DNA of 64,000 nucleotides from contig CM059449.1 of NCBI GenBank assembly GCA_030390025.1, positions 25,792,001 to 25,856,000 on the forward strand. Reading direction: 5' to 3'. This document shows, piece by piece, positions 1-64,000 of the stretch. A program made the position numbers and the translations under genes. This stretch comes from Squalus acanthias (taxonomy: Eukaryota). The notes beneath the pieces are model-generated. The model was not told the origin of the DNA. It saw only the letters and a list, made by a program, of their open reading frames with translations, and did no database searches. Every line of letters starts with the position of its first letter. The first letter of the stretch is position 1.

Positions 1-2245
1 TAGTATCATAAGGTTCAGATTAGCTATGGAAAAGGACAAGGAGCAAGCTAGAGTAAAAATTCTTAATTGGAGGAGGGCCAATTTCAGTGGGTTGAGAACG
101 GATCTGGCCCGGGCAAATTGGAATCAAAGATTGGCAGGCAAAAATGAAATCAAACAATGGGCTGCCTTTAAAGATGAGATGGTTCGGGTACAGTCGAAGT
201 ACATTCCCTTGAGGGGGAAAGGCAGGGCAACCAAAGCCAGAGCTCCCTGGATCACAAAAGAAATAGAGACTAAGATGAAACAGAAAAAGGGAGCGTATGA
301 CCGATGTCAGGTTGAGAATACAAGTGAGAACCAGGCTGAATATGTAAAGTTCAGAGGGGAAGTGAAAAAGGAAATAAGAGGGGCAAGAGTATGAGAATAG
401 ACTGGCAGCCAACATAAAAAGGGATCCAAAGGTCTTCTATAGGCATATAAATAGTAAACAGGTAGTAAGAGGAGGGGTGGGGCCGATTAGGGACCAAAAA
501 GGAGATCTACGCATGGAGGCAGAGGGTATGGCTGAGGTACTAAATGAGCACCTTGCATCTGTCTTTACCAAGGAAAAAGATGCTGCCAAATTCATAGTGA
601 AAGAGGAGGTAGTTGAGATACTGGATGGGCTAAAAATTGATAAAGAGGAGGTACTAGAAAGGCTGGCTGTACTTAAAGTAGAGAAGTCACCAGGACCGGA
701 TGGGATGCATCCAAGGATGCTGAGGGAACTAAAGGTGGAAATTGCGAAGGTACTGGCCATAATCTTCCAATACTCCTTAGATATGGGGGTGGTGCCAGAG
801 GACTGGAGAATTGCAAATGTTAAACCTCGTTTAAAAAAGGGTGTAAGGATAATCCCAGCAACTACAGCCCAGTCAGTTTAACCTCGGTGGTGGGGAAGCT
901 TTTAGAAATAATAATCCGGGACAAAATTAACAGTCACTTGGACAAGTGTGGATTAATTAAGGAAAGACAGCATGGATCTGTTAAAGGCAATCGTGTTTAA
1001 CTAACTTGATTGAGATTTTTGATGAGGTTACAGAGAGGGTTTATGAGGGCAATGCGGTTGATGTGGTGTACATGGACTAACAAAAGGTGTTTGATAAAGT
1101 GCCACATCATAGGCTTGCCAGCAAAGTTGAAGCTCATGGAATAAAAGAGACAGTGGCAGCATGGATACAAAATTGGCTAAGTGACAGAAAACAGAGAGTA
1201 GTGGTGAAGGGTTGTTTTTCGTAGTGGAGGAAGGTATACAGTGGTGTTCGCCAGGGATCGGTACTGGGACCACTGCTTTTCTTGACATATATTAATGACT
1301 TCGACTTGGGTGTACCGAGCACAATTTCAAAATGTGCAGATGACACAAAACTTGCAAGTAAAATGAACAGTGAGGAGGATAGTGATGGGCTTCAAGAGGA
1401 CATAGACAGGCTGGTGGACTGGGTGGACACGTGGCAGATGAAATTTAACAAAGAAAAGTGCAAAGTGATAAATTTTGGCAAGAAGAACGAGGAGAGACAA
1501 TATAAACTAAAGCGTAAAGGGGGTGCACGAAGAGAGACCTGGGGATATATGTGCACAAATCGTTGAAGGTGGCAGGACAGGTTGAGAAAGCAGTTAAAAA
1601 AGCATACGAGATCCCGGGCTTCATAAATAGAGGCATGGAGTACAAAAGTAAGGAAGTAAGATGAACCTTTATAAAATACTGGTTTGGCCTCAACTGGAGT
1701 ATTGTGTTCAATTCTGGGCACCGCACTAAGAAGGATGTGAATGCCTTGGAGAGAGTGAAGAAAAGATTTACAAGAATGGTTTCAGGGTTGAGGGACTTCA
1801 GTTACGTTGATAAACTGGAGAAGCTGGGGTTGTTCGTCTTAGAGCAGAGAAGATGGAGAGGAGATTTGATAAAGGTGTTTAAAATCATGAGAGGTCCAGA
1901 CAGAATAGATAGAGAGAAACCGTTCCCATTGGCGGAAGGGTCGAGAACCAGAGGACACAGATTTAAGGTGATTGGCAGAAGAACCAAAAGTGATATGAGG
2001 AAAAACTTTTTTTACACAGCGAGTGGTTATGATTTGGAATGCACTGCCTGAAAGGGTGGTGGAGGCAGATTCAATCATGGCTTTCAAAAGGGAATTGGAT
2101 AAGTACTTGAAGAAAAAGAATTTGCAGGGCTACGGGGAAAAGGCGGGGGAGTGGGACGAACTGAAGTGCTCTTGCAGAGAGCCGGCACGGGCTCGACTGG
2201 CCAAATGGCCTCCTTCTGTGCTGCAACCATTCTATGATTCTATGA
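1..2245 (+). mobile_element. CR1 LINE ORF2 fragment (degenerate RT and 3' tail), cut by window start
   Basis: Frameshifted ORFs with CR1 motifs KSPGPDGMHPR, PEDWRIANV, SKCADDTKL, RTRGHRFK; ends in CCATTCTATGATTCTATGA tail. Confidence 0.92.
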
Positions 2246-2249
2246 GCCC

Positions 2250-2888
2250 GAGTAAAACTGAAGTCAATGGTAATCAGGGGGAAAACTCTCCACTGGCTGG
2301 AGTCATACCGAGCACAAAGGATAATAGTTGTGGTTGTTGGAGGCCAATCATCTCAGCCCCATCTTCAGCTGCTTCATCAATGACCTTCCCTCCATCATAA
2401 TGTCAGTAGTGGGGCTGTTTGCTGATGATTGCACGGTGTTCAGTTCCATTCGCAATTCCTCAGATAATTAACCAGTCCGTGCCTGCATGCAGCAAGACCT
2501 GGACAACATCCAGGCTTGGACGGATAAGAGGCAAATAACATTCGTGCTGCACAAGTGCCAAGCAATGACCACCTCCAACAAGAGAGAATCTAACCACCTC
2601 GCATTGACGTTCAATGGCATTACCATCCTTGAATCTATCAACATCCTAGGGGGTCACCATTGATCAGAAACTCAACTGGACCAGCCATATAAATTCCATG
2701 GCTGCTCGAGCAGGTCAGAGGCTGGGTATTCTGCAGCGAGTGGCTCACCTCCTCATTCCCCAAACCCTCCCCACCATCTACAAGGCAAGTCAGGAATGTG
2801 ATCAACTTGTGCGGATGGGTGCAGCAACAACAGTCAAAAAGCTCAACACAATCCAGAACAAAGCAGTCCACTTGATTGGCAGCTTAAA
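2250..2888 (+). mobile_element. Older LINE (CR1/L2-group) RT fragment, left half
   Basis: Encodes LFADDCTVF and RAGQRLGILQRV; homologous to 13075-13587; resumes at 3896. Confidence 0.75.
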
Positions 2889-3895
2889 CATAGAAGATAG
2901 GAGCAGGAGTAGGCCATTCAATGCGATCATGGCTGATCATTCAAATTCAGTACCCTGTCCCTGCTTTCTCCCCATATCCCTTGATCACTTTAGCCTTAAG
3001 AAATATATCTAACTCCTTCTTGAATATATTTAATGAATTGGACTCAACTGTCTTCTGTGGTAGAGAATTCCACAGGTTCACCACTCTCTGGGTGAAGAAA
3101 TTCCTCCTCATCTCAGTCCTAAATGGCTTACCCCTTATCCTTAGACTGTGGCCCCTGGTTCTGGACTCCCCGACCATCGGGAACATCCTTCCTGTCTAGT
3201 CCTGTTAGAATTTTATAAGTTTTAATGAGATCCCCTCTCATTCTTCTAAACTCTAGCGAATACAAGCCCAATCGACCCAATCTCTCTTCATTCGTCATTC
3301 CTGCCATCTCAGGTATCAGTCTGGTGAATCTTCGCTGCACTCCCTCCATGGCAAGAACATCCTTCCTCAGATAAGGCGACCAAAACTGCACACAATACTC
3401 AAGGTGTGGTCTCACCAAAGCCCTGTACAACTGCAGCAAGACCTCCTTGCTCCTGTACTCGAATCCTCTCGCTATGAAGGCCAACATACCATTTGCCGCC
3501 TTAACCGCCTGCTGCACCTGCATGCTTACCTTTAGCGACTGGTGCACAAGGACACCCAGGTCTCGTTGCACTTCCCCTTTTCCCAATCTATTGCCATTCA
3601 GATAATAATCTGCCTTCCTGTTTTTGCCACCAAAGTGGATAACCTTGCTTTTATCCACATTATACTGCATCTGCCCAATCACCCAACCTGTCCAAATCAT
3701 ACTGGAGTTTCTCTGCATCCTCCTCACAGCACACACGCCCACCCAGCTTTGTGTCATCTGCAAACTTGGAGATATTACATCTAGTTCCTTCGTCTAGATC
3801 ATTAATATATATTGTGAATAACTGGGGTCCTCGCACCGATCCCTGCGGTACCCCACAAGTCACTGCCTGCCACTCGGAAAAAGACCCGTTTATTC
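2889..3895 (-). mobile_element. 5'-truncated CR1 LINE nested in older LINE
   Basis: ORFs 3660-3992, 3128-3763 and 2947-3186 give GVPQGSV, FADDTKL, LVRPHLEYC; AACAT on both sides is a probable TSD. Confidence 0.9.
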
Positions 3896-4345
3896 CAACA
3901 TTCATTCCCTCCACCACCAGCGTACCGTGGCTGCAGTGTGTACCGTCTACCAGATGCACTGCAGCAACTCGCCAATGCTCCTTCAACAGCACCGCCCAAA
4001 CCCGCGACCACTACCACCTAGAAAGACAACGGCAGCAGACGCATGGGAACACCACCACCTCCAAATTCCTCTCCAAGTCACACACCATCCTGACTTGGAC
4101 ATATTTTTGTGTGGGACAGGCTGGAGGGACCAGAGGGTCTTTGCCTGTCCATCATTGTTCGTATGTTCATATTTCACCATTCATTCATGGTCGCTGGGTC
4201 AAAATTCTTGAACGCCCTCCCTAACAGCACTGTGGGAGTACCTTCACCACACGGACTGCAGCGGTTCAAGAAGGTGGCTCACCACCACTTTCTCAAGGAC
4301 GACTGGGGATGGACAAGAAATGCTGGCTTTGCCAGCGACGAATGA
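3896..4345 (+). mobile_element. Older LINE 3' end, right half
   Basis: Continues the sequence interrupted at 2888 (compare 13195-13560); tail AAATGCTGGC...GCCAGCGACG. Confidence 0.75.
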
Positions 4346-4729
4346 ATTGTTAAAAAAAGTTACTGTTAGGCTTGGTTCTATCGTTGACGTTTTCCCAGAC
4401 AAATACAAAAGCAGCAAGTAGAATATCTGCAGGGTTCTGAAGCAATTGTTAGATAAACACATTTCATCCTGCATGGCAACAGAACTCCTTTACACTCTAC
4501 TAATTGACAAAGAAAAATGACAGCATTTGTGGTTTAAATTATGCTGGGTTTTTTTTTTACATGAAAGTCAGATTCAGCATTGTAAGGATTAAAATCCTAA
4601 GGGTCCAGCAGTTTTTTGAAAAACTAAATAGAGGAAAAAAAACTGGAGCCACTGGAACAAAGTGTCAACGAGTTCTGATGAGTCCCCTTCAAAAGGAAAT
4701 GGGTTAGTTGTCAGCCCCACAACCCCCAT

Positions 4730-5465
4730 CCCCCTCCGAGATATCTGCGCTCCTCTAATTCTGCCCTCTTGAACATCCCTGATTATAATCGGCAACACGG
4801 TGGCATAGTGGTTAGCACTGGTGCCTCACAGCGCCAGAGACCCGGGTTCGAATCTGACCTCGGGTGACTGTCTGTGTGGAGTTTGCACATTCTCCCCGTG
4901 TCTGCGTGGGTTTCCTCCGGGTGCTCCGGTTTCCTCCCACAGTCCAAAAATGTGCGGGTTAGGTTGATTTGGCTATGATAAATTGACCCTTAGTGTTAGG
5001 GGGGATTAAATATGTGGGGTTATGGGGATAGGATGGGATATGTTAGGGGGAATTAAATACGTGGGGTTACGGGGGTAGGGTGGGATATGTGTACTGTGGG
5101 GATTAAAGCAGGGACAGGGTACTGGATTTGGATGATCAGCCATGATCGTATTGAATGGCGGAGCAGGCTCGACGGGCCGAATGGCCTACTCCTGCTCCTA
5201 GATTCTATGTTTCTATAATCGGTCAACTCTTGGCGGCCGTGCCTTCTGTTGCCTAGGTCCTAAGCTCTGGAATTCCCTCCCTAAACCTCTCCGCCTCGCT
5301 ACCTCTCTTTTCATCCTTTAAGATGCTCCTTAAAACCTACCCCTTTGACCAAGCTTTGGGTCGCCTGCCCTAATTTCTCCTTATGTGGCTCAGTGTTAAA
5401 TGTTTTGTCTTATAACACTCCTATGAAGCGCCTTACTACTTTAAAGGTACTATACAAGTTGTTGT
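4730..5465 (+). mobile_element. L2-type 3' end fragment interrupted by a SINE
   Basis: CTCTGGAATTCCCTCCC...CCTTAAAACCTAC...TTTGACCAAGC is similar to 12280-12375 and 50790-51020. Confidence 0.6.
4791..5215 (+). mobile_element. HE1-like tRNA-derived V-SINE with CR1-type tail
   Basis: A box TGGCATAGTGG, B box GGTTCGAATC, V-domain GTGTGGAGTTTGCACATTCTCCCCGTGTCTGCGTGGGTTTCCTCC; TATAATC(GG) duplicated at both ends. Confidence 0.88.
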
Positions 5466-6120
5466 TGTTAAAACAGTTATCCAACATAGTAGGCTTGATT
5501 GGCAGCTGAACTGGCCAATCCCCAGATGCAACAGCTGGGGGGCGAATTGGAGATCAGGCTGTTTGCCTCCTGTTGAGCTAAGAAGAAAAGTCAGGGATGT
5601 TTAGTGCTGACTAGCTTCAGAGAAATTACTGGTAAGAAAAGTGTATTTAGTCTGCTAACAGGGAGAGTGTCACAGGCTTTATTTTCTATGTTACGAGGAG
5701 CCTCATGAAATAGGTTAGAATTCTCCAGTCCACATATTTTTTTGGAAAATAAACCAACCCATTTGTTTACAATTGGCTTCATCGCACGAGAGTGTTCATC
5801 ACCCGGCCTTTCAGAAGTTGAATGGATTTCATTGTTACAACTCCCAGGTCATATCATATAACTAGATATTGTGCAATAAAGGTAAACTTCTGATCAGAAG
5901 GGATGTGGGGTCTACTTACACATGAGCCCGGTGGCACTGGACCAAAAAGAGAATATCTAGTGCAGACCTTAAATTAACACTCCCCCAGCCAACCCATGCC
6001 CAAGCATTTTATTATAAAGTATATCAGAGCTCCAATGTGCCAAAATGCCAAGGAGGAAAATGGAGTTCTTTTATTCATTTAACAAAATCCCAATGACAAA
6101 TACAGGAGGAATGAAAAATT

Positions 6121-6303
6121 TTGGCCAGTATTTTCCACTTCACTGCTCCTGGCGACAATATCAGTAAATTCCACACTCCAAGCTCTTAATTTGCTTTTTC
6201 CAGTAAAAATTAGTGGTCGAATAGTCATGGGCTGTTGGTGCAGAATCTCCTAATATGCACTCCTGGTGGTCCCCAAGAGTGACTGAAGTGGAAAATCCCA
6301 GTC
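6121..6303. mobile_element. Short degenerate MITE-like inverted-repeat element
   Basis: TTTTCCACTTCA at left pairs with TGAAGTGGAAAA at right. Confidence 0.4.
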
Positions 6304-6372
6304 ACATTACCTGCCCACTGTGTCCATTACAACAGTTTTGAAACAACCTGTTCTGGAATCATCATTACTTAC

Positions 6373-6468
6373 GATATTTGATGTAAGGTGCAAAGATTGA
6401 AAATAATGTCACCACCATAGCAAGAATTATAGTTGATCGTATATTGGCTGCTGGTTCACATTCTTTAT
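6373..6468 (-). CDS. Hydrophobic (TM) exon of Ig-superfamily gene: (D)KECEPAANIRSTIILAMVVTLFSIFAPYIKY
   Basis: ctattggcag acceptor, gtaagt donor, 96 nt, phase 1-1, open, ~20-residue hydrophobic stretch. Confidence 0.7.
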
Positions 6469-6736
6469 CTGCCAATAGAGATCATCATGTCAATATCTGA
6501 ACTGCAGATCTAATCAGCACATTAGTTGGAAGACTGATTTATTATAGTATATTCAAAGCAAGTACAATAAGTATATGGTGTAACTTGTAGTCTTTGACTT
6601 GTGTACGACTTACAGGTCAGTAAAAAAATTAACTGTATCCTAATTAGAGGCCTCTCAGTTATATTAGCACCACTAGAAATCCTTGGCTCCCAACCTTTCC
6701 AGCTTGTATGATTATCTCCAATGCATTATCTCCAAG

Positions 6737-7037
6737 GCAACACGGTGGCATAGTGGTTAGCACTGTTGATTCACAGCGCCAGGGACCCGGGTTCGAATCC
6801 GGCCTCGGGTGACTGTCTGTGTGGAGTTTGCACATTCTCCCCGTGTCTGCGTGGGTTTCCTCTGGGTGCTCCGGTTTCCTCCCACAGTCCAAAGATGTGC
6901 GGGTTAGGTTGATTTGGCTATGATAGGGGGATTAAATACGTGGGGTTACGGGGATAGGGTGGGATATGTGTCGGTGCAGGCTCGATGGGCCGAAATGGCC
7001 TCTATCTGCACTGTGGGGATTCTGTGATTCTGTGATT
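6737..7037 (+). mobile_element. HE1-like V-SINE
   Basis: Same tRNA head and V-domain as the 4791 copy; tail GATTCTGTGATTCTGTGA. Confidence 0.88.
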
Positions 7038-7074
7038 TGGTATGATGTGCATCTCATTTTTATTACAAAATGAC

Positions 7075-7264
7075 TGGCCGGGACATTCTGTTTTTGCACT
7101 CTGGGCACAGCTCTAGGAGCATGAATCACGAAATTGTGCGTCTCCGGACCGTGATTTTCCAACCATTGATTTTAATTCTCTCAAAATCATGGGCGGCTGG
7201 TGCAGAATTTCCCAATGCTTGCTTCCAGGGTGGAAAGGAGCACTGAAGATGAAAATCCCGGCCA
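7075..7264. mobile_element. Short MITE-like element
   Basis: Imperfect terminal inverted repeats TGGCCGGGACATTC / GAAAATCCCGGCCA. Confidence 0.45.
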
Positions 7265-8037
7265 TCAGTAGGCATTTCTTGTTCATCACTCTTCAAATGT
7301 TTCGCTTCAAAAAATAAAGGAACATAGGCAGTCATCATTTGGAGTGTACGGAGAAACTCTGCAGGGACCGAAAATACCAGAGTCAGAATGTCTGCAGTCT
7401 CTTCATTGGCTTGTTCAAGAACTCACCCAGCATTTACTTAATAGCAATTAAGATTTTGTGGCCTAAAAGATTCACCTCAGCAGCAGAATAATACATGCTG
7501 TCCTTGTAAAACAGCATATTATCTGACGTACTGTGAGCAACGATACGGGAGATATGCTGGTAATGAGTCAATCTTTGATTACTGGTGACTGTGATATAAC
7601 TTTAGAAACTACAGCTGCCAATACTAGCAGATTAATAGTTAACTATTCAAATTTACAGCCAGGCACAAGAGCTTCACTCACTGGGAGAGCCCATTGTAAA
7701 TCCGCCACCATTTTCTGTCCATTAATTTTAATTGACGGAGAGCCGTGAGCAGCACGCACTTGGAGTTTACCCTTGGTGCTTTCGGTGAACCAAGCTCTGA
7801 CACTCTGACGCTGAAAAGGATCAGGTGTATCATGTTAATATGGCATTCCATTGTCTGCTATTTTAATGGAAGGGAGGTCAATCAGTTTAAAACTTGATAA
7901 AAACACTGCTTTATTCTCAGGGGATGGTGGGAGCGAACAAAACAATTAGCTTCACATAACATTCCATGGAACAGTTACAAATTAGTTAAGCTAAAATGCT
8001 CAATGCTTTGCCACAGGGAGTGGTTGAGATGGGAACT

Positions 8038-8915
8038 ATTAAGAACATAAGAAATAGGAGCGGGGTAGGCCATTTGCCGTTCAAGCCTGCTCCTTTTAAT
8101 GCAGTTTCCCGATCTACCATAGCCAACTCGCCCCTCATACCTACGTAGTTTGCTTTGTTTAGATTTAAGACCCTAGTTTTGAATTTAACTAAGTCACTTT
8201 CAAAATTAATATAAAATTCCATCATATTATGGTCACTCTTCCCTAAAGGCCCCTTTACTACAAGGTTATTAATTAACCCTTTCGCATTGCACAATACTAG
8301 ATCTAAAATAGCCTGTTCTCTAGTCGGTTCCTCAACATACTGATCTAGAAAACTATCTTGCATACATTCCATGAATTCGTCCTCCACACTATTACTGCAA
8401 ATTTGGTTTGCCCAGTCTATATGTAGATTAAAGTCCCCCATGATCACTATATTACCCTTGTTATATGCACCTCTAATTTCCTGATTAATACTCTGCCCTA
8501 CATTACAACTACTATTTGGGGAAAATAAACAACACCTATCAATGTTTTCTACCCCTTGCTGTTTCTGAGCTCCATCCAAACTGATTCTACTTCTTGATTT
8601 TCGGAGCTAAGATCCTTTCTCTCTACTGTCTTTATCCCATCCTTTATTATCAGGGCTACCCCTTCTCCTTTTCCATTTTGCCTATCTCTTCTAAAATTTA
8701 AGTATCCTGGAATATTTAGTTCCCAACCTTGGCCACTTTGCAACCACGTCTCCATTATGGCTATTAGATCAAACCTGTTAATTTCTATCTGCGCTATTAA
8801 TTAATCTATTTTGTTGCGAATGCTTTGCGCAGTCAGATATAGTGCCTTTAGCTTTGACTTATTTCTACTTTTCCCTGATGTCATCTTAGTCACTAATGCC
8901 TTATTACCTTCTTGA
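8038..8915 (-). mobile_element. CR1 endonuclease-domain fragment joined to a CR1 3' tail
   Basis: ETWLQ, MGDFNLHIDW, EEPTREQAILDLV and SDHN motifs in ORFs 8549-8755 and 7986-8579. Confidence 0.85.
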
Positions 8916-10082
8916 ATCGCTCAAGGGAAAATTGGATAAATATTTGCAGCAGTAGATGTAATATATTTGGATTTTCAATTTCAAACCAAACACCATTGTG
9001 GGGGCCCGTCACCACAAGGACTGCAGCCATTCTAGGAGAAGGCCCAGCACCAGCTTCTCGGGACAGCTAGGAGCTTGCAATGAATGGGACTGTGCCCTTG
9101 CTGACTACTCCCCCAGATCACAGGAAAGAAAGCTTAGTTGACAATAGGCCTCAATAAAGGCAAGTCATCTTTACTCAATGGTGATTTATGATGTGTGACT
9201 GGCTAGATAAAGGGAATCTTGAACAATCAAGCTTGCAGCGATTCTCTGTGGGGTCTGGCTAAGCTGTCTCACGGGTGGAATGAGGAACACAGTTGCAAGA
9301 ATTCCTGAGCATGGGACCAGTAATGAGGACCGCAGCAGATTGCAGAGAGATACAGACAGGTTAGGAAAGTTGACGGACAGGTGCAGCCTGCACATTAATA
9401 TGGACTGAGTTTGCAAACTCTGTGGAGGTCATGAAGGAGCGATGACATGGGGCTACCATGGCATTGCCACAGTTAGCAGGCGCAATGGCCTGGAGACTCA
9501 ATTGTCTCGGCGTGTGTGCACCCTGAAGGGAAATATGTTTCAACATGAATGTAGAGGGATTACAAGAAGTTGCTGGCAGTACTTAGTGAGGGGCCATCAA
9601 AAAGCGCACAGCCAGACTGGCAGGGTGTGTAGAAATGTGACTGTAGCTGCTGAACATCAGAAGTGGTGTGACGCAGCTTGGAGAAAAAGGGCCGGAGAGC
9701 GTTGATGCAGCTGGATCAAACAGACACTTTTTGTGGGAATGCAGACCTGCTGGTGTCAGAAGGCAGAGGACGAGTAGACATTATTCATTACAATTGACTC
9801 CTACTTCGTATGACGAAGTTATGACAGTGGATGGGAGCAGCTCCGAGGAAATTCACAACCGTAGTAAACTAGTTGGGTTTTTACAATAAAAAGAATTTTT
9901 TTTTTAATGCCAGCCCAAGAATTGCCAAATTTATTGAATTTAAATTCACAGATTGACAAAGTGAGATTGGAACTCACCCGAGTTCTTAGCCTAGTAAACA
10001 TACTACACTGGAATTTATTATGTCAGAAATACTGTATTGTAGAAATACAATTATCAACTGAAAGCAAAGAAACATACAGTAC

Positions 10083-10184
10083 CTTCAGTCCATATCCAAC
10101 ACACAAGTGCAGCAGAGAGACTCAGAAATGAAAGGATTGGGGCATACTGCAAGACTAGTAGTGTATTTTGAAGAAATGGAAGAC
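10083..10184 (-). CDS. Hydrophobic (TM) exon: LPFLQNTLLVLQYAPILSFLSLSAALVCWIWTE
   Basis: ttattgttccag acceptor, G|gtactg donor, 102 nt, phase 1-1, open; lies within ORF 10054-10236. Confidence 0.7.
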
Positions 10185-10384
10185 CTGGAACAATAAGCAA
10201 ATTTGTGTCAATATTACTCCAGCAAATAGTAGTCACACAATCAAAATAATAACTCCGTACAAAGGACCAAAATTTAAAATGGCATAGGCATCATATTTAA
10301 ATGTTTCACAGGTTTTTTTTTAATCAAATTGCAACATTTTTAAACTTTCAACACCAAATTGTGCAAATAACAAATTTCTCTTAC

Positions 10385-10486
10385 TTATTGTTTTGGTCTC
10401 AAACAAGATTGAAATCAAGGCAGCAGTAGAAGCAATCAATGCAGCAATTGTCAATCTCATTATGTACAAAGGCAGAAGTGGAAGAT
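10385..10486 (-). CDS. Hydrophobic (TM) exon: (D)LPLLPLYIMRLTIAALIASTAALISILFETKTI
   Basis: tttttctatttcag acceptor, gtaaga donor, 102 nt, phase 1-1, open. Confidence 0.75.
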
Positions 10487-10516
10487 CTGAAATAGAAAAA
10501 TTATTTTAAACATATG

Positions 10517-11018
10517 GGGGGAAAAATTCAGTATCGCCCCGTTTGGGGTGCAATTATTGGCCGGGCGCAAAGATTAGCACCTGGCGCTAATTATCGCCTC
10601 CGACTGCAAACTTGACTTTTATCGCCCCTGGAGGTGATTGGAGCGCTAAATCAGGCGCTACACATCTGTCTTAAGGCGCAAAGGCAGAGGAGCGAGGCGC
10701 TAACTCAGAGCACTGGCGAAACTCATGTGATGTCAGTCAGCAATGGAACACAGACACAATGGCGCCGGCCAGTTCTTAAAGGGGTGGGTTGATCTTGCTT
10801 TCCATCCACATCCTGCTCATTGCAGCTTGGAATCTTGGCCTGGAGAGACCTGTACATCAAATCTGCTGGAAAGAACAATGGAGAGTACCAGGGAAAGAGC
10901 TCAGAGTGCAACCCCCACACTCTCTTCTAAATCGATACAAGGAAGGGCAAATCAAAATGAACCTGCAAAGTGCTGCTCAGTACCCAAAACTCCTTCACAC
11001 AGCGTTGAATCTCTCCAG

Positions 11019-11055
<37 letters not shown>

Positions 11056-11419
11056 CGTGGTTCAAAAATGTCACCAACAAAAAAAGGCAGGAAGCGGTCG
11101 CCTTTAAATAGCGCTCCCCCAGTCCCTTCCTGACTGCAAAACGCTTCCCTCAACCTGTTGTTGCTAGTGGCAGGCGGTAAGGCAGGGGGCGCCACTCAAT
11201 ATCCGCTCCAGGGCGCTACCGGGGCGTTGCGCACTCGACTGACGTCACGATCTGCTGGCGCAGGAGATCGTGGCGGTAGTGTTTAGCGCCGCCGCAAAAT
11301 GTCTAGTTAATTTCGCAAGTGGTGCAAACATCGCTGTGCCCGGGCGCTAGTTGCTTTGCGCCCCATTAGCGCCCTCTTAAGGCGCTAACGCGAGGCGCAA
11401 CCAACTGAATTTTTCCCCC
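10517..11419. mobile_element. ~900-bp non-autonomous DNA transposon (PIF/Harbinger-like MITE), copy A
   Basis: TIRs GGGGGAAAAATTCAGT / ACTGAATTTTTCCCCC, 3-bp ATG duplication; near-identical copy at 14798-18181. Confidence 0.8.
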
Positions 11420-11499
11420 ATGCCATTTTTAAATCAGATTACAAATTGCAAACAGGGAGTTTTTTTTTCCCCTTAAAAAAAGTGCGGATATCAAGGTCT

Positions 11500-11596
11500 T
11501 AGAAACATAGAAAAATAGGAGCAAGAGTAGGCCATTCGGCCCTTCGAGCCTGCTCCGCCATTCAATATGATCATGGCTGATCCTCTATCTCAATAA
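11500..11596 (-). mobile_element. CR1 3' tail that truncates the IgC2 exon
   Basis: GATCAGCCATGATCATATTGAATGGCGGAGCAGGCTCGAAGGGCCGAATGGCCTACTC on minus strand. Confidence 0.8.
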
Positions 11597-11600
11597 TATA

Positions 11601-11713
11601 TTCTTTTGTCCACAGAATGGAACTCGCATTGCCCGCCGACGCTTGACAGATCAGTTCAATGGTGGTATCCACATCGGTAGAATTACTGCTGATCAGAGGC
11701 TCAGACAGTGGTT
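11601..11713 (-). pseudogene. Truncated IgC2-type exon: (E)PLSEPLISSNSTDVDTTIELICQASAGNASSILWTKE
   Basis: C2-set start (P-x-I, LxC, W-x-K); expected acceptor cccacAG reads cccacAA; remainder replaced by CR1 tail. Confidence 0.7.
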
Positions 11714-11899
11714 TTGTGGGAGGCAATGCATGAACAGTTAAACAGGTCTGAGCATGAAGACAACAGCATTGCTGCACATTGCGTTAGTGCAGTAGTGCAG
11801 TTAACTAACAAGAGCCCTGTCCTTCACACGTACCTCATAATACTTCGACCCTGAGAGCTAAACTTATGACCCCATAATCCTATCACAAAGACTGTCTAA

Positions 11900-12895
11900 C
11901 TCCAACATCACCTGCCTCTGTCCCTACTTCAGCCCAGCTGCTGTTGAAATTCTCATCCATTACCAGTCTCACCTCCAGACTCTACTATTCTAATGCTCTC
12001 CTGGCTGGCTTCCCAACTCATCTAAAACTCTGCTGCCAGTATCCTATCCTGTACCAAGTCCCAGTCACCCATCTCACCCCTGTGCTTGCTGAGGCTCAAT
12101 GTCTTAATTTTTAAATTCTCATCCTCATGTTTAAATCCCATCATGCCTTGCCCCTCTATCTCTGTAACCTCCTCTAATTCTTCAAACCGCCCCCACCACA
12201 CCCCCATTCCTCTGACTCTGTCCTCTTATGCATTTCCACCCTTGCCCACCATTGGTTGCCATGCTTTCAGCCACCTATGCCCACGCTCTGGAATTTCCTC
12301 CATTAAGCCTTCTGCTGCACCACCTCCCTGTCCTCCCTCAAGACCCTCCATAAAACCCACCTCTGACTAAGCATATGGTGACTCTTCCTAATATGCATGG
12401 CTCACTGACAGGAAACAAAGGGTTATGGTTAATGGGTGCTGCACGGATTGGAGAATGGTTGGAAGTGGCGTACCCCAGAGCTCCGTGCTGGGTCCACGAT
12501 ATATAGTGGATTTAGTCTTGGGCATTGGGAGCATGATCTAGACATTTGCTGACGATACAAAAGGAGACAATTGGCAAACAGCAAGGTGGACCATTAAAGA
12601 CTGCAGGAGGACAGATAGATGCAATTTAACGTGAAAACAAGAGAACCACCAGGTGCTAATACATAATTCTCTGGAAGTGCAAATGCAGGTAGATAAAGCC
12701 ATTAAAAAAGGCCAAGAGTGTTTTGTGTCATATAAATAAAGGCACAGGATAAAAGAGCAGACAGGTCATGGTAAGCTAGTACAAGGCAATGATTAGACTA
12801 TAGAGCACTGGGTGCAGTCTTGGGCACCCCATTACGGAAAGAACATTAAAGCCATGGAGAGTGGACTGTCTAGATGCAGAAGGATGACGCTATCA
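11900..12895 (+). mobile_element. Decayed L2-like fragment followed by decayed CR1 RT fragment
   Basis: L2-like CTCCAGACTCTACTATTCTAATGC and 3' end; then GGCGTACCCCAG and TTTGCTGACGATAC CR1 remnants. Confidence 0.55.
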
Positions 12896-12899
12896 ATAA

Positions 12900-13680
12900 T
12901 TGGGTAGTGTAGTGGTTATGTTACTGGACTAGTAGCCACGAGATCAAATCCCACCATGGCAGCATATTAACTAATGTCCTTCAGCGAAGGAAACCTACTG
13001 TCCTTGCCCAGTCTGGCCTATACATGAATCCAGTCCCACACTATTGCAGTTGAATCTTAACTGTCCTCTGAAGTCAGGAGTGTGATGGAATACTCTCCAC
13101 TTGCCTGAATGAGTGCAGCTCCAGCCATACTCCAGAAGCTCGACACCATCCAGGACAAAGCAGCCCGTTGCATTGGCACCCCATCCACCACCTTAAACAT
13201 TCACTCCCTTCATCACCGGCGCATCGTGGCTGCAATCTACAAAATTCACTGCAGCAACTTGCCAAGGCTTCTTCGACATCACCTCCTAAACCCGCAACTT
13301 CTACCACCTAAAGGACAAGGGGAGCAGGCGCATGGAAACACTGCAACCTCCAGGTTCCCCTCCAAGTCACACAGCATCCTGACTTGGAAATATATTGCCA
13401 ATCCTTCACCGTCACTTGGTCAAAATCCTGGAACTCCCTCCCTAACAGCGCTGTGGGAGTACCTTCACAACATGGATTGCAGCAGTTCAAGAAGGCGGCT
13501 CACCACCACCTTCTCAAGGGCAATTAGGGATGGACAATAAATGCTGGCTGTTAGTGACACCCACATCCCGTGAACGAATAAAAAAAAGTGTCTGAGCGAG
13601 CCACTCACTCAGTCAGGTCAACTAGGGATAGGCATTAAACATTGGCCTTGCCAGCGAGGCCCACGTCCCAAGGATGAATA
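12900..13680 (+). mobile_element. tRNA-derived SINE split by a LINE 3' fragment (13075-13587)
   Basis: Head GTGTAGTGGTTATG...TCAAATCCC; ORF 13109-13540 (LDTIQDKAARCIG...IHSLHHRR); both end in similar GGGAT..GGC..TAAA..TGGCC..GCCAGCGA tails. Confidence 0.6.
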
Positions 13681-14797
13681 AAGGAATAAGAATCTATAGT
13701 ACAAGGACACATGTAGGAGGCTGGGACTTATTCCACAGGAGAAAAATAGGCCAAAAAAGAGAGATTTTCATAAGAGTTCTGTTAAAAAAAAAATTATGAT
13801 GGCGTTAATGGGGAAAGACCATTTCCTTTGGTTAGGGAGGTCAGTGATGGGGGAGGGTCATCAATTTAAAGTTATTAACCATGTAAAGGGACTGAGCACA
13901 CTGCCCTATATCTACTTGTGTGGTAGCATAACCTGAGGTGTAACAACAGCACCCTCCTACAACCTGAACTGGAAATTTTTGGTCTTCTGTACATGAACTC
14001 ACATGCAACGCCAATCTTTCCAAAGGTTAGATTCTGCTTTATTTTCAAGACAAAAGTGAATATAAGAGGACCACCTGGAATCAAAACCCAATTATTACAC
14101 TGAGCAGTGCTTCACTTTGTAATAAACTCCCTACACCATTCTACTGGCATTTTCAGAATAATCTGATTTTCTGCACAACTACTGGTTGTAAGATTCTGAA
14201 CCCCAGAATTATGGCCTTCAGTCCAGGGCAGAATGTCCTCTCCCTGCAGTTACAGCTTTTCTTCAGTCAGCCTGACTCCAGTGACATTTTACAAACACTG
14301 ACTACTCCCTCCTCACCCCCCAGGAGGTAGAATTCACCAGCCTAACTTGGCAATGACCCATATTGAGTTCTAATGAAAACAGTTGTCACGGCAGCAATTA
14401 AGTGCGAACCACCACTGGAGTCTTTCACTGTTCCAGCTTGTCCAGAGACTCCGTCTGAATTCCAATCTACATCTCCCAGCCCAGCTGTCCTCTGTATTTA
14501 GCTCATTTGTAGATTTTTATGATATATTACACCAAGGTCCCCCACTGGCAGCATAGTCTGAAATCTCAAAACGTGACATTTAACCTCAATCCTGATTCTG
14601 TCCATCTCTCCCCTCCACCACCCTTCCCCTATTAAATCCTTCCAATGGTCTGATTTGGGAAACAGTTCACCAATATAGCGATGAATGGTGAATCACAATT
14701 CCTGTGGGATTGTTCCAAGGGATAATAGAGAGAGCACAACAAAGTGGAATTAATTCAATTTCTGTCTGTTGGAGATCATGGAGCGTTAAAAGACTAA

Positions 14798-17700
14798 GGG
14801 GGAGAAATTCAGTATCGCCCCATTTAGGGCGCAATTATCGGCCGGGCACAAAGATTAGCGCCTGGCGCTAATTATCGCCGCCGACTGCAAACTTGACTTT
14901 TATCGCTCCTGGAGGTGATTGGAGCGCTAAATCAGGCGCTACACATCTGTCTTAAGGCGCAAAGGCAGAGGAGTGAGGCGCTAACTCAGAGCGCTGGCGA
15001 AGCTCATGTGATGTCAGTCAGCAATGGAACACAGACACAATGGCGCCGGCCAGTTCTTAAAGGGGAGGGTTGATCTTGCTCTCCATCCACATCCTGCTCA
15101 TTGCAGCCTGGAATCTCGGCCTGGAGAGACCTGTACATCAAATCTGCTGGAAAGAACAATGGAGAGTACCAGGGAAAGAGCTCAGAGTGCAGCCCCCACA
15201 GTCTCTTCTAAATCGATACAAGGGCAAATCAAAATGAACCTGCAAAGTGCTGCTCAGTACCCAAAACTCCTTCACAGCGTTGAATCTCTCCAGAATTCTC
15301 TCTCTCTCTCTCTCTCTAGCAATCTAAAGGATTAATTAGCAATCTTGTTGTACGAGGCCCCTTGGGTCAGAGTGATCATAATATGATAGAATTCTTCATT
15401 AGGATGGAGAGTGAAGTAGTTAAATCAGAGACTAGGGTCCTGAATTTAAATAAAGGAAACTACGATGGTATGAGGCGCGAATTGGGTAGGATTGATTGGG
15501 GAATGTCACTCAAAGGGTTGACGGTGGATAGGCAATGGCAAATGTTCAAAGATTGCATGGATGAACTACAGAATTTGTTCATCCCAGTGTGGCATAAGAA
15601 TAAAACAAAAAGGGTGACTCAACCGTGGCTAACAAGGGAAATTAGGGATAGCATAAGATCCAAGGAGAGGGCATATAAATTGGCCAGAAAAAGCAGTAAC
15701 CCTGAGGATTGGGAGCAGTTTAGGATTCAACAAAGGATGACAAAGGGATTAATTAAGAAGGGGAAAATAGAATATGAAAGTAAGCTTGCAGGGAACATAA
15801 AAACTGACTGTAAGAGCTTTTATAGATATGTGAAGAGAAAAAGATTAGTGAAATCAAGTGTAGGTCCCTTGCAGTCAGAAGCGGGGGAAGTTATAATGGG
15901 GAACAAAGAAATGGCACACCAATTAAATGCATATTTTGGTTCTCTCTTCACAAAGGAGGACACAAATAACCTCCCAGAGATGTTGGAGAACATAGGGTCT
16001 GATGAAAGGGAGGAACTGAAACAAATCAGTATTTGCAGGGAAATGGTGTTAGGGAAATTGACGGGATTGAAGGCTGATAAATCCCCAGGGCCTGATAATC
16101 TACACCCTAGGGTACTTAAGGAAGTTGCCCTAGAAATAGTAGATGCATTGCTGATCATCTTCCAACATTCGATGGAATCTGGAACTGTACCCATGGATTG
16201 GAGGGTAGCTAATGTTACCCCACTATTCAAAAGGGGTGGTAGAGAGAAAACGGGGAATAACAGACCGGTAAGCCTGACATCAGTAGTGGGGAAAATGCTA
16301 GAGTCCATTATAAAGGATGCAATAGCTGAGCACTTGAAAAACAGTGACAGGATCGGACAAAGTCAACATGGATTTACAAAAGGTAAATCGTGCTTGACTA
16401 ATCTACTGGAATTTTTTGAGGATGTAACTGGGAAAATAGATAAGGGAGAACCAGTAGATGTGGTGTATTTGGACTTTCAATTGGCTTTCGATAAGGTCCC
16501 GCATAAGAAATTAGCGTGTAAAGTTAAGGCACATGGGATTGGGGGCAAGGTATTGACTTGGATAGAGAACTGGTTGGCGGGCAGAAAGCAGAGAGTAGGA
16601 ATTAATGGGTCTTTTTCCGAGTGGCAGGCAGGGACTAGTGGGGTACCGCAGGGATCGGTCCTTGGACCCCAGCTATTCACAATATACATTAATGATCTAG
16701 ATAAGGGAACTAAATGTAATATCTCCAAGTTTGCAGATGAGACAAAGCTGGGTGGGAGTGTGTGCTACGAGGAGGATACCGAGAAACTCCAGGATGATTT
16801 GGACAGGTTGGGTGAGTGGGCAGAAGCGTGGCAGATGCAATATAACGTGGATAAGTGCGAGGTTATCCACTTTGGTGTCAAAAACAGAAAGGCAGACTAT
16901 TATCTGAATGGCAATAGATTGGGAGAAGGGGAAGTGCAACGAGACCTGGGTGTCCTTGTGCACCAGTCGCTGAAGGTAAGCATGCAGGTGCAGCAGGCGG
17001 TGAAGAAGGCAAATGGTATGTTGGCCTTCATAGCGAAAGGGTTTGAGTATAGGAACAGGGATGTCCTGCTGCAGTTGTACAGGGCCTTGGTGAGACCACA
17101 CCTTGAGTACTGTGTGCAGTTTTGGTCGCCTTATCTGAGGAAGGATGTTCTTGCCATGGAAGGAGTTCAGCGAAGATTCACAAGGCTGATACCTGGGATG
17201 GCAGGAATGACATATGAGGAGAGATTGGGTCGATTGGGCTTTTACTCGCTGGAGTATAGAAGAATCAGAGGGGATCTCATCGAAACATATAAAATTCTGA
17301 CAGATCTGGACAAACGAGATGCAGGAAGAATGTTCCCGATGGTCGGAAAGTCCAGAACCAGGGGTCATAATCTAAGGATAAGGGGTAAGCCATGTAGGAC
17401 AGAAATGAGGAAGAATTTCTTCACCCAGAGAGTGGTGAACCTGTGGAATTCTCTACCACAGAAGGTAGTTGAGGCCAAGTCATTAAATATATTCAAGAAT
17501 GAGTTAGATATATTTCTTAAAGCTATAGGTATTAAGGGATATGGGGAGAAGGCAGGTACAGGGTACTGAGTTTGGACGATCAGCCATAATCTCATCGAAT
17601 CACGGAGCAGGCTCGAGGGGCCGAATGGCCTACTCCTGCTCCTATCTTCTAATACTCAAGATAGAGATCGTGACTTTTTTTTGGATATTAAGGTAATCAA

Positions 17701-18181
17701 GGCATCTGGGGATAATGCGGGAAAGCGGAGTTGAGGCAGAAGATCAGCCATGATCTTATTGAATGGCAGAGCAGGCTCGAAGGGCCGAATGGCCTACTCC
17801 TGCTCTTATTTCTTATGTTATGTTCAAAAATGTCACCAGCAAAAAAAGGCAGGAAGCGGTCGCCTTTAAATAGCGCTCCCCCAGTCCCTTCCTGACTGCA
17901 AAACGCTTCCCTCAACCTGTCGTTGCTAGCGGCAGGCGGTAAGGCAGGGGGCGCCACTCAATATCTGCTCCAGGGCACTACCGGGGCGTTGCGCACACGA
18001 CTGACGTCATGATCTGACGGCGCAGGAGATCGTGGCGGTAGTGTTTAGCGCCGCCGCAAAATGTCTAGTTAATTTCGCGAGCGGTGCAAACATCGCTGCG
18101 CACGGGCGCTAGTTGCTTTGCACCCCATTAGCGCCCTCTTAAGGCGCTAACGGGAGGCGCAACCAACTGAATTTTTCCCCC
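14798..18181. mobile_element. PIF/Harbinger-like MITE copy B, interrupted by CR1
   Basis: 14798-15320 and 17822-18181 match the two halves of 10517-11419; same TIRs. Confidence 0.85.
15321..17652 (+). mobile_element. 5'-truncated CR1 LINE with 735-aa uninterrupted ORF2 part
   Basis: ORF 15362-17569 spans the full RT; catalytic motif reads FADE instead of FADD; a second CR1 tail follows at ~17655-17821. Confidence 0.93.
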
Positions 18182-18877
18182 AAACAGTCTAACTTCTTCG
18201 TATCATGGAGAAAATAGACTTTCCAAGACAAACAAGATGGCTTTGAAGTATCGTGAGAGGAAAGCATAGCTTGTCTTCTGATATGTAAAGTCCTTGTGCA
18301 AAGAAATACATGACAGTCATGACTTCAGCCATGAGCGATTAAAGTGAAACTTTAGGGGCTAGGGTAATAAACATAGGTAGAGGTATCCATTAGCTCCAGT
18401 CTGGAAAGATAACAGTTTATAAGGCCTGTTCAGCAAAGGGTTTAATAACAGTTACATCAGGAAGTCTTATTTAAAGGAAGGCGCTTTGGAGTAATAGATA
18501 CATCATGAAGTCTTATCTATAACACATATCTTTGATGTACAAAAGAGCATGGTTTTCAACAGGTCTTCAAAGGGCACGAAAGATAGAACTTCAAGCCGGA
18601 AAGCCACTCTCTTTTGTCTGGTTAAACTGATCATTCAAACCAGTCATTAATAAAGTCTGTTCCATATTCTCGTCTCCCCTCCCCCGCCTGCTCATCTCCA
18701 CTCCCCAGCCCCTCCCCCCTGCGTCTCATCTCACCTCTTCTCCCTCGCCCCTCGTCTCATCTCCCTCCCGCCCCGTGACTCTTCCCCTGCCCCTCCCCCT
18801 TTTCGCCCCCGTCTCCTGTCGTCCCTCCCATCTCCTCGTCTCCCTCTCAAAGTCCACAAAGTATTGAAAACACTTAC

Positions 18878-19183
18878 CAATGACCTGCAAATGTATTCTT
18901 GTTATCTTTTGTGCATCTATAGTGATGGTATAAACTCCTTCATCGCTGGCTTTTAAATTGTTTACCCTCAGAGACCCATTGGATGTATTAAAATATAAAC
19001 GAGATTTGAAATCTTCATTTAGTTTCACTTTATCGAGATTTGGTTTGTAATCTAAAATAGTAACAGCACTTTTGTTGCATGCGGTGAACTCCCATAGTAC
19101 TTCACTGTTGTTCAGATCAGCTCCATATTCAGGATCCAGTAAAACTGATGAACCAACCATATCAAACACTGCTTGCATTCCAG
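18878..19183 (-). CDS. IgV exon 1, CD2/SLAM/CEACAM-like (no canonical disulfide)
   Basis: ctatcag acceptor, G|gtaagt donor, 306 nt, phase 1-1; VGSSVLL, LWEF, FKSRL, NGSLRVNNLKASDEGVYTITI. Confidence 0.88.
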
Positions 19184-19315
19184 CTGATAGACATAAAAAA
19201 AGCAAATGTAATCATTTAAACTGTGGCAGTGAAACACTGAAATGCAGCAACAAATGTGAAGAAAAATTGTATACATTGTGCCAGCAGATATGCTCGTGAG
19301 GATTTACAACACCAA

Positions 19316-20121
19316 GGGCTGGATTTTCTCAATGGGAAGCTTTTGGAGGTGGGACTGCTGCTGGCCGGCTTTCAATCCCACCTCCATCAGCTTCTGGACA
19401 ACCAGCGAGATTTTCCCCGATTGACATCGTTAAGCCCGCCCAGCGGGCTCATCAGGCCAATTAAGGGGAAGCCAGTGACAGAGCACGTCAACGGGTCATC
19501 TGTCAAGAACTTTTGAAAGAAGAAATGTGAAGCTCTGTGAAGCTGTCAAACAATGACATTCTGTGTAGTTTGATGAGCCCTTGTGTTCAGGACTCATCAA
19601 ACCTTTCAACTTTACAGAAATCAGCTGGCTGTTCGGTCAGCGGATCCAACAGACAGTCTGTGATCTCTACAATGGAGATGTCGGGGACTACGGCTCCACA
19701 GCGGCTGAAGGCTGCAGGTGGAAACAAAGGTAAGTTAACATTTTCTAACACTTTACACTCACCTCACATACTTACCACTCCATAGTTGAACACATCACTC
19801 ACTTCTACATCGCACTTTCAGACCCCTCTGACTCCCGCAGACCTCCTATACCCTGGCGGGGATCCCCCAGGTCAGGAAGCTTGCACTTCAGCGCCAAAAA
19901 TGGGGAAAATCCTATTTTCTACCTGTTAATAGGCAGTTAATAGGCTTTAATCCCTTCCCACCTCCAAGGAGATGGGACCCAGGGCCGGGTGGCTTCCTGC
20001 CTCCTGGCAAGAGGGCACGCAGGCGGGTTGGGGCAGGTTTGCCATCCGCCCCAAAATTCTGCAACTTTCTAGGCAGTCCCGCCTCCATACCCGCTTCCTA
20101 GGGGCTGAGAAAATCCAGCCA
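19316..20121. mobile_element. 806-bp MITE present only in cassette 1
   Basis: TIRs GGGCTGGATTTTCTCA / TGAGAAAATCCAGCC; CAA TSD; empty site ACACCAAAGTTCTG at ~26430 and ~32750. Confidence 0.85.
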
Positions 20122-20394
20122 CAAAGTTCTGATTGGTCCCCTTGAAGGGCAAGACACACCCAGCAGTTTGTTTGGAATGAATAGTTGGAAACTGCCTGCC
20201 TGAGTAATCAAGTACTTTGCAATGTGTAACTTGAGCCATTCATTCTGTCTGCCAGGCTCCAGACACAGCTCACAGCACTGCTTTCAGAGAACAGACAGAG
20301 CTCACATTCGCGGGTTAGGAGCTTCTCCCCGTCCCCCAGTTCCTGAGCTTCCCCCACACCCCGAACAAGTTCCTGATCTTTCCCCTCTCCAACA

Positions 20395-21050
20395 AGATCC
20401 TGACCTTCTCTTTTCCCACCCCAGGGCCCTTACCTTCATCTCCCCCACCAGCCCAGGGCCCTGTCCTTCTACGCCCTCACCCCAAAGCCCCGAACTTCTC
20501 CCGCCTACCACACAAATCCAGGGCCTTGACCTTCTCTCCCATCCCCTGACCATCACCTTTCACCCCCTGCACCCTGCCCCAAAACCCAGGGCTCTGACCT
20601 TCGCTCTCGCCCGCCCATCCTCCCAGAGACCTGACCTTCTACCCCACCACCCCACTGCACCCCGGGGCCCTGACTTTCTCTCTTCACCCCAGCCTTGATT
20701 TTCCCTCTTCTCCCCACCACCCCACTCTGGGGCCCTGACTTTCTCTCTTCTCCCCTCCAAATCCCGGGGCCCTGACCATCTCTCTCTCCTCCCCCCCACC
20801 CCCAAGCCCTGTCTTTCCACTCCACCACCCCGGTGGGGTCCAGACCCTGTCCCCCACCCCAGATCCTTGAGCTTCTAACCTCCTCACTACCCTATGGTCC
20901 TGACCTCTACCACCACCCCAGGGCCCTGACTTTCTCACTTCCTCCCACCACCCCAGGGCCCTGACATTCTCTCTTCTCCCCACCACCCCACTCCACCCTG
21001 GGACCCCAACTTTCTCTCTTCCTCCCACCACCCCGAGTTCCTGACCACCT
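20395..21050. repeat. C-rich degenerate minisatellite (GGGCCCTGACTTTCTC core), cassette 1
   Basis: Repeated GGGCCCTGAC(C/T)TTCTC motifs. Confidence 0.75.
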
Positions 21051-21082
21051 TGCAACCCTTACCCCAGGAAAGTGGGATTAGG

Positions 21083-24000
21083 CTGCAAACGAGACTCCAG
21101 GATGGTGTGTTGCCTCCCTGTGCAAGGGTCAAGGATGTCTCGGAGCGGCTGCAGGGCATTCTGGAGGGGGAGGGTGAACAGCCAGTTGTCGTGGTGCATA
21201 TAGGTAAAAAACGGGATGAGGTCCTAAAAGCTGAATATAGGGAGTTAGGAGGTAAATTAAAAAATAGGATCTCAAAGGTAGTAATCTCAGGATTGCTACC
21301 GGTGCCACGTGCCAGTCAGAGTAGAAATAGAAGGATATTTCAGATGAATACGTGGCTAGAGGAATGGTGCAAGGGGGAGGGATTGAAATTCCTGGGACAT
21401 TGGAACCGGTTCTGGGGGAGGTGGGACCAGTACAAACTGGATGGTTTGCACCTGGGCAGGACCGGGACCGATGTCCTCGGGGGAGTGTTTGCTAGTGCTG
21501 TTGGGGAGGGTTTAAACTGAAATGGCAGGGGGTTGGGAACCTGTGCAGGGAAACAGAGGAAAGGGAAGCAAGGATAGAAGCAAAAGACAGGAACGAGAAA
21601 AGCAAAAGTGGAAGGCAGAGAAATCAAGGGTGTAAATCAAACAGGGCCACAGTAAATAATAATTCTAAAAGGACTAAGAGTGTTAAAAAAACAAACCTGA
21701 AGGCTTTGTGTCTTAATGCAAGGAGCATTCGTAATAAGGTGGATGAATTAGCTGCGCAAATAGATGTAAACGGATATGATAAAATTGGGATTACGGAGCC
21801 ATGGCTCCAGGGTGACCAAGGCTAGGAATTCAACATCCAGGGGTATTCAATATTCAGGAAGGACAGGCAAAAAGGAAAAGGAGGTGGGGTAGCATTGCTG
21901 GTTAAAGAGGAGATTAACACAATAGTAAGGAAAGATATTAGCTCTGATGATGTGGAATCTGTATGGGTAGAGCTGAAAAATACCAAGAGGCAGAAAACGT
22001 TAGTGGGAGTTTTATACAGACCCCGAAATAGTAATGCTGATGTTGGCGATGGCATTAAACGGGAAATTAGAGACGCGTGCAATAAAGGCACAGCAGTTAT
22101 CATGGGTGACTTTAATCTACATATAGATTGGGCTAACCAAATTAGTAACAATACTGTGGAGGAGGAATTCCTAGAGTGTATACGGGATGGTTTCCTGGAC
22201 CAATATGTCGAGGAACCAACTAGAGATCAGGCCATCTTAGACTGGGTATTATGTAATGAGAAAGGATTAATTAGCAATCTTGTTGTGCGAGGCCCCTTGG
22301 GGAGGAGCGATCATAATATGATAGAATTCTTCATTAAGATGGAGAGTGAAGTAGTTGACTCAGAGACTAGGGTCCTGAATTTAAATAAAGGAAACTACGA
22401 TGATATGAGGCGCGAGTTGGCTAGGATGGATTGGGGAGCGCTATTTAAAGGGTTGACGGTGGATAGGCAATGGCAAACATTTAAAGATCGCATAGATGAA
22501 CACAGAATTTGTTCATCCCGGTTTGGCATAAAAATAAAACAAAAAAGGTGACTCAACCATGGTTAACAAGGGAAGTTCGGGATAGCATAAGATCCAAGGA
22601 GAGGACATATAAATTGGCCAGAAAAAGCAGCAAACCTGAGGATTGGGAGCAGTTTAGGATTCAGCAAAGGAGGACAAAGGGATTAATTAAGAGGGGGAAA
22701 ATAGAATATGAGAGTAAGCTTGCAGGGAACATAAAAACTGACTGTAAAAGCTTCTATAGATAAGTGAAGAGAAAAAGATTGGTGAAGTCAAGCGTAGGTC
22801 CCCTGCAGTCAGAATCAGGGGAATTTATAATGGGGAACAAAGAAATGGCTGACCAATTAAATACATACTTTGGTTCTGTCTTCACAAAGGAGGATACAAA
22901 TAAACTCCCAGAGATGTTGGGGAACATAGGGTCTAATGAGAGGGAGGAATTGAATGAAATCAGTATTTGTAGGGAAATGGTATTAGGGAAATTGACGGGA
23001 TTGAAGGCCGATAAATCCCCAGGGCCTGATAATCTACATCCTAGGGTACTTAAGGAAGTGGCCCTAGAAATAGTAGATGCATTGCTGGTCATCTTTCAAA
23101 ATTCTATAGACTCTGGAACAGTTCCCATGGATTGGAGGGTAGCTAATGTAACCTCACTATTTAAAAAAGGTGGTAGAGAAAAAACAAGGAATTATAGACC
23201 GGTAAGCCTGACATCAGTAGTGGGCAAAATGCTAGAGTCCATTATAAAAGATGTAATAGCAGAGCACTTGGAAAACAGTGACAGGATCGGACAAAGTCAA
23301 CATGGATTTACAAACGGTAAATCATGCCTGACTAATCTAATGGAATTTTTTGAGGATGTAACTGGTAAAATAGATAAGGAAGAACCAGTGGATGTGGTGT
23401 ATTTGGACTTTCAGAAGGCTTTCAATAAGGTCCCGCATAAGAGATTAGCGTGCAAGGTTAAAGCACATGGGATTGGGGGTAAGGTACTGACTTGGCTAGA
23501 GAACTGGTTGGCAGACAGGAAGCAAAGAGTTGGAATAAACGGGTCTTTTTCCGAGTGGCAGACAGTGACTAGTGGGGTACCGCAGGGATCGGTGCTAAGA
23601 CCCCAGCTATTCACAATATATATTAATGATCTAGACGAGGGAACTAGATGTCATATCTCCAAGTTTGCAGACGACACAAAGCTGGGTGGGCGTGTGTGCT
23701 GAGGAGGATGCAGAGAAACTCCAGTATGATTTGGACAGGTTGGGTGATTGGGCAGATGCATGGCAGATGCAGTATAATGTGGATAAATGCGAGGTTAGCC
23801 ACTTTGGTGGCAGGAACAGGAAGACAGATTATTATCTGAACGGCAATAGATTGGGAAAAGGGGAAGTGCAACGAGATCTGGGAGTCCTTGTGCACCAGTC
23901 GCTGAAGGTAAGCACGCAGGTGCAGCAGGTGGTTAAGAAGGCAAATGGTATGTTGGCCTTCATAGCGAGAGGATTCGAGTACAGGAGCAAGGATGTCTTG

Positions 24001-24585
24001 CTGCAGTTGTACAAGGCCTTGGTGAGACCACACCTTGAGTATTGTGTGCAGTTTTGGTCGCCTTATCTGAGGAAGGATGTTCTTGCCATGGAGGGAGTAC
24101 AGTGAAGATTTACCAGACTGATACCTGGGATGGCAGGAATGACGTATGGAGAGAGATTGGGTCGATTAGGCTTATATTCGCTGGAGTTTAGAAGAGAGGG
24201 GATCTCATTGAAACTTATAAAATTCTAACAGGACTAGACAGACTAGATGCAGGAAGGATGTTCCCGATGGCAAGGAGTCCAGAACCAGAGGTCACAGTCT
24301 AAGGTTAAGGGGTAAGCCATTTAGGACTGAGATGAGGAGGAATTTCTTCACCGAGAGAGTGGTGAACCTGTGGAATTCTCTACCACAGAAGGCAGTTGAG
24401 GCCAATTAATTAAATATATTCAAGAAGGAGATAGATATATTTCTTAAGGCTAAAAGGATCAAGGGATATGGGGAGAAAGCAGGGACAGGGTACTGAATTT
24501 GGATGATCAGTCATGATCTCATTAAATGGCGGAGCAGGCTCGAGCGGCCGAATGGCCTACTCCTGCTCCTATCTTCTATGCTTCT
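21083..24585 (+). mobile_element. CR1 LINE (ORF1 esterase end plus disrupted ORF2) in leader-V intron of cassette 1
   Basis: SGNH-like ORF 21050-21520 (DGLHL), endonuclease and RT ORFs with stops and frameshifts, 3' tail. Confidence 0.92.
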
Positions 24586-24839
24586 ATAGCTCCTTGTCGG
24601 CCGGCAGGGACACGATTGGCCCTAATTTTCGACGATTCCATGCTGCTCCTGGAGGATGTGATCAAACCCGGGCCTTCCCCAGGACAGGAGCTGCGCCCTG
24701 CAGTCACTGGGGTACATTCCTGGCCGCTGCAGGAGGCTTAAAGCGCCATTTTGGGCCCCAACCTTCCCGGCCGTGGTCACAGAGCCTGCGGCGCAGCCAT
24801 TCTCCGTTTAGAACCCCGTTCCCCACTTTAATTCCTCAC

Positions 24840-24906
24840 CTTCGGGATCGCAAGGCCGGAGCAGCAGGAGGACGAGCAGCACCCACAAGGGTAACTGGTG
24901 CTCCAT
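24840..24906 (-). CDS. Signal-peptide exon 1: MEHQLPLWVLLVLLLLRPCDPE
   Basis: ATG, hydrophobic core, AAG|gtgagg donor; 67 nt (phase 1) joins in frame to IgV exon 1. Confidence 0.82.
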
Positions 24907-25009
24907 CCGAAAGACGAACTAATCCGCGGTCACCACAGGCTCTCAGGACAAGGAAACTGGCATTGTGATGCAGAGCTCCTCCCGGCCGCGACTCTCCTGG
25001 AGACCAGGT

Positions 25010-25541
25010 GTTGCTGAGTCTCACTGAGCTCACCTGGGCAGAGGGGCGGGGCTTAGTCTGACTGAGCTCACCTGGGCACAGGGGGCGGGGCTTAGTCTGA
25101 CTGAGCTCACCTGGGCACAGGGGGCGGGGCTTAGTCTGACTGAGCTCACCTGGGCAGAGGGGCGGGGCTTAGTCTGACTGAGCTCACCTGGGCACAGGGG
25201 GCGGGACTTAGTCTGATTGAGCTCCCCTGGAAACAAGGGGCGGGGCTTAGTCTGACTGAGCTCCCCTGGGCACAGGGGGCGGGGCTTAGTCTGATTGAGC
25301 TCCCCTGGAAACAAGGGGCGGGGCTTAGTCTGACTGAGCTCCCCTGGGCACAGGGGGCGGGGCTTAGTCTGATTGAGCTCCCCTGGGCACAGGGGGCGGG
25401 GCTTAGTCTGACTGAGCTCACCTGGACATGGGGGGCGGGGCTTAGTCTGACTGAGCTCACCTGGGCACAGGGGGCGGGGCTTAGTCTGACTGAGCTCCCC
25501 TGGGCACAGGGGGCGGGGCTTAGTCTGACTGCGCTCACTTG
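25010..25541. repeat. 39-bp GC-box tandem array upstream of leader 1 (putative promoter)
   Basis: Unit GGGGGCGGGGCTTAGTCTGACTGAGCTCACCTGGGCACA, about 13 copies, ~100 bp 5' of the ATG. Confidence 0.85.
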
Positions 25542-25996
25542 GCCATCAGGAAGTCTTATTTTAAGGAAGGAGCTTTCGAGTAAACAACTACAACTGTGTA
25601 CAAGTATAGACAGTCGATTTGGGAATAGATACATCATGAAGTCTTATCTATAACACATATCTTTGATGTACAAAGAGCATGGTTTTCAACAGGTCTTCAG
25701 AGGGCACGAAAGATAGAACTTCAAGCCGGAAAGCCACTCTCTTTTGTCTGGTTAAACCGATCATTCATACCAGTCATTAATAAAGTCTGTTACATATTCT
25801 CGTCTCCCCTCTCCCACCCCTCCCCTCCACCCGCGTCTCGTCTCCCCCCCCGTCCCACGTCTCATCTCCCCTCTCTTGCCCCACCCCTCCCCGCCCTGTT
25901 GTCCGTCCCCCCTCCCCTCTTTCTCCCCCGTCTCCTGTCGAATCTCCCATCCCCTCGTCTCCCTCTCACAGTCCACAAAGTATTGAAAACACTTAC

Positions 25997-26302
25997 CAAT
26001 GATCTGCAAATCTATTCTTGTTATCTTTTGTGCATCTACAGTGATGGAATAAACTCCTTCATCGCTGGCTTTTAAATTGTTTACCCTCAGAGACCCATTG
26101 GATGTATTAAAATATAAACGAGATTTGAAATCTTCATTTGGTTTCACTTCATAGAGATTTGGTTTGTAATCCAAAATAGTAACAGCACTTTTGTTGCTTG
26201 CGGTGAACTCCCATAGTAATTCACTGTTGTTCAGATCAGCTCCATATTCAGGATACAATAAAACTGATAAACCAACCACACCAAACACTGCTTTCATTCC
26301 AT
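25997..26302 (-). CDS. IgV exon 2
   Basis: 306 nt, AG/GT intact, open; 17 nucleotide differences from exon 1. Confidence 0.82.
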
Positions 26303-26704
26303 CTGATAGACATAAAAAAAACAAATGTAATCATTTAAACTGTGGCAGTGAAACACTGAAATGCAGCAGCAAATGTGAAGAAAAATTGTATACATTGTGC
26401 CAGCAGATATGCTCGTGAGGATTTACAACACCAAAGTTCTGATCGGTCCCCTTGAAGGACAAGACACACCCAGCAGTTTATTTGGAATGAGAAGTTAGAA
26501 ACTGCCTGCCTGAGTAATCAAGTACTTTGCAATGTGTAACTGGAGCCATTCATTCTGTCTGTCAGGCTCCAGACACAGCTCACAGCACTGCTTTCAGAGA
26601 ACAGACAGAGCTCACACTCGCAAGTTAGGAGCTTCTCCCCGTCCCCCAGTTCCTGAGCGTCCCCCACACCCCGAACAAGTTCCTGATCTTTCCCCTTTCC
26701 AACA

Positions 26705-27235
26705 AGATCCTGACCTTCTCTTTTCCCACCCCGGGGCCCTTACCTTCATCTCCCCGACCAGCCCAGGGCCCTGCCCTTCTACTCCCTCACCCCAAAGCCC
26801 CGACCTTCTCCCCACTACCACACAAATCCAGGGCCTTGACCTTCTCTCCCATCCCCTGACCATCACCTTTCACCCCCCGCACCCTGCCCCAAAACCCAGG
26901 GCTCTGACCTTCGCTCTCGCCCGCCCATCCTCCCAGAGACCTGACGTTCTACCCCACCACCACACTGCACCCCAGGGCCCTGACTTTCTCACTTCCTCCC
27001 ACCACCCCACTCCACCTCAGGGCCCTGACTTTCTCACTTCCTCCCACCACCCCACTCCACCCCGGGGCCCTGACTTTCTCACTTCCTCCCACCACCCCAC
27101 TCCACCCCGGGACCCTGACTTTCACTCTTCTCCCCACCACCCCACTCCACACCAGGGCCCTGACTTTCTCACTTCTCCCCAACACCACAGGGCCCTGACT
27201 TTCTCTCTTCCTCCCACCACCCCGAGTTCCTGACC
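26705..27235. repeat. C-rich minisatellite, cassette 2
   Basis: 47-bp variants of GGGCCCTGACTTTCTCACTTCCTCCCACCACCCCACTCCACC. Confidence 0.75.
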
Positions 27236-27271
27236 ACCTTGCAACCCTTACCCCAGGAAAGTGGGATTAGG

Positions 27272-30200
27272 CTGCAAATGAGACTCCAGGATGGTATGTT
27301 GCCTCCCTGGTGCAAGGGTCAAGGATGTCTCGGAGCGGCTGCAGGGCATTCTGGAGGGGGAGGCTGAACAGCCAGTTGTTGTGGTGCATATAGGTAAAAA
27401 ACGGGATGAGGTCCTAAAAGCTGAATATAGGGAGTTAGGAGGTAAATAAAAAAATAGGACCTCAAAATAGTAATCTCAGGATTGATACCGGTGCCACGTG
27501 ATAGTCAGAATAGAAACAGTAGGATATTTCAGATGAATACGTGGCTAGAGGAATGGTGCAAGGGGGAGGGATTCAAATTCCTGGGACATTGGAACCGGTT
27601 CTGGGGGAGGTGGGACCAGTACAAACTTGACGGTTTGCACCTGGGCAGGACTGGGACCGATGTCCTCGGGGGAGTGTTTGCTAGTGCTGTTGGGGAGGGT
27701 TTAATGGCAGGGGGTTGGGAACCTGTGCAGGGAAACAGAGGAAAGGGAAGCAAGAATAGAAGCAAAAGACAGGAAGGAGAAAAGCAAAAGTGGAAGGCAG
27801 AGAAATCAAGGGTGTAAATCAAACAGGGCCACAGTAAATAATAATTCTAAAAGGACTGAAAGTGTTAAAAAAACAAGCCTGAAGGTTTTGTGTCTTAATG
27901 CGAAGAGCATTCGTAATAAGGTGGATGAATTAGCTGCGCAAATAGATGTAAATGGATATAATATAATTGGGATTACGGAGACATGGCTCCAGGGTGACCA
28001 AGGCTGGGAACTCAACATCCAGGAGTATTCAATATTCAGGAAGGACAGACAAAAAGGAAAAGGAGGTGGGGTAGCATTGCTGGTTAAAGAGGAGATTAAC
28101 ACAATAGTAAGGAAGGATATTAGCTCTGATGTGGAATCTGTATGGGTAGAGCTGAGAAATACCAAGGGGCAGAAAACGTTACTGGGAGTTGTATACAGAC
28201 CCCAAACAGTAAGGCTGAGGTTGGGGATGGCATTAAACGGGAAATTAGAGACGTGTGCAATAAGGCACAGCAGTTATCATGGGTGACTTTAATCTACATA
28301 TAGATTGGGCTAACCAAATTAGTAACAATACTGTGGAGGAGGAATTCCTAGAGTGTATACGGGATGGTTTCCTGGACCAATTTGTCGAGGAACCAACTAG
28401 AGATCAGGCCATCTTAGACTGGGTATTATGTAATGAGAAAGGATTAATTAGCAATCTTGTTGTGCGAGGCCCGTTGGGGAGGAGCGATCATAATATGATA
28501 GAATTCTTCATTAAGATGGAGAGTGAAGTAGTTGACTCAGAGACTAGGGTCCTGAATTTAAATAAAGGAAAGTACGATGGTATGAGGTGCGAGTTGGCTA
28601 GGATGGATTGGGAAGCGCAACTTAAAGGGTTGACGGTGGATAGGCAATGGCAAACATTTAAAGATCGCATAGATGAACACAGAATTTGTTCATCCCTGTT
28701 TGGCATAAAAATAAAACAAAAAAGGTGACTCAACCATGGCTAACAAGGGAAATTAGGGATAGCATAAGATCCAAGGAGAGGACATATCAATTGGCCAGAA
28801 AAAGCTGCAAACCTGAGGATTTGGAGCAGTTTAGGATTCAGCAAAGTAGGAGAAAGGGATTAATTAAGAGGGGGAAAAAAGAATATGAGAGTAAGCTTGC
28901 AGGGAACATAAAAACTGACTGTAAAAGCTTCTATAGATAAGTGAAGAGAAAAAGATTGGTGAAGTCAAGCGTAGGTCCCCTGCAGCCAGAATCAGGGGAA
29001 TTTATAATGGGGAACAAAGAAATGGCTGACCAATTAAATACATACTTTGGTTCTGTCTTCACAAAGGAGGTACAAATAAACTCCCAGAGATGTCGGGGAA
29101 CATAGGGTCTAATGAGAGGGAGGAATTGAATGAAATCAGTATTTGTAGGGAAATGGTGTTAGGGAAATTGACGGGATTGAAGGCCGATAAATCCCCAGGG
29201 CCTGATAATCTACATCCTAGGGTACTTAAGGAAGTGGCCCTAGAAATAGTAGATGCATTGCTGGTCATCTTTCAAAATTCTATAGATTCTGGAACAGTTC
29301 CCATGGATTGGAGGGTAGCTAATGTAACCCCACTATTTAAAAAAGGTGGCAGAAAAAAAACGGGGAATTATAGATTGGTAAGCCTGACATCGGTAGTGGG
29401 GAAAATGCTAGAGTCCATTATAAAAGATGTAACAGCAGAGCACTTGGAAAACAGTGACAGGATCGGACAAAGTCAACATGGATTTACAAAAAGTAAATCA
29501 TGCCCGACTAATCTACTGGAATTCTTTGAGGATGCAACTGGTAGAATAGATAAGGGAGAACCAGTGGATGTGGTGTATTTGGACTTTCAGAAGGCTTTCA
29601 ATAAGGTCCCGCATAAGAGATTAGCGTGCAAAGTTAAAGCACATGGGATTGGGGGTAAGGTACTGATTTGGATAGAGAACTGGTTGGCAGACAGGAAGCA
29701 AAGAGTTGGAATAAACGGGTCTTTTTCCGAGTGGCAGGCAGTGACTAGTGGGGTACCGCAGGGATCGGTGCTAGGACCCCAGCTATTCACAATATATATT
29801 AATGATCCAGACGAGGGAACTAGATGTAATATCTCCAAATTTGCAGACGACACAAAGCTGGGTGGGCGTGTGTGCTGTGAGGAGGATGCAGAGAAACTCC
29901 AGTATGATTTGGACAGGTTGGGTGATTGGGCAGATGCATGGCAGATGCAGTATAATGTGGATAAATGCGAGGTTAGCCACTTTGGTGGCAAAAACAGGAA
30001 GACAGATTATTATCTGAACGGCAATAGATTGGGAAAAGGGGAAGTGCAACGAGATCTGGGAGTCCTTGTGCACCAGTCGCTGAAGGTAAGCATGCAGGTG
30101 CAGCAGGCGGTTCAGAAGGCAAATGGTATGTTGGCCTTCATAGCGAGAGGATTCGAGTACAGGAGCAAGGATGTCTTGCTGCAGTTGTACAAGGCCTTGG

Positions 30201-30759
30201 TGAGACCACACCTTGAGTATTGTGTGTAGTTTTGGTCGCCTTATCTGAAGAAGGATGTTCTTGCCATGGAGGGAGTGCAGCGAAGATTTACCAGACTGAT
30301 ACCTGGGATGGCAGGAATGACGTATGAAGAGAGATTGGGTCGATTAGGCTCATATTCGCTAGAGTTTAGAAGAATCAGAGGGGATCTCATTGAAACTTAT
30401 AAAATTCTAACAGGACTAGACAGACTAGATGCAGGAAGGATGTTCCCGATGGCAGGGAGTCCAGAACCAGAGGTCACAGTCTAAGGATAAGGGGTAAGCC
30501 ATTTGGGACTGAGATGAGGAGGAATTTCTTCACCCAGAGAGTGGTGAACCTGTGGAATTCTCTACCACAGAAGGCGGTTGAGGCCAATTCATTAAATATA
30601 TTCAAGAAGGAGATAGATATATTTCTTAAGGCTAAAGGGATCAAAGGATATGGGGAGAAAGCAGGGACAGGGTACTGAATTTGGATGATCAGCCATTATC
30701 TCATTAAATGGCAGAGCAGGCTCGAGGGGCCGAATGACCTACTCCTGCTCCCATCTTCC
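27272..30759 (+). mobile_element. CR1 LINE, duplicated copy in cassette 2
   Basis: Same 5' and 3' junctions as 21083-24585. Confidence 0.92.
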
Positions 30760-31013
30760 ATAGCTCCTCGTCGGCCGGCACGGGCACGATTGGCCCTAAT
30801 TTTCGACGATTCCATGCTGCTCCTGGAGGATGTGATCAAACCCGGGCCTTCACCAGGACAGGAGCTGCGCCCTGCAGTCACTGGGGTACATTCCTGGCCG
30901 CTTAAGGAGGCTTAACACGCCATTTTGGGCCCCACCCTTCCCGGCCGTGGTCACAGGGCCCGCGGCGCAGCCATTCTCCGTTTATAATCCCATTCCCCAC
31001 TTTAATTCCTCAC

Positions 31014-31081
31014 CTTCCGAGATCGCAAGCCCGGAGCAGCAGGAGGACGAGCAGCACCCACAGGGGGAACTGGTGCTCCAT
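31014..31081 (-). pseudogene. Signal-peptide exon 2 with +1 frameshift (MEHQFPLWVLLVLLLLRACDLG)
   Basis: 68 nt instead of 67 (plus strand CTTCCGAGATC vs CTTCGAGATC); phase 2, out of frame with the IgV exon. Confidence 0.72.
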
Positions 31082-31187
31082 CCGAAAGACAAACTAATCC
31101 GCGGTCACCACAGGCTCTCAGGACAAGGAAACCGGCATTGTGATGCGGAGCTTCTCCCGGCCGCGTCTTTCATGGAGACCAGGTGTT

Positions 31188-31807
31188 GCTGAGTCTGACT
31201 GAGCTCACCTGGGCACAGGGGGCGGGGATTAGTCTGACTGAGCTCACAGGGGCCGGGCTTAGTCTGATTGAGCGCACCTGGACACAGGGGGCGAGGCTTA
31301 GTCTGACTGAGCTCACCTGGACACAGGGGGCGGAGCTTAGTCTAACTGAGCTCACCTGGACACGGGGGTGGGGCTTCGTCTGCCTGAGCTCACCTGGACA
31401 CAGGGGGCGGGGCTTAGTCTAACTGAGCTCACCTGGACACGGGGGTGGGGCTTAGTCTAACTGAGCTCACCTGGACATGGGGGGCGGGGCTTAGTCTGAC
31501 TGAGCGCCCCTGGGCATAGGGGGCGGGGCTTAGTCTGACTGAGCTCACCTGCACATGGGGGGTGGGTTAGTCTGACTGAGCTCACCTGTACATGGGGGGT
31601 GGGGCTCAGACTGCCTGAGCTCACAGGGGGCGGTGCTTATTCTGACTGAGCTCACCTGGACACAGGGGGCGGGGCTTAGTCTGACTGAGCTCACCTGGAC
31701 ACAGGGGGCGGGGCTTAGTCTGACTGAGCTCACTTGGACACGGGGCTTCGTCTGACTGAGCTCCCCTGGGCACAGGGGGCAGGGCTTAGTCTGACTGAGC
31801 TCACTTG
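31188..31807. repeat. 39-bp GC-box array, cassette 2
   Basis: Same unit as 25010-25541, more degenerate. Confidence 0.85.
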
Positions 31808-32313
31808 GCCATCAGGAAGTCTTATTTAAAGGAAGGAGCTTTCGCGTAAACAACTGCAACTGTGTACAAGTATAGACAGTCTTCAAAAGATTTGGGAATA
31901 GATAAATCGGGGGCGGGGCTTGAAGTCTTATCTATAACACATATCTTTGATGTACAAAAGAGCATGGTTTTCAACAGGTCTTCAGAGGGCACGAAAGATA
32001 GAACTTCAAGCCGGAAAGCCACTCTCTTTTGTCTGGTTGAACTGATCATTCATACCAGTCATTAATAAACTCTGTTCCATATTCTCATCTCCCCTCCCTT
32101 CCCATCTCCACTCCCCTGCCTCTCTCCCCTCCCCCCGCGTCTCGTCAGCCCCCGCCCCTCATCTCCCTTCTTCTCCCTCACCCCTCGTCTCCAACCCGCC
32201 CCGCATCTCTTCCCCCGCGCCTCCCCTCTTTCTTCCCCGCCCCCTCGTCTCCTGTCGTCCCTCCCATCCCCTCGTCTCCCTCTCAAAGTCTACAAAGTAT
32301 TGAAAACACTTAC

Positions 32314-32619
32314 CAATGATCTGCAAATCTATTCTTGTTATCTTTTGTGCATCTATAGTGATGGAATAAACTCCTTCATCGCTGGCTTTCAAATTGTTTA
32401 CCCTCAGAGACCAATTGGATGTATTAAAATATAAACGAGATTTGAAATCTTCATTTGGTTTCACTTCATAGAGATTTGGTTTGTAATCCAAAATAGTAAC
32501 AGCACTTTTGTTGCTTGCGGTGAACTCCCATAGTACTTCACTGTTGCTCAGATCAGCTCCATATTCAGGATCCAGTAAAACTGATGAACCAACCACACCA
32601 AACACTACTTTCATTCCAT
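32314..32619 (-). CDS. IgV exon 3
   Basis: 306 nt, AG/GT intact, open; NGSL changed to NWSL. Confidence 0.82.
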
Positions 32620-33019
32620 CTGATAGACATAAAAAAATCAAATGTAATCATTTAAACTGTGGCAGTGAAACACTGAAATGCAGCAGCAAATGTGAAGAAA
32701 AATTGTATACATTGTGCCAGCAGATATGCTCGTGAGTATTTACAACACCAAAGTTCTGATCGGACCCCTTGAAGGACAAGACACACCCAGCAGTTTGTTT
32801 GGAATGAGAAGTTAGAAACTGCCTGCCTGAGTAATCAAGTACTTTGCAATGTGTAACTGGAGCCATTCATTCTGTCTGTCAGGCTGCAGACACAGCTCAC
32901 AGCACTGCTTTCAGAGAACAGACAGAGCCCACACTCGCAAGTTAGGAGCTTCTCCCCGTCCCCCAGTTCCTGAGCGTCCCCCACACCCCGAACAAGTTCC
33001 TGATCTTTCCCCTTTCCAA

Positions 33020-36000
33020 CAAGATCCTGACCTTCTCTTTTCCCACCCCGGGGCCCTTACCTTCATCTCCCCCACCAGCCCAGGGCCCTGCCCTTCTACT
33101 CCCTCACCCCAAAGGCCCCGACCTTCTCCCCCCTACCACACAAATCCAGGGCCTTGACCTTCTCTCCCATCCCCTGACCATCACCTTTCACCACCCCCCA
33201 CCCGCTCCAAAACCCAGGGCTCTGACCTTCGCTCTCGCCCGTCCATCCTCCCAGAGACCTGACCTTCTACCCCACCACCCCACTCCACCCCGGGGCCCTG
33301 ACTTTCTCTCTTCTCCCCACTCCACCCCAGGGCCCTGACTTTCTCTCTTCACCCCAGCACCCCACTCCACCCCAGGGCCCTGACTTTCTCTCTTCACCCC
33401 AGCACCCCACTCCACCCCAGGGCCCTGACTTTCTCTCTTCACCCCAGCACCCCACTCCACCCCGGGGCCCTGACTTTCTCTCTTCTCCCCACTCCACCCC
33501 AGGGCCCTGACTTTCTCTCTTCACCCCAGCACCCCACTCCACCCCAGGGCCCTGACTTTCTCTCTTCACCCCAGCACCCCACTCCACCCCGGGGCCCTGA
33601 CTTTCTCTCTTCTCCCCACCACCCCAGGGCCCTGACTTTCTCTCTTCTCCCCACTCCACCCCAGGGCCCTGATTTTCTCTCTTCTCCCCACCACCCCACT
33701 CCACCCCGGGGCCCTGACTTTCTCTCTTCCCCATCCCGGGGCCCTGACTTTCTCTCTTCCTCCCACCACCCCACTCCACCCCAGGGCCCTGACTTTCTCT
33801 CTTCCCCACCCCAGGGCCCTGACTTTCTCTCTTCCTCCCACCACCCCACTCCACCCCAGGGCCCTGACTTTCTCTCTTCCCCACCCCAGGGCCCTTACTT
33901 TCTCTCTTCTCCCCACCACCCCAGGGCCCTGACTTTCTCTCTTCTCCCCACCACCCCAGGGCCCTGACTTTCTCTCTTCCTCCCACCACCCCACTCCACC
34001 CCAGGGCCCTGACTTTCTCTCTTCCTCCCACCACCCCACTCCACCCCGGGGCCCTGACTTTCTCTCTTCCCCATCCCGGGGCCCTGACTTTCTCACTTCC
34101 TCCCACCACCCCACTCCACCCCAGGGCCCTGACTTTCTCTCTTCTCCCCACCACCCCAGGGCCCTGACTTTCTCTCTTCCCCACCCCAGGGCCCTGACTT
34201 TCTCTCTTCCTCCCACCACCCCGGGGCCCTGACTTTCTCTTTTCTCCCCACTCCACCCCAGGGCCCTGACTTTCTCTCTTCTCCCCACTCCACCCCGGGG
34301 CCCTGACTTTCTCACTTCTCCCCAGCACCCCGGGGCCCTGACTTTCTCACTTCTCCCCAGCACCCCACTCCACCCCGGGGCCCTGACTTTCTCACTTCCT
34401 CCCACCACCCCACTCCACCCCAGGGCCCTGACTTTCTCACTTCTCCCCAGCACCCCACTCCACCCCAGGGCCCTGACTTTCTCACTTCCTCCCACCACCC
34501 CACTCCACCCCAGGGCCCTGACTTTCTCACTTCTCCCCAGCACCCCAGGGCCCTGACTTTCTCACTTCTCCCAGCACCCCACTCCACCCCGGGGCCCTGA
34601 CTTTCTCACTTCCTCCCACCACCCCACTCCACCCCAGGGCCCTGACTTTCTCACTTCCTCCCACCACCCCACTCCACCCCAGGGCCCTGACTTTCTCACT
34701 TCTCCCCACCACCCCGGGGCCCTGACTTTCTCTTTTCTCCCCACTCCACCCCAGGGCCCTGACTTTCTCACTTCTCCCCACTCCACCCCAGGGCCCTGAC
34801 TTTCTCACTTCTCCCCACTCCACCCCGGGGCCCTGACTTTCTCACTTCTCCCCACTCCACCCCAGGGCCCTGACTTTCTCACTTCTCCCCACTCCACCCC
34901 GGGGCCCTGACTTTCTCACTTCTCCCCACTCCACCCCAGGGCCCTGACTTTCTCACTTCTCCCCAGCACCCCACTCCACCCCGGGGCCCTGACTTTCTCA
35001 CTTCTCCCCACCACCCCACTCCACCCCAGGGCCCTGACTTTCTCACTTCTCCCCACCACCCCGGGGCCCTGACTTTCTCTTTTCTCCCCACTCCACCCCA
35101 GGGCCCTGACTTTCTCACTTCTCCCCACTCCACCCCAGGGCCCTGACTTTCTCACTTCTCCCCACTCCACCCCGGGGCCCTGACTTTCTCACTTCTCCCC
35201 ACCACCCCACTCCACCCCAGGGCCCTGACTTTCTCACTTCTCCCCACTCCACCCCGGGGCCCTGACTTTCTCACTTCTCCCCACTCCACCCCAGGGCCCT
35301 GACTTTCTCACTTCTCCCCACCACCCACTCCACCCCAGGGCCCTGACTTTCTCACTTCTCCCCACTCCACCCCGGGGCCCTGACTTTCTCACTTCTCCCC
35401 ACTCCACCCCAGGGCCCTGACTTTCTCACTTCTCCCCACTCCACCCCGGGGCCCTGACTTTCTCACTTCTCCCCACTCCACCCCAGGGCCCTGACTTTCT
35501 CACTTCTCCCCAGCACCCCACTCCACCCCGGGGCCCTGACTTTCTCACTTCTCCCCACCACCCCACTCCACCCCAGGGCCCTGACTTTCTCACTTCTCCC
35601 CACTCCACCCCGGGGCCCTGACTTTCTCACTTCTCCCCACTCCACCCCAGGGCCCTGACTTTCTCACTTCTCCCCACTCCACCCCAGGGCCCTGACTTTC
35701 TCACTTCTCCCCACTCCACCCCGGGGCCCTGACTTTCTCACTTCTCCCCACTCCACCCCGGGGCCCTGACTTTCTCTCTTCTTCCCACCAAATCCCAGGG
35801 TCCTGACCTTCTCTCTGAACCCCTACTGGGGCCCTGACCTTCTCTCTTACACCCCCTCCCCACGGGGCCCTAACTTTCTCCCTCCTTCACACCACCCCAC
35901 TAAACCCCGGGGTCCTGACCATCTCTCTCTCCTCCCCCCCCACCCCCAAGTCCAGTCTTTCTACCCCACCACCCCGGTGGGGTCCAGACCCTGTCCCCCA

Positions 36001-36155
36001 CCCCAGAGCCCTGAGCTTCTAACCTCACTACCCTATGGTCCTGACCTCTACCACCACCCCAGGGCCCTGACATTCTCTCTAATCCCCACCACCCCACTCC
36101 ACCCCAGGACCGTAACTTTCTCTCTTCCTCCCACCACCCCGAGTTCCTGACCACC
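33020..36155. repeat. Expanded C-rich minisatellite (37-bp core, 30-47-bp variants), cassette 3
   Basis: Dozens of GGGCCCTGACTTTCTCACTTCTCCCCACTCCACCCC(A/G) units, mainly 33270-35780. Confidence 0.92.
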
Positions 36156-36188
36156 TTGCAACCCTTACCCCAGGAAAGTGGGATTAGG

Positions 36189-39100
36189 CTGCAAATGAGA
36201 CTCCAGGATGGTATGTTGCCTCCCTGGTGCAAGGGTCAAGGATGTCTCGGAGCGGCTGCAGGGCATTCTGGAGGGGGAGGCTGAACAGCCAGTTGTTGTG
36301 GTGCATATAGGTAAAAAACGGGATGAGGTCCTAAAAGCTGAATATAGGGAGTTAGGAGGTAAATTAAAAAATAGGACCTCAAAGGTAGTAATCTCAGGAT
36401 TGATACCGGTGCCACGTGATAGTCAGAATAGAAACAGTAGGATATTTCAGATGAATACGTGGCTAGAGGAATGGTGCAAGGGGGAGGGATTCAAATTCCT
36501 GGGACATTGGAACCGGTTCTGGGGGAGGTGGGACCAGTACAAACTTGACGGTTTGCACCTGGGCAGGACTGGGACCGATGTCCTCGGGGGAGTGTTTGCT
36601 AGTGCTGTTGGGGAGGGTTTAAACTAAAATGGCAGGGGGTTGGGAACCTGTGCAGGGAAACAGAGGAAAGGGAAGCAAGAATAGAAGCAAAAGACAGGAA
36701 GGAGAAAAGCAAAAGTGGAAGGCAGAGAAATCAAGGGTGTAAATCAAACAGGGCCACAGTAAATAATAATTCTAAAAGGACTAAAAGTGTTAAAAAAAAC
36801 AAGCCTGAAGGTTTTGTGTCTTAATGCGAAGAGCATTCGTAATAAGGTGGATGAATTAGCTGCGCAAATAGATGTAAACAGATATAATATAATTGAGATT
36901 ACGGAGACATGGCTCCAGGGTGACCAAGGCTGGGAACTCAACATCCAGGGGTATTCAATATTCAGGAAGGACAGGCAAAAAGGAAAAGGAGGTGAGGTAG
37001 CATTGCTGGTTAAAGAGGAGATTAACATAATAGTAAGGAAGGATATTAGCTCTGATGATGTGAAATCTGTATGGGTAGAGCTGAGAAATACCAAGGGCCA
37101 GAAAACATTAGTGGGAGTTGTATACAGACCCCCAAACAGTAATGCTGAGGTTGGGGATGGCATTAAATGGAAAATTAGAGACGCGTGCAATAAGGGCATA
37201 GCAGTTATCATGGGTGACTTTAATCTACATATAGATTGGGCTAACCAAATTAGTAACAATACTGTGGAGGAGGAATTCCTAGAGTGTATACGGGATGGTT
37301 TCCTGGACCAATATGTCGAGGAACCAACGAGAGATCAGGCCATCTTAGACTGGGTATTATGTAATGAGAAAGGATTAATTAGCAATCTTGTTGTGCAAGG
37401 CCCCTTGGGGAGGAGCGATCATAATATGATAGAATTCTTCATTAAGATGGAGAGTGAAGTAGTTGACTCAGAGACTAGGGTCCTGAATTTAAATAAAGGA
37501 AACTACGATGGTATGAGGCGCGAGTTGGCTAGGATGGATTGGGAAGCGCTACTTAAAGGGTTGACGGTGGATAGGCAATGGCAAACATTTAAAGATCGCA
37601 TAGATGAACTACAGAATTTGTTCATCCCTGTTTGGCATAAAAATAAAACAAAAAAGGTGACTCAACCGTGGCTAACAAGGGAAATTAGGGATAGCATAAG
37701 ATCCAAGGAGAGGACATATCAATTGGCCAGAAAAAGCAGCAAACCTGAGGATTTGGAGCAGTTTAGGATTCAGCAAAGGAGGACAAAGGGATTAATTGAG
37801 AGGGGGAGAAAAGAATATGAGAGTAAGCTTGCAGGGAACATAAAAACTGACTGTAAAAGCTTCTATAGATAAGTGAAGAGAAAAAGATTGGTGAAGTCAA
37901 GCGTAGGTCCCCAGCAGTCAGAATCAGGGGAATTTATAATGGGGAACAAAGAAAAGGCAGACCAATTAAATACATACTTTGGTTCTGTCTTCACAAAGGA
38001 GGTACAAATAAACTCCCAGAGATGTCGGGGAACATAGGGTCTAATGAGGGGGAGGAATTGAATGAAATCAGTATTTGTAGGGAAATGGTGTTAGGGAAAT
38101 TGACGGGATTGAAGGCCGATAAATCCCCAGGGCCTGATAATCTACATCCTAGGGTACTTAAGGAAGTGGCCCTAGAAATAGTAGATGCATTGCTGGTCAT
38201 CTTTCAAAATTCTATAGATTGTGGAACAGTTCCCATGGATTGGAGGGTAGCTAATGTAACCCCACTATTTAAAAAAGGTGGTAGAGAAAAAACGGGGAAT
38301 TATAGACTAGTAAGCCTGACATCGGTAGTGGGCAAAAAGCTAGAGTCCATTATAAAAGATGTAATAGCAGAGCACTTGGAAAACAGTGACAGGATCAGAC
38401 AAAGTCAACATGGATTTACAAAAAGTAAATCATGCCTGACTAATCTACTGGAATTTTTTGAGGATTTAACTGGTAGAATAGATAAGGGAGAACCAGTGGA
38501 TGTGGTGTATTTGGACTTTCAGAAGGCTTTCAATAAGGTCCCGCATAAGAGATTAGCGTGCAAAGTTAAAGCACATGGGATTGGGGGTAAGGTACTGATT
38601 TGGATAGAGAACTGGTTGGCAGACAGGAAGCAAAGAGTTGGAATAAACGGGTCTTTTTCCGAGTGGCAGGCAGTGACTAGTGGGGTACCGCAGGGATCGG
38701 TGCTAGGACCCCAGCTATTCACAATATATATTAATGATCTAGACGAGGGAACTAGATGTAATATCTCCAAATTTGCAGACGACACAAAGCTGGGTGGGCG
38801 TGTGTGCTGTGAGGAGGATGCAGAGAAACTCCAGTATGATTTGGACAGGTTGGGTGATTGGGCAGATGCATGGCAGATGCAGTATAATGTGGATAAATGC
38901 GAGGTTAGCCACTTTGGTGGCAAAAACAGGAAGACAGATTATTATCTGAACGGCAATAGATTGGGAAAAGGGGAAGTGCAACGAGATCTGGGAGTCCTTG
39001 TGCGCCAGTCGCTGAAGGTAAGCATGCAGGTGCAGCAGGCGGTTAAGAAGGCAAATGGTATGTTGGCCTTCATAGCGAGAGGATTCGAGTACAGGAGCAA

Positions 39101-39691
39101 GGATGTCTTGCTGCAGTTGTACAAGGCCTTGGTGAGACCACACCTTGAGTATTGTGTGTAGTTTTGGTCACCTTATCTGAGGAAGGATGTTCTTGCCATG
39201 GAGGGAGTGCAGCGAAGATTTACCAGACTGATACCTGGGATGGCAGGAATGACGCATGAAGAGAGATTGGGTCGATTAGGCTTATATTCGCTACAGTTTA
39301 GAAGAATCAGAGGGGATCTCATTGAAACTTATAAAATTCTAACAGGACTAGACAGACTAGATGCAGGAAGGATGTTCCCGATGGCAGGGAGTCCAGAACC
39401 AGAGGTCACAGTCTAAGGATAAGTGGTAAGCCATTTGGGACTGAGATGAGGAGGAATTTCTTCACCCAGAGAGTGGTGAACCTGTGGAATTCTCTACCAC
39501 AGAAGGCAGTTGAGGCCAATTCATTAAATATATTCAAGAAGGAGATAGATATATTTCTTAAGGCTAAAGGGATCAAAGGATATGGGGAGAAAGCAGGGAC
39601 AGGGTACTGAATTTGGATGATCAGCCATTATCTCATTAAATGGCGGAGCAGGCTCGAGGGGCCGAATGACCTACTCCTGCTCCCATCTTCC
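36189..39691 (+). mobile_element. CR1 LINE, duplicated copy in cassette 3
   Basis: Same junctions as cassettes 1 and 2; ORFs 36208-36627, 36787-37872, 38022-39161. Confidence 0.92.
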
Positions 39692-39945
39692 ATAGCTCCT
39701 TGTCGGCCGGCAGGGACACGATTGCCCCTAATTTTCGACGATTCCATGCTGCTCCTGGGGGATGTGATCAAACCCGGGCCTTTACCAGGACAGGAGCTGC
39801 GCCCTGCAGTCACTGGGGTACATTCCTGGCCGCTTAAGGAGGCTTAACACGCCTTTTTGGGCCCCACCCTTCCCGGCCATGGTCACAGGGCCCGCGGCGC
39901 AGCCATTCTCCGTTTATAACCCCATTCCCCACTTTAATTCCTCAC

Positions 39946-40012
39946 CTTCGAGATCGCAAGGCCGGAGCAGCAGGAGGACAAGCAGCACCCACAGGGGGAA
40001 CTGGTGCTCCAT
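39946..40012 (-). CDS. Signal-peptide exon 3: MEHQFPLWVLLVLLLLRPCDLE
   Basis: 67 nt from ATG to AAG|gtgagg; in frame with IgV exon 3. Confidence 0.82.
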
Positions 40013-40117
40013 CCGAAAGACAAACTAATCCGCGGTCACCACAGGCTCTCAGGACAAGGAAACCGGCATTGTGATGCGGAGCTTCTCCCGGCCGCGTCTC
40101 TCCTGGAGACCAGGTGT

Positions 40118-41437
40118 TGCTGAGTCTGACTGAGCTCACCTGGGCACAGGGGGCGGGGATTAGTCTGACTGAGCTCACAGGGGGCGGGGCTAAGTCTGAC
40201 TGAGCTCACCTGGACACAGGGGGCGGGGCTTAGTCTGACTGAGCTCACCTGGACACGGGGCGGGGCTCAGTCTGCCTGAGCTCACCTGGACACTGGGGGC
40301 GGGGTTGAGTCTGACTGAGCTCACCTGGACACAGGGGGCGGGGCTTAGTCTGACTGAGCTCACCTGGACACAGGGGGCGGGGCTTAGTCTGACTGAGCTC
40401 ACCTGGACACGGGGCGGGGCTTAGTCTGACTGAGCTCACCTGGTCACAGGGCAGGGCTTAGTCTGCCTGAGCTCACCTGGACACGGGGGGCGGGGCTTAG
40501 TCTGACTGAGCTCACCTGAACACGGGGCTGGGCTAAGTCTGACTGAGCTCACCTGGACACAGGGGGTGGGGCTTAGTCTAACTGAGCTCACCTGGACACA
40601 GGGCGGGGCTTAGTCTGCCTGAGCTCACCTGGACACTGGGGGCGGGGCTTAGTCTGACTGAGCTCACCTGGACACAGGGGGCAGGGCTTAGTCTGACTGA
40701 GCTCACCTGGACACGGGGCGGGGCTTAGTCTGCCTGAGCTCACCTGGACACAGGGGGCGGGGCTTAGTCTGACTGAGCTCACCTGGACACTGGGGGCGGG
40801 GCTTAGTCTGACTGAGCTCACCTGGACACAGGGGGCGGGCTTAGTCTGACTGAGCTCACCTGGACACTGGGGGCGGGGCTTAGTCTGACTGAGCTCACCT
40901 GGACACAGGGGGCGGGCTTAGTCTGACTGAGCTCACCTGGACACTGGGGGCGGGGCTTAGTCTGACTGAGCTCACCTGGGCACAGGCGGCGGGGCTTAGT
41001 CTGACTGAGCTCACCTGGGCACAGGGGGCGGGCTTAGTCTGACTGAGCTCACCTGGACACAGGGGGCGGGGCTTAGTCTGACTGAGCTCACCTGGACACA
41101 GGGGGTGGGGCTTAGTCTGACTGAGCTCACCTGGACACAGGGGGCGGGGCTTAGTCTGACTGAGCTCACCTGGGCACAGGGGGCGGTCTTAGTCTGACTG
41201 AGCTCACCTGGACACAGGGGGCGGGGCTTAGTCTGACTGAGCTCACCTGGACACAGGGGGCGGGGCTTAGTCTGACTGAGCTCACCTGGACACAGGGGGC
41301 GGGGCTTAGTCTGACTGAGCTCACCTGGACACAGGGGGCGGGGCTTAGTCTGACTGAGCTCACTTGGACACGGGGCTTCGTCTGACTGAGCTCCCCTGGG
41401 CACAGGGGGCGGGGCTTAGTCTGACTGAGCTCACTTG
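40118..41437. repeat. 39-bp GC-box array, cassette 3 (longest, >30 units)
   Basis: Tandem GGGGCGGGGCTTAGTCTGACTGAGCTCACCTGGACACAG. Confidence 0.9.
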
Positions 41438-41943
41438 GCCATCAGGAAGTCTTATTTAAAGGAAGGAGCTTTCGCGTAAACAACTGCAACTGTGTACAAG
41501 TATAGACAGTCTTCAAAAGATTTGGGAATAGATAAATCGGGGGCGGGGCTTGAAGTCTTATCTATAACACATATCTTTGATGTACAAAAGAGCATGGTTT
41601 TCAACAGGTCTTCAGAGGGCACGAAAGATAGAACTTCAAGCCGGAAAGCCACTCTCTTTTGTCTGGTTGAACTGATCATTCATACCAGTCATTAATAAAC
41701 TCTGTTCCATATTCTCATCTCCCCTCCCTTCCCATCTCCACTCCCCTGCCTCTCTCCCCTCCCCCCGCGTCTCGTCAGCCCCCGCCCCTCATCTCCCTTC
41801 TTCTCCCTCACCCCTCGTCTCCAACCCGCCCCGCATCTCTTCCCCCGCGCCTCCCCTCTTTCTTCCCCGCCCCCTCGTCTCCTGTCGTCCCTCCCATCCC
41901 CTCGTCTCCCTCTCAAAGTCTACAAAGTATTGAAAACACTTAC

Positions 41944-42249
41944 CAATGATCTGCAAATCTATTCTTGTTATCTTTTGTGCATCTATAGTGATGGAATAAA
42001 CTCCTTCATCGCTGGCTTTCAAATTGTTTACCCTCAGAGACCAATTGGATGTATTAAAATATAAACGAGATTTGAAATCTTCATTTGGTTTCACTTCATA
42101 GAGATTTTGTTTGTAATCCAAAATAGTAACAGCACTTTTGTTGCTTGCGGTGAACTCCCATAGTACTTCACTGTTGCTCAGATCAGCTCCATATTCAGGA
42201 TCCAGTAAAACTGATGAACCAACCACACCAAACACTACTTTCATTCCAG
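41944..42249 (-). CDS. IgV exon 4
   Basis: 306 nt, AG/GT intact, open; nearly identical to exon 3 (YKQN vs YKPN). Confidence 0.82.
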
Positions 42250-42384
42250 CTGATAGACATAAAAAAACAAATGCAATTAATTAAACTGTGGCAGTGAAAC
42301 ACTGAAATGCAGCAGCAAATGTGAAGAAAAATTGTATACATTGTGCCAGCAGATATGCTCGTGAGGATTTACAACACCAAAGTT

Positions 42385-44547
42385 AGGCTAGGATGGATTG
42401 GGGAGCGTTACTTAAAGGGTTGACGGTGGGTAGGCAATGGCAAACATTTAAAGATCGCATGGATGAACTGCAGAATTTGTTCATCCCTGTTTGGCATAAA
42501 AATAAAACAAAAAAGGTGACTCAACCGTGGCTAACAAGGGAAATTAGCATAAGATCCAAGGAGAGGACATATAAATTGGCCAGAAAAAGCAGCAAAGCTG
42601 AAGATTGGGAGCAGTTTAGGATTCAGCAAAGGAGGGGAAAGGGATTAATTAAGAGGGGGAAAAAAGAATATGAGAGTAAGCTTGCAGGGAACATAAAAAC
42701 TGACTGTAAAAGCTTCTGTAGATATGTGAAGAGAAAAGGATTGGTGAAGTCAAGCGTAGGTCCCTTGCAGTCAGAATCAGGGGAATTTATAATGGGGAAC
42801 AAAGAAATGGCAGACCAATTAAATACATACTTTGGTTCTGTCTTCACAAAGGAGGACACAAATAAACTCCAAGATGTCCGGGAACATCGGGGCTAATGAG
42901 AGGGAGGAATTGAATGAAATCAGTATTTGTAGGGAAATGGTGTTAGGGAAAATGACGGGACTGAAGGCCGGTAAATCCCCAGGACCTGATAATCTACATC
43001 CTAGGGTACTTAAGGAAGTGGCCCTAGAAATAGTAGATGCATTGCTGGTCATCTTTCAAAATTCTATAGACTCTGGAACAGTTCCCATGGATTGGAGGGT
43101 AGCTAATGTAACCGCACTATTTAAAAAAGGTGGTAGAGAGAAAACGGGGAATTATAGACCAGTAAGCCTGACATCGGTAGTGGGCAAAATGCTAGAGTCC
43201 ATTATAAAAGATGTAATAGCAGAGCACTTGGAAAACAGTGACAGGATCGGACAAAGTCAACATGGATTTACAAAAGGTAAATCATGCCTGACTAATCTAC
43301 TGGAATTTTTTGAGGATGTAACTGGTAGAATAGATAAGGGAGAATCAGTGGATGTGGTGTATTTGGACTTTCAGAAGGCTTTCGATAAGGTCCCGCATAA
43401 GAGATTAGCGTGCAAAGTTAAAGCACATGGGATTGGGGGTAAGGTACTGATTTGGATAGAGAACTGGTTGGCAGACAGGAAGCAAAGAGTTGGAATAAAC
43501 GGGTCTTTGTCCGAGTGGCAGGCAGTGACTAGTGGGGTACCGCAGGGATCGGTGCTCGGACCCTAGCTATTCACAATATATATTAATGATCTAGACGAGG
43601 AAACTAGATGTAATATCTCCAAGTTTGCAGATGACACAAAGCTGGGTGGGCGTGTGTGCTGTGAGGAGGATGCAGAGAAACTCCAGTATGATTTGGACAG
43701 GTTGGGTGATTGGGCAGATGCATGGCAGATGCAGTATAATGTGGATAAATGCGAGGTTAGCCACTTTGGTGGCAAAAACAGGAAGACAGATTATTATCTG
43801 AACGGCAATAGATTGGGAAAAGGGGAAGTGCAACGACATCTGGGAGTCCTTGTGCACCAGTCGCTGAAGGTAAGCACGCAGGTGCAGCAGGCGTTTAAGG
43901 CGGCAAATGGTATGTTGGCCTTCATAGAGAGAGGAATCGAGTACAGGAACAAGGATGTCTTGCTGCAGTTGTACAAGGCCTTGGTGAGACCACACCTTGA
44001 GTATTGTGTGCAGGTCGCCTTAGCTGAGGAAGGACGTTCTTGCCATGGAGGGAGTGCAGCGAAGATTTACCAGACTGATACCTGGGATGGCAGGAATGAC
44101 GTATGAAGAGAGATTGGGTCGATTAGGCTTATATTCGCTAGAGTTTAGAAGAATGAGAGGGGATCTCATTGAAACTTATAAAATTCTAACAGGTCTAGAC
44201 AGACTAGATGCAGGAAGGATGTTCCCGATGGCGGGGGAGACCAGAACCAGAGGTCACAGTCTTAGGATAAGGGGTAAGCCATTTAGGACTGAGATGAGGA
44301 GGAATTTCTTCACCCAGAGAGTGGTGAACCTGTGGAATTCTCTACCACAGAAGGCAGTTGAGGCCAATTCATTAAATATATTCAAGAAGGAGATAGATAT
44401 ATTTCTTAAGGCTGAAGGGATCAAGGGATATGGGGAGAAAGCAGGGACAGGGTACTGAATTTGGATGATCAGTCATGATCTCATTAAATGGCGGAGCAGG
44501 CTCGAGCGGCCGAATGGCCTACTCCTGCTCCTATCTTCTACGCTTCT
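42385..44547 (+). mobile_element. 5'-truncated CR1 at a cassette-4-specific site
   Basis: AAGTT TSD (42380-42384 and 44548-44552); RT ORFs with stop and frameshifts. Confidence 0.9.
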
Positions 44548-44819
44548 AAGTTCTGATTGGTCCCCTTGAAGGACATGACACACCCAGCAATTTGTTTGGA
44601 ATGAGTAGTTAGAAACTGCCTGCCTGAGTAACCAAGTACTTTGCAACGTGTAACTTGAGCCATTCATTCTGACTGCCAGGCTCCAGACGCAGCTCACAGC
44701 ACTGCTTTCAGAGAACAGACAGAGCTCACACTCGCGGGTTAGGAGCTTCTCCCCGTCCCCCAGTTCCTGAGCTTCCCCCACACCCCGAACAAGTTCCTGA
44801 TCTTTCCCCTCTCCAACAA

Positions 44820-45440
44820 GATCCTGACTTCTCTTTTCCCACCCCGGGGCCCTTACCTTCATCTCCCCCACCAGCCCAGGGCCCTGCCCTTCTACTCCCT
44901 CACCCCAAGGCCCCGACCTTCTCCCCCCTACCACACAAATCCGGTGCCCTGACCTTCTCTCCCATCCCCTGACCTTCACCTTTCACCACCCCCCACCCGC
45001 CCCAAATCCCGGGGCCCTGACCTTCTCTCTCACCCGCCCATCCTCCCAGAGACCTGAACTTCTACTCCACCAGCCCTGACTTTCTCTCTTCTCCCCACTA
45101 CCCCACTCCAACCCAGGGCCCTGACATTCTCTCTTCTTCCCAGCACCCACTAAACCCCGGAGCCCTGACCATCTCTCTCTCCCCCACACCCCCAAGCCCT
45201 GACTGTCTCCCCTCCTCACTACCCTATGGTCCTGACCTCCACCACCACCCCAGGACCCTGACCTTCTCCCCTCCTCACTTGCCTATGGTCCTGGCCTCCA
45301 CCACCACCCCAGGACCCTGACCTTCTCTCTTCTCCCCACCACCCCACTCCACCCCAAGGCCCTGACTTTCTCTCTTCTCCCCACCGTCCCACTCCACCCT
45401 GGGAACCTAACTTTCTCTCTTCCCCACCCCGAGTTACTGA
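44820..45440. repeat. C-rich degenerate minisatellite, cassette 4
   Basis: CCCTGAC(C/T)TTCTC motifs. Confidence 0.7.
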
Positions 45441-45727
45441 CCTTCTTGCAACCCTTACCCCTGGAAAGTTGGATTAGACTGGATAGCTCCTTGTCGGCCG
45501 GCACGGACACGATGGGCCGTAAATTTCGACGATTCTATGCTGCTCCTGGGGGATGTGACCAAACCCGGGCCTTCCCCAGGGCAGGAGCAGCGCCCCTGGG
45601 GGACATTCCCGGCCGCTGCAGGGAGCTCCAGGCGCCATTTTGGGCCCACCTTTCCCGGCCGCGGTCACAGAGCCTGCGGCGCAGCCGTTCTCCGTTTATA
45701 ACCCCGTTCCCCACTTTAGTTCCTCAC

Positions 45728-45794
45728 CTTCGGGATCGCAAGGCCGGAGCAGCAGGAGGACGACCAGCACCCACAGGGGGAACTGGCGCTCCAT
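45728..45794 (-). CDS. Signal-peptide exon 4: MERQFPLWVLVVLLLLRPCDPE
   Basis: 67 nt from ATG to AAG|gtgagg; in frame with IgV exon 4. Confidence 0.82.
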
Positions 45795-45883
45795 CCGAAA
45801 GACAAACTACTCCGCGGTCACCACAGGCTCTCAGGAAACGGAATGCGGCAGTTTGATGCGGAGCTTCTCCTGGAGACCCGATG

Positions 45884-46277
45884 TTGCTGAGTCTGAATGA
45901 GCTCACCTGGGCACAGGGGGCGGGGCTTAGTCTGACTGAGCTCACCTGGGCACAGGGGGCGGGGCTTAGTCTGAATGAGCTCACCTGGGCACAGGGGGCG
46001 GGGCTTAGTCTGAATGAGCTCACCTGGGCACAGGGGGCGGGGCTTAGTCTGAATGAGCTCACCTGGGCACAGGGGGCGGGGCTTAGTCTGACTGAGCTCA
46101 CCTGGGCACAGGGGGCGGGTCTTAGTCTGACTGAGCTCACCTGGGCACAGGGGGCGGGGCTTAGTCTGACTGACAGCACTGAATATAGGGGCGGTGCTTA
46201 ATCTGACAGCCCTCCTGGACACAGGGGGCGGGTCTTAGTCTGACTGACAGCACTGAACACGGGGGCGGGGCCTAGTC
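45884..46277. repeat. 39-bp GC-box array, cassette 4 (remnant units continue at 50620-50700)
   Basis: About 10 units; two more GGGGCGGGGCTTAGT units lie beyond the inserted CR1. Confidence 0.85.
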
Positions 46278-49200
46278 ATAGATTCATAGAGTCATGACGG
46301 CACAGAGGAGGCCATTCGGCCCATCGAGTCCGTGCCAGCTCTCTGTCGAGCAATCCAGTCAGTTCCATTACCCCGCTCTATCCCCGTAGCCCTGCAAGTT
46401 TATTTCCCTCAAGTGCCTATCCAGTCTCCCCTTGAAAACATTGAGTGTCGCCGCTTCCACCACTTCCGTCCTCAGCGAATTCCAGGTCATCACCACTCGC
46501 TGTGTAAAAAAGTTTTTCCTCACATCCCCCCTGTATCTCTTGCCCTAAACCTTAAATCTGCGTCCCCTAGTCCTTGTACCATCAACTAGTGGGAACAGCC
46601 TTTCCCCGTCTAGCCTATCCAAACCCGTCATAATCTTGTACACCTCTATCAAATTACCCCTCAACCTCCTTTGCTTTAATGAAAACAAATCCAGCTTCTC
46701 CAACCTGTCCTTGTAGGTAAGATCCCCCATCCCCGGAACCATTCTGGTAAATCTCCTTTGCACCCTCTCAAGAGCCTTCACATCCTTCCTAAAGTGTGGT
46801 AACCAGAATTGGATGCAATACTCCAGTTGTGGCCGAAGCATCGCTTTATAAAGGTTCAGCATGACTTCACTACTTTTGTATTCAACACCACTATTTATGA
46901 AGCCCAAGATCCCATATGCTTTGTTAACCACTCTCTCAATATGTCCTGCCACCTTCAGGGACCTATGCACATTATATCCCAGGTCCCTCTGTTCCTGCAT
47001 ATTCTTTAAAACTGTGCCATAAAGTGTATATTGCCTCTCCCTGTTCCTCCTGCCAAAATGCATCACCTCACACTTCTCTGTATTAAATACCATCTGCCAC
47101 TTGTCTGCCCATTCTGCCAGCCTAGCTATGTCCTGTTGCAGTCGATTGATATCATCCTCACTGTTTGCCACCCCCCCCCCCCCCCTGAGTTTGGTGTCAT
47201 CGGCATATTTTGAAATTCTACTCTGTATTCCAACATCCAGGTCATTTCTATATATCAAAAAGCAGTGGCCCCAGCACTGACCCTTGTGGAACACCACTGT
47301 CTACCATCCTCCAGTCTGAGAAACAGCCATTTACCACAACTCGCTGTTTTCTGTCCTTAAGCCAATTCCTTATCCAAGCTGCCACTGATCCACCTATTCC
47401 ATGAGCCTCAATTTTGTTAACCAGCCTTCTATGTGGTACTTTGTCAAACGCCTTCCGAAAATCCATGTAGACAACATCCATTGCATTCCCTTCATCAATA
47501 CTCTCTGTTACTTCATCAAAAAATTCAATTAGATTAGTCAAACACGATCTTCCTTTTATAAAGACATGTTGGCTCTCCTTAATTAGCTTAAACCTCTCCA
47601 AATGCCCGTTAATTTTTTCCTTGACTATTGTTTCTAAAACTTTACCCACCACTGATGTTAAACTGACCAGCCTGTAGTTACTAGGATTGTCTTTACACCC
47701 TTTCTTGAACAATGATGTCACACTTGCCACTTTCCAATCTTCAGGCACCTCCCTGGCATCTAGGAAAGATTGGAAAATTATGGCAAGCTCTTCCACTATC
47801 TCCTCCTCAAATTCCCTTAACAACCTGGGATGCAAGCCATCTGGACTAGGCAACTTATCCACTCTAAGCATACCCAGTTGTTCTAGTACATCCTGTCTAT
47901 CAATTTTCACCCCTTCCATTGCTTCTACCTTTTCCACTTCTACCGATATTTTGTCAGCATCCACATCCATAGTGAACACCGTATACAAAGTACTCATTGA
48001 GTATTCTAGACTTGCCCTGCGCCTCTAAGCATATATCAGCTTCTTTGTCTCTAATCGGCCCCACCCCGCCTCTTACTACCCGCTTACTGTTTACATGCTG
48101 GTGGAAGATTTTTGTGTTCCCTTTTATGCTAACTGCCATTCTACTCTCATATTCTCTCTCTGCCAATCTTATTTTCATCTTCACATCCCCTGTCAACTTA
48201 TTGTATTTGGTCTGGTTCTCCCTTGAAGAATTCACTTGACATGCATCATAGATACTCTTTTTTTGTTTCATCATCTTCTCTATCTCCCTCATCATCCAAG
48301 GAGCCCTTGCTTTGATTCCCTTACCCTTCCCTCTTGTTGGAATGTACCTAGTCTGTACTTGGAACATTGCCTCCTTAAAGATCACCCATTGTTCCATTAC
48401 AGTTTTTCCTGTCAGTCTTTGGTTCCATTTTACCCTGGCTAGATCCTTTTGCATCCCATTGAAGTTAGCCCTATTCCAGTTTAGAAGTTCCACTCTAGAT
48501 TGTTCCTTGCTCCTCTCCATTGCTAATCTAAATCTTATGATACAATGATCACTCGTACCCAAGTGTTCTCCCACAGACACTTGGTCAACCTGGCCCACTT
48601 CATTCCCCAGCACTAGTTGGGCCAAGCACATATTGGTCAAGAAAATTCTCCTGAACACATTTCAGAAATTCCTCCCCCTCCTTTCCCTTTACCCTAGCAT
48701 TATCCCAATCGATATTTGGGTTATTAAAGTCCCCCAATATCACCACTCTATATCTCTTGCATATCTCTGCAATTTTTCTGCAGATTTGCTCCTCTACCTC
48801 CCTCTCACTATTTGGAGGCCTATAGAATACCCCCAATAGCGTGATCTTACCCTTTTTGCTCCTCAACTCTAACCAAATGGATTCTGTCCTTGTCCCCTCA
48901 AGAACATCCTCCCTTTCCAACACTACAATGTCTTCGTTAATCAGCACTGCCACCCCACCTCCCCTTTTTCCTTCCCTATCTTTTCTGAACACCTTGTACC
49001 CTTGAATATTAAGTGCCCGGTCCTCACAGTTTTTAAGCCACATTTCCGTTGTTGCCAGAACATCATATTGTGCTTGTAGCTCACCAACCTTATTCACCAC
49101 ACTTTGTGCTTTTACGTACATGCATTCTAAACCCGTTTTTGAATTTTTCGTAGTCTTTCTTAGTCTGCTCCTATCTAATATGGTACTACTACCGCCTCGA

Positions 49201-50620
49201 GTACTATCTTCTCTAGTAATATCCAACACTCTCACTCTTTTATGCACCTTATACCTCTTTTCTACTCCTATATGCTGGTGCCCATCCCCCTGCCAAGTTA
49301 GTTTAACCCCCCCACCTCCCCCCCCCCCACAGCACTAACAAACCTCCCCGTGAGAATATTCATCGTGGCTTTGTTGAGGTGTAACCCTGTCCGGATTGTA
49401 CAGGTCCCACCTTCCCCAGAAAAGTTCCCAATGCCTCAGGAATCTAAAGCCCTCCCTCCTGCACCATCTCTCCAGCCATGCATTCAACTGTTCTATCCTC
49501 CTATTCCTGTACTCACTAGCACGTGGCACCGGGTGTAATCCGGAGATTACTACCTTTGAGGTCTTGCTTTTTAATCTCTCTCCTAGCTCCCTAAAGTCTG
49601 CCTGCAGGACCACATCCCTCTTTCTGCCTATGTCGTTGGTACCGATATGGACAACGACCTTTAGCTGTTCACCCTCCCCCGTCAGAGTGTCCTGCAGCCG
49701 CTCAGTGATATCCTTGACCCTGGCACCAGGGAGGCAACATACCATCCTGGAGTCACGTCTATGGCCGCAGAAACACCTGTCTGCTCCCCTAACTATCGAA
49801 TCCCCTACCACTATTGCTCTTCCACTCTTTTTCCTCCCCGCCCCCCCCCCCCCATGCAGCTGAGCCACCCGTGGTGCCGTAGACTTGACTCTGGCTGCAC
49901 TCCCCAGAGGAACCATCGCCGTCACCAGTACTCAGAACAGAATACTGGTTGGAGAGCGCGATGCAGTCCGGGGACTCCTGCACTACCTGCCTGGTCCTCC
50001 TCTTCTGTCAGGCGGTCACCCATTCACTCTCTGCCTGCATACTCTTAAGCTGCGGGGTGACCACCTCTAGAAACGTGCTATCCACGTAACTCTCAGCCTC
50101 GCGGATGCACCGCAGTGACTCCAGCCGATGCTCAAGCTCCGAAACCCGGAGCTTGAGTTGCTGTAGCTGGCGACACTTCCTGCACATGTGGTCGCCTAGG
50201 CTACGTGAAGCATCCAGGACTTCCGACATGGAAAGGATGTGCACTCCATGGGACTGAGCTGCCCTGCCATGCCTCTATTTAATAGACTAAGAACTAACCC
50301 AGCAGAAACAAACTTAAAATTAAAAAACACTCCCCAACTACTCACCAATCAGCTCTTTCCTTCTATTTAATAGGCTATTATCCAACTTAGCAGAAATAAA
50401 CTTAAACTTTAAAAAAATACACTCACCAGCTACTCACCAATCAGATCCTTCCCTTGTGCCGATGTCACTTTTTTTACTCAGACGTCACCTTTTCAAAAAC
50501 TGCCTCTGTTGAGTTGCTGCTGCTCTTTGTAACTGCTCCGCGCTCAGGCACCTGCGGCTCGAGAATGCTTCTTTTAACTGCTCCACTCTTGCTGTGCTCC
50601 CTCCAGGTCCACTCCTTCCG
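46278..50620 (-). mobile_element. Near full-length degenerate CR1 LINE (5'UTR, ORF1 zinc-finger/esterase, ORF2 EN-RT)
   Basis: ORF1 pieces CRKC..QL and IVVGDSIVRG..VHIGTND; EN ILGDFN; [12 protein letters not shown] and YADD; 3' tail CTATGAATCTATG. Confidence 0.9.
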
Positions 50621-50789
50621 GTCTCACTGACAGTCACAAGGGGCGGGGCTTAGTCTGACTGACAGCTCGGAACATGGGGGCGGGGCTTAGTTTGACCGAT
50701 AACCTGAGAATTTGCTTTCAGGTGTTCAGTGCTGACTTGAGTTTTAGGGAGTAATTTTAATCTAATTCGCTGGGCAGGAATCCCAGCCG

Positions 50790-51020
50790 TCTAGGCCCTA
50801 AGCTCAGGAATTCCCTCCCTAAACCTCTCCACCTCTCTACCTCTCTCTCCTCCTTTAAGACGCTCCATAAAAACACCTCTTTGACCAAGCTTTTGGTCCT
50901 CTGTCCTAATATCTCCTTACGTGGCTCTGTGTCATATGTTGTTTGATAACGCTCCTGAGAAGCACCTTGGGATGTTTTACTGCATTAAAGGCGCTATATA
51001 AATGCAAGTTGTTGTTGTTT
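50790..51020 (+). mobile_element. L2-type 3' tail
   Basis: Matches 5250-5465; ends AAAGGCGCTATATAAATGCAAG(TTG)n. Confidence 0.6.
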
Positions 51021-51211
51021 ATTCTCGGTGTGGGGATAATACTGGAATTTATGCTCAACCAGGCTGTTTGAGGAGCAAATGAAAACAGCTGGGTACTTCT
51101 TAGGCTAAGTGTCAACAGGCAAGTGAGGCCGGTACTGTGGGTCAGCAATGAGCCCAATTTGCTCTCTCTCAACTCTCCCTTCTTTCTCAAGCCTTCTTTC
51201 TAGTTCTGTTG

Positions 51212-52100
51212 TGCAGAGGACGCAAAGAATCTGCAAAGGGATATAGACAGGCTAGGTGAGTGGGCAAATATTTGGCAGATGGAGTATAATGTGCGAAAGT
51301 GCGAGGTTATCCACTTTGGCAGGAAAAATAAAAAAGCAAACTATTATTTAAATGGAGAGAGATTACAAAATGCTACAGTTCAGAGGGACCTGGGGGTACT
51401 TGTGCATGAAACACAAAAAGTTAGCATGCAGGTACAGCAAGTAATCAAAAAGGCAAATGGAATGTTGGCCTTTATTTCAAGGGGGTTGGAGTATAAAAGC
51501 AGGGAAGTCCTGCTACAACTGTACAAGTTATTGGTGAGACCACACCTTGAATACTGCGTACAGTTTTGGTCTCCTTATTTAAGGAAGGATATACTTGCAT
51601 TGGAGGCAGTTCAGAGACGATTCACTAGGTTAATTCCAGAGATGAGGGGTTTGACTTATGAGGAAAGGTTGAGCAGGCTGGGCCTATAATCATTGGAATT
51701 TAGAAGAATGAGAGGTGATCTTATCGAAACATATAAGATACTGAGGGGGCTCGACAGGGTAGATGCAGAGAGGATGTTTCCCCTCGTGGGGAAATCTAGA
51801 ACTCGGGGGCATAGTCTCAGAATAAAGGGTCGCCCTTTTAGAACTGAGATGAGGAGGAACTTCTTCTCTCAGAGGGTCATAAATTTGTGGAATTCTCTGC
51901 CCCAGAGAGCTGTGGAGGCTGGGTCATTAAATATATTTAAGGTAAGATAGACAGATTTTTGCAAGATAAGGGAGTGAAGGGTTATGGGGAGCGGGCTGGG
52001 AAGTGGCTTTGAGCCCAAGATCAGCCATGATCTTACTGAATGGCGGAGCAGGTTCGAGGGGCCGAGTGGCCTATTCCTGCTCCTATTTCTTATGTTCTTC
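51212..52100 (+). mobile_element. CR1 3' fragment
   Basis: ORFs 51279-51689 and 51693-51950; CR1 tail. Confidence 0.88.
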
Positions 52101-52984
52101 TGTGAACACCCTCTTTCTCAAACCTTTCTCTCTCTCAAGTCCTTTTCTCCCTCAAGCCTCCTCTCTCACTAGCCCTCTCTCTTAACTCCCCTTCACTTTT
52201 AACCCACCTTCTCTTTCTCTTTACCTCCTACTCCTTACCTCCTCTTTGTACCCCTTCTTTTTCTCTAAGTATCTCTCTATCCTCCCCTCCCTTCCTACTC
52301 TTTCACCTCAAATAGGCTTTGTTTGCTTTTAAAACTCAACTTTTAAAAACATAGTACGAGGAAACATAATATTTCTGCCTTTCTATTTTTGTCTTTGTCT
52401 TTCTCTCTATCTCCCTCTGGCTCACAGATGTTAAATATTAGAACTTCTGTCTTATAGATGCAAGTGATTAGTATTGACCATTTCTATCCACAGAACACAA
52501 GTAAGATAATGAGTTGAATATGACTTTGGATGAGCAACCCTGTGGAATTGTTCTCAATGATTCCAGTTGACAATTTACGGACAACTTACAGAGATCAACA
52601 CATTACAGTGTTTAAGCAATAGTTTACAGCGTCAGACAAGACTTATATTATCTGTTCACACTGGACAGAGAAGCGTACGTCGACAGTTGAGTTCCCAGTT
52701 GTCTCTCATTCTGGGTCTTCTGTCTCTGCATCTTTCCATGGCTTGTGCAGCCCCCTTTATATTTTGTTTCTTGGGGGCTTGCGCCCCTGCTAGCCAGACA
52801 GTTCATCCTGTACACACTCTTTTGACCTTAATATCTTAATATCACTTGATCTCGGGCCCAGACAGTCTAACAGTCTTGAAACCACAATGTTCTGCTCCCC
52901 CAATCTCTATAATAGGGATGTGGTTAATGGGTAACGAGGTATAATGCTATCTGGTGCATTGGGATAAGGTCAGCAGATAACAAA

Positions 52985-55900
52985 GTCTAATACAGTTAGT
53001 GAGGAATGAAGTGTAATAGAGTTAGCGAGGAATGAAGTCTAATACAGTTAGTGGGGAATGAAGTCTAATAGTTAGTGAGGAATGAAGTCTAATACAGTTA
53101 GTGAGGAATGAAGTCTAATACAGTTAGTGAGGAATGAAGTCTAATACAGTTAGTGGGGAATGAAGTCTAATACAGTTAGTGAGGAATGAAGTCTAATACA
53201 GTTAGTGAGGAATGAAGTCTAATACAGTTAGTGAGGAATGAAGTCTAATACAGTTAGTGAGGAATGAAGTCTAATAGAGTTAGTGGGGAATGAAGTCTAA
53301 TACAGTTAGTGAGGAATGAAGTCTAATACAGTTAGTGGGGAATGAAGTCTAATACAGTTAGTGAGGAATGAAGTCTATTACAGTTAGTGAGGAATGAAGT
53401 CTAATACAGTTAGTGAGGAATGAAGTCTAATACAGTTAGTGAGGAATGAAGTCTAATACAGTTAGTGAGGAATGAAGTCTAATACAGTTAGTGAGGAATG
53501 AAGTCTAATACAGTTAGTGAGGAATGAAGTCTACTACAGTTAGTGAGGAATGAAGTCTAATACAGTTAGTGAGGAATGAAGTCTAATACAGTTAGTGGGG
53601 AATGAAGTCTAATACAGTTAGTGGGGAATGAAGTCTAATACAGTTAGTGGGGAATGAAGTCTAATACAGTTAGTGGGGAATGAAGTCTAATACAGTTAGT
53701 GAGGAATGAAGTCTAATACAGTTAGTGAGGAATGAAGTCTAATACAGTTAGTGAGGAATGAAGTCTAATACAGTTAGTGGGGAATGAAGTCTAATACAGT
53801 TAGTGAGGAATGAAGTCTAATACAGTTAGTGAGGAATGAAGTCTAATACAGTTAGTGAGGAATGAAGTCTAATACAGTTAGTGAGGAATGAAGTCTAATA
53901 CAGTTAGTGAGGAATGAAGTCTAATACAGTTAGTGGGGAATGAAGTCTAATACAGTTAGTGGGGAATGAAGTCTAATACAGTTAGTGAGGAATGAAGTCT
54001 AATACAGTTAGTGAGGAATGAAGTCTAATACAGTTAGTGAGGAATGAAGTCTAATACAGTTAGTGGGGAATGAAGTCTAATACAGTTAGTGAGGAATGAA
54101 GTCTAATACAGTTAGTGAGGAATGAAGTCTAATACAGTTAGTGAGGAATGAAGTCTAATACAGTTAGTGGGGAATGAAGTCTAATACAGTTAGTGGGGAA
54201 TGAAGTCTAATACAGTTAGTGAGGAATGAAGTCTAATACAGTTAGTGAGGAATGAAGTCTAATACAGTTAGTGAGGAATGAAGTCTAATACAGTTAGTGA
54301 GGAATGAAGTCTAATACAGTTAGTGAGGAATGAAGTCTAATACAGTTAGTGAGGAATGAAGTCTAATACAGTTAGTGAGGAATGAAGTCTAATACAGTTA
54401 GTGAGGAATGAAGTCTAATACAGTTAGTGGGGAATGAAGTCTAATACAGTTAGTGAGGAATGAAGTCTAATACAGTTAGTGAGGAATGAAGTCTAATAGA
54501 GTTATTGGGGAATGAAGTCTAATACAGTTAGTGAGCAATGAAGTCTAATACAGTTAGTGAGGAATGAAGTCTAATAGAGTTAGCGGTGAATGAAGTCTAA
54601 TACAGTTAGTGAGGAATGAAGTCTAATACAGTTAGTGAGGAATGAAGTCTAATACAGTTAGTGAGGAATGAAGTCTAATAGAGTTAGTGGGGAATGAAGT
54701 CTAATACAGTTAGTGAGGAATGAAGTCTAATACAGTTAGTGAGGAATGAAGTCTAATACAGTTAGTGAGGAATGAAGTCTAATACAGTTAGTGAGGAATG
54801 AAGTCTAATACAGTTAGTGGGGAATGAAGTCTAATACAGTTAGTGAGGAATGAAGTCTAATACAGTTAGTGAGGAATGAAGTCTAATACAGTTAGTGGGG
54901 AATGAAGTCTAATACAGTTAGTGAGGAATGAAGTCTAATACAGTTAGTGAGGAATGAAGTCTAATACAGTTTGTGGGGAATGAAGTCTAATACAGTTAGT
55001 GAGGAATGAAGTCTAATACAGTTAGTGAGGAATGAAGTCTAATACAGTTAGTGGGGAATGAAGTCTAATACAGTTAGTGGGGAATGAAGTCTAATACAGT
55101 TAGTGGGGAATGAAGTCTAATGGGCCGAAAATTGATCCCGGGACGCGAGAGTACGCACTGCGTACTCTCGCTTATTCCCACTCCAATTGCCGGTTTTCTG
55201 CATGCCCTGCGCATGCGCTGAAAACCTGCAATTGCTCTTCTGAAAAGAGGGCGGGTCCTCGGTGCATCGCGTGCGCGCTACAGGCTGCGCGCACGCTGTG
55301 CATTTCATGCTTTGGACGCGCAGGTAAGTACTGAAGATTTTGGAAATGTAAAAAGGAGGAGTAAGACCCACTTTTAAGAATGTAAGTAGTGAATTAAGTA
55401 TTTTTTTGAAATTTTTAACAGGTATATCTTTTTTAGAGACTTTAAAGACAGGTAAGTTTATTTTTATAACTTTTTAAAAGATTTTAAATTTTTTCAAAAA
55501 TTTTATTTTTTATTTAAAATGGTTAATTTAATTAACTATACTTATTTTATTAATGTGATGGTTTTTTTAAAAATTTAATTGAGGTTTAGCTGTTATTTTG
55601 GGGGGGTGTAAGATTCATAGATTTCACAGCAGGTCTGTGAAACTTATGAATGGAAGATGGTGTGCTGCCATTGGCTCTAACAGAGTCACGTGATCCCACA
55701 GCTCGCACGAATTCACTACGCCGGTGGGATACGCAAGCACTGCACAGCAGCTGTCCAGAACATCAAGTTCGTGCGAGCTGGATCTGAAAAAGCACAAGCG
55801 AGGTGAGACATCGCGGGGAAGGCTGACCCCCGCGGGAACAGAGCGAGATCAATTTCTGGGCCTAATACAGTTAGTGAGGAATGAAGTCTAATACAGTTAG

Positions 55901-58064
55901 TGGGGAATGAAGTCTAATACAGTTAGTGAGGAATGAAGTCTAATACAGTTAGTGAGGAATGAAGTCTATTACAGTTAGTGAGGAATGAAGTCTAATACAG
56001 TTAGTGGGGAATGAAGTCTAATACAGTTAGTGAGGAATGAAGTCTAATACAGTTAGTGAGGAATGAAGTCTAATACAGTTAGTGGGAATGAAGTCTAATA
56101 CAGTTAGTGAGGAATGAAGTCTAATACAGTTAGTGAGGAATGAAGTCTAATACAGTTAGTGAGAATGAAGTCTAATACAGTTAGTGAGGAATGAAGTCTA
56201 ATACAGTTAGTGAGGAATGAAGTCTAATACAGTTAGTGAGGAATGAAGTCTAATACAGTTAGTGAGGAATGAAGTCTAATACAGTTAGTGAGGAATGAAG
56301 TCTAATACAGTTAGTGGGAATGAAGTCTAATACAGTTAGTGAGGAATGAAGTCTAATACAGTTAGTGAGGAATGAAGTCTAATACAGTTAGTGAGGAATG
56401 AAGTCTAATACAGTTAGTGAGGAATGAAGTCTAATACAGTTAGTGAGGAATGAAGTCTAATACAGTTAGTGAGGAATGAAGTCTAATACAGTTAGTGGGG
56501 AATGAAGTCTAATACAGTTAGTGAGGAATGAAGTCTAATACAGTTAGTGAGGAATGAAGTCTAATACAGTTAGTGAGGAATGAAGTCTAATACAGTTAGT
56601 GAGGAATGAAGTCTAATACAGTTAGTGGGGAATGAAGTCTAATACAGTTAGTGAGGAATGAAGTCTAATACAGTTAGTGAGGAATGAAGACTAATACAGT
56701 TAGTGGGGAATGAAGTCTAATACAGTTAGTGAGGAATGAAGTCTAATACAGTTAGTGGGGAATGAAGTCTAATACAGTTAGTGAGGAATGAAGTCTAATA
56801 CAGTTAGTGAGGAATGAAGTCTAATACAGTTAGTGAGGAATGAAGTTAATATAGTTAGTGGGGAATGAAGTCTAATACAGTTAGTGGGGAATGAAGTCTA
56901 ATACAGTTAGTGGGGAATGAAGTTAATATAGTTAGTGGGGAATGAAGTCTAATACAGTTAGTGAGGAATGAAGTCTAATACAGTTAGTGAGGAATGAAGT
57001 CTAATACAGTTAGTGGGGAATGAAGTCTAATACAGTTGGTGGGGAATGAAGTCTAATACAGTTAGTGAGGAATGAAGTCTAATACAGTTAGTGAGGAATG
57101 AAGTCTAATACAGTTAGTGGGGAATGAAGTCTAATACAGTTAGTGGGGAATGAAGTCTAATACAGTTAGTGGGGAATGAAGTCTAATATAGTTAGTGGGG
57201 AATGAAGTCTAATACAGTTAGTGAGGAATGAAGTCTAATACAGTTAGTGAGGAATGAAGTCTAATACAGTTAGTGGGGAATGAAGTCTAATACAGTTAGT
57301 GAGGAATGAAGTCTAATACAGTTAGTGAGGAATGAAGTCTAATACAGTTAGTGGGGAATGAAGTCTAATACAGTTAGTGGGGAATGAAGTCTAATACAGT
57401 TAGTGGGGAATGAAGTCTAATACAGTTAGTGAGGAATGAAGTCTAATACAGTTAGTGAGGAATGAAGTCTAATACAGTTAGTGAGGAATGAAGTCTAATA
57501 CAGTTAGTGAGGAATGAAGTCTAATACAGTTAGTGGGGAATGAAGTCTAATACAGTTAGTGGGGAATGAAGTTAATATAGTTAGTGGGGAATGAAGTCTA
57601 ATACAGTTAGTGAGGAATGAAGTCTAATACAGTTAGTGAGGAATGAAGTCTAATACAGTTAGTGAGGAATGAAGACTAATACAGTTAGTGGGGAATGAAG
57701 TCTAATACAGTTAGTGAGGAATGAAGTCTAATACAGTTAGTGGGGAATGAAGTCTAATACAGTTAGTGAGGAATGAAGTCTAATACAGTTAGTGAGGAAT
57801 GAAGTCTAATACAGTTAGTGAGGAATGAAGTTAATATAGTTAGTGGGGAATGAAGTCTAATACAGTTAGTGGGGAATGAAGTCTAATAGAGTTAGTGGGG
57901 AATGAAGTTAATATAGTTAGTGGGGAATGAAGTCTAATACAGTTAGTGAGGAATGAAGTCTAATACAGTTAGTGAGGAATGAAGTCTAATACAGTTAGTG
58001 GGGAATGAAGTCTAATACAGTTAGTGGGGAATGAAGTCTAATACAGTTAGTGAGGAATGAAGTC
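52985..58064. repeat. 26-bp tandem satellite AATACAGTTAGTG(A/G)GGAATGAAGTCT
   Basis: Two blocks, 52985-55121 and 55863-58064, of highly homogeneous units. Confidence 0.97.
55122..55862. mobile_element. MITE inserted in the satellite
   Basis: TIRs GGGCCGAAAATTGATC / GATCAATTTCTGGGCC; TAA(T) duplicated at the insertion point. Confidence 0.82.
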
Positions 58065-58065
58065 T

Positions 58066-58700
58066 TTGTACCTTTGACCAGTTTCTGTATTGGTTCCGCT
58101 AGGGTGGTATATTGGGGTATAAAGTTCCGACTGTAATTAAATAATCCCAGCACCTTTCGTACCCCTCTTACATTTACAGGCCTTGGCATGTCCCTAATGG
58201 CCTGTCTTCGCTCCTCCGTCATTTCTTTCTGTCCCCTACTTATCCAGTGCCCCAAATATTGTACTCGTTTTCGGGCTATCTGGGCTTTCCGGGGTGAGGC
58301 TTTAAACCCTGTCTTTCTCAGGGCTCCCAACACCTTAGTTAGGGCTCGTAAATGGCTTTCCATGTTTGGGGATGCTATTAACAGGTCATCTACATATTGG
58401 GTGATGGTACTTTCTTCTGGTTTCAAGTCCAGCTTTTCCATGGCTTCTGCCATTGCTTGGTGAAAAATTGCCGGGCTGTTGTGGAATCCCTGAGGTAACC
58501 AGGTCCACGTATATTGTTGATTTCCTACTGTGAATGCAAATTTGTCCTGGGACTCTTGGTCCAAGGGCAAACTCCAGAACTCATTTGCTATATCTAACAC
58601 CGTAAACACTTCGGCCTTAGGGTCTAGGTCATGTAGGATGGTGGACGGGTTCGCCACTATCGGATATTGTCGCGGAGTTATCTTATTCAATGCGGTCTAC
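58066..58700 (-). mobile_element. pol: Endogenous retrovirus pol fragment (reverse transcriptase)
   Basis: VLDIANEFWSLPL, FAFT, YTWTWLPQGFHNSPAIF, YVDDLLI, KAQI..VQYLGH retroviral RT motifs. Confidence 0.88.
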
Positions 58701-59249
58701 ACAAATTTACACCAACCAGAATTTCACCGTGGCCACAATAAAAGTCTGGTTTTAATAGGTTAATTAACCTCAATAACTCCAATTTAATCCAGATCAATTT
58801 TTTTTAACTAACCAGTATCACTTGGAAAAGAAAGAAACCATAGCTACATTAACAAAGAAACAATTACCCATGCCTTGTAAACATTGAAATTCATTTTCTT
58901 CCAGGCACATTGGCAACTGTGACTTCAAGGCTGAAGCTTATCTTTTGTAAAACAATTAACAAACTTAAAACAACACACACTTGTCCATCCTTCAAGACAA
59001 GTCTTCAAAGGGTTAAACAGCTTTTAGCTCTCTGTACAAAAGAGTGGGTGGAGCTAAAACAAAAATGACAGACACTTTTTTAAAGACAGACTTTCAGACA
59101 AAAGTAATATTGTAACTTCTTAAACATTCGCAGTCAGGAAAACTTTCACCCTTTAAACACACTTTCACACAAACTGAGATCCCAGCATTCCTTTTAAGAT
59201 TCCTTTCACTCAGCAAATCTTGTGTTTTATTTGTCTCGGCACAGACATT

Positions 59250-59850
59250 AATAACTTCCATGTCGGTAAAACTTTAAATTTCTCTTTTTTTTACATCGGC
59301 GTCTCAGCAACTTTTCCTGGCTTTCCAAATCCCTGTTTTTTCCCTTCCTTTGCTGAGTTTTCAGATTGGTTAGCCTGCAAATTAGATCTTTTTCCTTCTT
59401 TATCTCTCTCTCCCTCTCTCTCCTGCACTTTATGCTTAACCACATGGTTATGTTTCTCTCTTAACCCATTGTGGGTTTTTTTTGAGACAGACTTCCCGGA
59501 ATAAAGTTTATCACTTTTTCAAAGGGGACATTTACCTTTCTTCTCGCAATACTTCTGTCCTGTTTCTACACAAACCACTATTGCTTCATCCTCCTTACTC
59601 CCTTTCTGTTGCATCCACCAATTGTTTTTCCATTTCGGTTTGTTTCCTGACTCATATCCTTTCTTAATCATCTTCCCCTTAACCTTTTCATATTTGTCTC
59701 GTATAAACTCGTACGGGAGTTTAGATCTTTTGGCATCCTTTTTGTTCACCATTCTTTCAGGATGGATTTGCTCGTTCCCTTGTTTATTACCTCCGGGACT
59801 TTCCCGGACCTTCAGGGACCTTTCCTGCTTATGCGGTTTTATCTCAGCCT
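59250..59850 (-). mobile_element. Probable ERV gag N-terminal remnant
   Basis: Basic, Trp-containing ORF pieces (59519-59752, 59248-59445) between PBS and RT; called mainly by position. Confidence 0.4.
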
Positions 59851-60046
59851 AGATTGGATTTTCCCTATATCCAATCCTATATAACCCGAGCTCCTCAACT
59901 TATTCAGACATTTTCATTTTTACAATGTCCTCACGCGCACCAAAGTTGTTTTACTCATGTATCCGGACTCCGCCTCAGGTTCGTTGAATCCCCGGCCTTG
60001 GGCTTCGATGCGAGGAGACAATGTCTCTACTCAGCCCGTCCGGTAG

Positions 60047-60064
60047 ATCTTGCCGACTACGCCA
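60047..60064 (-). promoter_or_regulatory. Primer-binding site, tRNA-Ser
   Basis: TGGCGTAGTCGGCAAGAT, 17/18 complementary to the vertebrate tRNA-Ser 3' end ATCCTGCCGACTACGCCA; 3 nt after ...TTACA. Confidence 0.85.
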
Positions 60065-60067
60065 AGT

Positions 60068-60564
60068 TGTAAGGGTAAACTGGGAGAGCTTCTTCTCCCT
60101 GAGACGGACCCTCTGATATAAAGGGTCGACGTCCGCCTTATTCCCAATCAATCGCTCTGAGTCCGGAGTTTCGTTCAGTAAATCAACTTTATTACAAGTT
60201 GACAGGGGAGACACTCATGCAGGGACGAATGCTCTCTGATTGCTGAAAATCTTTTACTTTATCTGCAGTTTTGTTCTGAGTCGTGGCTATTGTCCCACAA
60301 TTATTTACATTTCATATATACATTTCTTGCATCCCCCAGGTTGTTTCGGGTGCAAATAGCCGGTTTCGGGTACAAAATAGTTGGTTTCGGTTGCAAAATC
60401 TTGCAGTTCGTGTGCACATTAGTCTTGCAACTCCAAGGTTAAATTCAAGTAGATCCAATTAAAACTGCTTTGAAAGATTTCACCACAGCAACCGCGACTC
60501 CAAGGTTATTTCTAATATTTTACTCAATTAGTGATTTGTAGTGTGTAGTCTTGACCACGTTACA
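60068..60564 (-). mobile_element. ERV LTR (~500 bp)
   Basis: TGTAA...TTACA termini, AATAAA near 60190, PBS immediately 3', polypurine tract AAAAGGGGGAAG (60570-60581) immediately 5'. Confidence 0.75.
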
Positions 60565-61255
60565 TCATACTTCCCCCTTTTAAACTTGTTCATAACCACT
60601 CTTTATATGGTTGGATATATGTTTGGTTCCTTAATTTCCTCATTTTAGCTCTTTTAACCCTTTCATTATCCATGTGACTAATGACGTTTAATACATTGGA
60701 TGACACCAGGTGTCGTTCTCTGTATATTATTGGGTACCTTTCTCCCACCAAGTTAAACAACCTGTATTTAATAATAGTCAGTGTATGGAGGCGTCTGCTT
60801 CTGAGGGACATCACCTGACCTCGGCTCTCTTCTGATCGGCTTACCAGGCCACTGGTGGGGCCCACGTGCACCCTTATGGAGGTTGATACACTTCCCTCAC
60901 TCGGTGTACCAGCCACCATGACTACATCATGTCCCCTTCCATGGCCAAGGACTTGGAACTCCCAGCTTAGGGAGACCTCACCTTTGGCTCTTCCTCAGGT
61001 CCATCATTTGCCTTGTAAGGGGCAGGTCAAAGTTCAACATCTCACAACTCACCGACACATTTTCTGAGGGTGTTCCACTGGTCGCCTGCTCCCAAGGAGA
61101 CCAGGGGAACCCCCAAGGATGTTTAAGGCCTATATCAGCACAGCCAGCCATTTCGTTAAGCCAACTGAAGTCATCCTCTGCTATTTGGAGCTGAATTTTC
61201 CCCAAGTATCACTCCTTTCATGTGTGAATGGAGTTGCGGGTGGAAATATTTAGGT

Positions 61256-63738
61256 GTCATAGAGTTATACAGCACAGAAAGAGGCCCTTCGGCCCATCGT
61301 GTCCACGCCGGCCATCAAGCCCTGTCTATTCTAAGCCCATTTTCCAGCACTTGGTCCGTAGCCTTGTAGGCTATGGCGTTTCAAGTGCTCATCTAAATGC
61401 TTCTTGAATGTTGTGAGGGTTTTTGCCTCTACCACCCTTTCAGGCAGTGAGTTCCAGATTCCAACCACCCTCTGGGTGAAAAAGTTTTTCCTCAAATTCC
61501 CTCTAAACCTCCTGCCCCTTACCTTGAAACTATGCCCCCTGGTTATTGACCCCTCTACTAAGGGGAAAAGTTCCTTTCTATCTACCCTATCTATGCCCCT
61601 CATAATTTTGTACACCTCAATCAGGTCCCCCCTCAGCCTTCTCTGCTCTAAGGAAAACAACCCCAGCCTGTCCAGTCTCTCTTCATAGCTGAAGCGCTCC
61701 AGCCCAGGTAACATCCTGGTGAATCTCCTCTGCACCCCCTCCAATGCAATCACATCCTTCCTATAGTGTGGCGACCAGAACTGCACACAGTATTCCAGCT
61801 GTGGCCTAACTAGCGTTTTGTACAGCTCCATCATAACCTCCCTGCTCTTATATTCTATGCCTCGGCTAATGAAGGCAAGTATCCCATGTGCCCTTTTTAA
61901 CCACCTTATCTACCTGTCTTGCTGCCTTCAGGGATCTATGTACATGCACACCAAGGTCCCTCTGATCCTCTGTCCATTCTAGGGTCCTACCATTCATTGT
62001 GTATTCCCTTGCCTTCTTAGTCCTCCCAAAATGCATCACCTCACACTTTTCAGGTTTAATTTCATTTTGCCACTGTTCTGCCCATCTAACCAACCCGTCT
62101 ATATTGTCCTGTAGCCTGAGGCTTCCCTCCTCGCTATTTACCACTCCACCAATTTTCGTGTCATCTGCGAACTTACTGATCATACCTCCTACATTCATAT
62201 CTAAATCATTAATGTACACTACAAACAGCAAAGGGCCCTGCACCGATCCCTGCGGTACACCACTGGACACAGGCTTCCAGTCACAAAAACAACCTTCGAC
62301 CGTCACCCTCTGCCTCCTGCCACTAAGCCAATTTTGGATCCAATGTGCCAAATTGCCCTGGATCCCATGGGCTCTCACCTTCTTGACCAGTCTCCCATGC
62401 GGGACTTTGTCAAAAGCCTTACTGAAGTCCATGTAGACTACATCAACTGCACTACCCTCATCCACACACCTAGTCACCACCTCTCAAAATCCAATCAAAT
62501 TGGTTAAACATGATCTCCCTTGACAAAGCCATGCTGACTATCCTTGATTAATCCTTGCCTCTCCAAGTGGAGACTAATTCTGTCCCTCAGAATTTTTTCC
62601 AATAATTTCCCTACCACTGATGTTAGGCTCACTGGCCTGCAATTCCCTGGTTTATCCCTACTACCCTTCTTGAATAATGGTACTACGTTAGCTGTTCTCC
62701 AGTCCTCTGGCACCTCCCCTGTGGCCAGAGAGGTTCTGAAAATTTGTGTCAGAGCCCCTGCAATCTCCTCCCTTGCCTCACACAGCAGCCTGGGATACAT
62801 CTCTTCTGGGCCTGGGGATTTATCCACTTTTAAGCCCACAAAAACCGCCAGTACCTCCTCCCCCTCAATACTAATTTGTTCAAGTATATCACAATCCCGC
62901 TGCCTGATTTCTATGCTGACATCGTCCTTCTCCATAGTGAACACAGATGCAAAATATTCATTTAAAACCTCACCTACATCTTCCGGCTCTACACACAGAT
63001 TGCCACTTTGGTCCCTAATGGGCCCTACTCTTTCCCTGGTTATCCTCTTGCCCTTAATATACTTCTCAAACAGCTTGGGATTTTCCTTTTTTTTGCCTGC
63101 CAGTGTTTTTTCATGCCCCCTCTTCGCTCTCCTAATTTCTTTTTTAAGTATCCCCCTGCACTTTCTATACTCCTCTAGGGCTTCCACTGTTTTTAGTCCT
63201 TTGTATCTGCCAAAAGCCTCCCTTTTTATCCGAATCCATTCTTGTATATCCCTTGACATCCAGGGTTCCCTGGGCTTGGTCCCACCCTTGACCTGTACGG
63301 GAACATGTTGGCGTTGTACTCTCTCTATTTCCTTTCTGAAAGACTCCCACTGCTCTGACCAGTTACTGATCCCAGTCCACTTTGGCCAGATCCTGCCTTA
63401 TCCTATTAAAATCAGCCTTCCCCAATTTAGAACCTTTATTTCCGGTCCATCTTTGTCCTTTTCTATGACTACCTTAAATCTCACCGAATTATGGTCACTG
63501 TCACCAAAATGCTCTCCGACTGCCACTTCTACCACTTGCCTGGCTACATTCCCTAGAATTAGGTCCTGTACCGCCCCCTCTCTTGTAGGACTTCCTACAT
63601 GCTGGCTCAAAAAGCTCTCCTGGATGCACTTTAAGAATTCCGGACCCTCTAAGCCTTTCACACTCTGACTATCCCAGTTAATATTGGGGAAGTTGAAATC
63701 CCCTACCCTATTAGCCTATTATTTCTACACTTCTCTGA
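61256..63738 (-). mobile_element. CR1 LINE ORF2 fragment with 3' tail
   Basis: ORFs 63398-63661, 62504-63259, 61866-62480 and 61331-61834 with SDHN, GVPQGSV, FADDTK. Confidence 0.92.
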
Positions 63739-63739
63739 G

Positions 63740-63975
63740 GTGTCAGCCAAGGCATCTCGTCCCTGGTTAGAATGTTGTGGGTTCAAGTCCAAACCCAGAG
63801 TCCTGAGCGCAAAAATCCAGGCTGACACTCCAGTTAAGAACTGAGAGAGTGCTGCACTGTCGGAGATGCCGTCCTTCGGATGAGACTTTACAACTTCTCA
63901 GGTGGAGGTAAATGATCCCATGGCACTAGTTCGAAGAAGAGCAAGGAGCTCTGCCTGTTGTCCTGGCGGAGATCT
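63740..63975 (+). mobile_element. Decayed Deu-domain-like SINE
   Basis: B box GGTTCAAGTCC and GTGCTGCACTGTCGGAGATGCCGTCCTTCGGATGAGAC. Confidence 0.5.
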
Positions 63976-64000
63976 CGGAGGGTTGTAGGGCTGGAGGAGA

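Follow-up and report, generated by a model that had tools for sequence, protein, structure and literature searches.

In the window analysed here (the whole stretch of 64,000 nucleotides from Squalus acanthias), three short exons on the minus strand (10486-10385, 10184-10083, and 6468-6373) each encode a hydrophobic segment, while further exons encode parts of an immunoglobulin-type ectodomain. What kind of protein do these exons represent, and does the locus still encode it? The original prediction was a CD2/SLAM-type ectodomain attached to a multi-pass membrane domain. We consider it probable that the exons encode helices 1, 2, and 5 in a damaged, likely pseudogenic copy of a gene from a family of jawed vertebrates with a leader, IgV, IgC2, and five predicted membrane helices. 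Members of this family would be adhesion or recognition receptors of the cell surface, in which a disulfide is predicted to pin the C2 domain to the last outer loop. The window's own copy is of lesser importance than the family.

Three hydrophobic exons

The three exons are flanked by AG/GT and open in a phase 1-1 frame, as originally described, with peak 19-residue Kyte-Doolittle (KD) means of 2.03, 1.85, and 2.06 for exons 1, 2, and 3, respectively. The helix 1 exon (10385..10486, minus strand, 102 nt) is in frame and about four codons shorter than in close homologs. The helix 2 exon (10083..10184, minus strand, 102 nt) keeps the W..EG motif of the family and is 68-69% identical to the Heptranchias protein P0001, while the third exon (6373..6468, minus strand, 96 nt) encodes the last outer loop with its conserved cysteine together with helix 5. 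The motifs CWIWTEG and DKECEPA are present in the membrane exons. When the whole window was scanned on both strands for exons of this kind (84-129 nt in multiples of three, KD ≥ 1.8; criteria chosen after the exons had been seen), these three and no others were returned. The third exon was not picked up by a stricter scan; its acceptor is weak (0.1 bits versus 2.3 and 3.5 bits for the other two).

Searched singly against Pfam, the three membrane exons matched no family. With shark homologs as tblastn queries, all three were matched in the correct order (best E: exon 2, 4e-9; exon 3, 2e-5; exon 1, 2e-3), which supports the exons independently of the scan. All of the few conserved columns in exons 2 and 3 are matched (the helix 1 row was misaligned and dropped). 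By these matches, the exons correspond to helices 1, 2, and 5 of a five-helix family. The suspicion that further transmembrane exons had been lost between 10083 and 6468 agrees with the homologs, according to which the missing segments are helices 3 and 4.

A five-helix family of jawed vertebrates

Intact homologs consist of a leader, a cysteine-free IgV domain, an IgC2 domain, and five hydrophobic segments. The proposed junction of an Ig ectodomain with a multi-pass domain is thereby borne out, and the homologs show five hydrophobic segments instead of the single transmembrane segment that the original prediction had named as contrary evidence. A search with the V exon gave 21 longer shark proteins among 142 candidates; behind their Ig domains (KD ≥ 1.6), 12 have five hydrophobic segments, eight have four, and one has six, most of the four-segment proteins being isoforms that skip a single exon. 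Annotated isoforms lose single helices as blocks of 28-41 aa, one of which, with 34 aa, equals the 102-nt exon 2 of the window. A membrane-only profile yielded 47 matches with E ≤ 1e-3 among 1.84 billion representatives, one of them a spurious repeat.

The 30 proteins whose taxa were looked up come from chimaera, rays, sharks, Pleurodeles, axolotl, caecilian, turtles, birds, echidna, and platypus. Named members include chicken LOC422295 and platypus LOC100681856; no teleost or therian is among the named members. Going by these sequence matches, this uncharacterised family is not shark-specific and reaches amphibians, turtles, birds, and monotremes. Its domain order is constant from chimaera to platypus, and across 29 proteins the V domain has no conserved cysteine and the C2 cysteine pair is invariant. 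Most of the homologs are gene predictions. Whole turtle proteins of 470 aa are found on Logan contigs of 1.5-2.6 kb, and galliform proteins of 394-452 aa on Logan contigs of 1.3-1.6 kb; such whole proteins on short assembled contigs are consistent with splicing in the relatives.

Searches with the membrane domains gave nothing near the curated cut-off in Pfam and nothing meaningful in NCBIfam, and the membrane part had no usable match in the ESM Atlas. The whole chicken protein matched a chordate cluster of 110 members there (probably its own), followed by generic V+C2 proteins.

Predicted membrane topology and disulfide tether

The AlphaFold2 model (pLDDT 84, pTM 0.79, 52 sequences) has five long helices. 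The inner loops carry on average 3.1 and 3.8 Lys and Arg residues versus 0.4 and 1.9 in the outer loops, and the topology would be five-pass with the N-terminus outside and the C-terminus inside. The tails are short; an ITSM occurs in 0/36 of them and an ITIM-like motif in 1/36, with tail boundaries that are crude and misplaced in 2/36. Because the tails are short and without tyrosine motifs, signalling might proceed through partners that associate laterally with the helices. Fold searches of the membrane domain return generic helical bundles. The best whole-length match is cytochrome b561/STEAP (Z ~10, rmsd 4.0-4.5 Å over ~172 residues); its Z lies below ~13, the level typical of generic helical bundles with this tool. 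No histidine column is conserved inside the family helices, so heme binding is unlikely. The cytochrome b561 fold matches were rejected as noise, as were the sequence matches to Na/K-ATPase (E 0.3).

An extra cysteine of the C2 domain sits beside the F-strand motif, and its predicted partner lies in the last outer loop. Among 47 aligned proteins with both columns, 45 have both cysteines, two have lost both, and none has lost only one. A larger set comprises 150 distinct proteins, many of them isoforms or near-copies; 127 have both columns, with 123 C/C, two double losses, and two single losses (P0036, a degenerate model, and P0040, whose model ends before helix 5). In a quick tree, the two double losses fall on separate well-supported branches, and the chance overlap of the losses is about 0.001. 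Since the two cysteines are kept together and were lost together twice independently, a CD47-type tether is predicted, i.e., the C2 domain is likely disulfide-pinned to the last outer loop. As in CD47, such a disulfide would set how high and at what angle the ectodomain stands. V domains of the CD2 and CEACAM types bind a partner on another cell, and the distal V domain of the family may do so as well.

Comparison with other Ig receptors

A distal V domain without the canonical cysteine pair, followed by a C2 domain, defines the CD2/SLAM receptors. The family resembles CD2/SLAM, CEACAM, and HEPACAM in its cysteine-free distal V followed by C2. The Pfam matches include V-set and, weakly, Receptor_2B4. 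CEACAM5, CEACAM1, and CEACAM6 are the best of the PDB sequence matches covering V and C2 together, in keeping with the N-type V plus C2 layout of CEACAM, while CD48 and a CD48/CD2 chimera match the family V. The proposed CD2/SLAM-type ectodomain is retained as a CD2/CEACAM-type V+C2, but not as membership. CD2/SLAM and HEPACAM receptors are single-pass or GPI-linked, and signalling CD2/SLAM members carry the cytoplasmic ITSM TxYxxV/I; the five hydrophobic helices of the homologs and the absence of an ITSM from all 36 tails speak against CD2/SLAM membership. CEACAM proteins, which have one transmembrane domain or a GPI anchor according to PMC4079198, likewise differ from the five helices of the family.

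Skint1 is another Ig receptor with several helices: PMC4861494 gives it IgV, IgC, three helices, and a short tail. The family shares this general layout, and both belong to expanded multigene families. However, the V domain of Skint1 is B7-like with a Cys49-Cys123 disulfide, whereas the V domain of the family has no cysteine pair, and three helices stand against five in the intact members. The family was not assigned to Skint on these two grounds.

Leader and IgV cassettes

The ectodomain exons lie outside 6373..10486 and comprise four leaders, four V exons, and one truncated C2 exon, all on the minus strand. Leader (signal peptide) exon copy 1 (45728..45794) has 67 nt and phase 1. IgV exon copy 1 (41944..42249, 306 nt) is open and has no cysteine; it carries G>W at a glycine that is invariant in 29/29 aligned homologs. 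Leader copy 2 lies at 39946..40012, and IgV copy 2 (32314..32619) differs from IgV copy 1 by one coding change and has the same G>W. Leader copy 3 (31014..31081, 68 nt) is one base too long and hence out of frame with the V exons, while IgV copy 3 (25997..26302) has two changes at conserved positions, S>L and D>Y. Closest of the leaders to the membrane exons is copy 4 (24840..24906); IgV copy 4 (18878..19183; Pfam V-set, E 2e-8) carries P>L where 12 shark homologs are invariant and is the only V copy with a cysteine. Open frames are kept by 4/4 V exons, 3/4 leaders, and all three helix exons.

Among the V copies pN is at least equal to pS, with 13-14 nonsynonymous to 2 synonymous changes between V4 and the others, and the introns flanking the V copies are 1.5-8% different. 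The changes fit neutrality in a test based on few changes (binomial p 0.55-0.75). No sign of purifying selection is seen on the quadruplicated leader and V exons; pN > pS is also consistent with diversifying selection. In the V copies, 6-7 of 40 conserved columns are not matched, which is high, yet within the family leave-one-out range of 1-12.

Damage at the locus

Of the IgC2 exon, a 5' remnant of about 38 codons is left (11601..11713, minus strand). Its acceptor (11715-11714) reads AA, and the 3' half is absent, including the second canonical cysteine and the extra cysteine. Directly after the break follows the 3' end of a CR1-type LINE (11498..11593, minus strand), which shares 85-92% identity with the ends of further copies within the window. 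A MITE-like element with 16-bp terminal inverted repeats (10517..11419, no strand assigned) occupies the C2-TM1 intron. The 3.6-kb intron (6469..10082, minus strand) is the expected site of the helix 3 and 4 exons, neither of which was found; it contains a LINE endonuclease fragment (ORF 7986-8606). In six frames, HMM and tblastn searches of the window matched neither the 3' half of C2 nor helix 3, helix 4, or the tail. Past 6373, the end of exon 3, read-through stops two codons into the intron, and no tail exon was found further down the window; it could lie beyond the window's end. LINEs and near-identical segmental copies are abundant in the window as a whole.

When leader 4, V4, and the three helix exons are spliced in silico, they form an open frame of 226 aa with three hydrophobic peaks. 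From 10 to 29% of the V-exon words occur in eight contig runs of two studies, the run type being guessed; these values speak neither for nor against expression. The window's copy is damaged and most likely a pseudogene and decaying paralog; less probably, it would give a three-pass product. The proposed Ig receptor with at least three transmembrane segments holds for the family, which is predicted to be five-pass, while the copy in the window, damaged in C2, is probably not working. In sharks, the family may have expanded by duplication and loss, the window's copy being one of the losses.

Alternative explanations and relation to CD47

The locus might instead be alive and encode a shortened receptor with IgV and three helices, in which the dead C2 is skipped, helices 3 and 4 have been lost as a pair, and the leader+V cassettes provide alternative V domains for one shared membrane module. 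The open 226-aa splice would fit such a receptor, as would the phase 1-1 frames and AG/GT sites of all retained exons; joint loss of the adjacent helices 3 and 4 would leave the topology unchanged, the cysteine gained by V4 could, speculatively, pair with the retained loop cysteine, and gene models with V and five transmembrane segments but no C2 exist in other species (P0027, P0042, and P0053). We nevertheless regard it as unlikely in view of the three separate lesions and the frameshifted leader, the changed invariant residues of V, the lack of a purifying signal and of a tail exon, and the homolog sequences read, none of which, by inspection, lacks both helices 3 and 4 while having 1, 2, and 5. 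Very improbable is an intact gene in the animal whose missing pieces reflect an assembly error: the abundance of repeats and segmental copies would favour such errors, but the window contains no N, the C2 break adjoins a recognisable LINE end, the C2 acceptor has a point change of its own, and two deletions would need two errors. It is barely credible, and largely refuted, that the hydrophobic exons come from a different gene or form alternative single-pass ends, with the homolog models fused by annotation software. Most homolog records are indeed predictions, and isoforms skipping single helices exist; against fusion stand the same domain order from chimaera to platypus, the whole proteins on short Logan contigs, and the cysteine loss coupled across both parts.

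If the window's exons are, as preferred here, remnants of a five-helix family, the closest comparison is CD47, which PMC8410850 presents as unique among immune-system receptors in having five transmembrane segments and for which that paper found no similar fold. CD47 binds SIRP-type receptors as a marker of self. The family shares the overall design of CD47 (five helices below an Ig ectodomain, a short tail, and a loop 2 cysteine; in the family, the helices and the tether are predicted), built with an ectodomain of the CD2/CEACAM type. No Pfam family matches its membrane domain, and the window copy retains three helices versus five in CD47. A distant but true homology (a shared five-helix domain, with a second Ig domain carried by the family) instead of an independent origin would account for the equal helix number and for a predicted tether cysteine in the same loop as C245 of CD47, which PMC8410850 and PMC10902115 assign to extracellular loop 2. 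Moreover, a goatpox CD47 model ranked sixth in a viral fold search, at a non-significant level (E 0.38, TM 0.31, rmsd 19 Å). We judge this homology improbable: CD47 has a single IgV with an internal disulfide and its tether cysteine is C15 of that domain, whereas the family has V + C2, the Ig-side cysteine in C2, and a distal V without a cysteine pair. The family further differs from CD47 in being multi-copy in sharks and in having no named therian member. The CD47 transmembrane family, for which the Pfam copy searched presumably contains a model, is absent from the matches of 12 membrane domains (E up to 10) and of 9 further proteins (E up to 5), and Pfam V-set_CD47 gave a sub-threshold match on one C2 only (E 0.045). 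No CD47 chain is among the PDB sequence matches, and CD47 is not among the 50 matches listed in two wide VIA searches, two Foldseek PDB searches, and a further VIA run, which is not proof that the folds differ.

A wider reading, offered tentatively, is that the family represents a second, independently evolved Ig + five-helix system of jawed vertebrates. It would have converged on the tethered design of CD47, serve cell-cell or self recognition, form a diversifying array in sharks, and survive in amphibians, turtles, birds, and monotremes after loss in marsupials, placentals, and teleosts; the leader+V cassettes of the window may feed one shortened three-helix module. The family would show whether evolution came twice upon the tethering of Ig domains to helix bundles, and its chicken and axolotl members open topology, tether, ligand, and function to direct tests.

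In the literature searched, mostly the main text of open-access papers, the family was not found described, and six LOC identifiers occurred in no paper. The automatic names of its members in the databases (HEPACAM-like, CD48-like, CD276, 2B4-like, and VEGFR-like) are misleading. Surveys of CEA or SLAM may list some members in their supplementary tables.

Domain architecture and distribution of the family

Re-reading of the sequence bears out the original prediction of three open phase 1-1 exons with AG/GT bounds, each with a hydrophobic stretch, on the minus strand (10486-10385 and 10184-10083, 102 nt each, and 6468-6373, 96 nt). A hydrophobic-exon scan of both strands of the whole window, with thresholds chosen only after the exons had been seen, returned these three and no others; the acceptor of the third is weak, and a stricter scan missed it. 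A search with a V exon of the window identified 21 longer proteins, spread over seven genera of sharks. Full-length shark proteins contain a leader, V, C2, and then five hydrophobic segments, the window exons corresponding to segments 1, 2, and 5.

A further profile was restricted to the membrane part and built from 12 shark sequences. Run against 1.84 billion representatives, it gave 47 matches at E <= 1e-3, including one spurious repeat. Named members among the 30 of these 47 looked up come from cartilaginous fish (chimaera, stingrays, devil rays, and many sharks), amphibians (Pleurodeles, axolotl, and a caecilian), reptiles and birds (turtles, gulls, pigeon, rhea, and chicken LOC422295), and monotremes (echidna and platypus LOC100681856). 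They include no teleost, squamate, frog, marsupial, or placental, although a shark-based profile and an insensitive word search cannot establish absence. A turtle-based search added 27 family proteins, from turtles and birds only. Five Mustelus family loci share one chromosome, and other sharks likewise have several loci on a common chromosome; this means co-location and does not imply tandem order.

Five Logan contigs (1.5-2.6 kb) each contain a whole 470-aa turtle family protein, and four others (1.3-1.6 kb) contain galliform family proteins of 394-452 aa; because of their size, the contigs appear to be RNA-derived. Some annotated family isoforms are devoid of single helices, and the missing blocks (28-41 residues) match one symmetric exon per helix. 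In relatives of the window copy, the Ig and membrane parts are likely spliced together. The V or C2 domain is duplicated in some shark members, giving V-V-C2 or V-C2-C2 ectodomains ahead of the membrane helices (the stored proteins P0001 from Heptranchias, P0012, P0025, and P0049). Two divergent members, P0059 and P0060 (Pristiophorus and Mustelus), continue beyond the membrane domain with a long Thr/Ser-rich region and an unrelated C-terminal part, and may be fused gene models.

Family proteins are already present in databases as predictions with automatic names, and no paper describing the family turned up in the literature searches. We conclude that the family belongs to the rare kind of receptor that joins Ig and multi-pass parts, with an unclassified five-helix domain.

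Predicted membrane topology and tether

The AlphaFold2 model of the turtle membrane domain (52 sequences; pLDDT 84, pTM 0.79) has a short inner helix in addition to five long ones, and the shark model, from a shallower alignment, agrees with it (pLDDT 72). Basic residues obey the positive-inside rule for an N-out, C-in topology.

Two cysteines are conserved beyond the canonical C2 pair: the first precedes the F-strand Cys by five residues, and the second lies in the loop that connects helix 4 to helix 5. Of the aligned proteins, 47 cover both columns; 45 of these retain the two cysteines, two have lost both, and none has lost just one. Both columns are present in 127 of 150 distinct stored proteins: 123 keep both, two have lost both, and two have a single cysteine (P0036 and P0040, incomplete models). 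In a quick tree, the double losses, Mustelus P0014 and Cetorhinus P0030, sit on two different branches that are both supported; the probability of the two losses overlapping by chance is ~0.001, for rows that are not independent. Judging from this conservation, a disulfide is predicted to join C2 to the last outer loop.

Comparison with known families

The V+C2 ectodomain type is common to the family and CD2/SLAM, CEACAM, and HEPACAM, yet identity with any of these is rejected, as they are single-pass or GPI-linked. For CEACAM, this is stated in PMC4079198. Skint, with a Cys pair in its V domain and three helices according to PMC4861494, is rejected on both features. In overall design the family resembles CD47, whose C15-C245 disulfide into extracellular loop 2 is needed for SIRP-alpha binding and signalling, as described in PMC8410850 and PMC10902115. 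However, the family has two Ig domains and sequence searches with its membrane domain gave no CD47 match, leaving CD47 membership unsupported. The best rows of a fold comparison of the membrane domain are generic bundles. Third in a viral fold search was an uncharacterised 394-aa kangaroopox protein (A0A2C9DSG2; E 0.22, TM 0.40, not significant).

Proposed mode of action

Anatomy, together with what V domains of the CD2 and CEACAM types are known to do, points to a likely mode of action: a glycosylated surface receptor would bind a partner on a facing cell through its distal V domain, while the tether would hold the ectodomain at a fixed angle. The nine ectodomains counted have 3-7 sequons each. 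Since ITSM occurs in none of 36 tails and an ITIM-like motif in one, signalling would proceed via membrane partners of the helix bundle.

State of the window copy

Upstream of the membrane exons, on the minus strand, lie four leader exons (starts 45794, 40012, 31081, and 24906) and four V exons of 306 nt (starts 42249, 32619, 26302, and 19183), 64-70% identical to the closest proteins, those of Heptranchias and Pristiophorus. The leader+V units form near-identical segmental copies; V copies 1 and 2 differ at a single coding base, which makes the duplication recent. The arrangement of four units before one shared downstream module (18500-46300) resembles variable first-exon cassettes. The C2 exon (start 11713, minus strand) is a remnant with an AA acceptor; its homology ends after ~38 codons, where a LINE directly adjoins it with its 3' end. 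The rest of the intron is largely taken up by a MITE-like element (10517-11419) bounded by 16-bp terminal inverted repeats. Neither profiles nor tblastn detected, in any frame, the 3' half of C2, either of two further helix exons, or a tail exon, and the same searches recovered V, the C2 5' half, and exons 1-3 as positive controls.

The window copy is probably a pseudogene: it lacks half of C2, and with that half the tether Cys, as well as helices 3 and 4, and has no visible tail; one leader exon is frameshifted; and the V copies have changes at residues that are invariant elsewhere and differ from one another with pN >= pS, the pattern expected of neutral DNA. Against this, the leftover exons can be joined in silico into an open frame of 226 residues encoding V and three helices, and the V-copy changes behind pN >= pS are few; a live three-pass variant seems unlikely. 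A conserved-column comparison with the family gave no clear separation. The copy nearest the membrane exons, V4 (18878-19183), is the sole V copy with a gained cysteine (S35C), while the C2 cysteine that would normally pair with the one in the loop has been deleted; the coincidence may be fortuitous.

Repeats and other elements

The window is LINE-rich vertebrate DNA and contains no N; the closeness of its exons to the Heptranchias and Pristiophorus proteins marks it as probable shark DNA. A second copy of the MITE-like element (14798-18181), also with 16-bp terminal inverted repeats, is split by a LINE whose open reverse transcriptase frame (15320-17569) is 749 aa long. Within the duplicated unit, a short stretch containing CWVC (~20120-20260 and ~44560-44700, minus strand), which we take to resemble a retroviral envelope motif, had no support in the Pfam search. 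Another reverse transcriptase fragment (57995-58696, minus strand; Pfam RVT_1, E 7e-31) has a YVDD motif and is, by that motif, presumably of LTR-element or retroviral type. Two long tandem arrays with a unit of roughly 26 bp, ~97% alike, occupy 52983-58065.

Follow-up and report, generated by a model that had tools for sequence, protein, structure and literature searches.

The minus strand of the stretch analysed here (the window, 64,000 nucleotides free of N letters) appears to carry a copy of a shark immune-type receptor gene that has undergone partial tandem amplification, a paralogue decaying yet still transcribed, a reading to which we assign a probability of about 0.55. A 5' module, made up of a 39-bp GC-box minisatellite, a leader exon, a LINE-bearing intron 1, an IgV exon and ~450 nt beyond it, is present four times, the four modules lying in tandem upstream of a single damaged 3' part. 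The features, in descending order of position, are as follows.

45886–46277, minus strand: 39-bp GC-box minisatellite of unit 1, 10.2 copies (TRF and pattern search)
45728–45794, minus strand: leader exon L1, 67 nt, ATG to GT, phase 1
45179–45327 and 26953–27223: shorter arrays of the C-rich 37-bp minisatellite (TRF)
42381–44548, plus strand: 5'-truncated LINE in intron 1 of unit 1, antisense to the gene (homology, ORFs)
41944–42249, minus strand: IgV exon V1, 306 nt, phase 1-1
40119–41446, minus strand: 39-bp minisatellite of unit 2, 34.8 copies (TRF and pattern search)
39946–40012, minus strand: leader exon L2, 67 nt, phase 1, with a 6-codon upstream ORF in its 5' flank
36100–39690, plus strand: LINE (endonuclease and reverse transcriptase) in intron 1 of unit 2, antisense to the gene (homology, ORFs; Pfam Exo_endo_phos 1.9e-9, RVT_1 1.7e-31)
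33278–35813: C-rich 37-bp minisatellite in intron 1 of unit 2, 64.8 copies (TRF)
32314–32619, minus strand: IgV exon V2, differing from V1 at 2 of 306 bases
31188–31816, minus strand: 39-bp minisatellite of unit 3, 16.8 copies (TRF and pattern search)
31014–31081, minus strand: leader exon L3, 68 nt, with a one-base insertion
27183–30758, plus strand: LINE in intron 1 of unit 3 (homology, ORFs)
25997–26302, minus strand: IgV exon V3, 306 nt
25013–25550, minus strand: 39-bp minisatellite of unit 4, 13.8 copies (TRF and pattern search)
24840–24906, minus strand: leader exon L4, 67 nt, phase 1
20990–24586, plus strand: LINE in intron 1 of unit 4 (homology, ORFs)
18878–19183, minus strand: IgV exon V4, the most diverged copy (16–17 of 306 bases)
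14798–18182: second copy of the ~900-nt stretch 10517–11420, 95–96% alike and split by a LINE
15326–17819: the LINE that splits it, with a 735-aa open frame (RVT_1 4.8e-30)
11577–11717, minus strand: IgC2 exon remnant, of which the first 39–46 codons remain; AA in place of the acceptor AG, no donor
11498–11593, minus strand: LINE 3'-tail fragment interrupting the IgC2 exon (similarity to LINE 3' ends)
10385–10486, minus strand: membrane helix 1 exon, 102 nt, AG/GT, phase 1-1
10083–10184, minus strand: membrane helix 2 exon, 102 nt, AG/GT, phase 1-1
6373–6468, minus strand: membrane helix 5 exon, 96 nt, AG/GT, phase 1-1

The original prediction had proposed four tandem minus-strand units; all 12 of its exon coordinates were checked on that strand, and the units were confirmed. 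The 306-nt V exons have intact AG and GT in all four cases, with '...ctatcag' before and 'gtaagtg' after, and each, read from its third base, is open for 101 codons, with phase 1 at both ends. Every leader exon starts with ATG, encodes a hydrophobic leader and then runs into 'gtgagg'. The further claim that all intact junctions are in phase 1 holds for the V exons and for three of the four leaders but not for L3, whose one-base insertion places it out of frame with V3. The GC-box array noted in each unit proved to be the 39-bp minisatellite, which lies just 5' of each leader exon: the 49 matches to its pattern (≤3 mismatches; 0 expected from 100 shuffles) are all on the minus strand and confined to the four arrays, and neither TRF nor the pattern search found an array after V4. 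Lastly, as had been noted, no recombination signal follows the V exons (the heptamer CACAGTG/CACTGTG is absent within 120 nt downstream of all four, and each ends at a GT donor), in contrast to rearranging antigen-receptor V segments.

Pfam V-set is over its cut-off in all four V exons. The canonical cysteine pair is absent, there being no cysteine in V1–V3 and one in V4, and from its sequence the domain would be of the cysteine-less CD2/SLAM type. The nearest solved structures are CD48 (5.9e-4) and SLAMF6 (1.1e-3), yet contactin-1 (3.2e-3) and CD86 (4.6e-3) are also matched, and Pfam Receptor_2B4 reaches 13.1–17.6 bits against a cut-off of 21 in three of the four copies and is unlisted for V3. 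Proteins of the CD2/SLAM family (CD48, SLAMF6, CD58, CD2), which give the best solved-structure matches, share with the locus a V-set domain without the canonical cysteine pair, and with its relatives the order of V then C2, but resemble it only weakly (E 6e-4 to 0.05). CD2/SLAM proteins are anchored by a single pass or by GPI, and SLAM tails bear ITSM motifs, whereas the anchor in the family to which the locus belongs is multi-pass, neither a single helix nor GPI.

That family is a large and unstudied one of elasmobranchs, whose members consist of a leader, one to four IgV domains, an IgC2 domain and about five membrane helices. Matches at E ≤ 1e-3 number 307 proteins, with 13 of the top 20 matching in at least two stretches, and in a separate search 93 of 93 matches came from sharks, rays or skates. 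The best match, P0001 (E 1.1e-75, 68% identity over query residues 1–100), aligns along the full length of the V domain; the V exons are 59–70% identical to their nearest members, the best value being 69.7% among 224 proteins. In relatives, tandem V domains are followed by IgC2 and then by hydrophobic segments, placing an Ig ectodomain on about five membrane helices: IgC2 is kept in all 22 aligned relatives, and five hydrophobic segments follow the leader in five of the eight scanned, with four to six after the Ig part. Pfam V-set_CD47 yields no sequence link: it gives E 0.012 on the IgC2 part of relatives, under its cut-off, and all 60 solved-structure matches among those listed fall on the Ig part. 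Members such as XP_067830133.1 (Heptranchias perlo) and LOC127585946 (Pristis pectinata) illustrate the family, which goes under the source names 'uncharacterized', 'HEPACAM-like', 'CD48 antigen-like' and 'CEACAM1-like'; a full-text literature search found no paper on an elasmobranch leader-IgV(n)-IgC2-multi-pass family.

This family is matched by the V exons, by the beginning of IgC2 and by the helix 1, 2 and 5 exons; the locus differs in that a leader exon and a GC-box array were copied along with the V exon, in its broken IgC2, and in the helix 3–4 and tail exons, which were not found within the window. Only one set of downstream exons exists, as predicted, and its three membrane exons retain AG and GT, but the predicted exon at 11601–11713 has neither splice site. 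What lies there is the IgC2 remnant, with an Ig_3 match under the Pfam cut-off (E 0.0057) and a match to P0001 that is limited to residues 228–269 and ends after 269; the complete IgC2 domain that follows the V domains in the family is missing here. The LINE tail that interrupts it is 86–92% alike to the LINE 3' ends at 24502–24586, 44464–44550, 17731–17819 and 5131–5215. The family's five or so membrane helices are represented by exons for helices 1, 2 and 5 only: helix 1 gives a weak family match (profile E 8.3e-4), helix 2 matches P0001 residues 363–396 (E 1.2e-10; profile E 8.1e-10), and read-through from helix 5 into the intron adds two codons before a stop. Profile positions 164–211, 291–359 and 390–434 matched nothing on the minus strand of 1–19500, and no membrane-exon-like frame was found among the 70 AG..GT candidates lying between 10082 and 6469 (of the 15 listed, the top six are the LINE endonuclease frame), although a very diverged helix 3–4 exon could have escaped detection because membrane exons are poorly conserved.

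RNA-like contigs were aligned, at ≥90% identity, to the stretch of unit 1 only. A 196-nt contig of X1 equals 45728–45923 with no other letters, ending exactly at the L1 donor and reaching the proximal copy of the unit 1 minisatellite. Bins over V exons are covered in both X1 and X2, while three bins at 41447–41932 and three at 44849–45334 stand at zero, the contigs lying over the V1 exon and being absent from its unique flanks, and in both the contigs show V2-type and V3/V4-type letters. The LINE of unit 1, whose sister copies carry RVT_1, has very high depth in four of four runs. Transcription of the locus is probable, since the RNA-like contigs are otherwise confined to L1 and the V exons, with ends at splice sites; it would begin at least at unit 1, inside the proximal repeats or a short way upstream of them. 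The contigs of the unit 1 stretch, outside which the downstream exons lie, showed no junction from V to V or from V to 10486.

Since the V exons possess acceptors and the leader exons do not, transcripts would be expected to splice in the order L1-V1-V2-V3-V4 and then to skip the dead IgC2 remnant to the acceptor at 10486; the remaining exons are all in phase 1-1, so the frame would be kept when the lost parts are skipped. The resulting product, without IgC2 and without two membrane helices, is in our view non-functional or marginal, and we regard the locus as a young paralogue undergoing decay. It is also conceivable, if unlikely, that the gene works from a single active promoter: it would start at L1, ignore inert internal leaders and make a four-V receptor on a reduced three-helix anchor lacking IgC2. 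Relatives are annotated with two, three or four V domains in series, joined at homologous exon borders, and also bear recent tandem Ig-exon copies joined in series, with isoforms that skip one; V1–V4 each keep an open frame, good splice sites and a consistent phase, such a transcript would fit the L1 contig and the presence of V contigs from different copy types, and an upstream ATG is present in units 2–4 and absent from unit 1 alone. Against this stand the retention of IgC2 in all aligned relatives and of five hydrophobic segments in five of the eight scanned, the lack of an observed junction, and the alteration of the copies at family-invariant residues with no purifying selection.

Clustered protocadherins and UGT1A join variable first exons, which lack acceptors, to shared constant exons. 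The locus resembles them in its tandem variable units, each with a possible promoter, upstream of one shared exon set, but has two exons per unit, an incomplete constant part and only four near-identical units. The original prediction drew this analogy, and it fails: each V exon is internal, with a pyrimidine tract and an intact AG, so that transcripts from upstream should include the downstream V exons. Exclusive choice, in which a single cassette is picked to supply the only V spliced to the constant exons, would suit the tandem arrangement and the GC-rich array 5' of each first exon; it is nevertheless most improbable, as the variable part is split between a first exon and an internal V exon whose strong acceptor a cap-proximal rule cannot bypass, and as V1 and V2 products differ by one residue, such that choosing between them adds next to no diversity. 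The second option of the prediction, V chains of varying length, is instead the default expectation of splicing and agrees with relatives annotated with 2–4 V domains in series.

Nested promoter choice, where each GC-box array is a promoter and receptors started at L1, L2 or L4 have four, three or one V domain, with IgC2 gone and the anchor cut down to three helices, is a more doubtful proposition than the single promoter. In such a scheme the number of V domains would follow from the start site, acceptors being present on V exons and absent from leader exons. The four arrays and leader 5' flanks are alike (93% mean column identity over 277 columns), L1, L2 and L4 retain an ATG, an open leader and a donor, and the 5' UTR of unit 1 extends into its array. 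On the other hand, L3 is frameshifted, units 2–4 carry an upstream ATG, and all objections to a functioning gene apply as well. One contig supports transcription of L1 with its 5' UTR, in an alignment at ≥90% identity that covered unit 1 only, which the L2–L4 flanks resemble at no more than ~89%.

The units are distinct copies, differing by 0.7–14% according to segment and never identical repeats. False duplication in assembly could be suspected from units 1 and 2, with just 8 differences across ~1.1 kb, and from the long minisatellites and LINEs that hamper assembly of such a region; given a window without N, this degree of difference, a LINE in unit 1 positioned differently from that in the other units, arrays of 10 to 35 copies, and contigs of independent runs that bear both V2-type and V3/V4-type letters, we consider it highly implausible. 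On the amplification reading, the minisatellite arrays at the unit borders would be the likely substrate for unequal crossing-over, and the 1.1-kb near-identical tract would point to later gene conversion between units 1 and 2.

Differences among the V exons (0.7–5.6%) compare with 1.7–3.8% in the intron LINE, and the V copies thus seem to diverge neutrally, as fast as introns, with no sign of purifying selection. Where computable, pN/pS is 0.96–1.92 in five of six V pairs, on few changes (2 synonymous, 7–14 non-synonymous). Of 18 variable residue columns, 4–5 fall on family-conserved columns (the 31 kept in at least 20 of 22 relatives) against ~5.5 expected, and V1 and V2 have W at a glycine that is invariant in all 22 relatives.

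The fallback of the original prediction, a plain partial tandem duplication of a decaying gene, is therefore the best supported reading, with IgC2 destroyed, two helix exons missing, L3 frameshifted and the V copies showing no sign of purifying selection. Several points count against decay. No V exon has lost its open frame or its splice sites, and the same is true of three of the four leader exons; the phase 1-1 of every remaining exon keeps the frame when lost parts are skipped; and exons are transcribed, apparently spliced, in at least two runs. The tail exon could sit beyond the window start, and one annotated isoform of a relative stops directly after helix 5 (P0007 vs P0151), as read-through here would. 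With so few changes, a pN/pS above 1 is also what diversifying selection could produce in a receptor that works.

Immune receptors usually gain domains when phase-1 Ig exons are copied in tandem; Ly9/SLAMF3 and other Ig receptors were enlarged by such exon duplication, the Ig exons alone being copied and not the promoter or leader. The locus shares with them tandemly duplicated phase-1 Ig exons that would be read in series, but here, in a less usual form, the copied block holds a promoter-like repeat and a leader exon as well, and the same event therefore adds both domains and several possible start sites. If internal starts are used, this would be a simple path from duplication to a receptor set of graded length, and if promoters are nested as outlined above, ectodomain length would be tuned without DNA rearrangement or alternative splicing. 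As it stands, the locus looks like a decaying gene copy rather than a novel mechanism of receptor diversity, and, with its 3' damage and seemingly neutral divergence, it offers a snapshot of birth-and-death turnover within a shark receptor family that is expanding fast. A more rewarding subject may be that family, which combines a cysteine-less CD2/SLAM-like ectodomain with about five helices across sharks and rays.

On the minus strand of the window four units stand in tandem, each consisting of an array of a 39-bp minisatellite, an ATG leader exon (L1 to L4) about 100 nt downstream of the array, an intron of 3.5–7.3 kb and a 306-nt exon for an IgV domain (V1 to V4). The arrays of units 1 to 4 hold 10.2, 34.8, 16.8 and 13.8 copies of a repeat unit that includes GGGGGCGGG, which we take to be a GC box. 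Allowing up to three mismatches, the 39-mer has 49 matches, all on the minus strand and confined to the four arrays (100 shuffles gave none), and this pattern search of the window found no fifth array after V4. Each of the four V exons is preceded by a pyrimidine tract and AG, followed by GTAAGT, and has 101 open codons in phase 1. The layout put forward in the original prediction, four minus-strand units each with an array, an ATG leader and a 306-nt IgV exon bounded by AG and GT, is confirmed in the sequence. Its further statement that all intact junctions are phase 1 holds for the V exons, the 67-nt leaders (three of the four) and the remaining downstream exons, but not for L3, which a one-base insertion lengthens to 68 nt and shifts out of the V3 frame. 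In units 2–4 the flank 5' of the leader (40013–40118, 31082–31187 and 24907–25012) carries an upstream ATG with a 6-codon frame; that of unit 1 is without one and has a 15-nt deletion nearby relative to units 2–4. On the gene strand the 39-bp repeats (25013–25550 and the three sister arrays) show a C-rich tract, CAG and directly GTGAGC, presumably an acceptor-like site abutting a donor-like one in each repeat, and the arrays could feed odd splicing.

This exon structure bears directly on how the V exons could be used. In protocadherin and UGT1A loci the variable exons are all first exons, of which the cap-proximal one alone is used. The V exons here differ in having both acceptor and donor and in sitting behind leader exons that have no acceptor; as internal exons they do not bear out the proposed analogy with those loci, and exclusive choice of that kind was rejected. 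Rearranging V segments were likewise rejected: as had been predicted, no recombination signal follows the V exons, the heptamer being absent from the 120 nt after each of the four and every V exon ending at a splice donor. Because the leader exons have donors without acceptors and the V exons have both, serial splicing from unit 1 is expected, and a transcript starting there would be spliced L1-V1-V2-V3-V4 and on to the acceptor at 10486, skipping a dead remnant of IgC2.

The 3' part that the units share is damaged. Missing exons were sought by tblastn with four relatives, by phmmer with eight, by a profile of 16 sequences run with every filter disabled, and by scanning for open frames between AG and GT; these four methods found nothing beyond five pieces, among them the following.

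Remaining pieces of the shared 3' part
11577–11717, minus strand: IgC2, first 39–46 codons; family matches by tblastn, phmmer and profile
10385–10486, minus strand: helix 1 exon; weak family match
10083–10184, minus strand: helix 2 exon; family match
6373–6468, minus strand: helix 5 exon; family match

The IgC2 remnant has AA before it where AG is expected, and runs into an 86–96-nt piece matching the 3' ends of LINE copies. Run with filters off, the family profile matched nothing on the minus strand of 1–19500 for the latter half of IgC2, for the stretch of helices 3–4 or for the tail. No membrane-like exon was present among the 70 candidate open AG..GT frames in 6469–10082, which include LINE-derived frames, the best six of the 15 listed being an endonuclease frame. 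A tail exon could lie beyond the window start. Reading past 6373 gives two codons and then a stop, and an annotated isoform of a relative ends similarly (P0007 compared with P0151, both among the relatives P0001–P0224). The remaining exons are all phase 1-1, so that the frame is kept when the lost parts are skipped.

The V copies do not look constrained either. Divergence is 0.7–5.6% in the V exons as against 1.7–3.8% in the intron LINE and 2.1–3.8% in the next intron segment, and pN/pS is 0.96–1.92 in the five of six pairs for which it is computable, with 2 synonymous and 7–14 non-synonymous changes. Among 22 relatives 31 columns are conserved in 20 or more, and 24 of these are kept by all four copies. 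Each copy departs from a conserved column: V1 has Q for P, V3 has Y for D and V4 has L for P, and V1 and V2 have W in place of a glycine kept in 22 of 22 relatives. Variable columns fall on conserved ones in 4–5 of 18 cases, where about 5.5 would be expected by chance. The absence of indels in the V exons is not significant because the introns have 0.5–5.7 gap openings per kb. These small numbers fit neutral drift, and diversifying selection may be compatible with them as well. Copies that differ at 2–17 of 306 bases make for weak selection tests. From the 3' damage and the drift, we favour reading the locus as a young, still-transcribed paralogue in decay, at a probability of roughly 0.55, and it is the fallback of the original prediction, partial duplication of a decaying gene, that gains by this. 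Set beside the same damage and drift, a working four-V gene, for all its open V frames and splice sites, seems unlikely.

As to transcription, contigs of three runs that may be RNA (X1, X2 and X4) and of X12, probably DNA of a relative, were aligned on 41447–46300 at a 90% threshold; the kind of run is a guess, no listed run being recorded as RNA, and contig depth figures were not used for ranking. In X1 and X2 both bins over V1 are covered, with three bins at 41447–41932 and three at 44849–45334 at 0; in X12, 29 of 30 bins are covered. A 196-nt contig of X1 corresponds to 45728–45923 with zero differences, ending exactly at the L1 donor and extending into the proximal repeat, and a 109-nt contig of X2 corresponds to 41965–42073. 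The fit of a 254-nt X2 contig ends exactly at the V donor, with 151 nt further, and a paralogue is its probable source, given 8 differences over 103 nt. Letters found on V1 include those of V2/V3/V4 (G at 42108) and of V3/V4 (C at 42043, T at 42177), and V1/V2-type contigs occur too, so the RNA-like data contain more than one V copy type. The letter that V1 itself has at 42108 is absent from the contigs, which drop minor variants. Each unit has its own array and leader, and shorter V chains would result if transcription began at L2 or L4; the contig evidence covers L1 alone among the leaders, at a 90% threshold against a likeness to unit 1 of about 89% for the L2–L4 flanks, and we hold such nested promoter use to be slightly less likely than a working four-V gene.

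Units 2, 3 and 4 have a common layout, in which intron 1 begins with an opposite-strand LINE that fills its first half and encodes an endonuclease (Pfam E 1.9e-9) and a reverse transcriptase (1.7e-31), followed by a C-rich 37/45-bp minisatellite; the LINE copy of unit 1 is shorter and at another place in the intron. The leader flank of unit 1 is about 10–11% different from those of the other units, which differ mutually by 3–6%. V1 and V2 differ at 2 of 306 bases, and the surrounding tract of about 1.1 kb (41300–42380 and 31670–32750) has 8 differences, as against 3.5–11% for the rest of both units. Such closeness suggests a later event, either gene conversion or a secondary copy, and the tract is likely one of gene conversion. 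Unequal crossing-over between arrays is a plausible driver of unit copying, since the arrays stand at unit borders. The window contains zero N bases, and an assembly artefact as the source of the extra units was judged unlikely.

Other repeats mark the region. About 900 nt just upstream of the helix 1 exon (10517–11420) are repeated, at 95–96% identity, at 14798–15317 and 17822–18182, this second copy being interrupted by a LINE. The LINE at 15326–17819 has an unbroken 735-aa frame with reverse transcriptase. Because this element reaches very high depth in each of the four runs examined, its family may be recently active. The whole locus is flanked by two repeats in inverted orientation (3–2245 and 46276–48543), which are about 74% alike and carry reverse transcriptase, and a 26-bp satellite unrelated to the gene (about 195 copies, 86% matches) occupies 52983–58065.

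The translations of V1–V4 are all Pfam V-set matches above the cut-off, with E from 2.1e-8 to 1.3e-7, and the canonical cysteine pair is absent from them. Their best relatives of solved structure are, weakly, CD48, SLAMF6, CD58 and CD2, with contactin-1 and CD86 scoring in the same range. Against 1.84 billion representatives the V query matched 307 proteins at E≤1e-3 (best identity 68%), and 13 of the top 20 match the single V in at least two stretches. In the relatives examined a leader and one to four V domains precede IgC2, which is followed by hydrophobic segments; 5 of 8 scanned have exactly five of these after the leader. Their source names include 'uncharacterized', 'HEPACAM-like' and 'CD48 antigen-like'. 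None of the collected relatives exceeds 70% identity to the window, and the window gene is therefore without a model among them. For the relatives' membrane part the searches run found no Pfam, solved-structure or Atlas relatives: the ESM Atlas gave no usable feature match and, as structures, bacterial proteins at TM 0.31–0.50 by query, and among the best 60 of 414 matches the solved-structure profile search hit the Ig part only. Precomputed Pfam lists of the relatives name PF28321 and PF28299; our own Pfam scan reported neither. The final 42 bases of V1 gave no match in a metagenome scan. The V2 exon alone, as a query for short junction-spanning ORFs, gave no candidate among proteins of 56–177 residues, a range so limited that the blank says little.

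A search with residues 1–330 of P0001, one of the relatives, returned 93 proteins, all from sharks, rays and skates. The family spans at least 17 elasmobranch genera. Its genes are numerous per genome and bear unrelated names from automatic annotation, and among the entries returned by full-text literature searches there was no paper on such a receptor family. Tandem Ig exons recur within it. As read from the sequences, the two V domains of P0001 are about 90% alike, and they are joined where the V exons of the window have their homologous borders; a Pristis gene has one V-V isoform and one with a single V, both with the same leader; and in a Heterodontus gene IgC2 is doubled and one isoform is without V. 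These are pipeline gene models, and in them a single leader precedes the duplicated phase-1 Ig exons, which are either read one after another or skipped.
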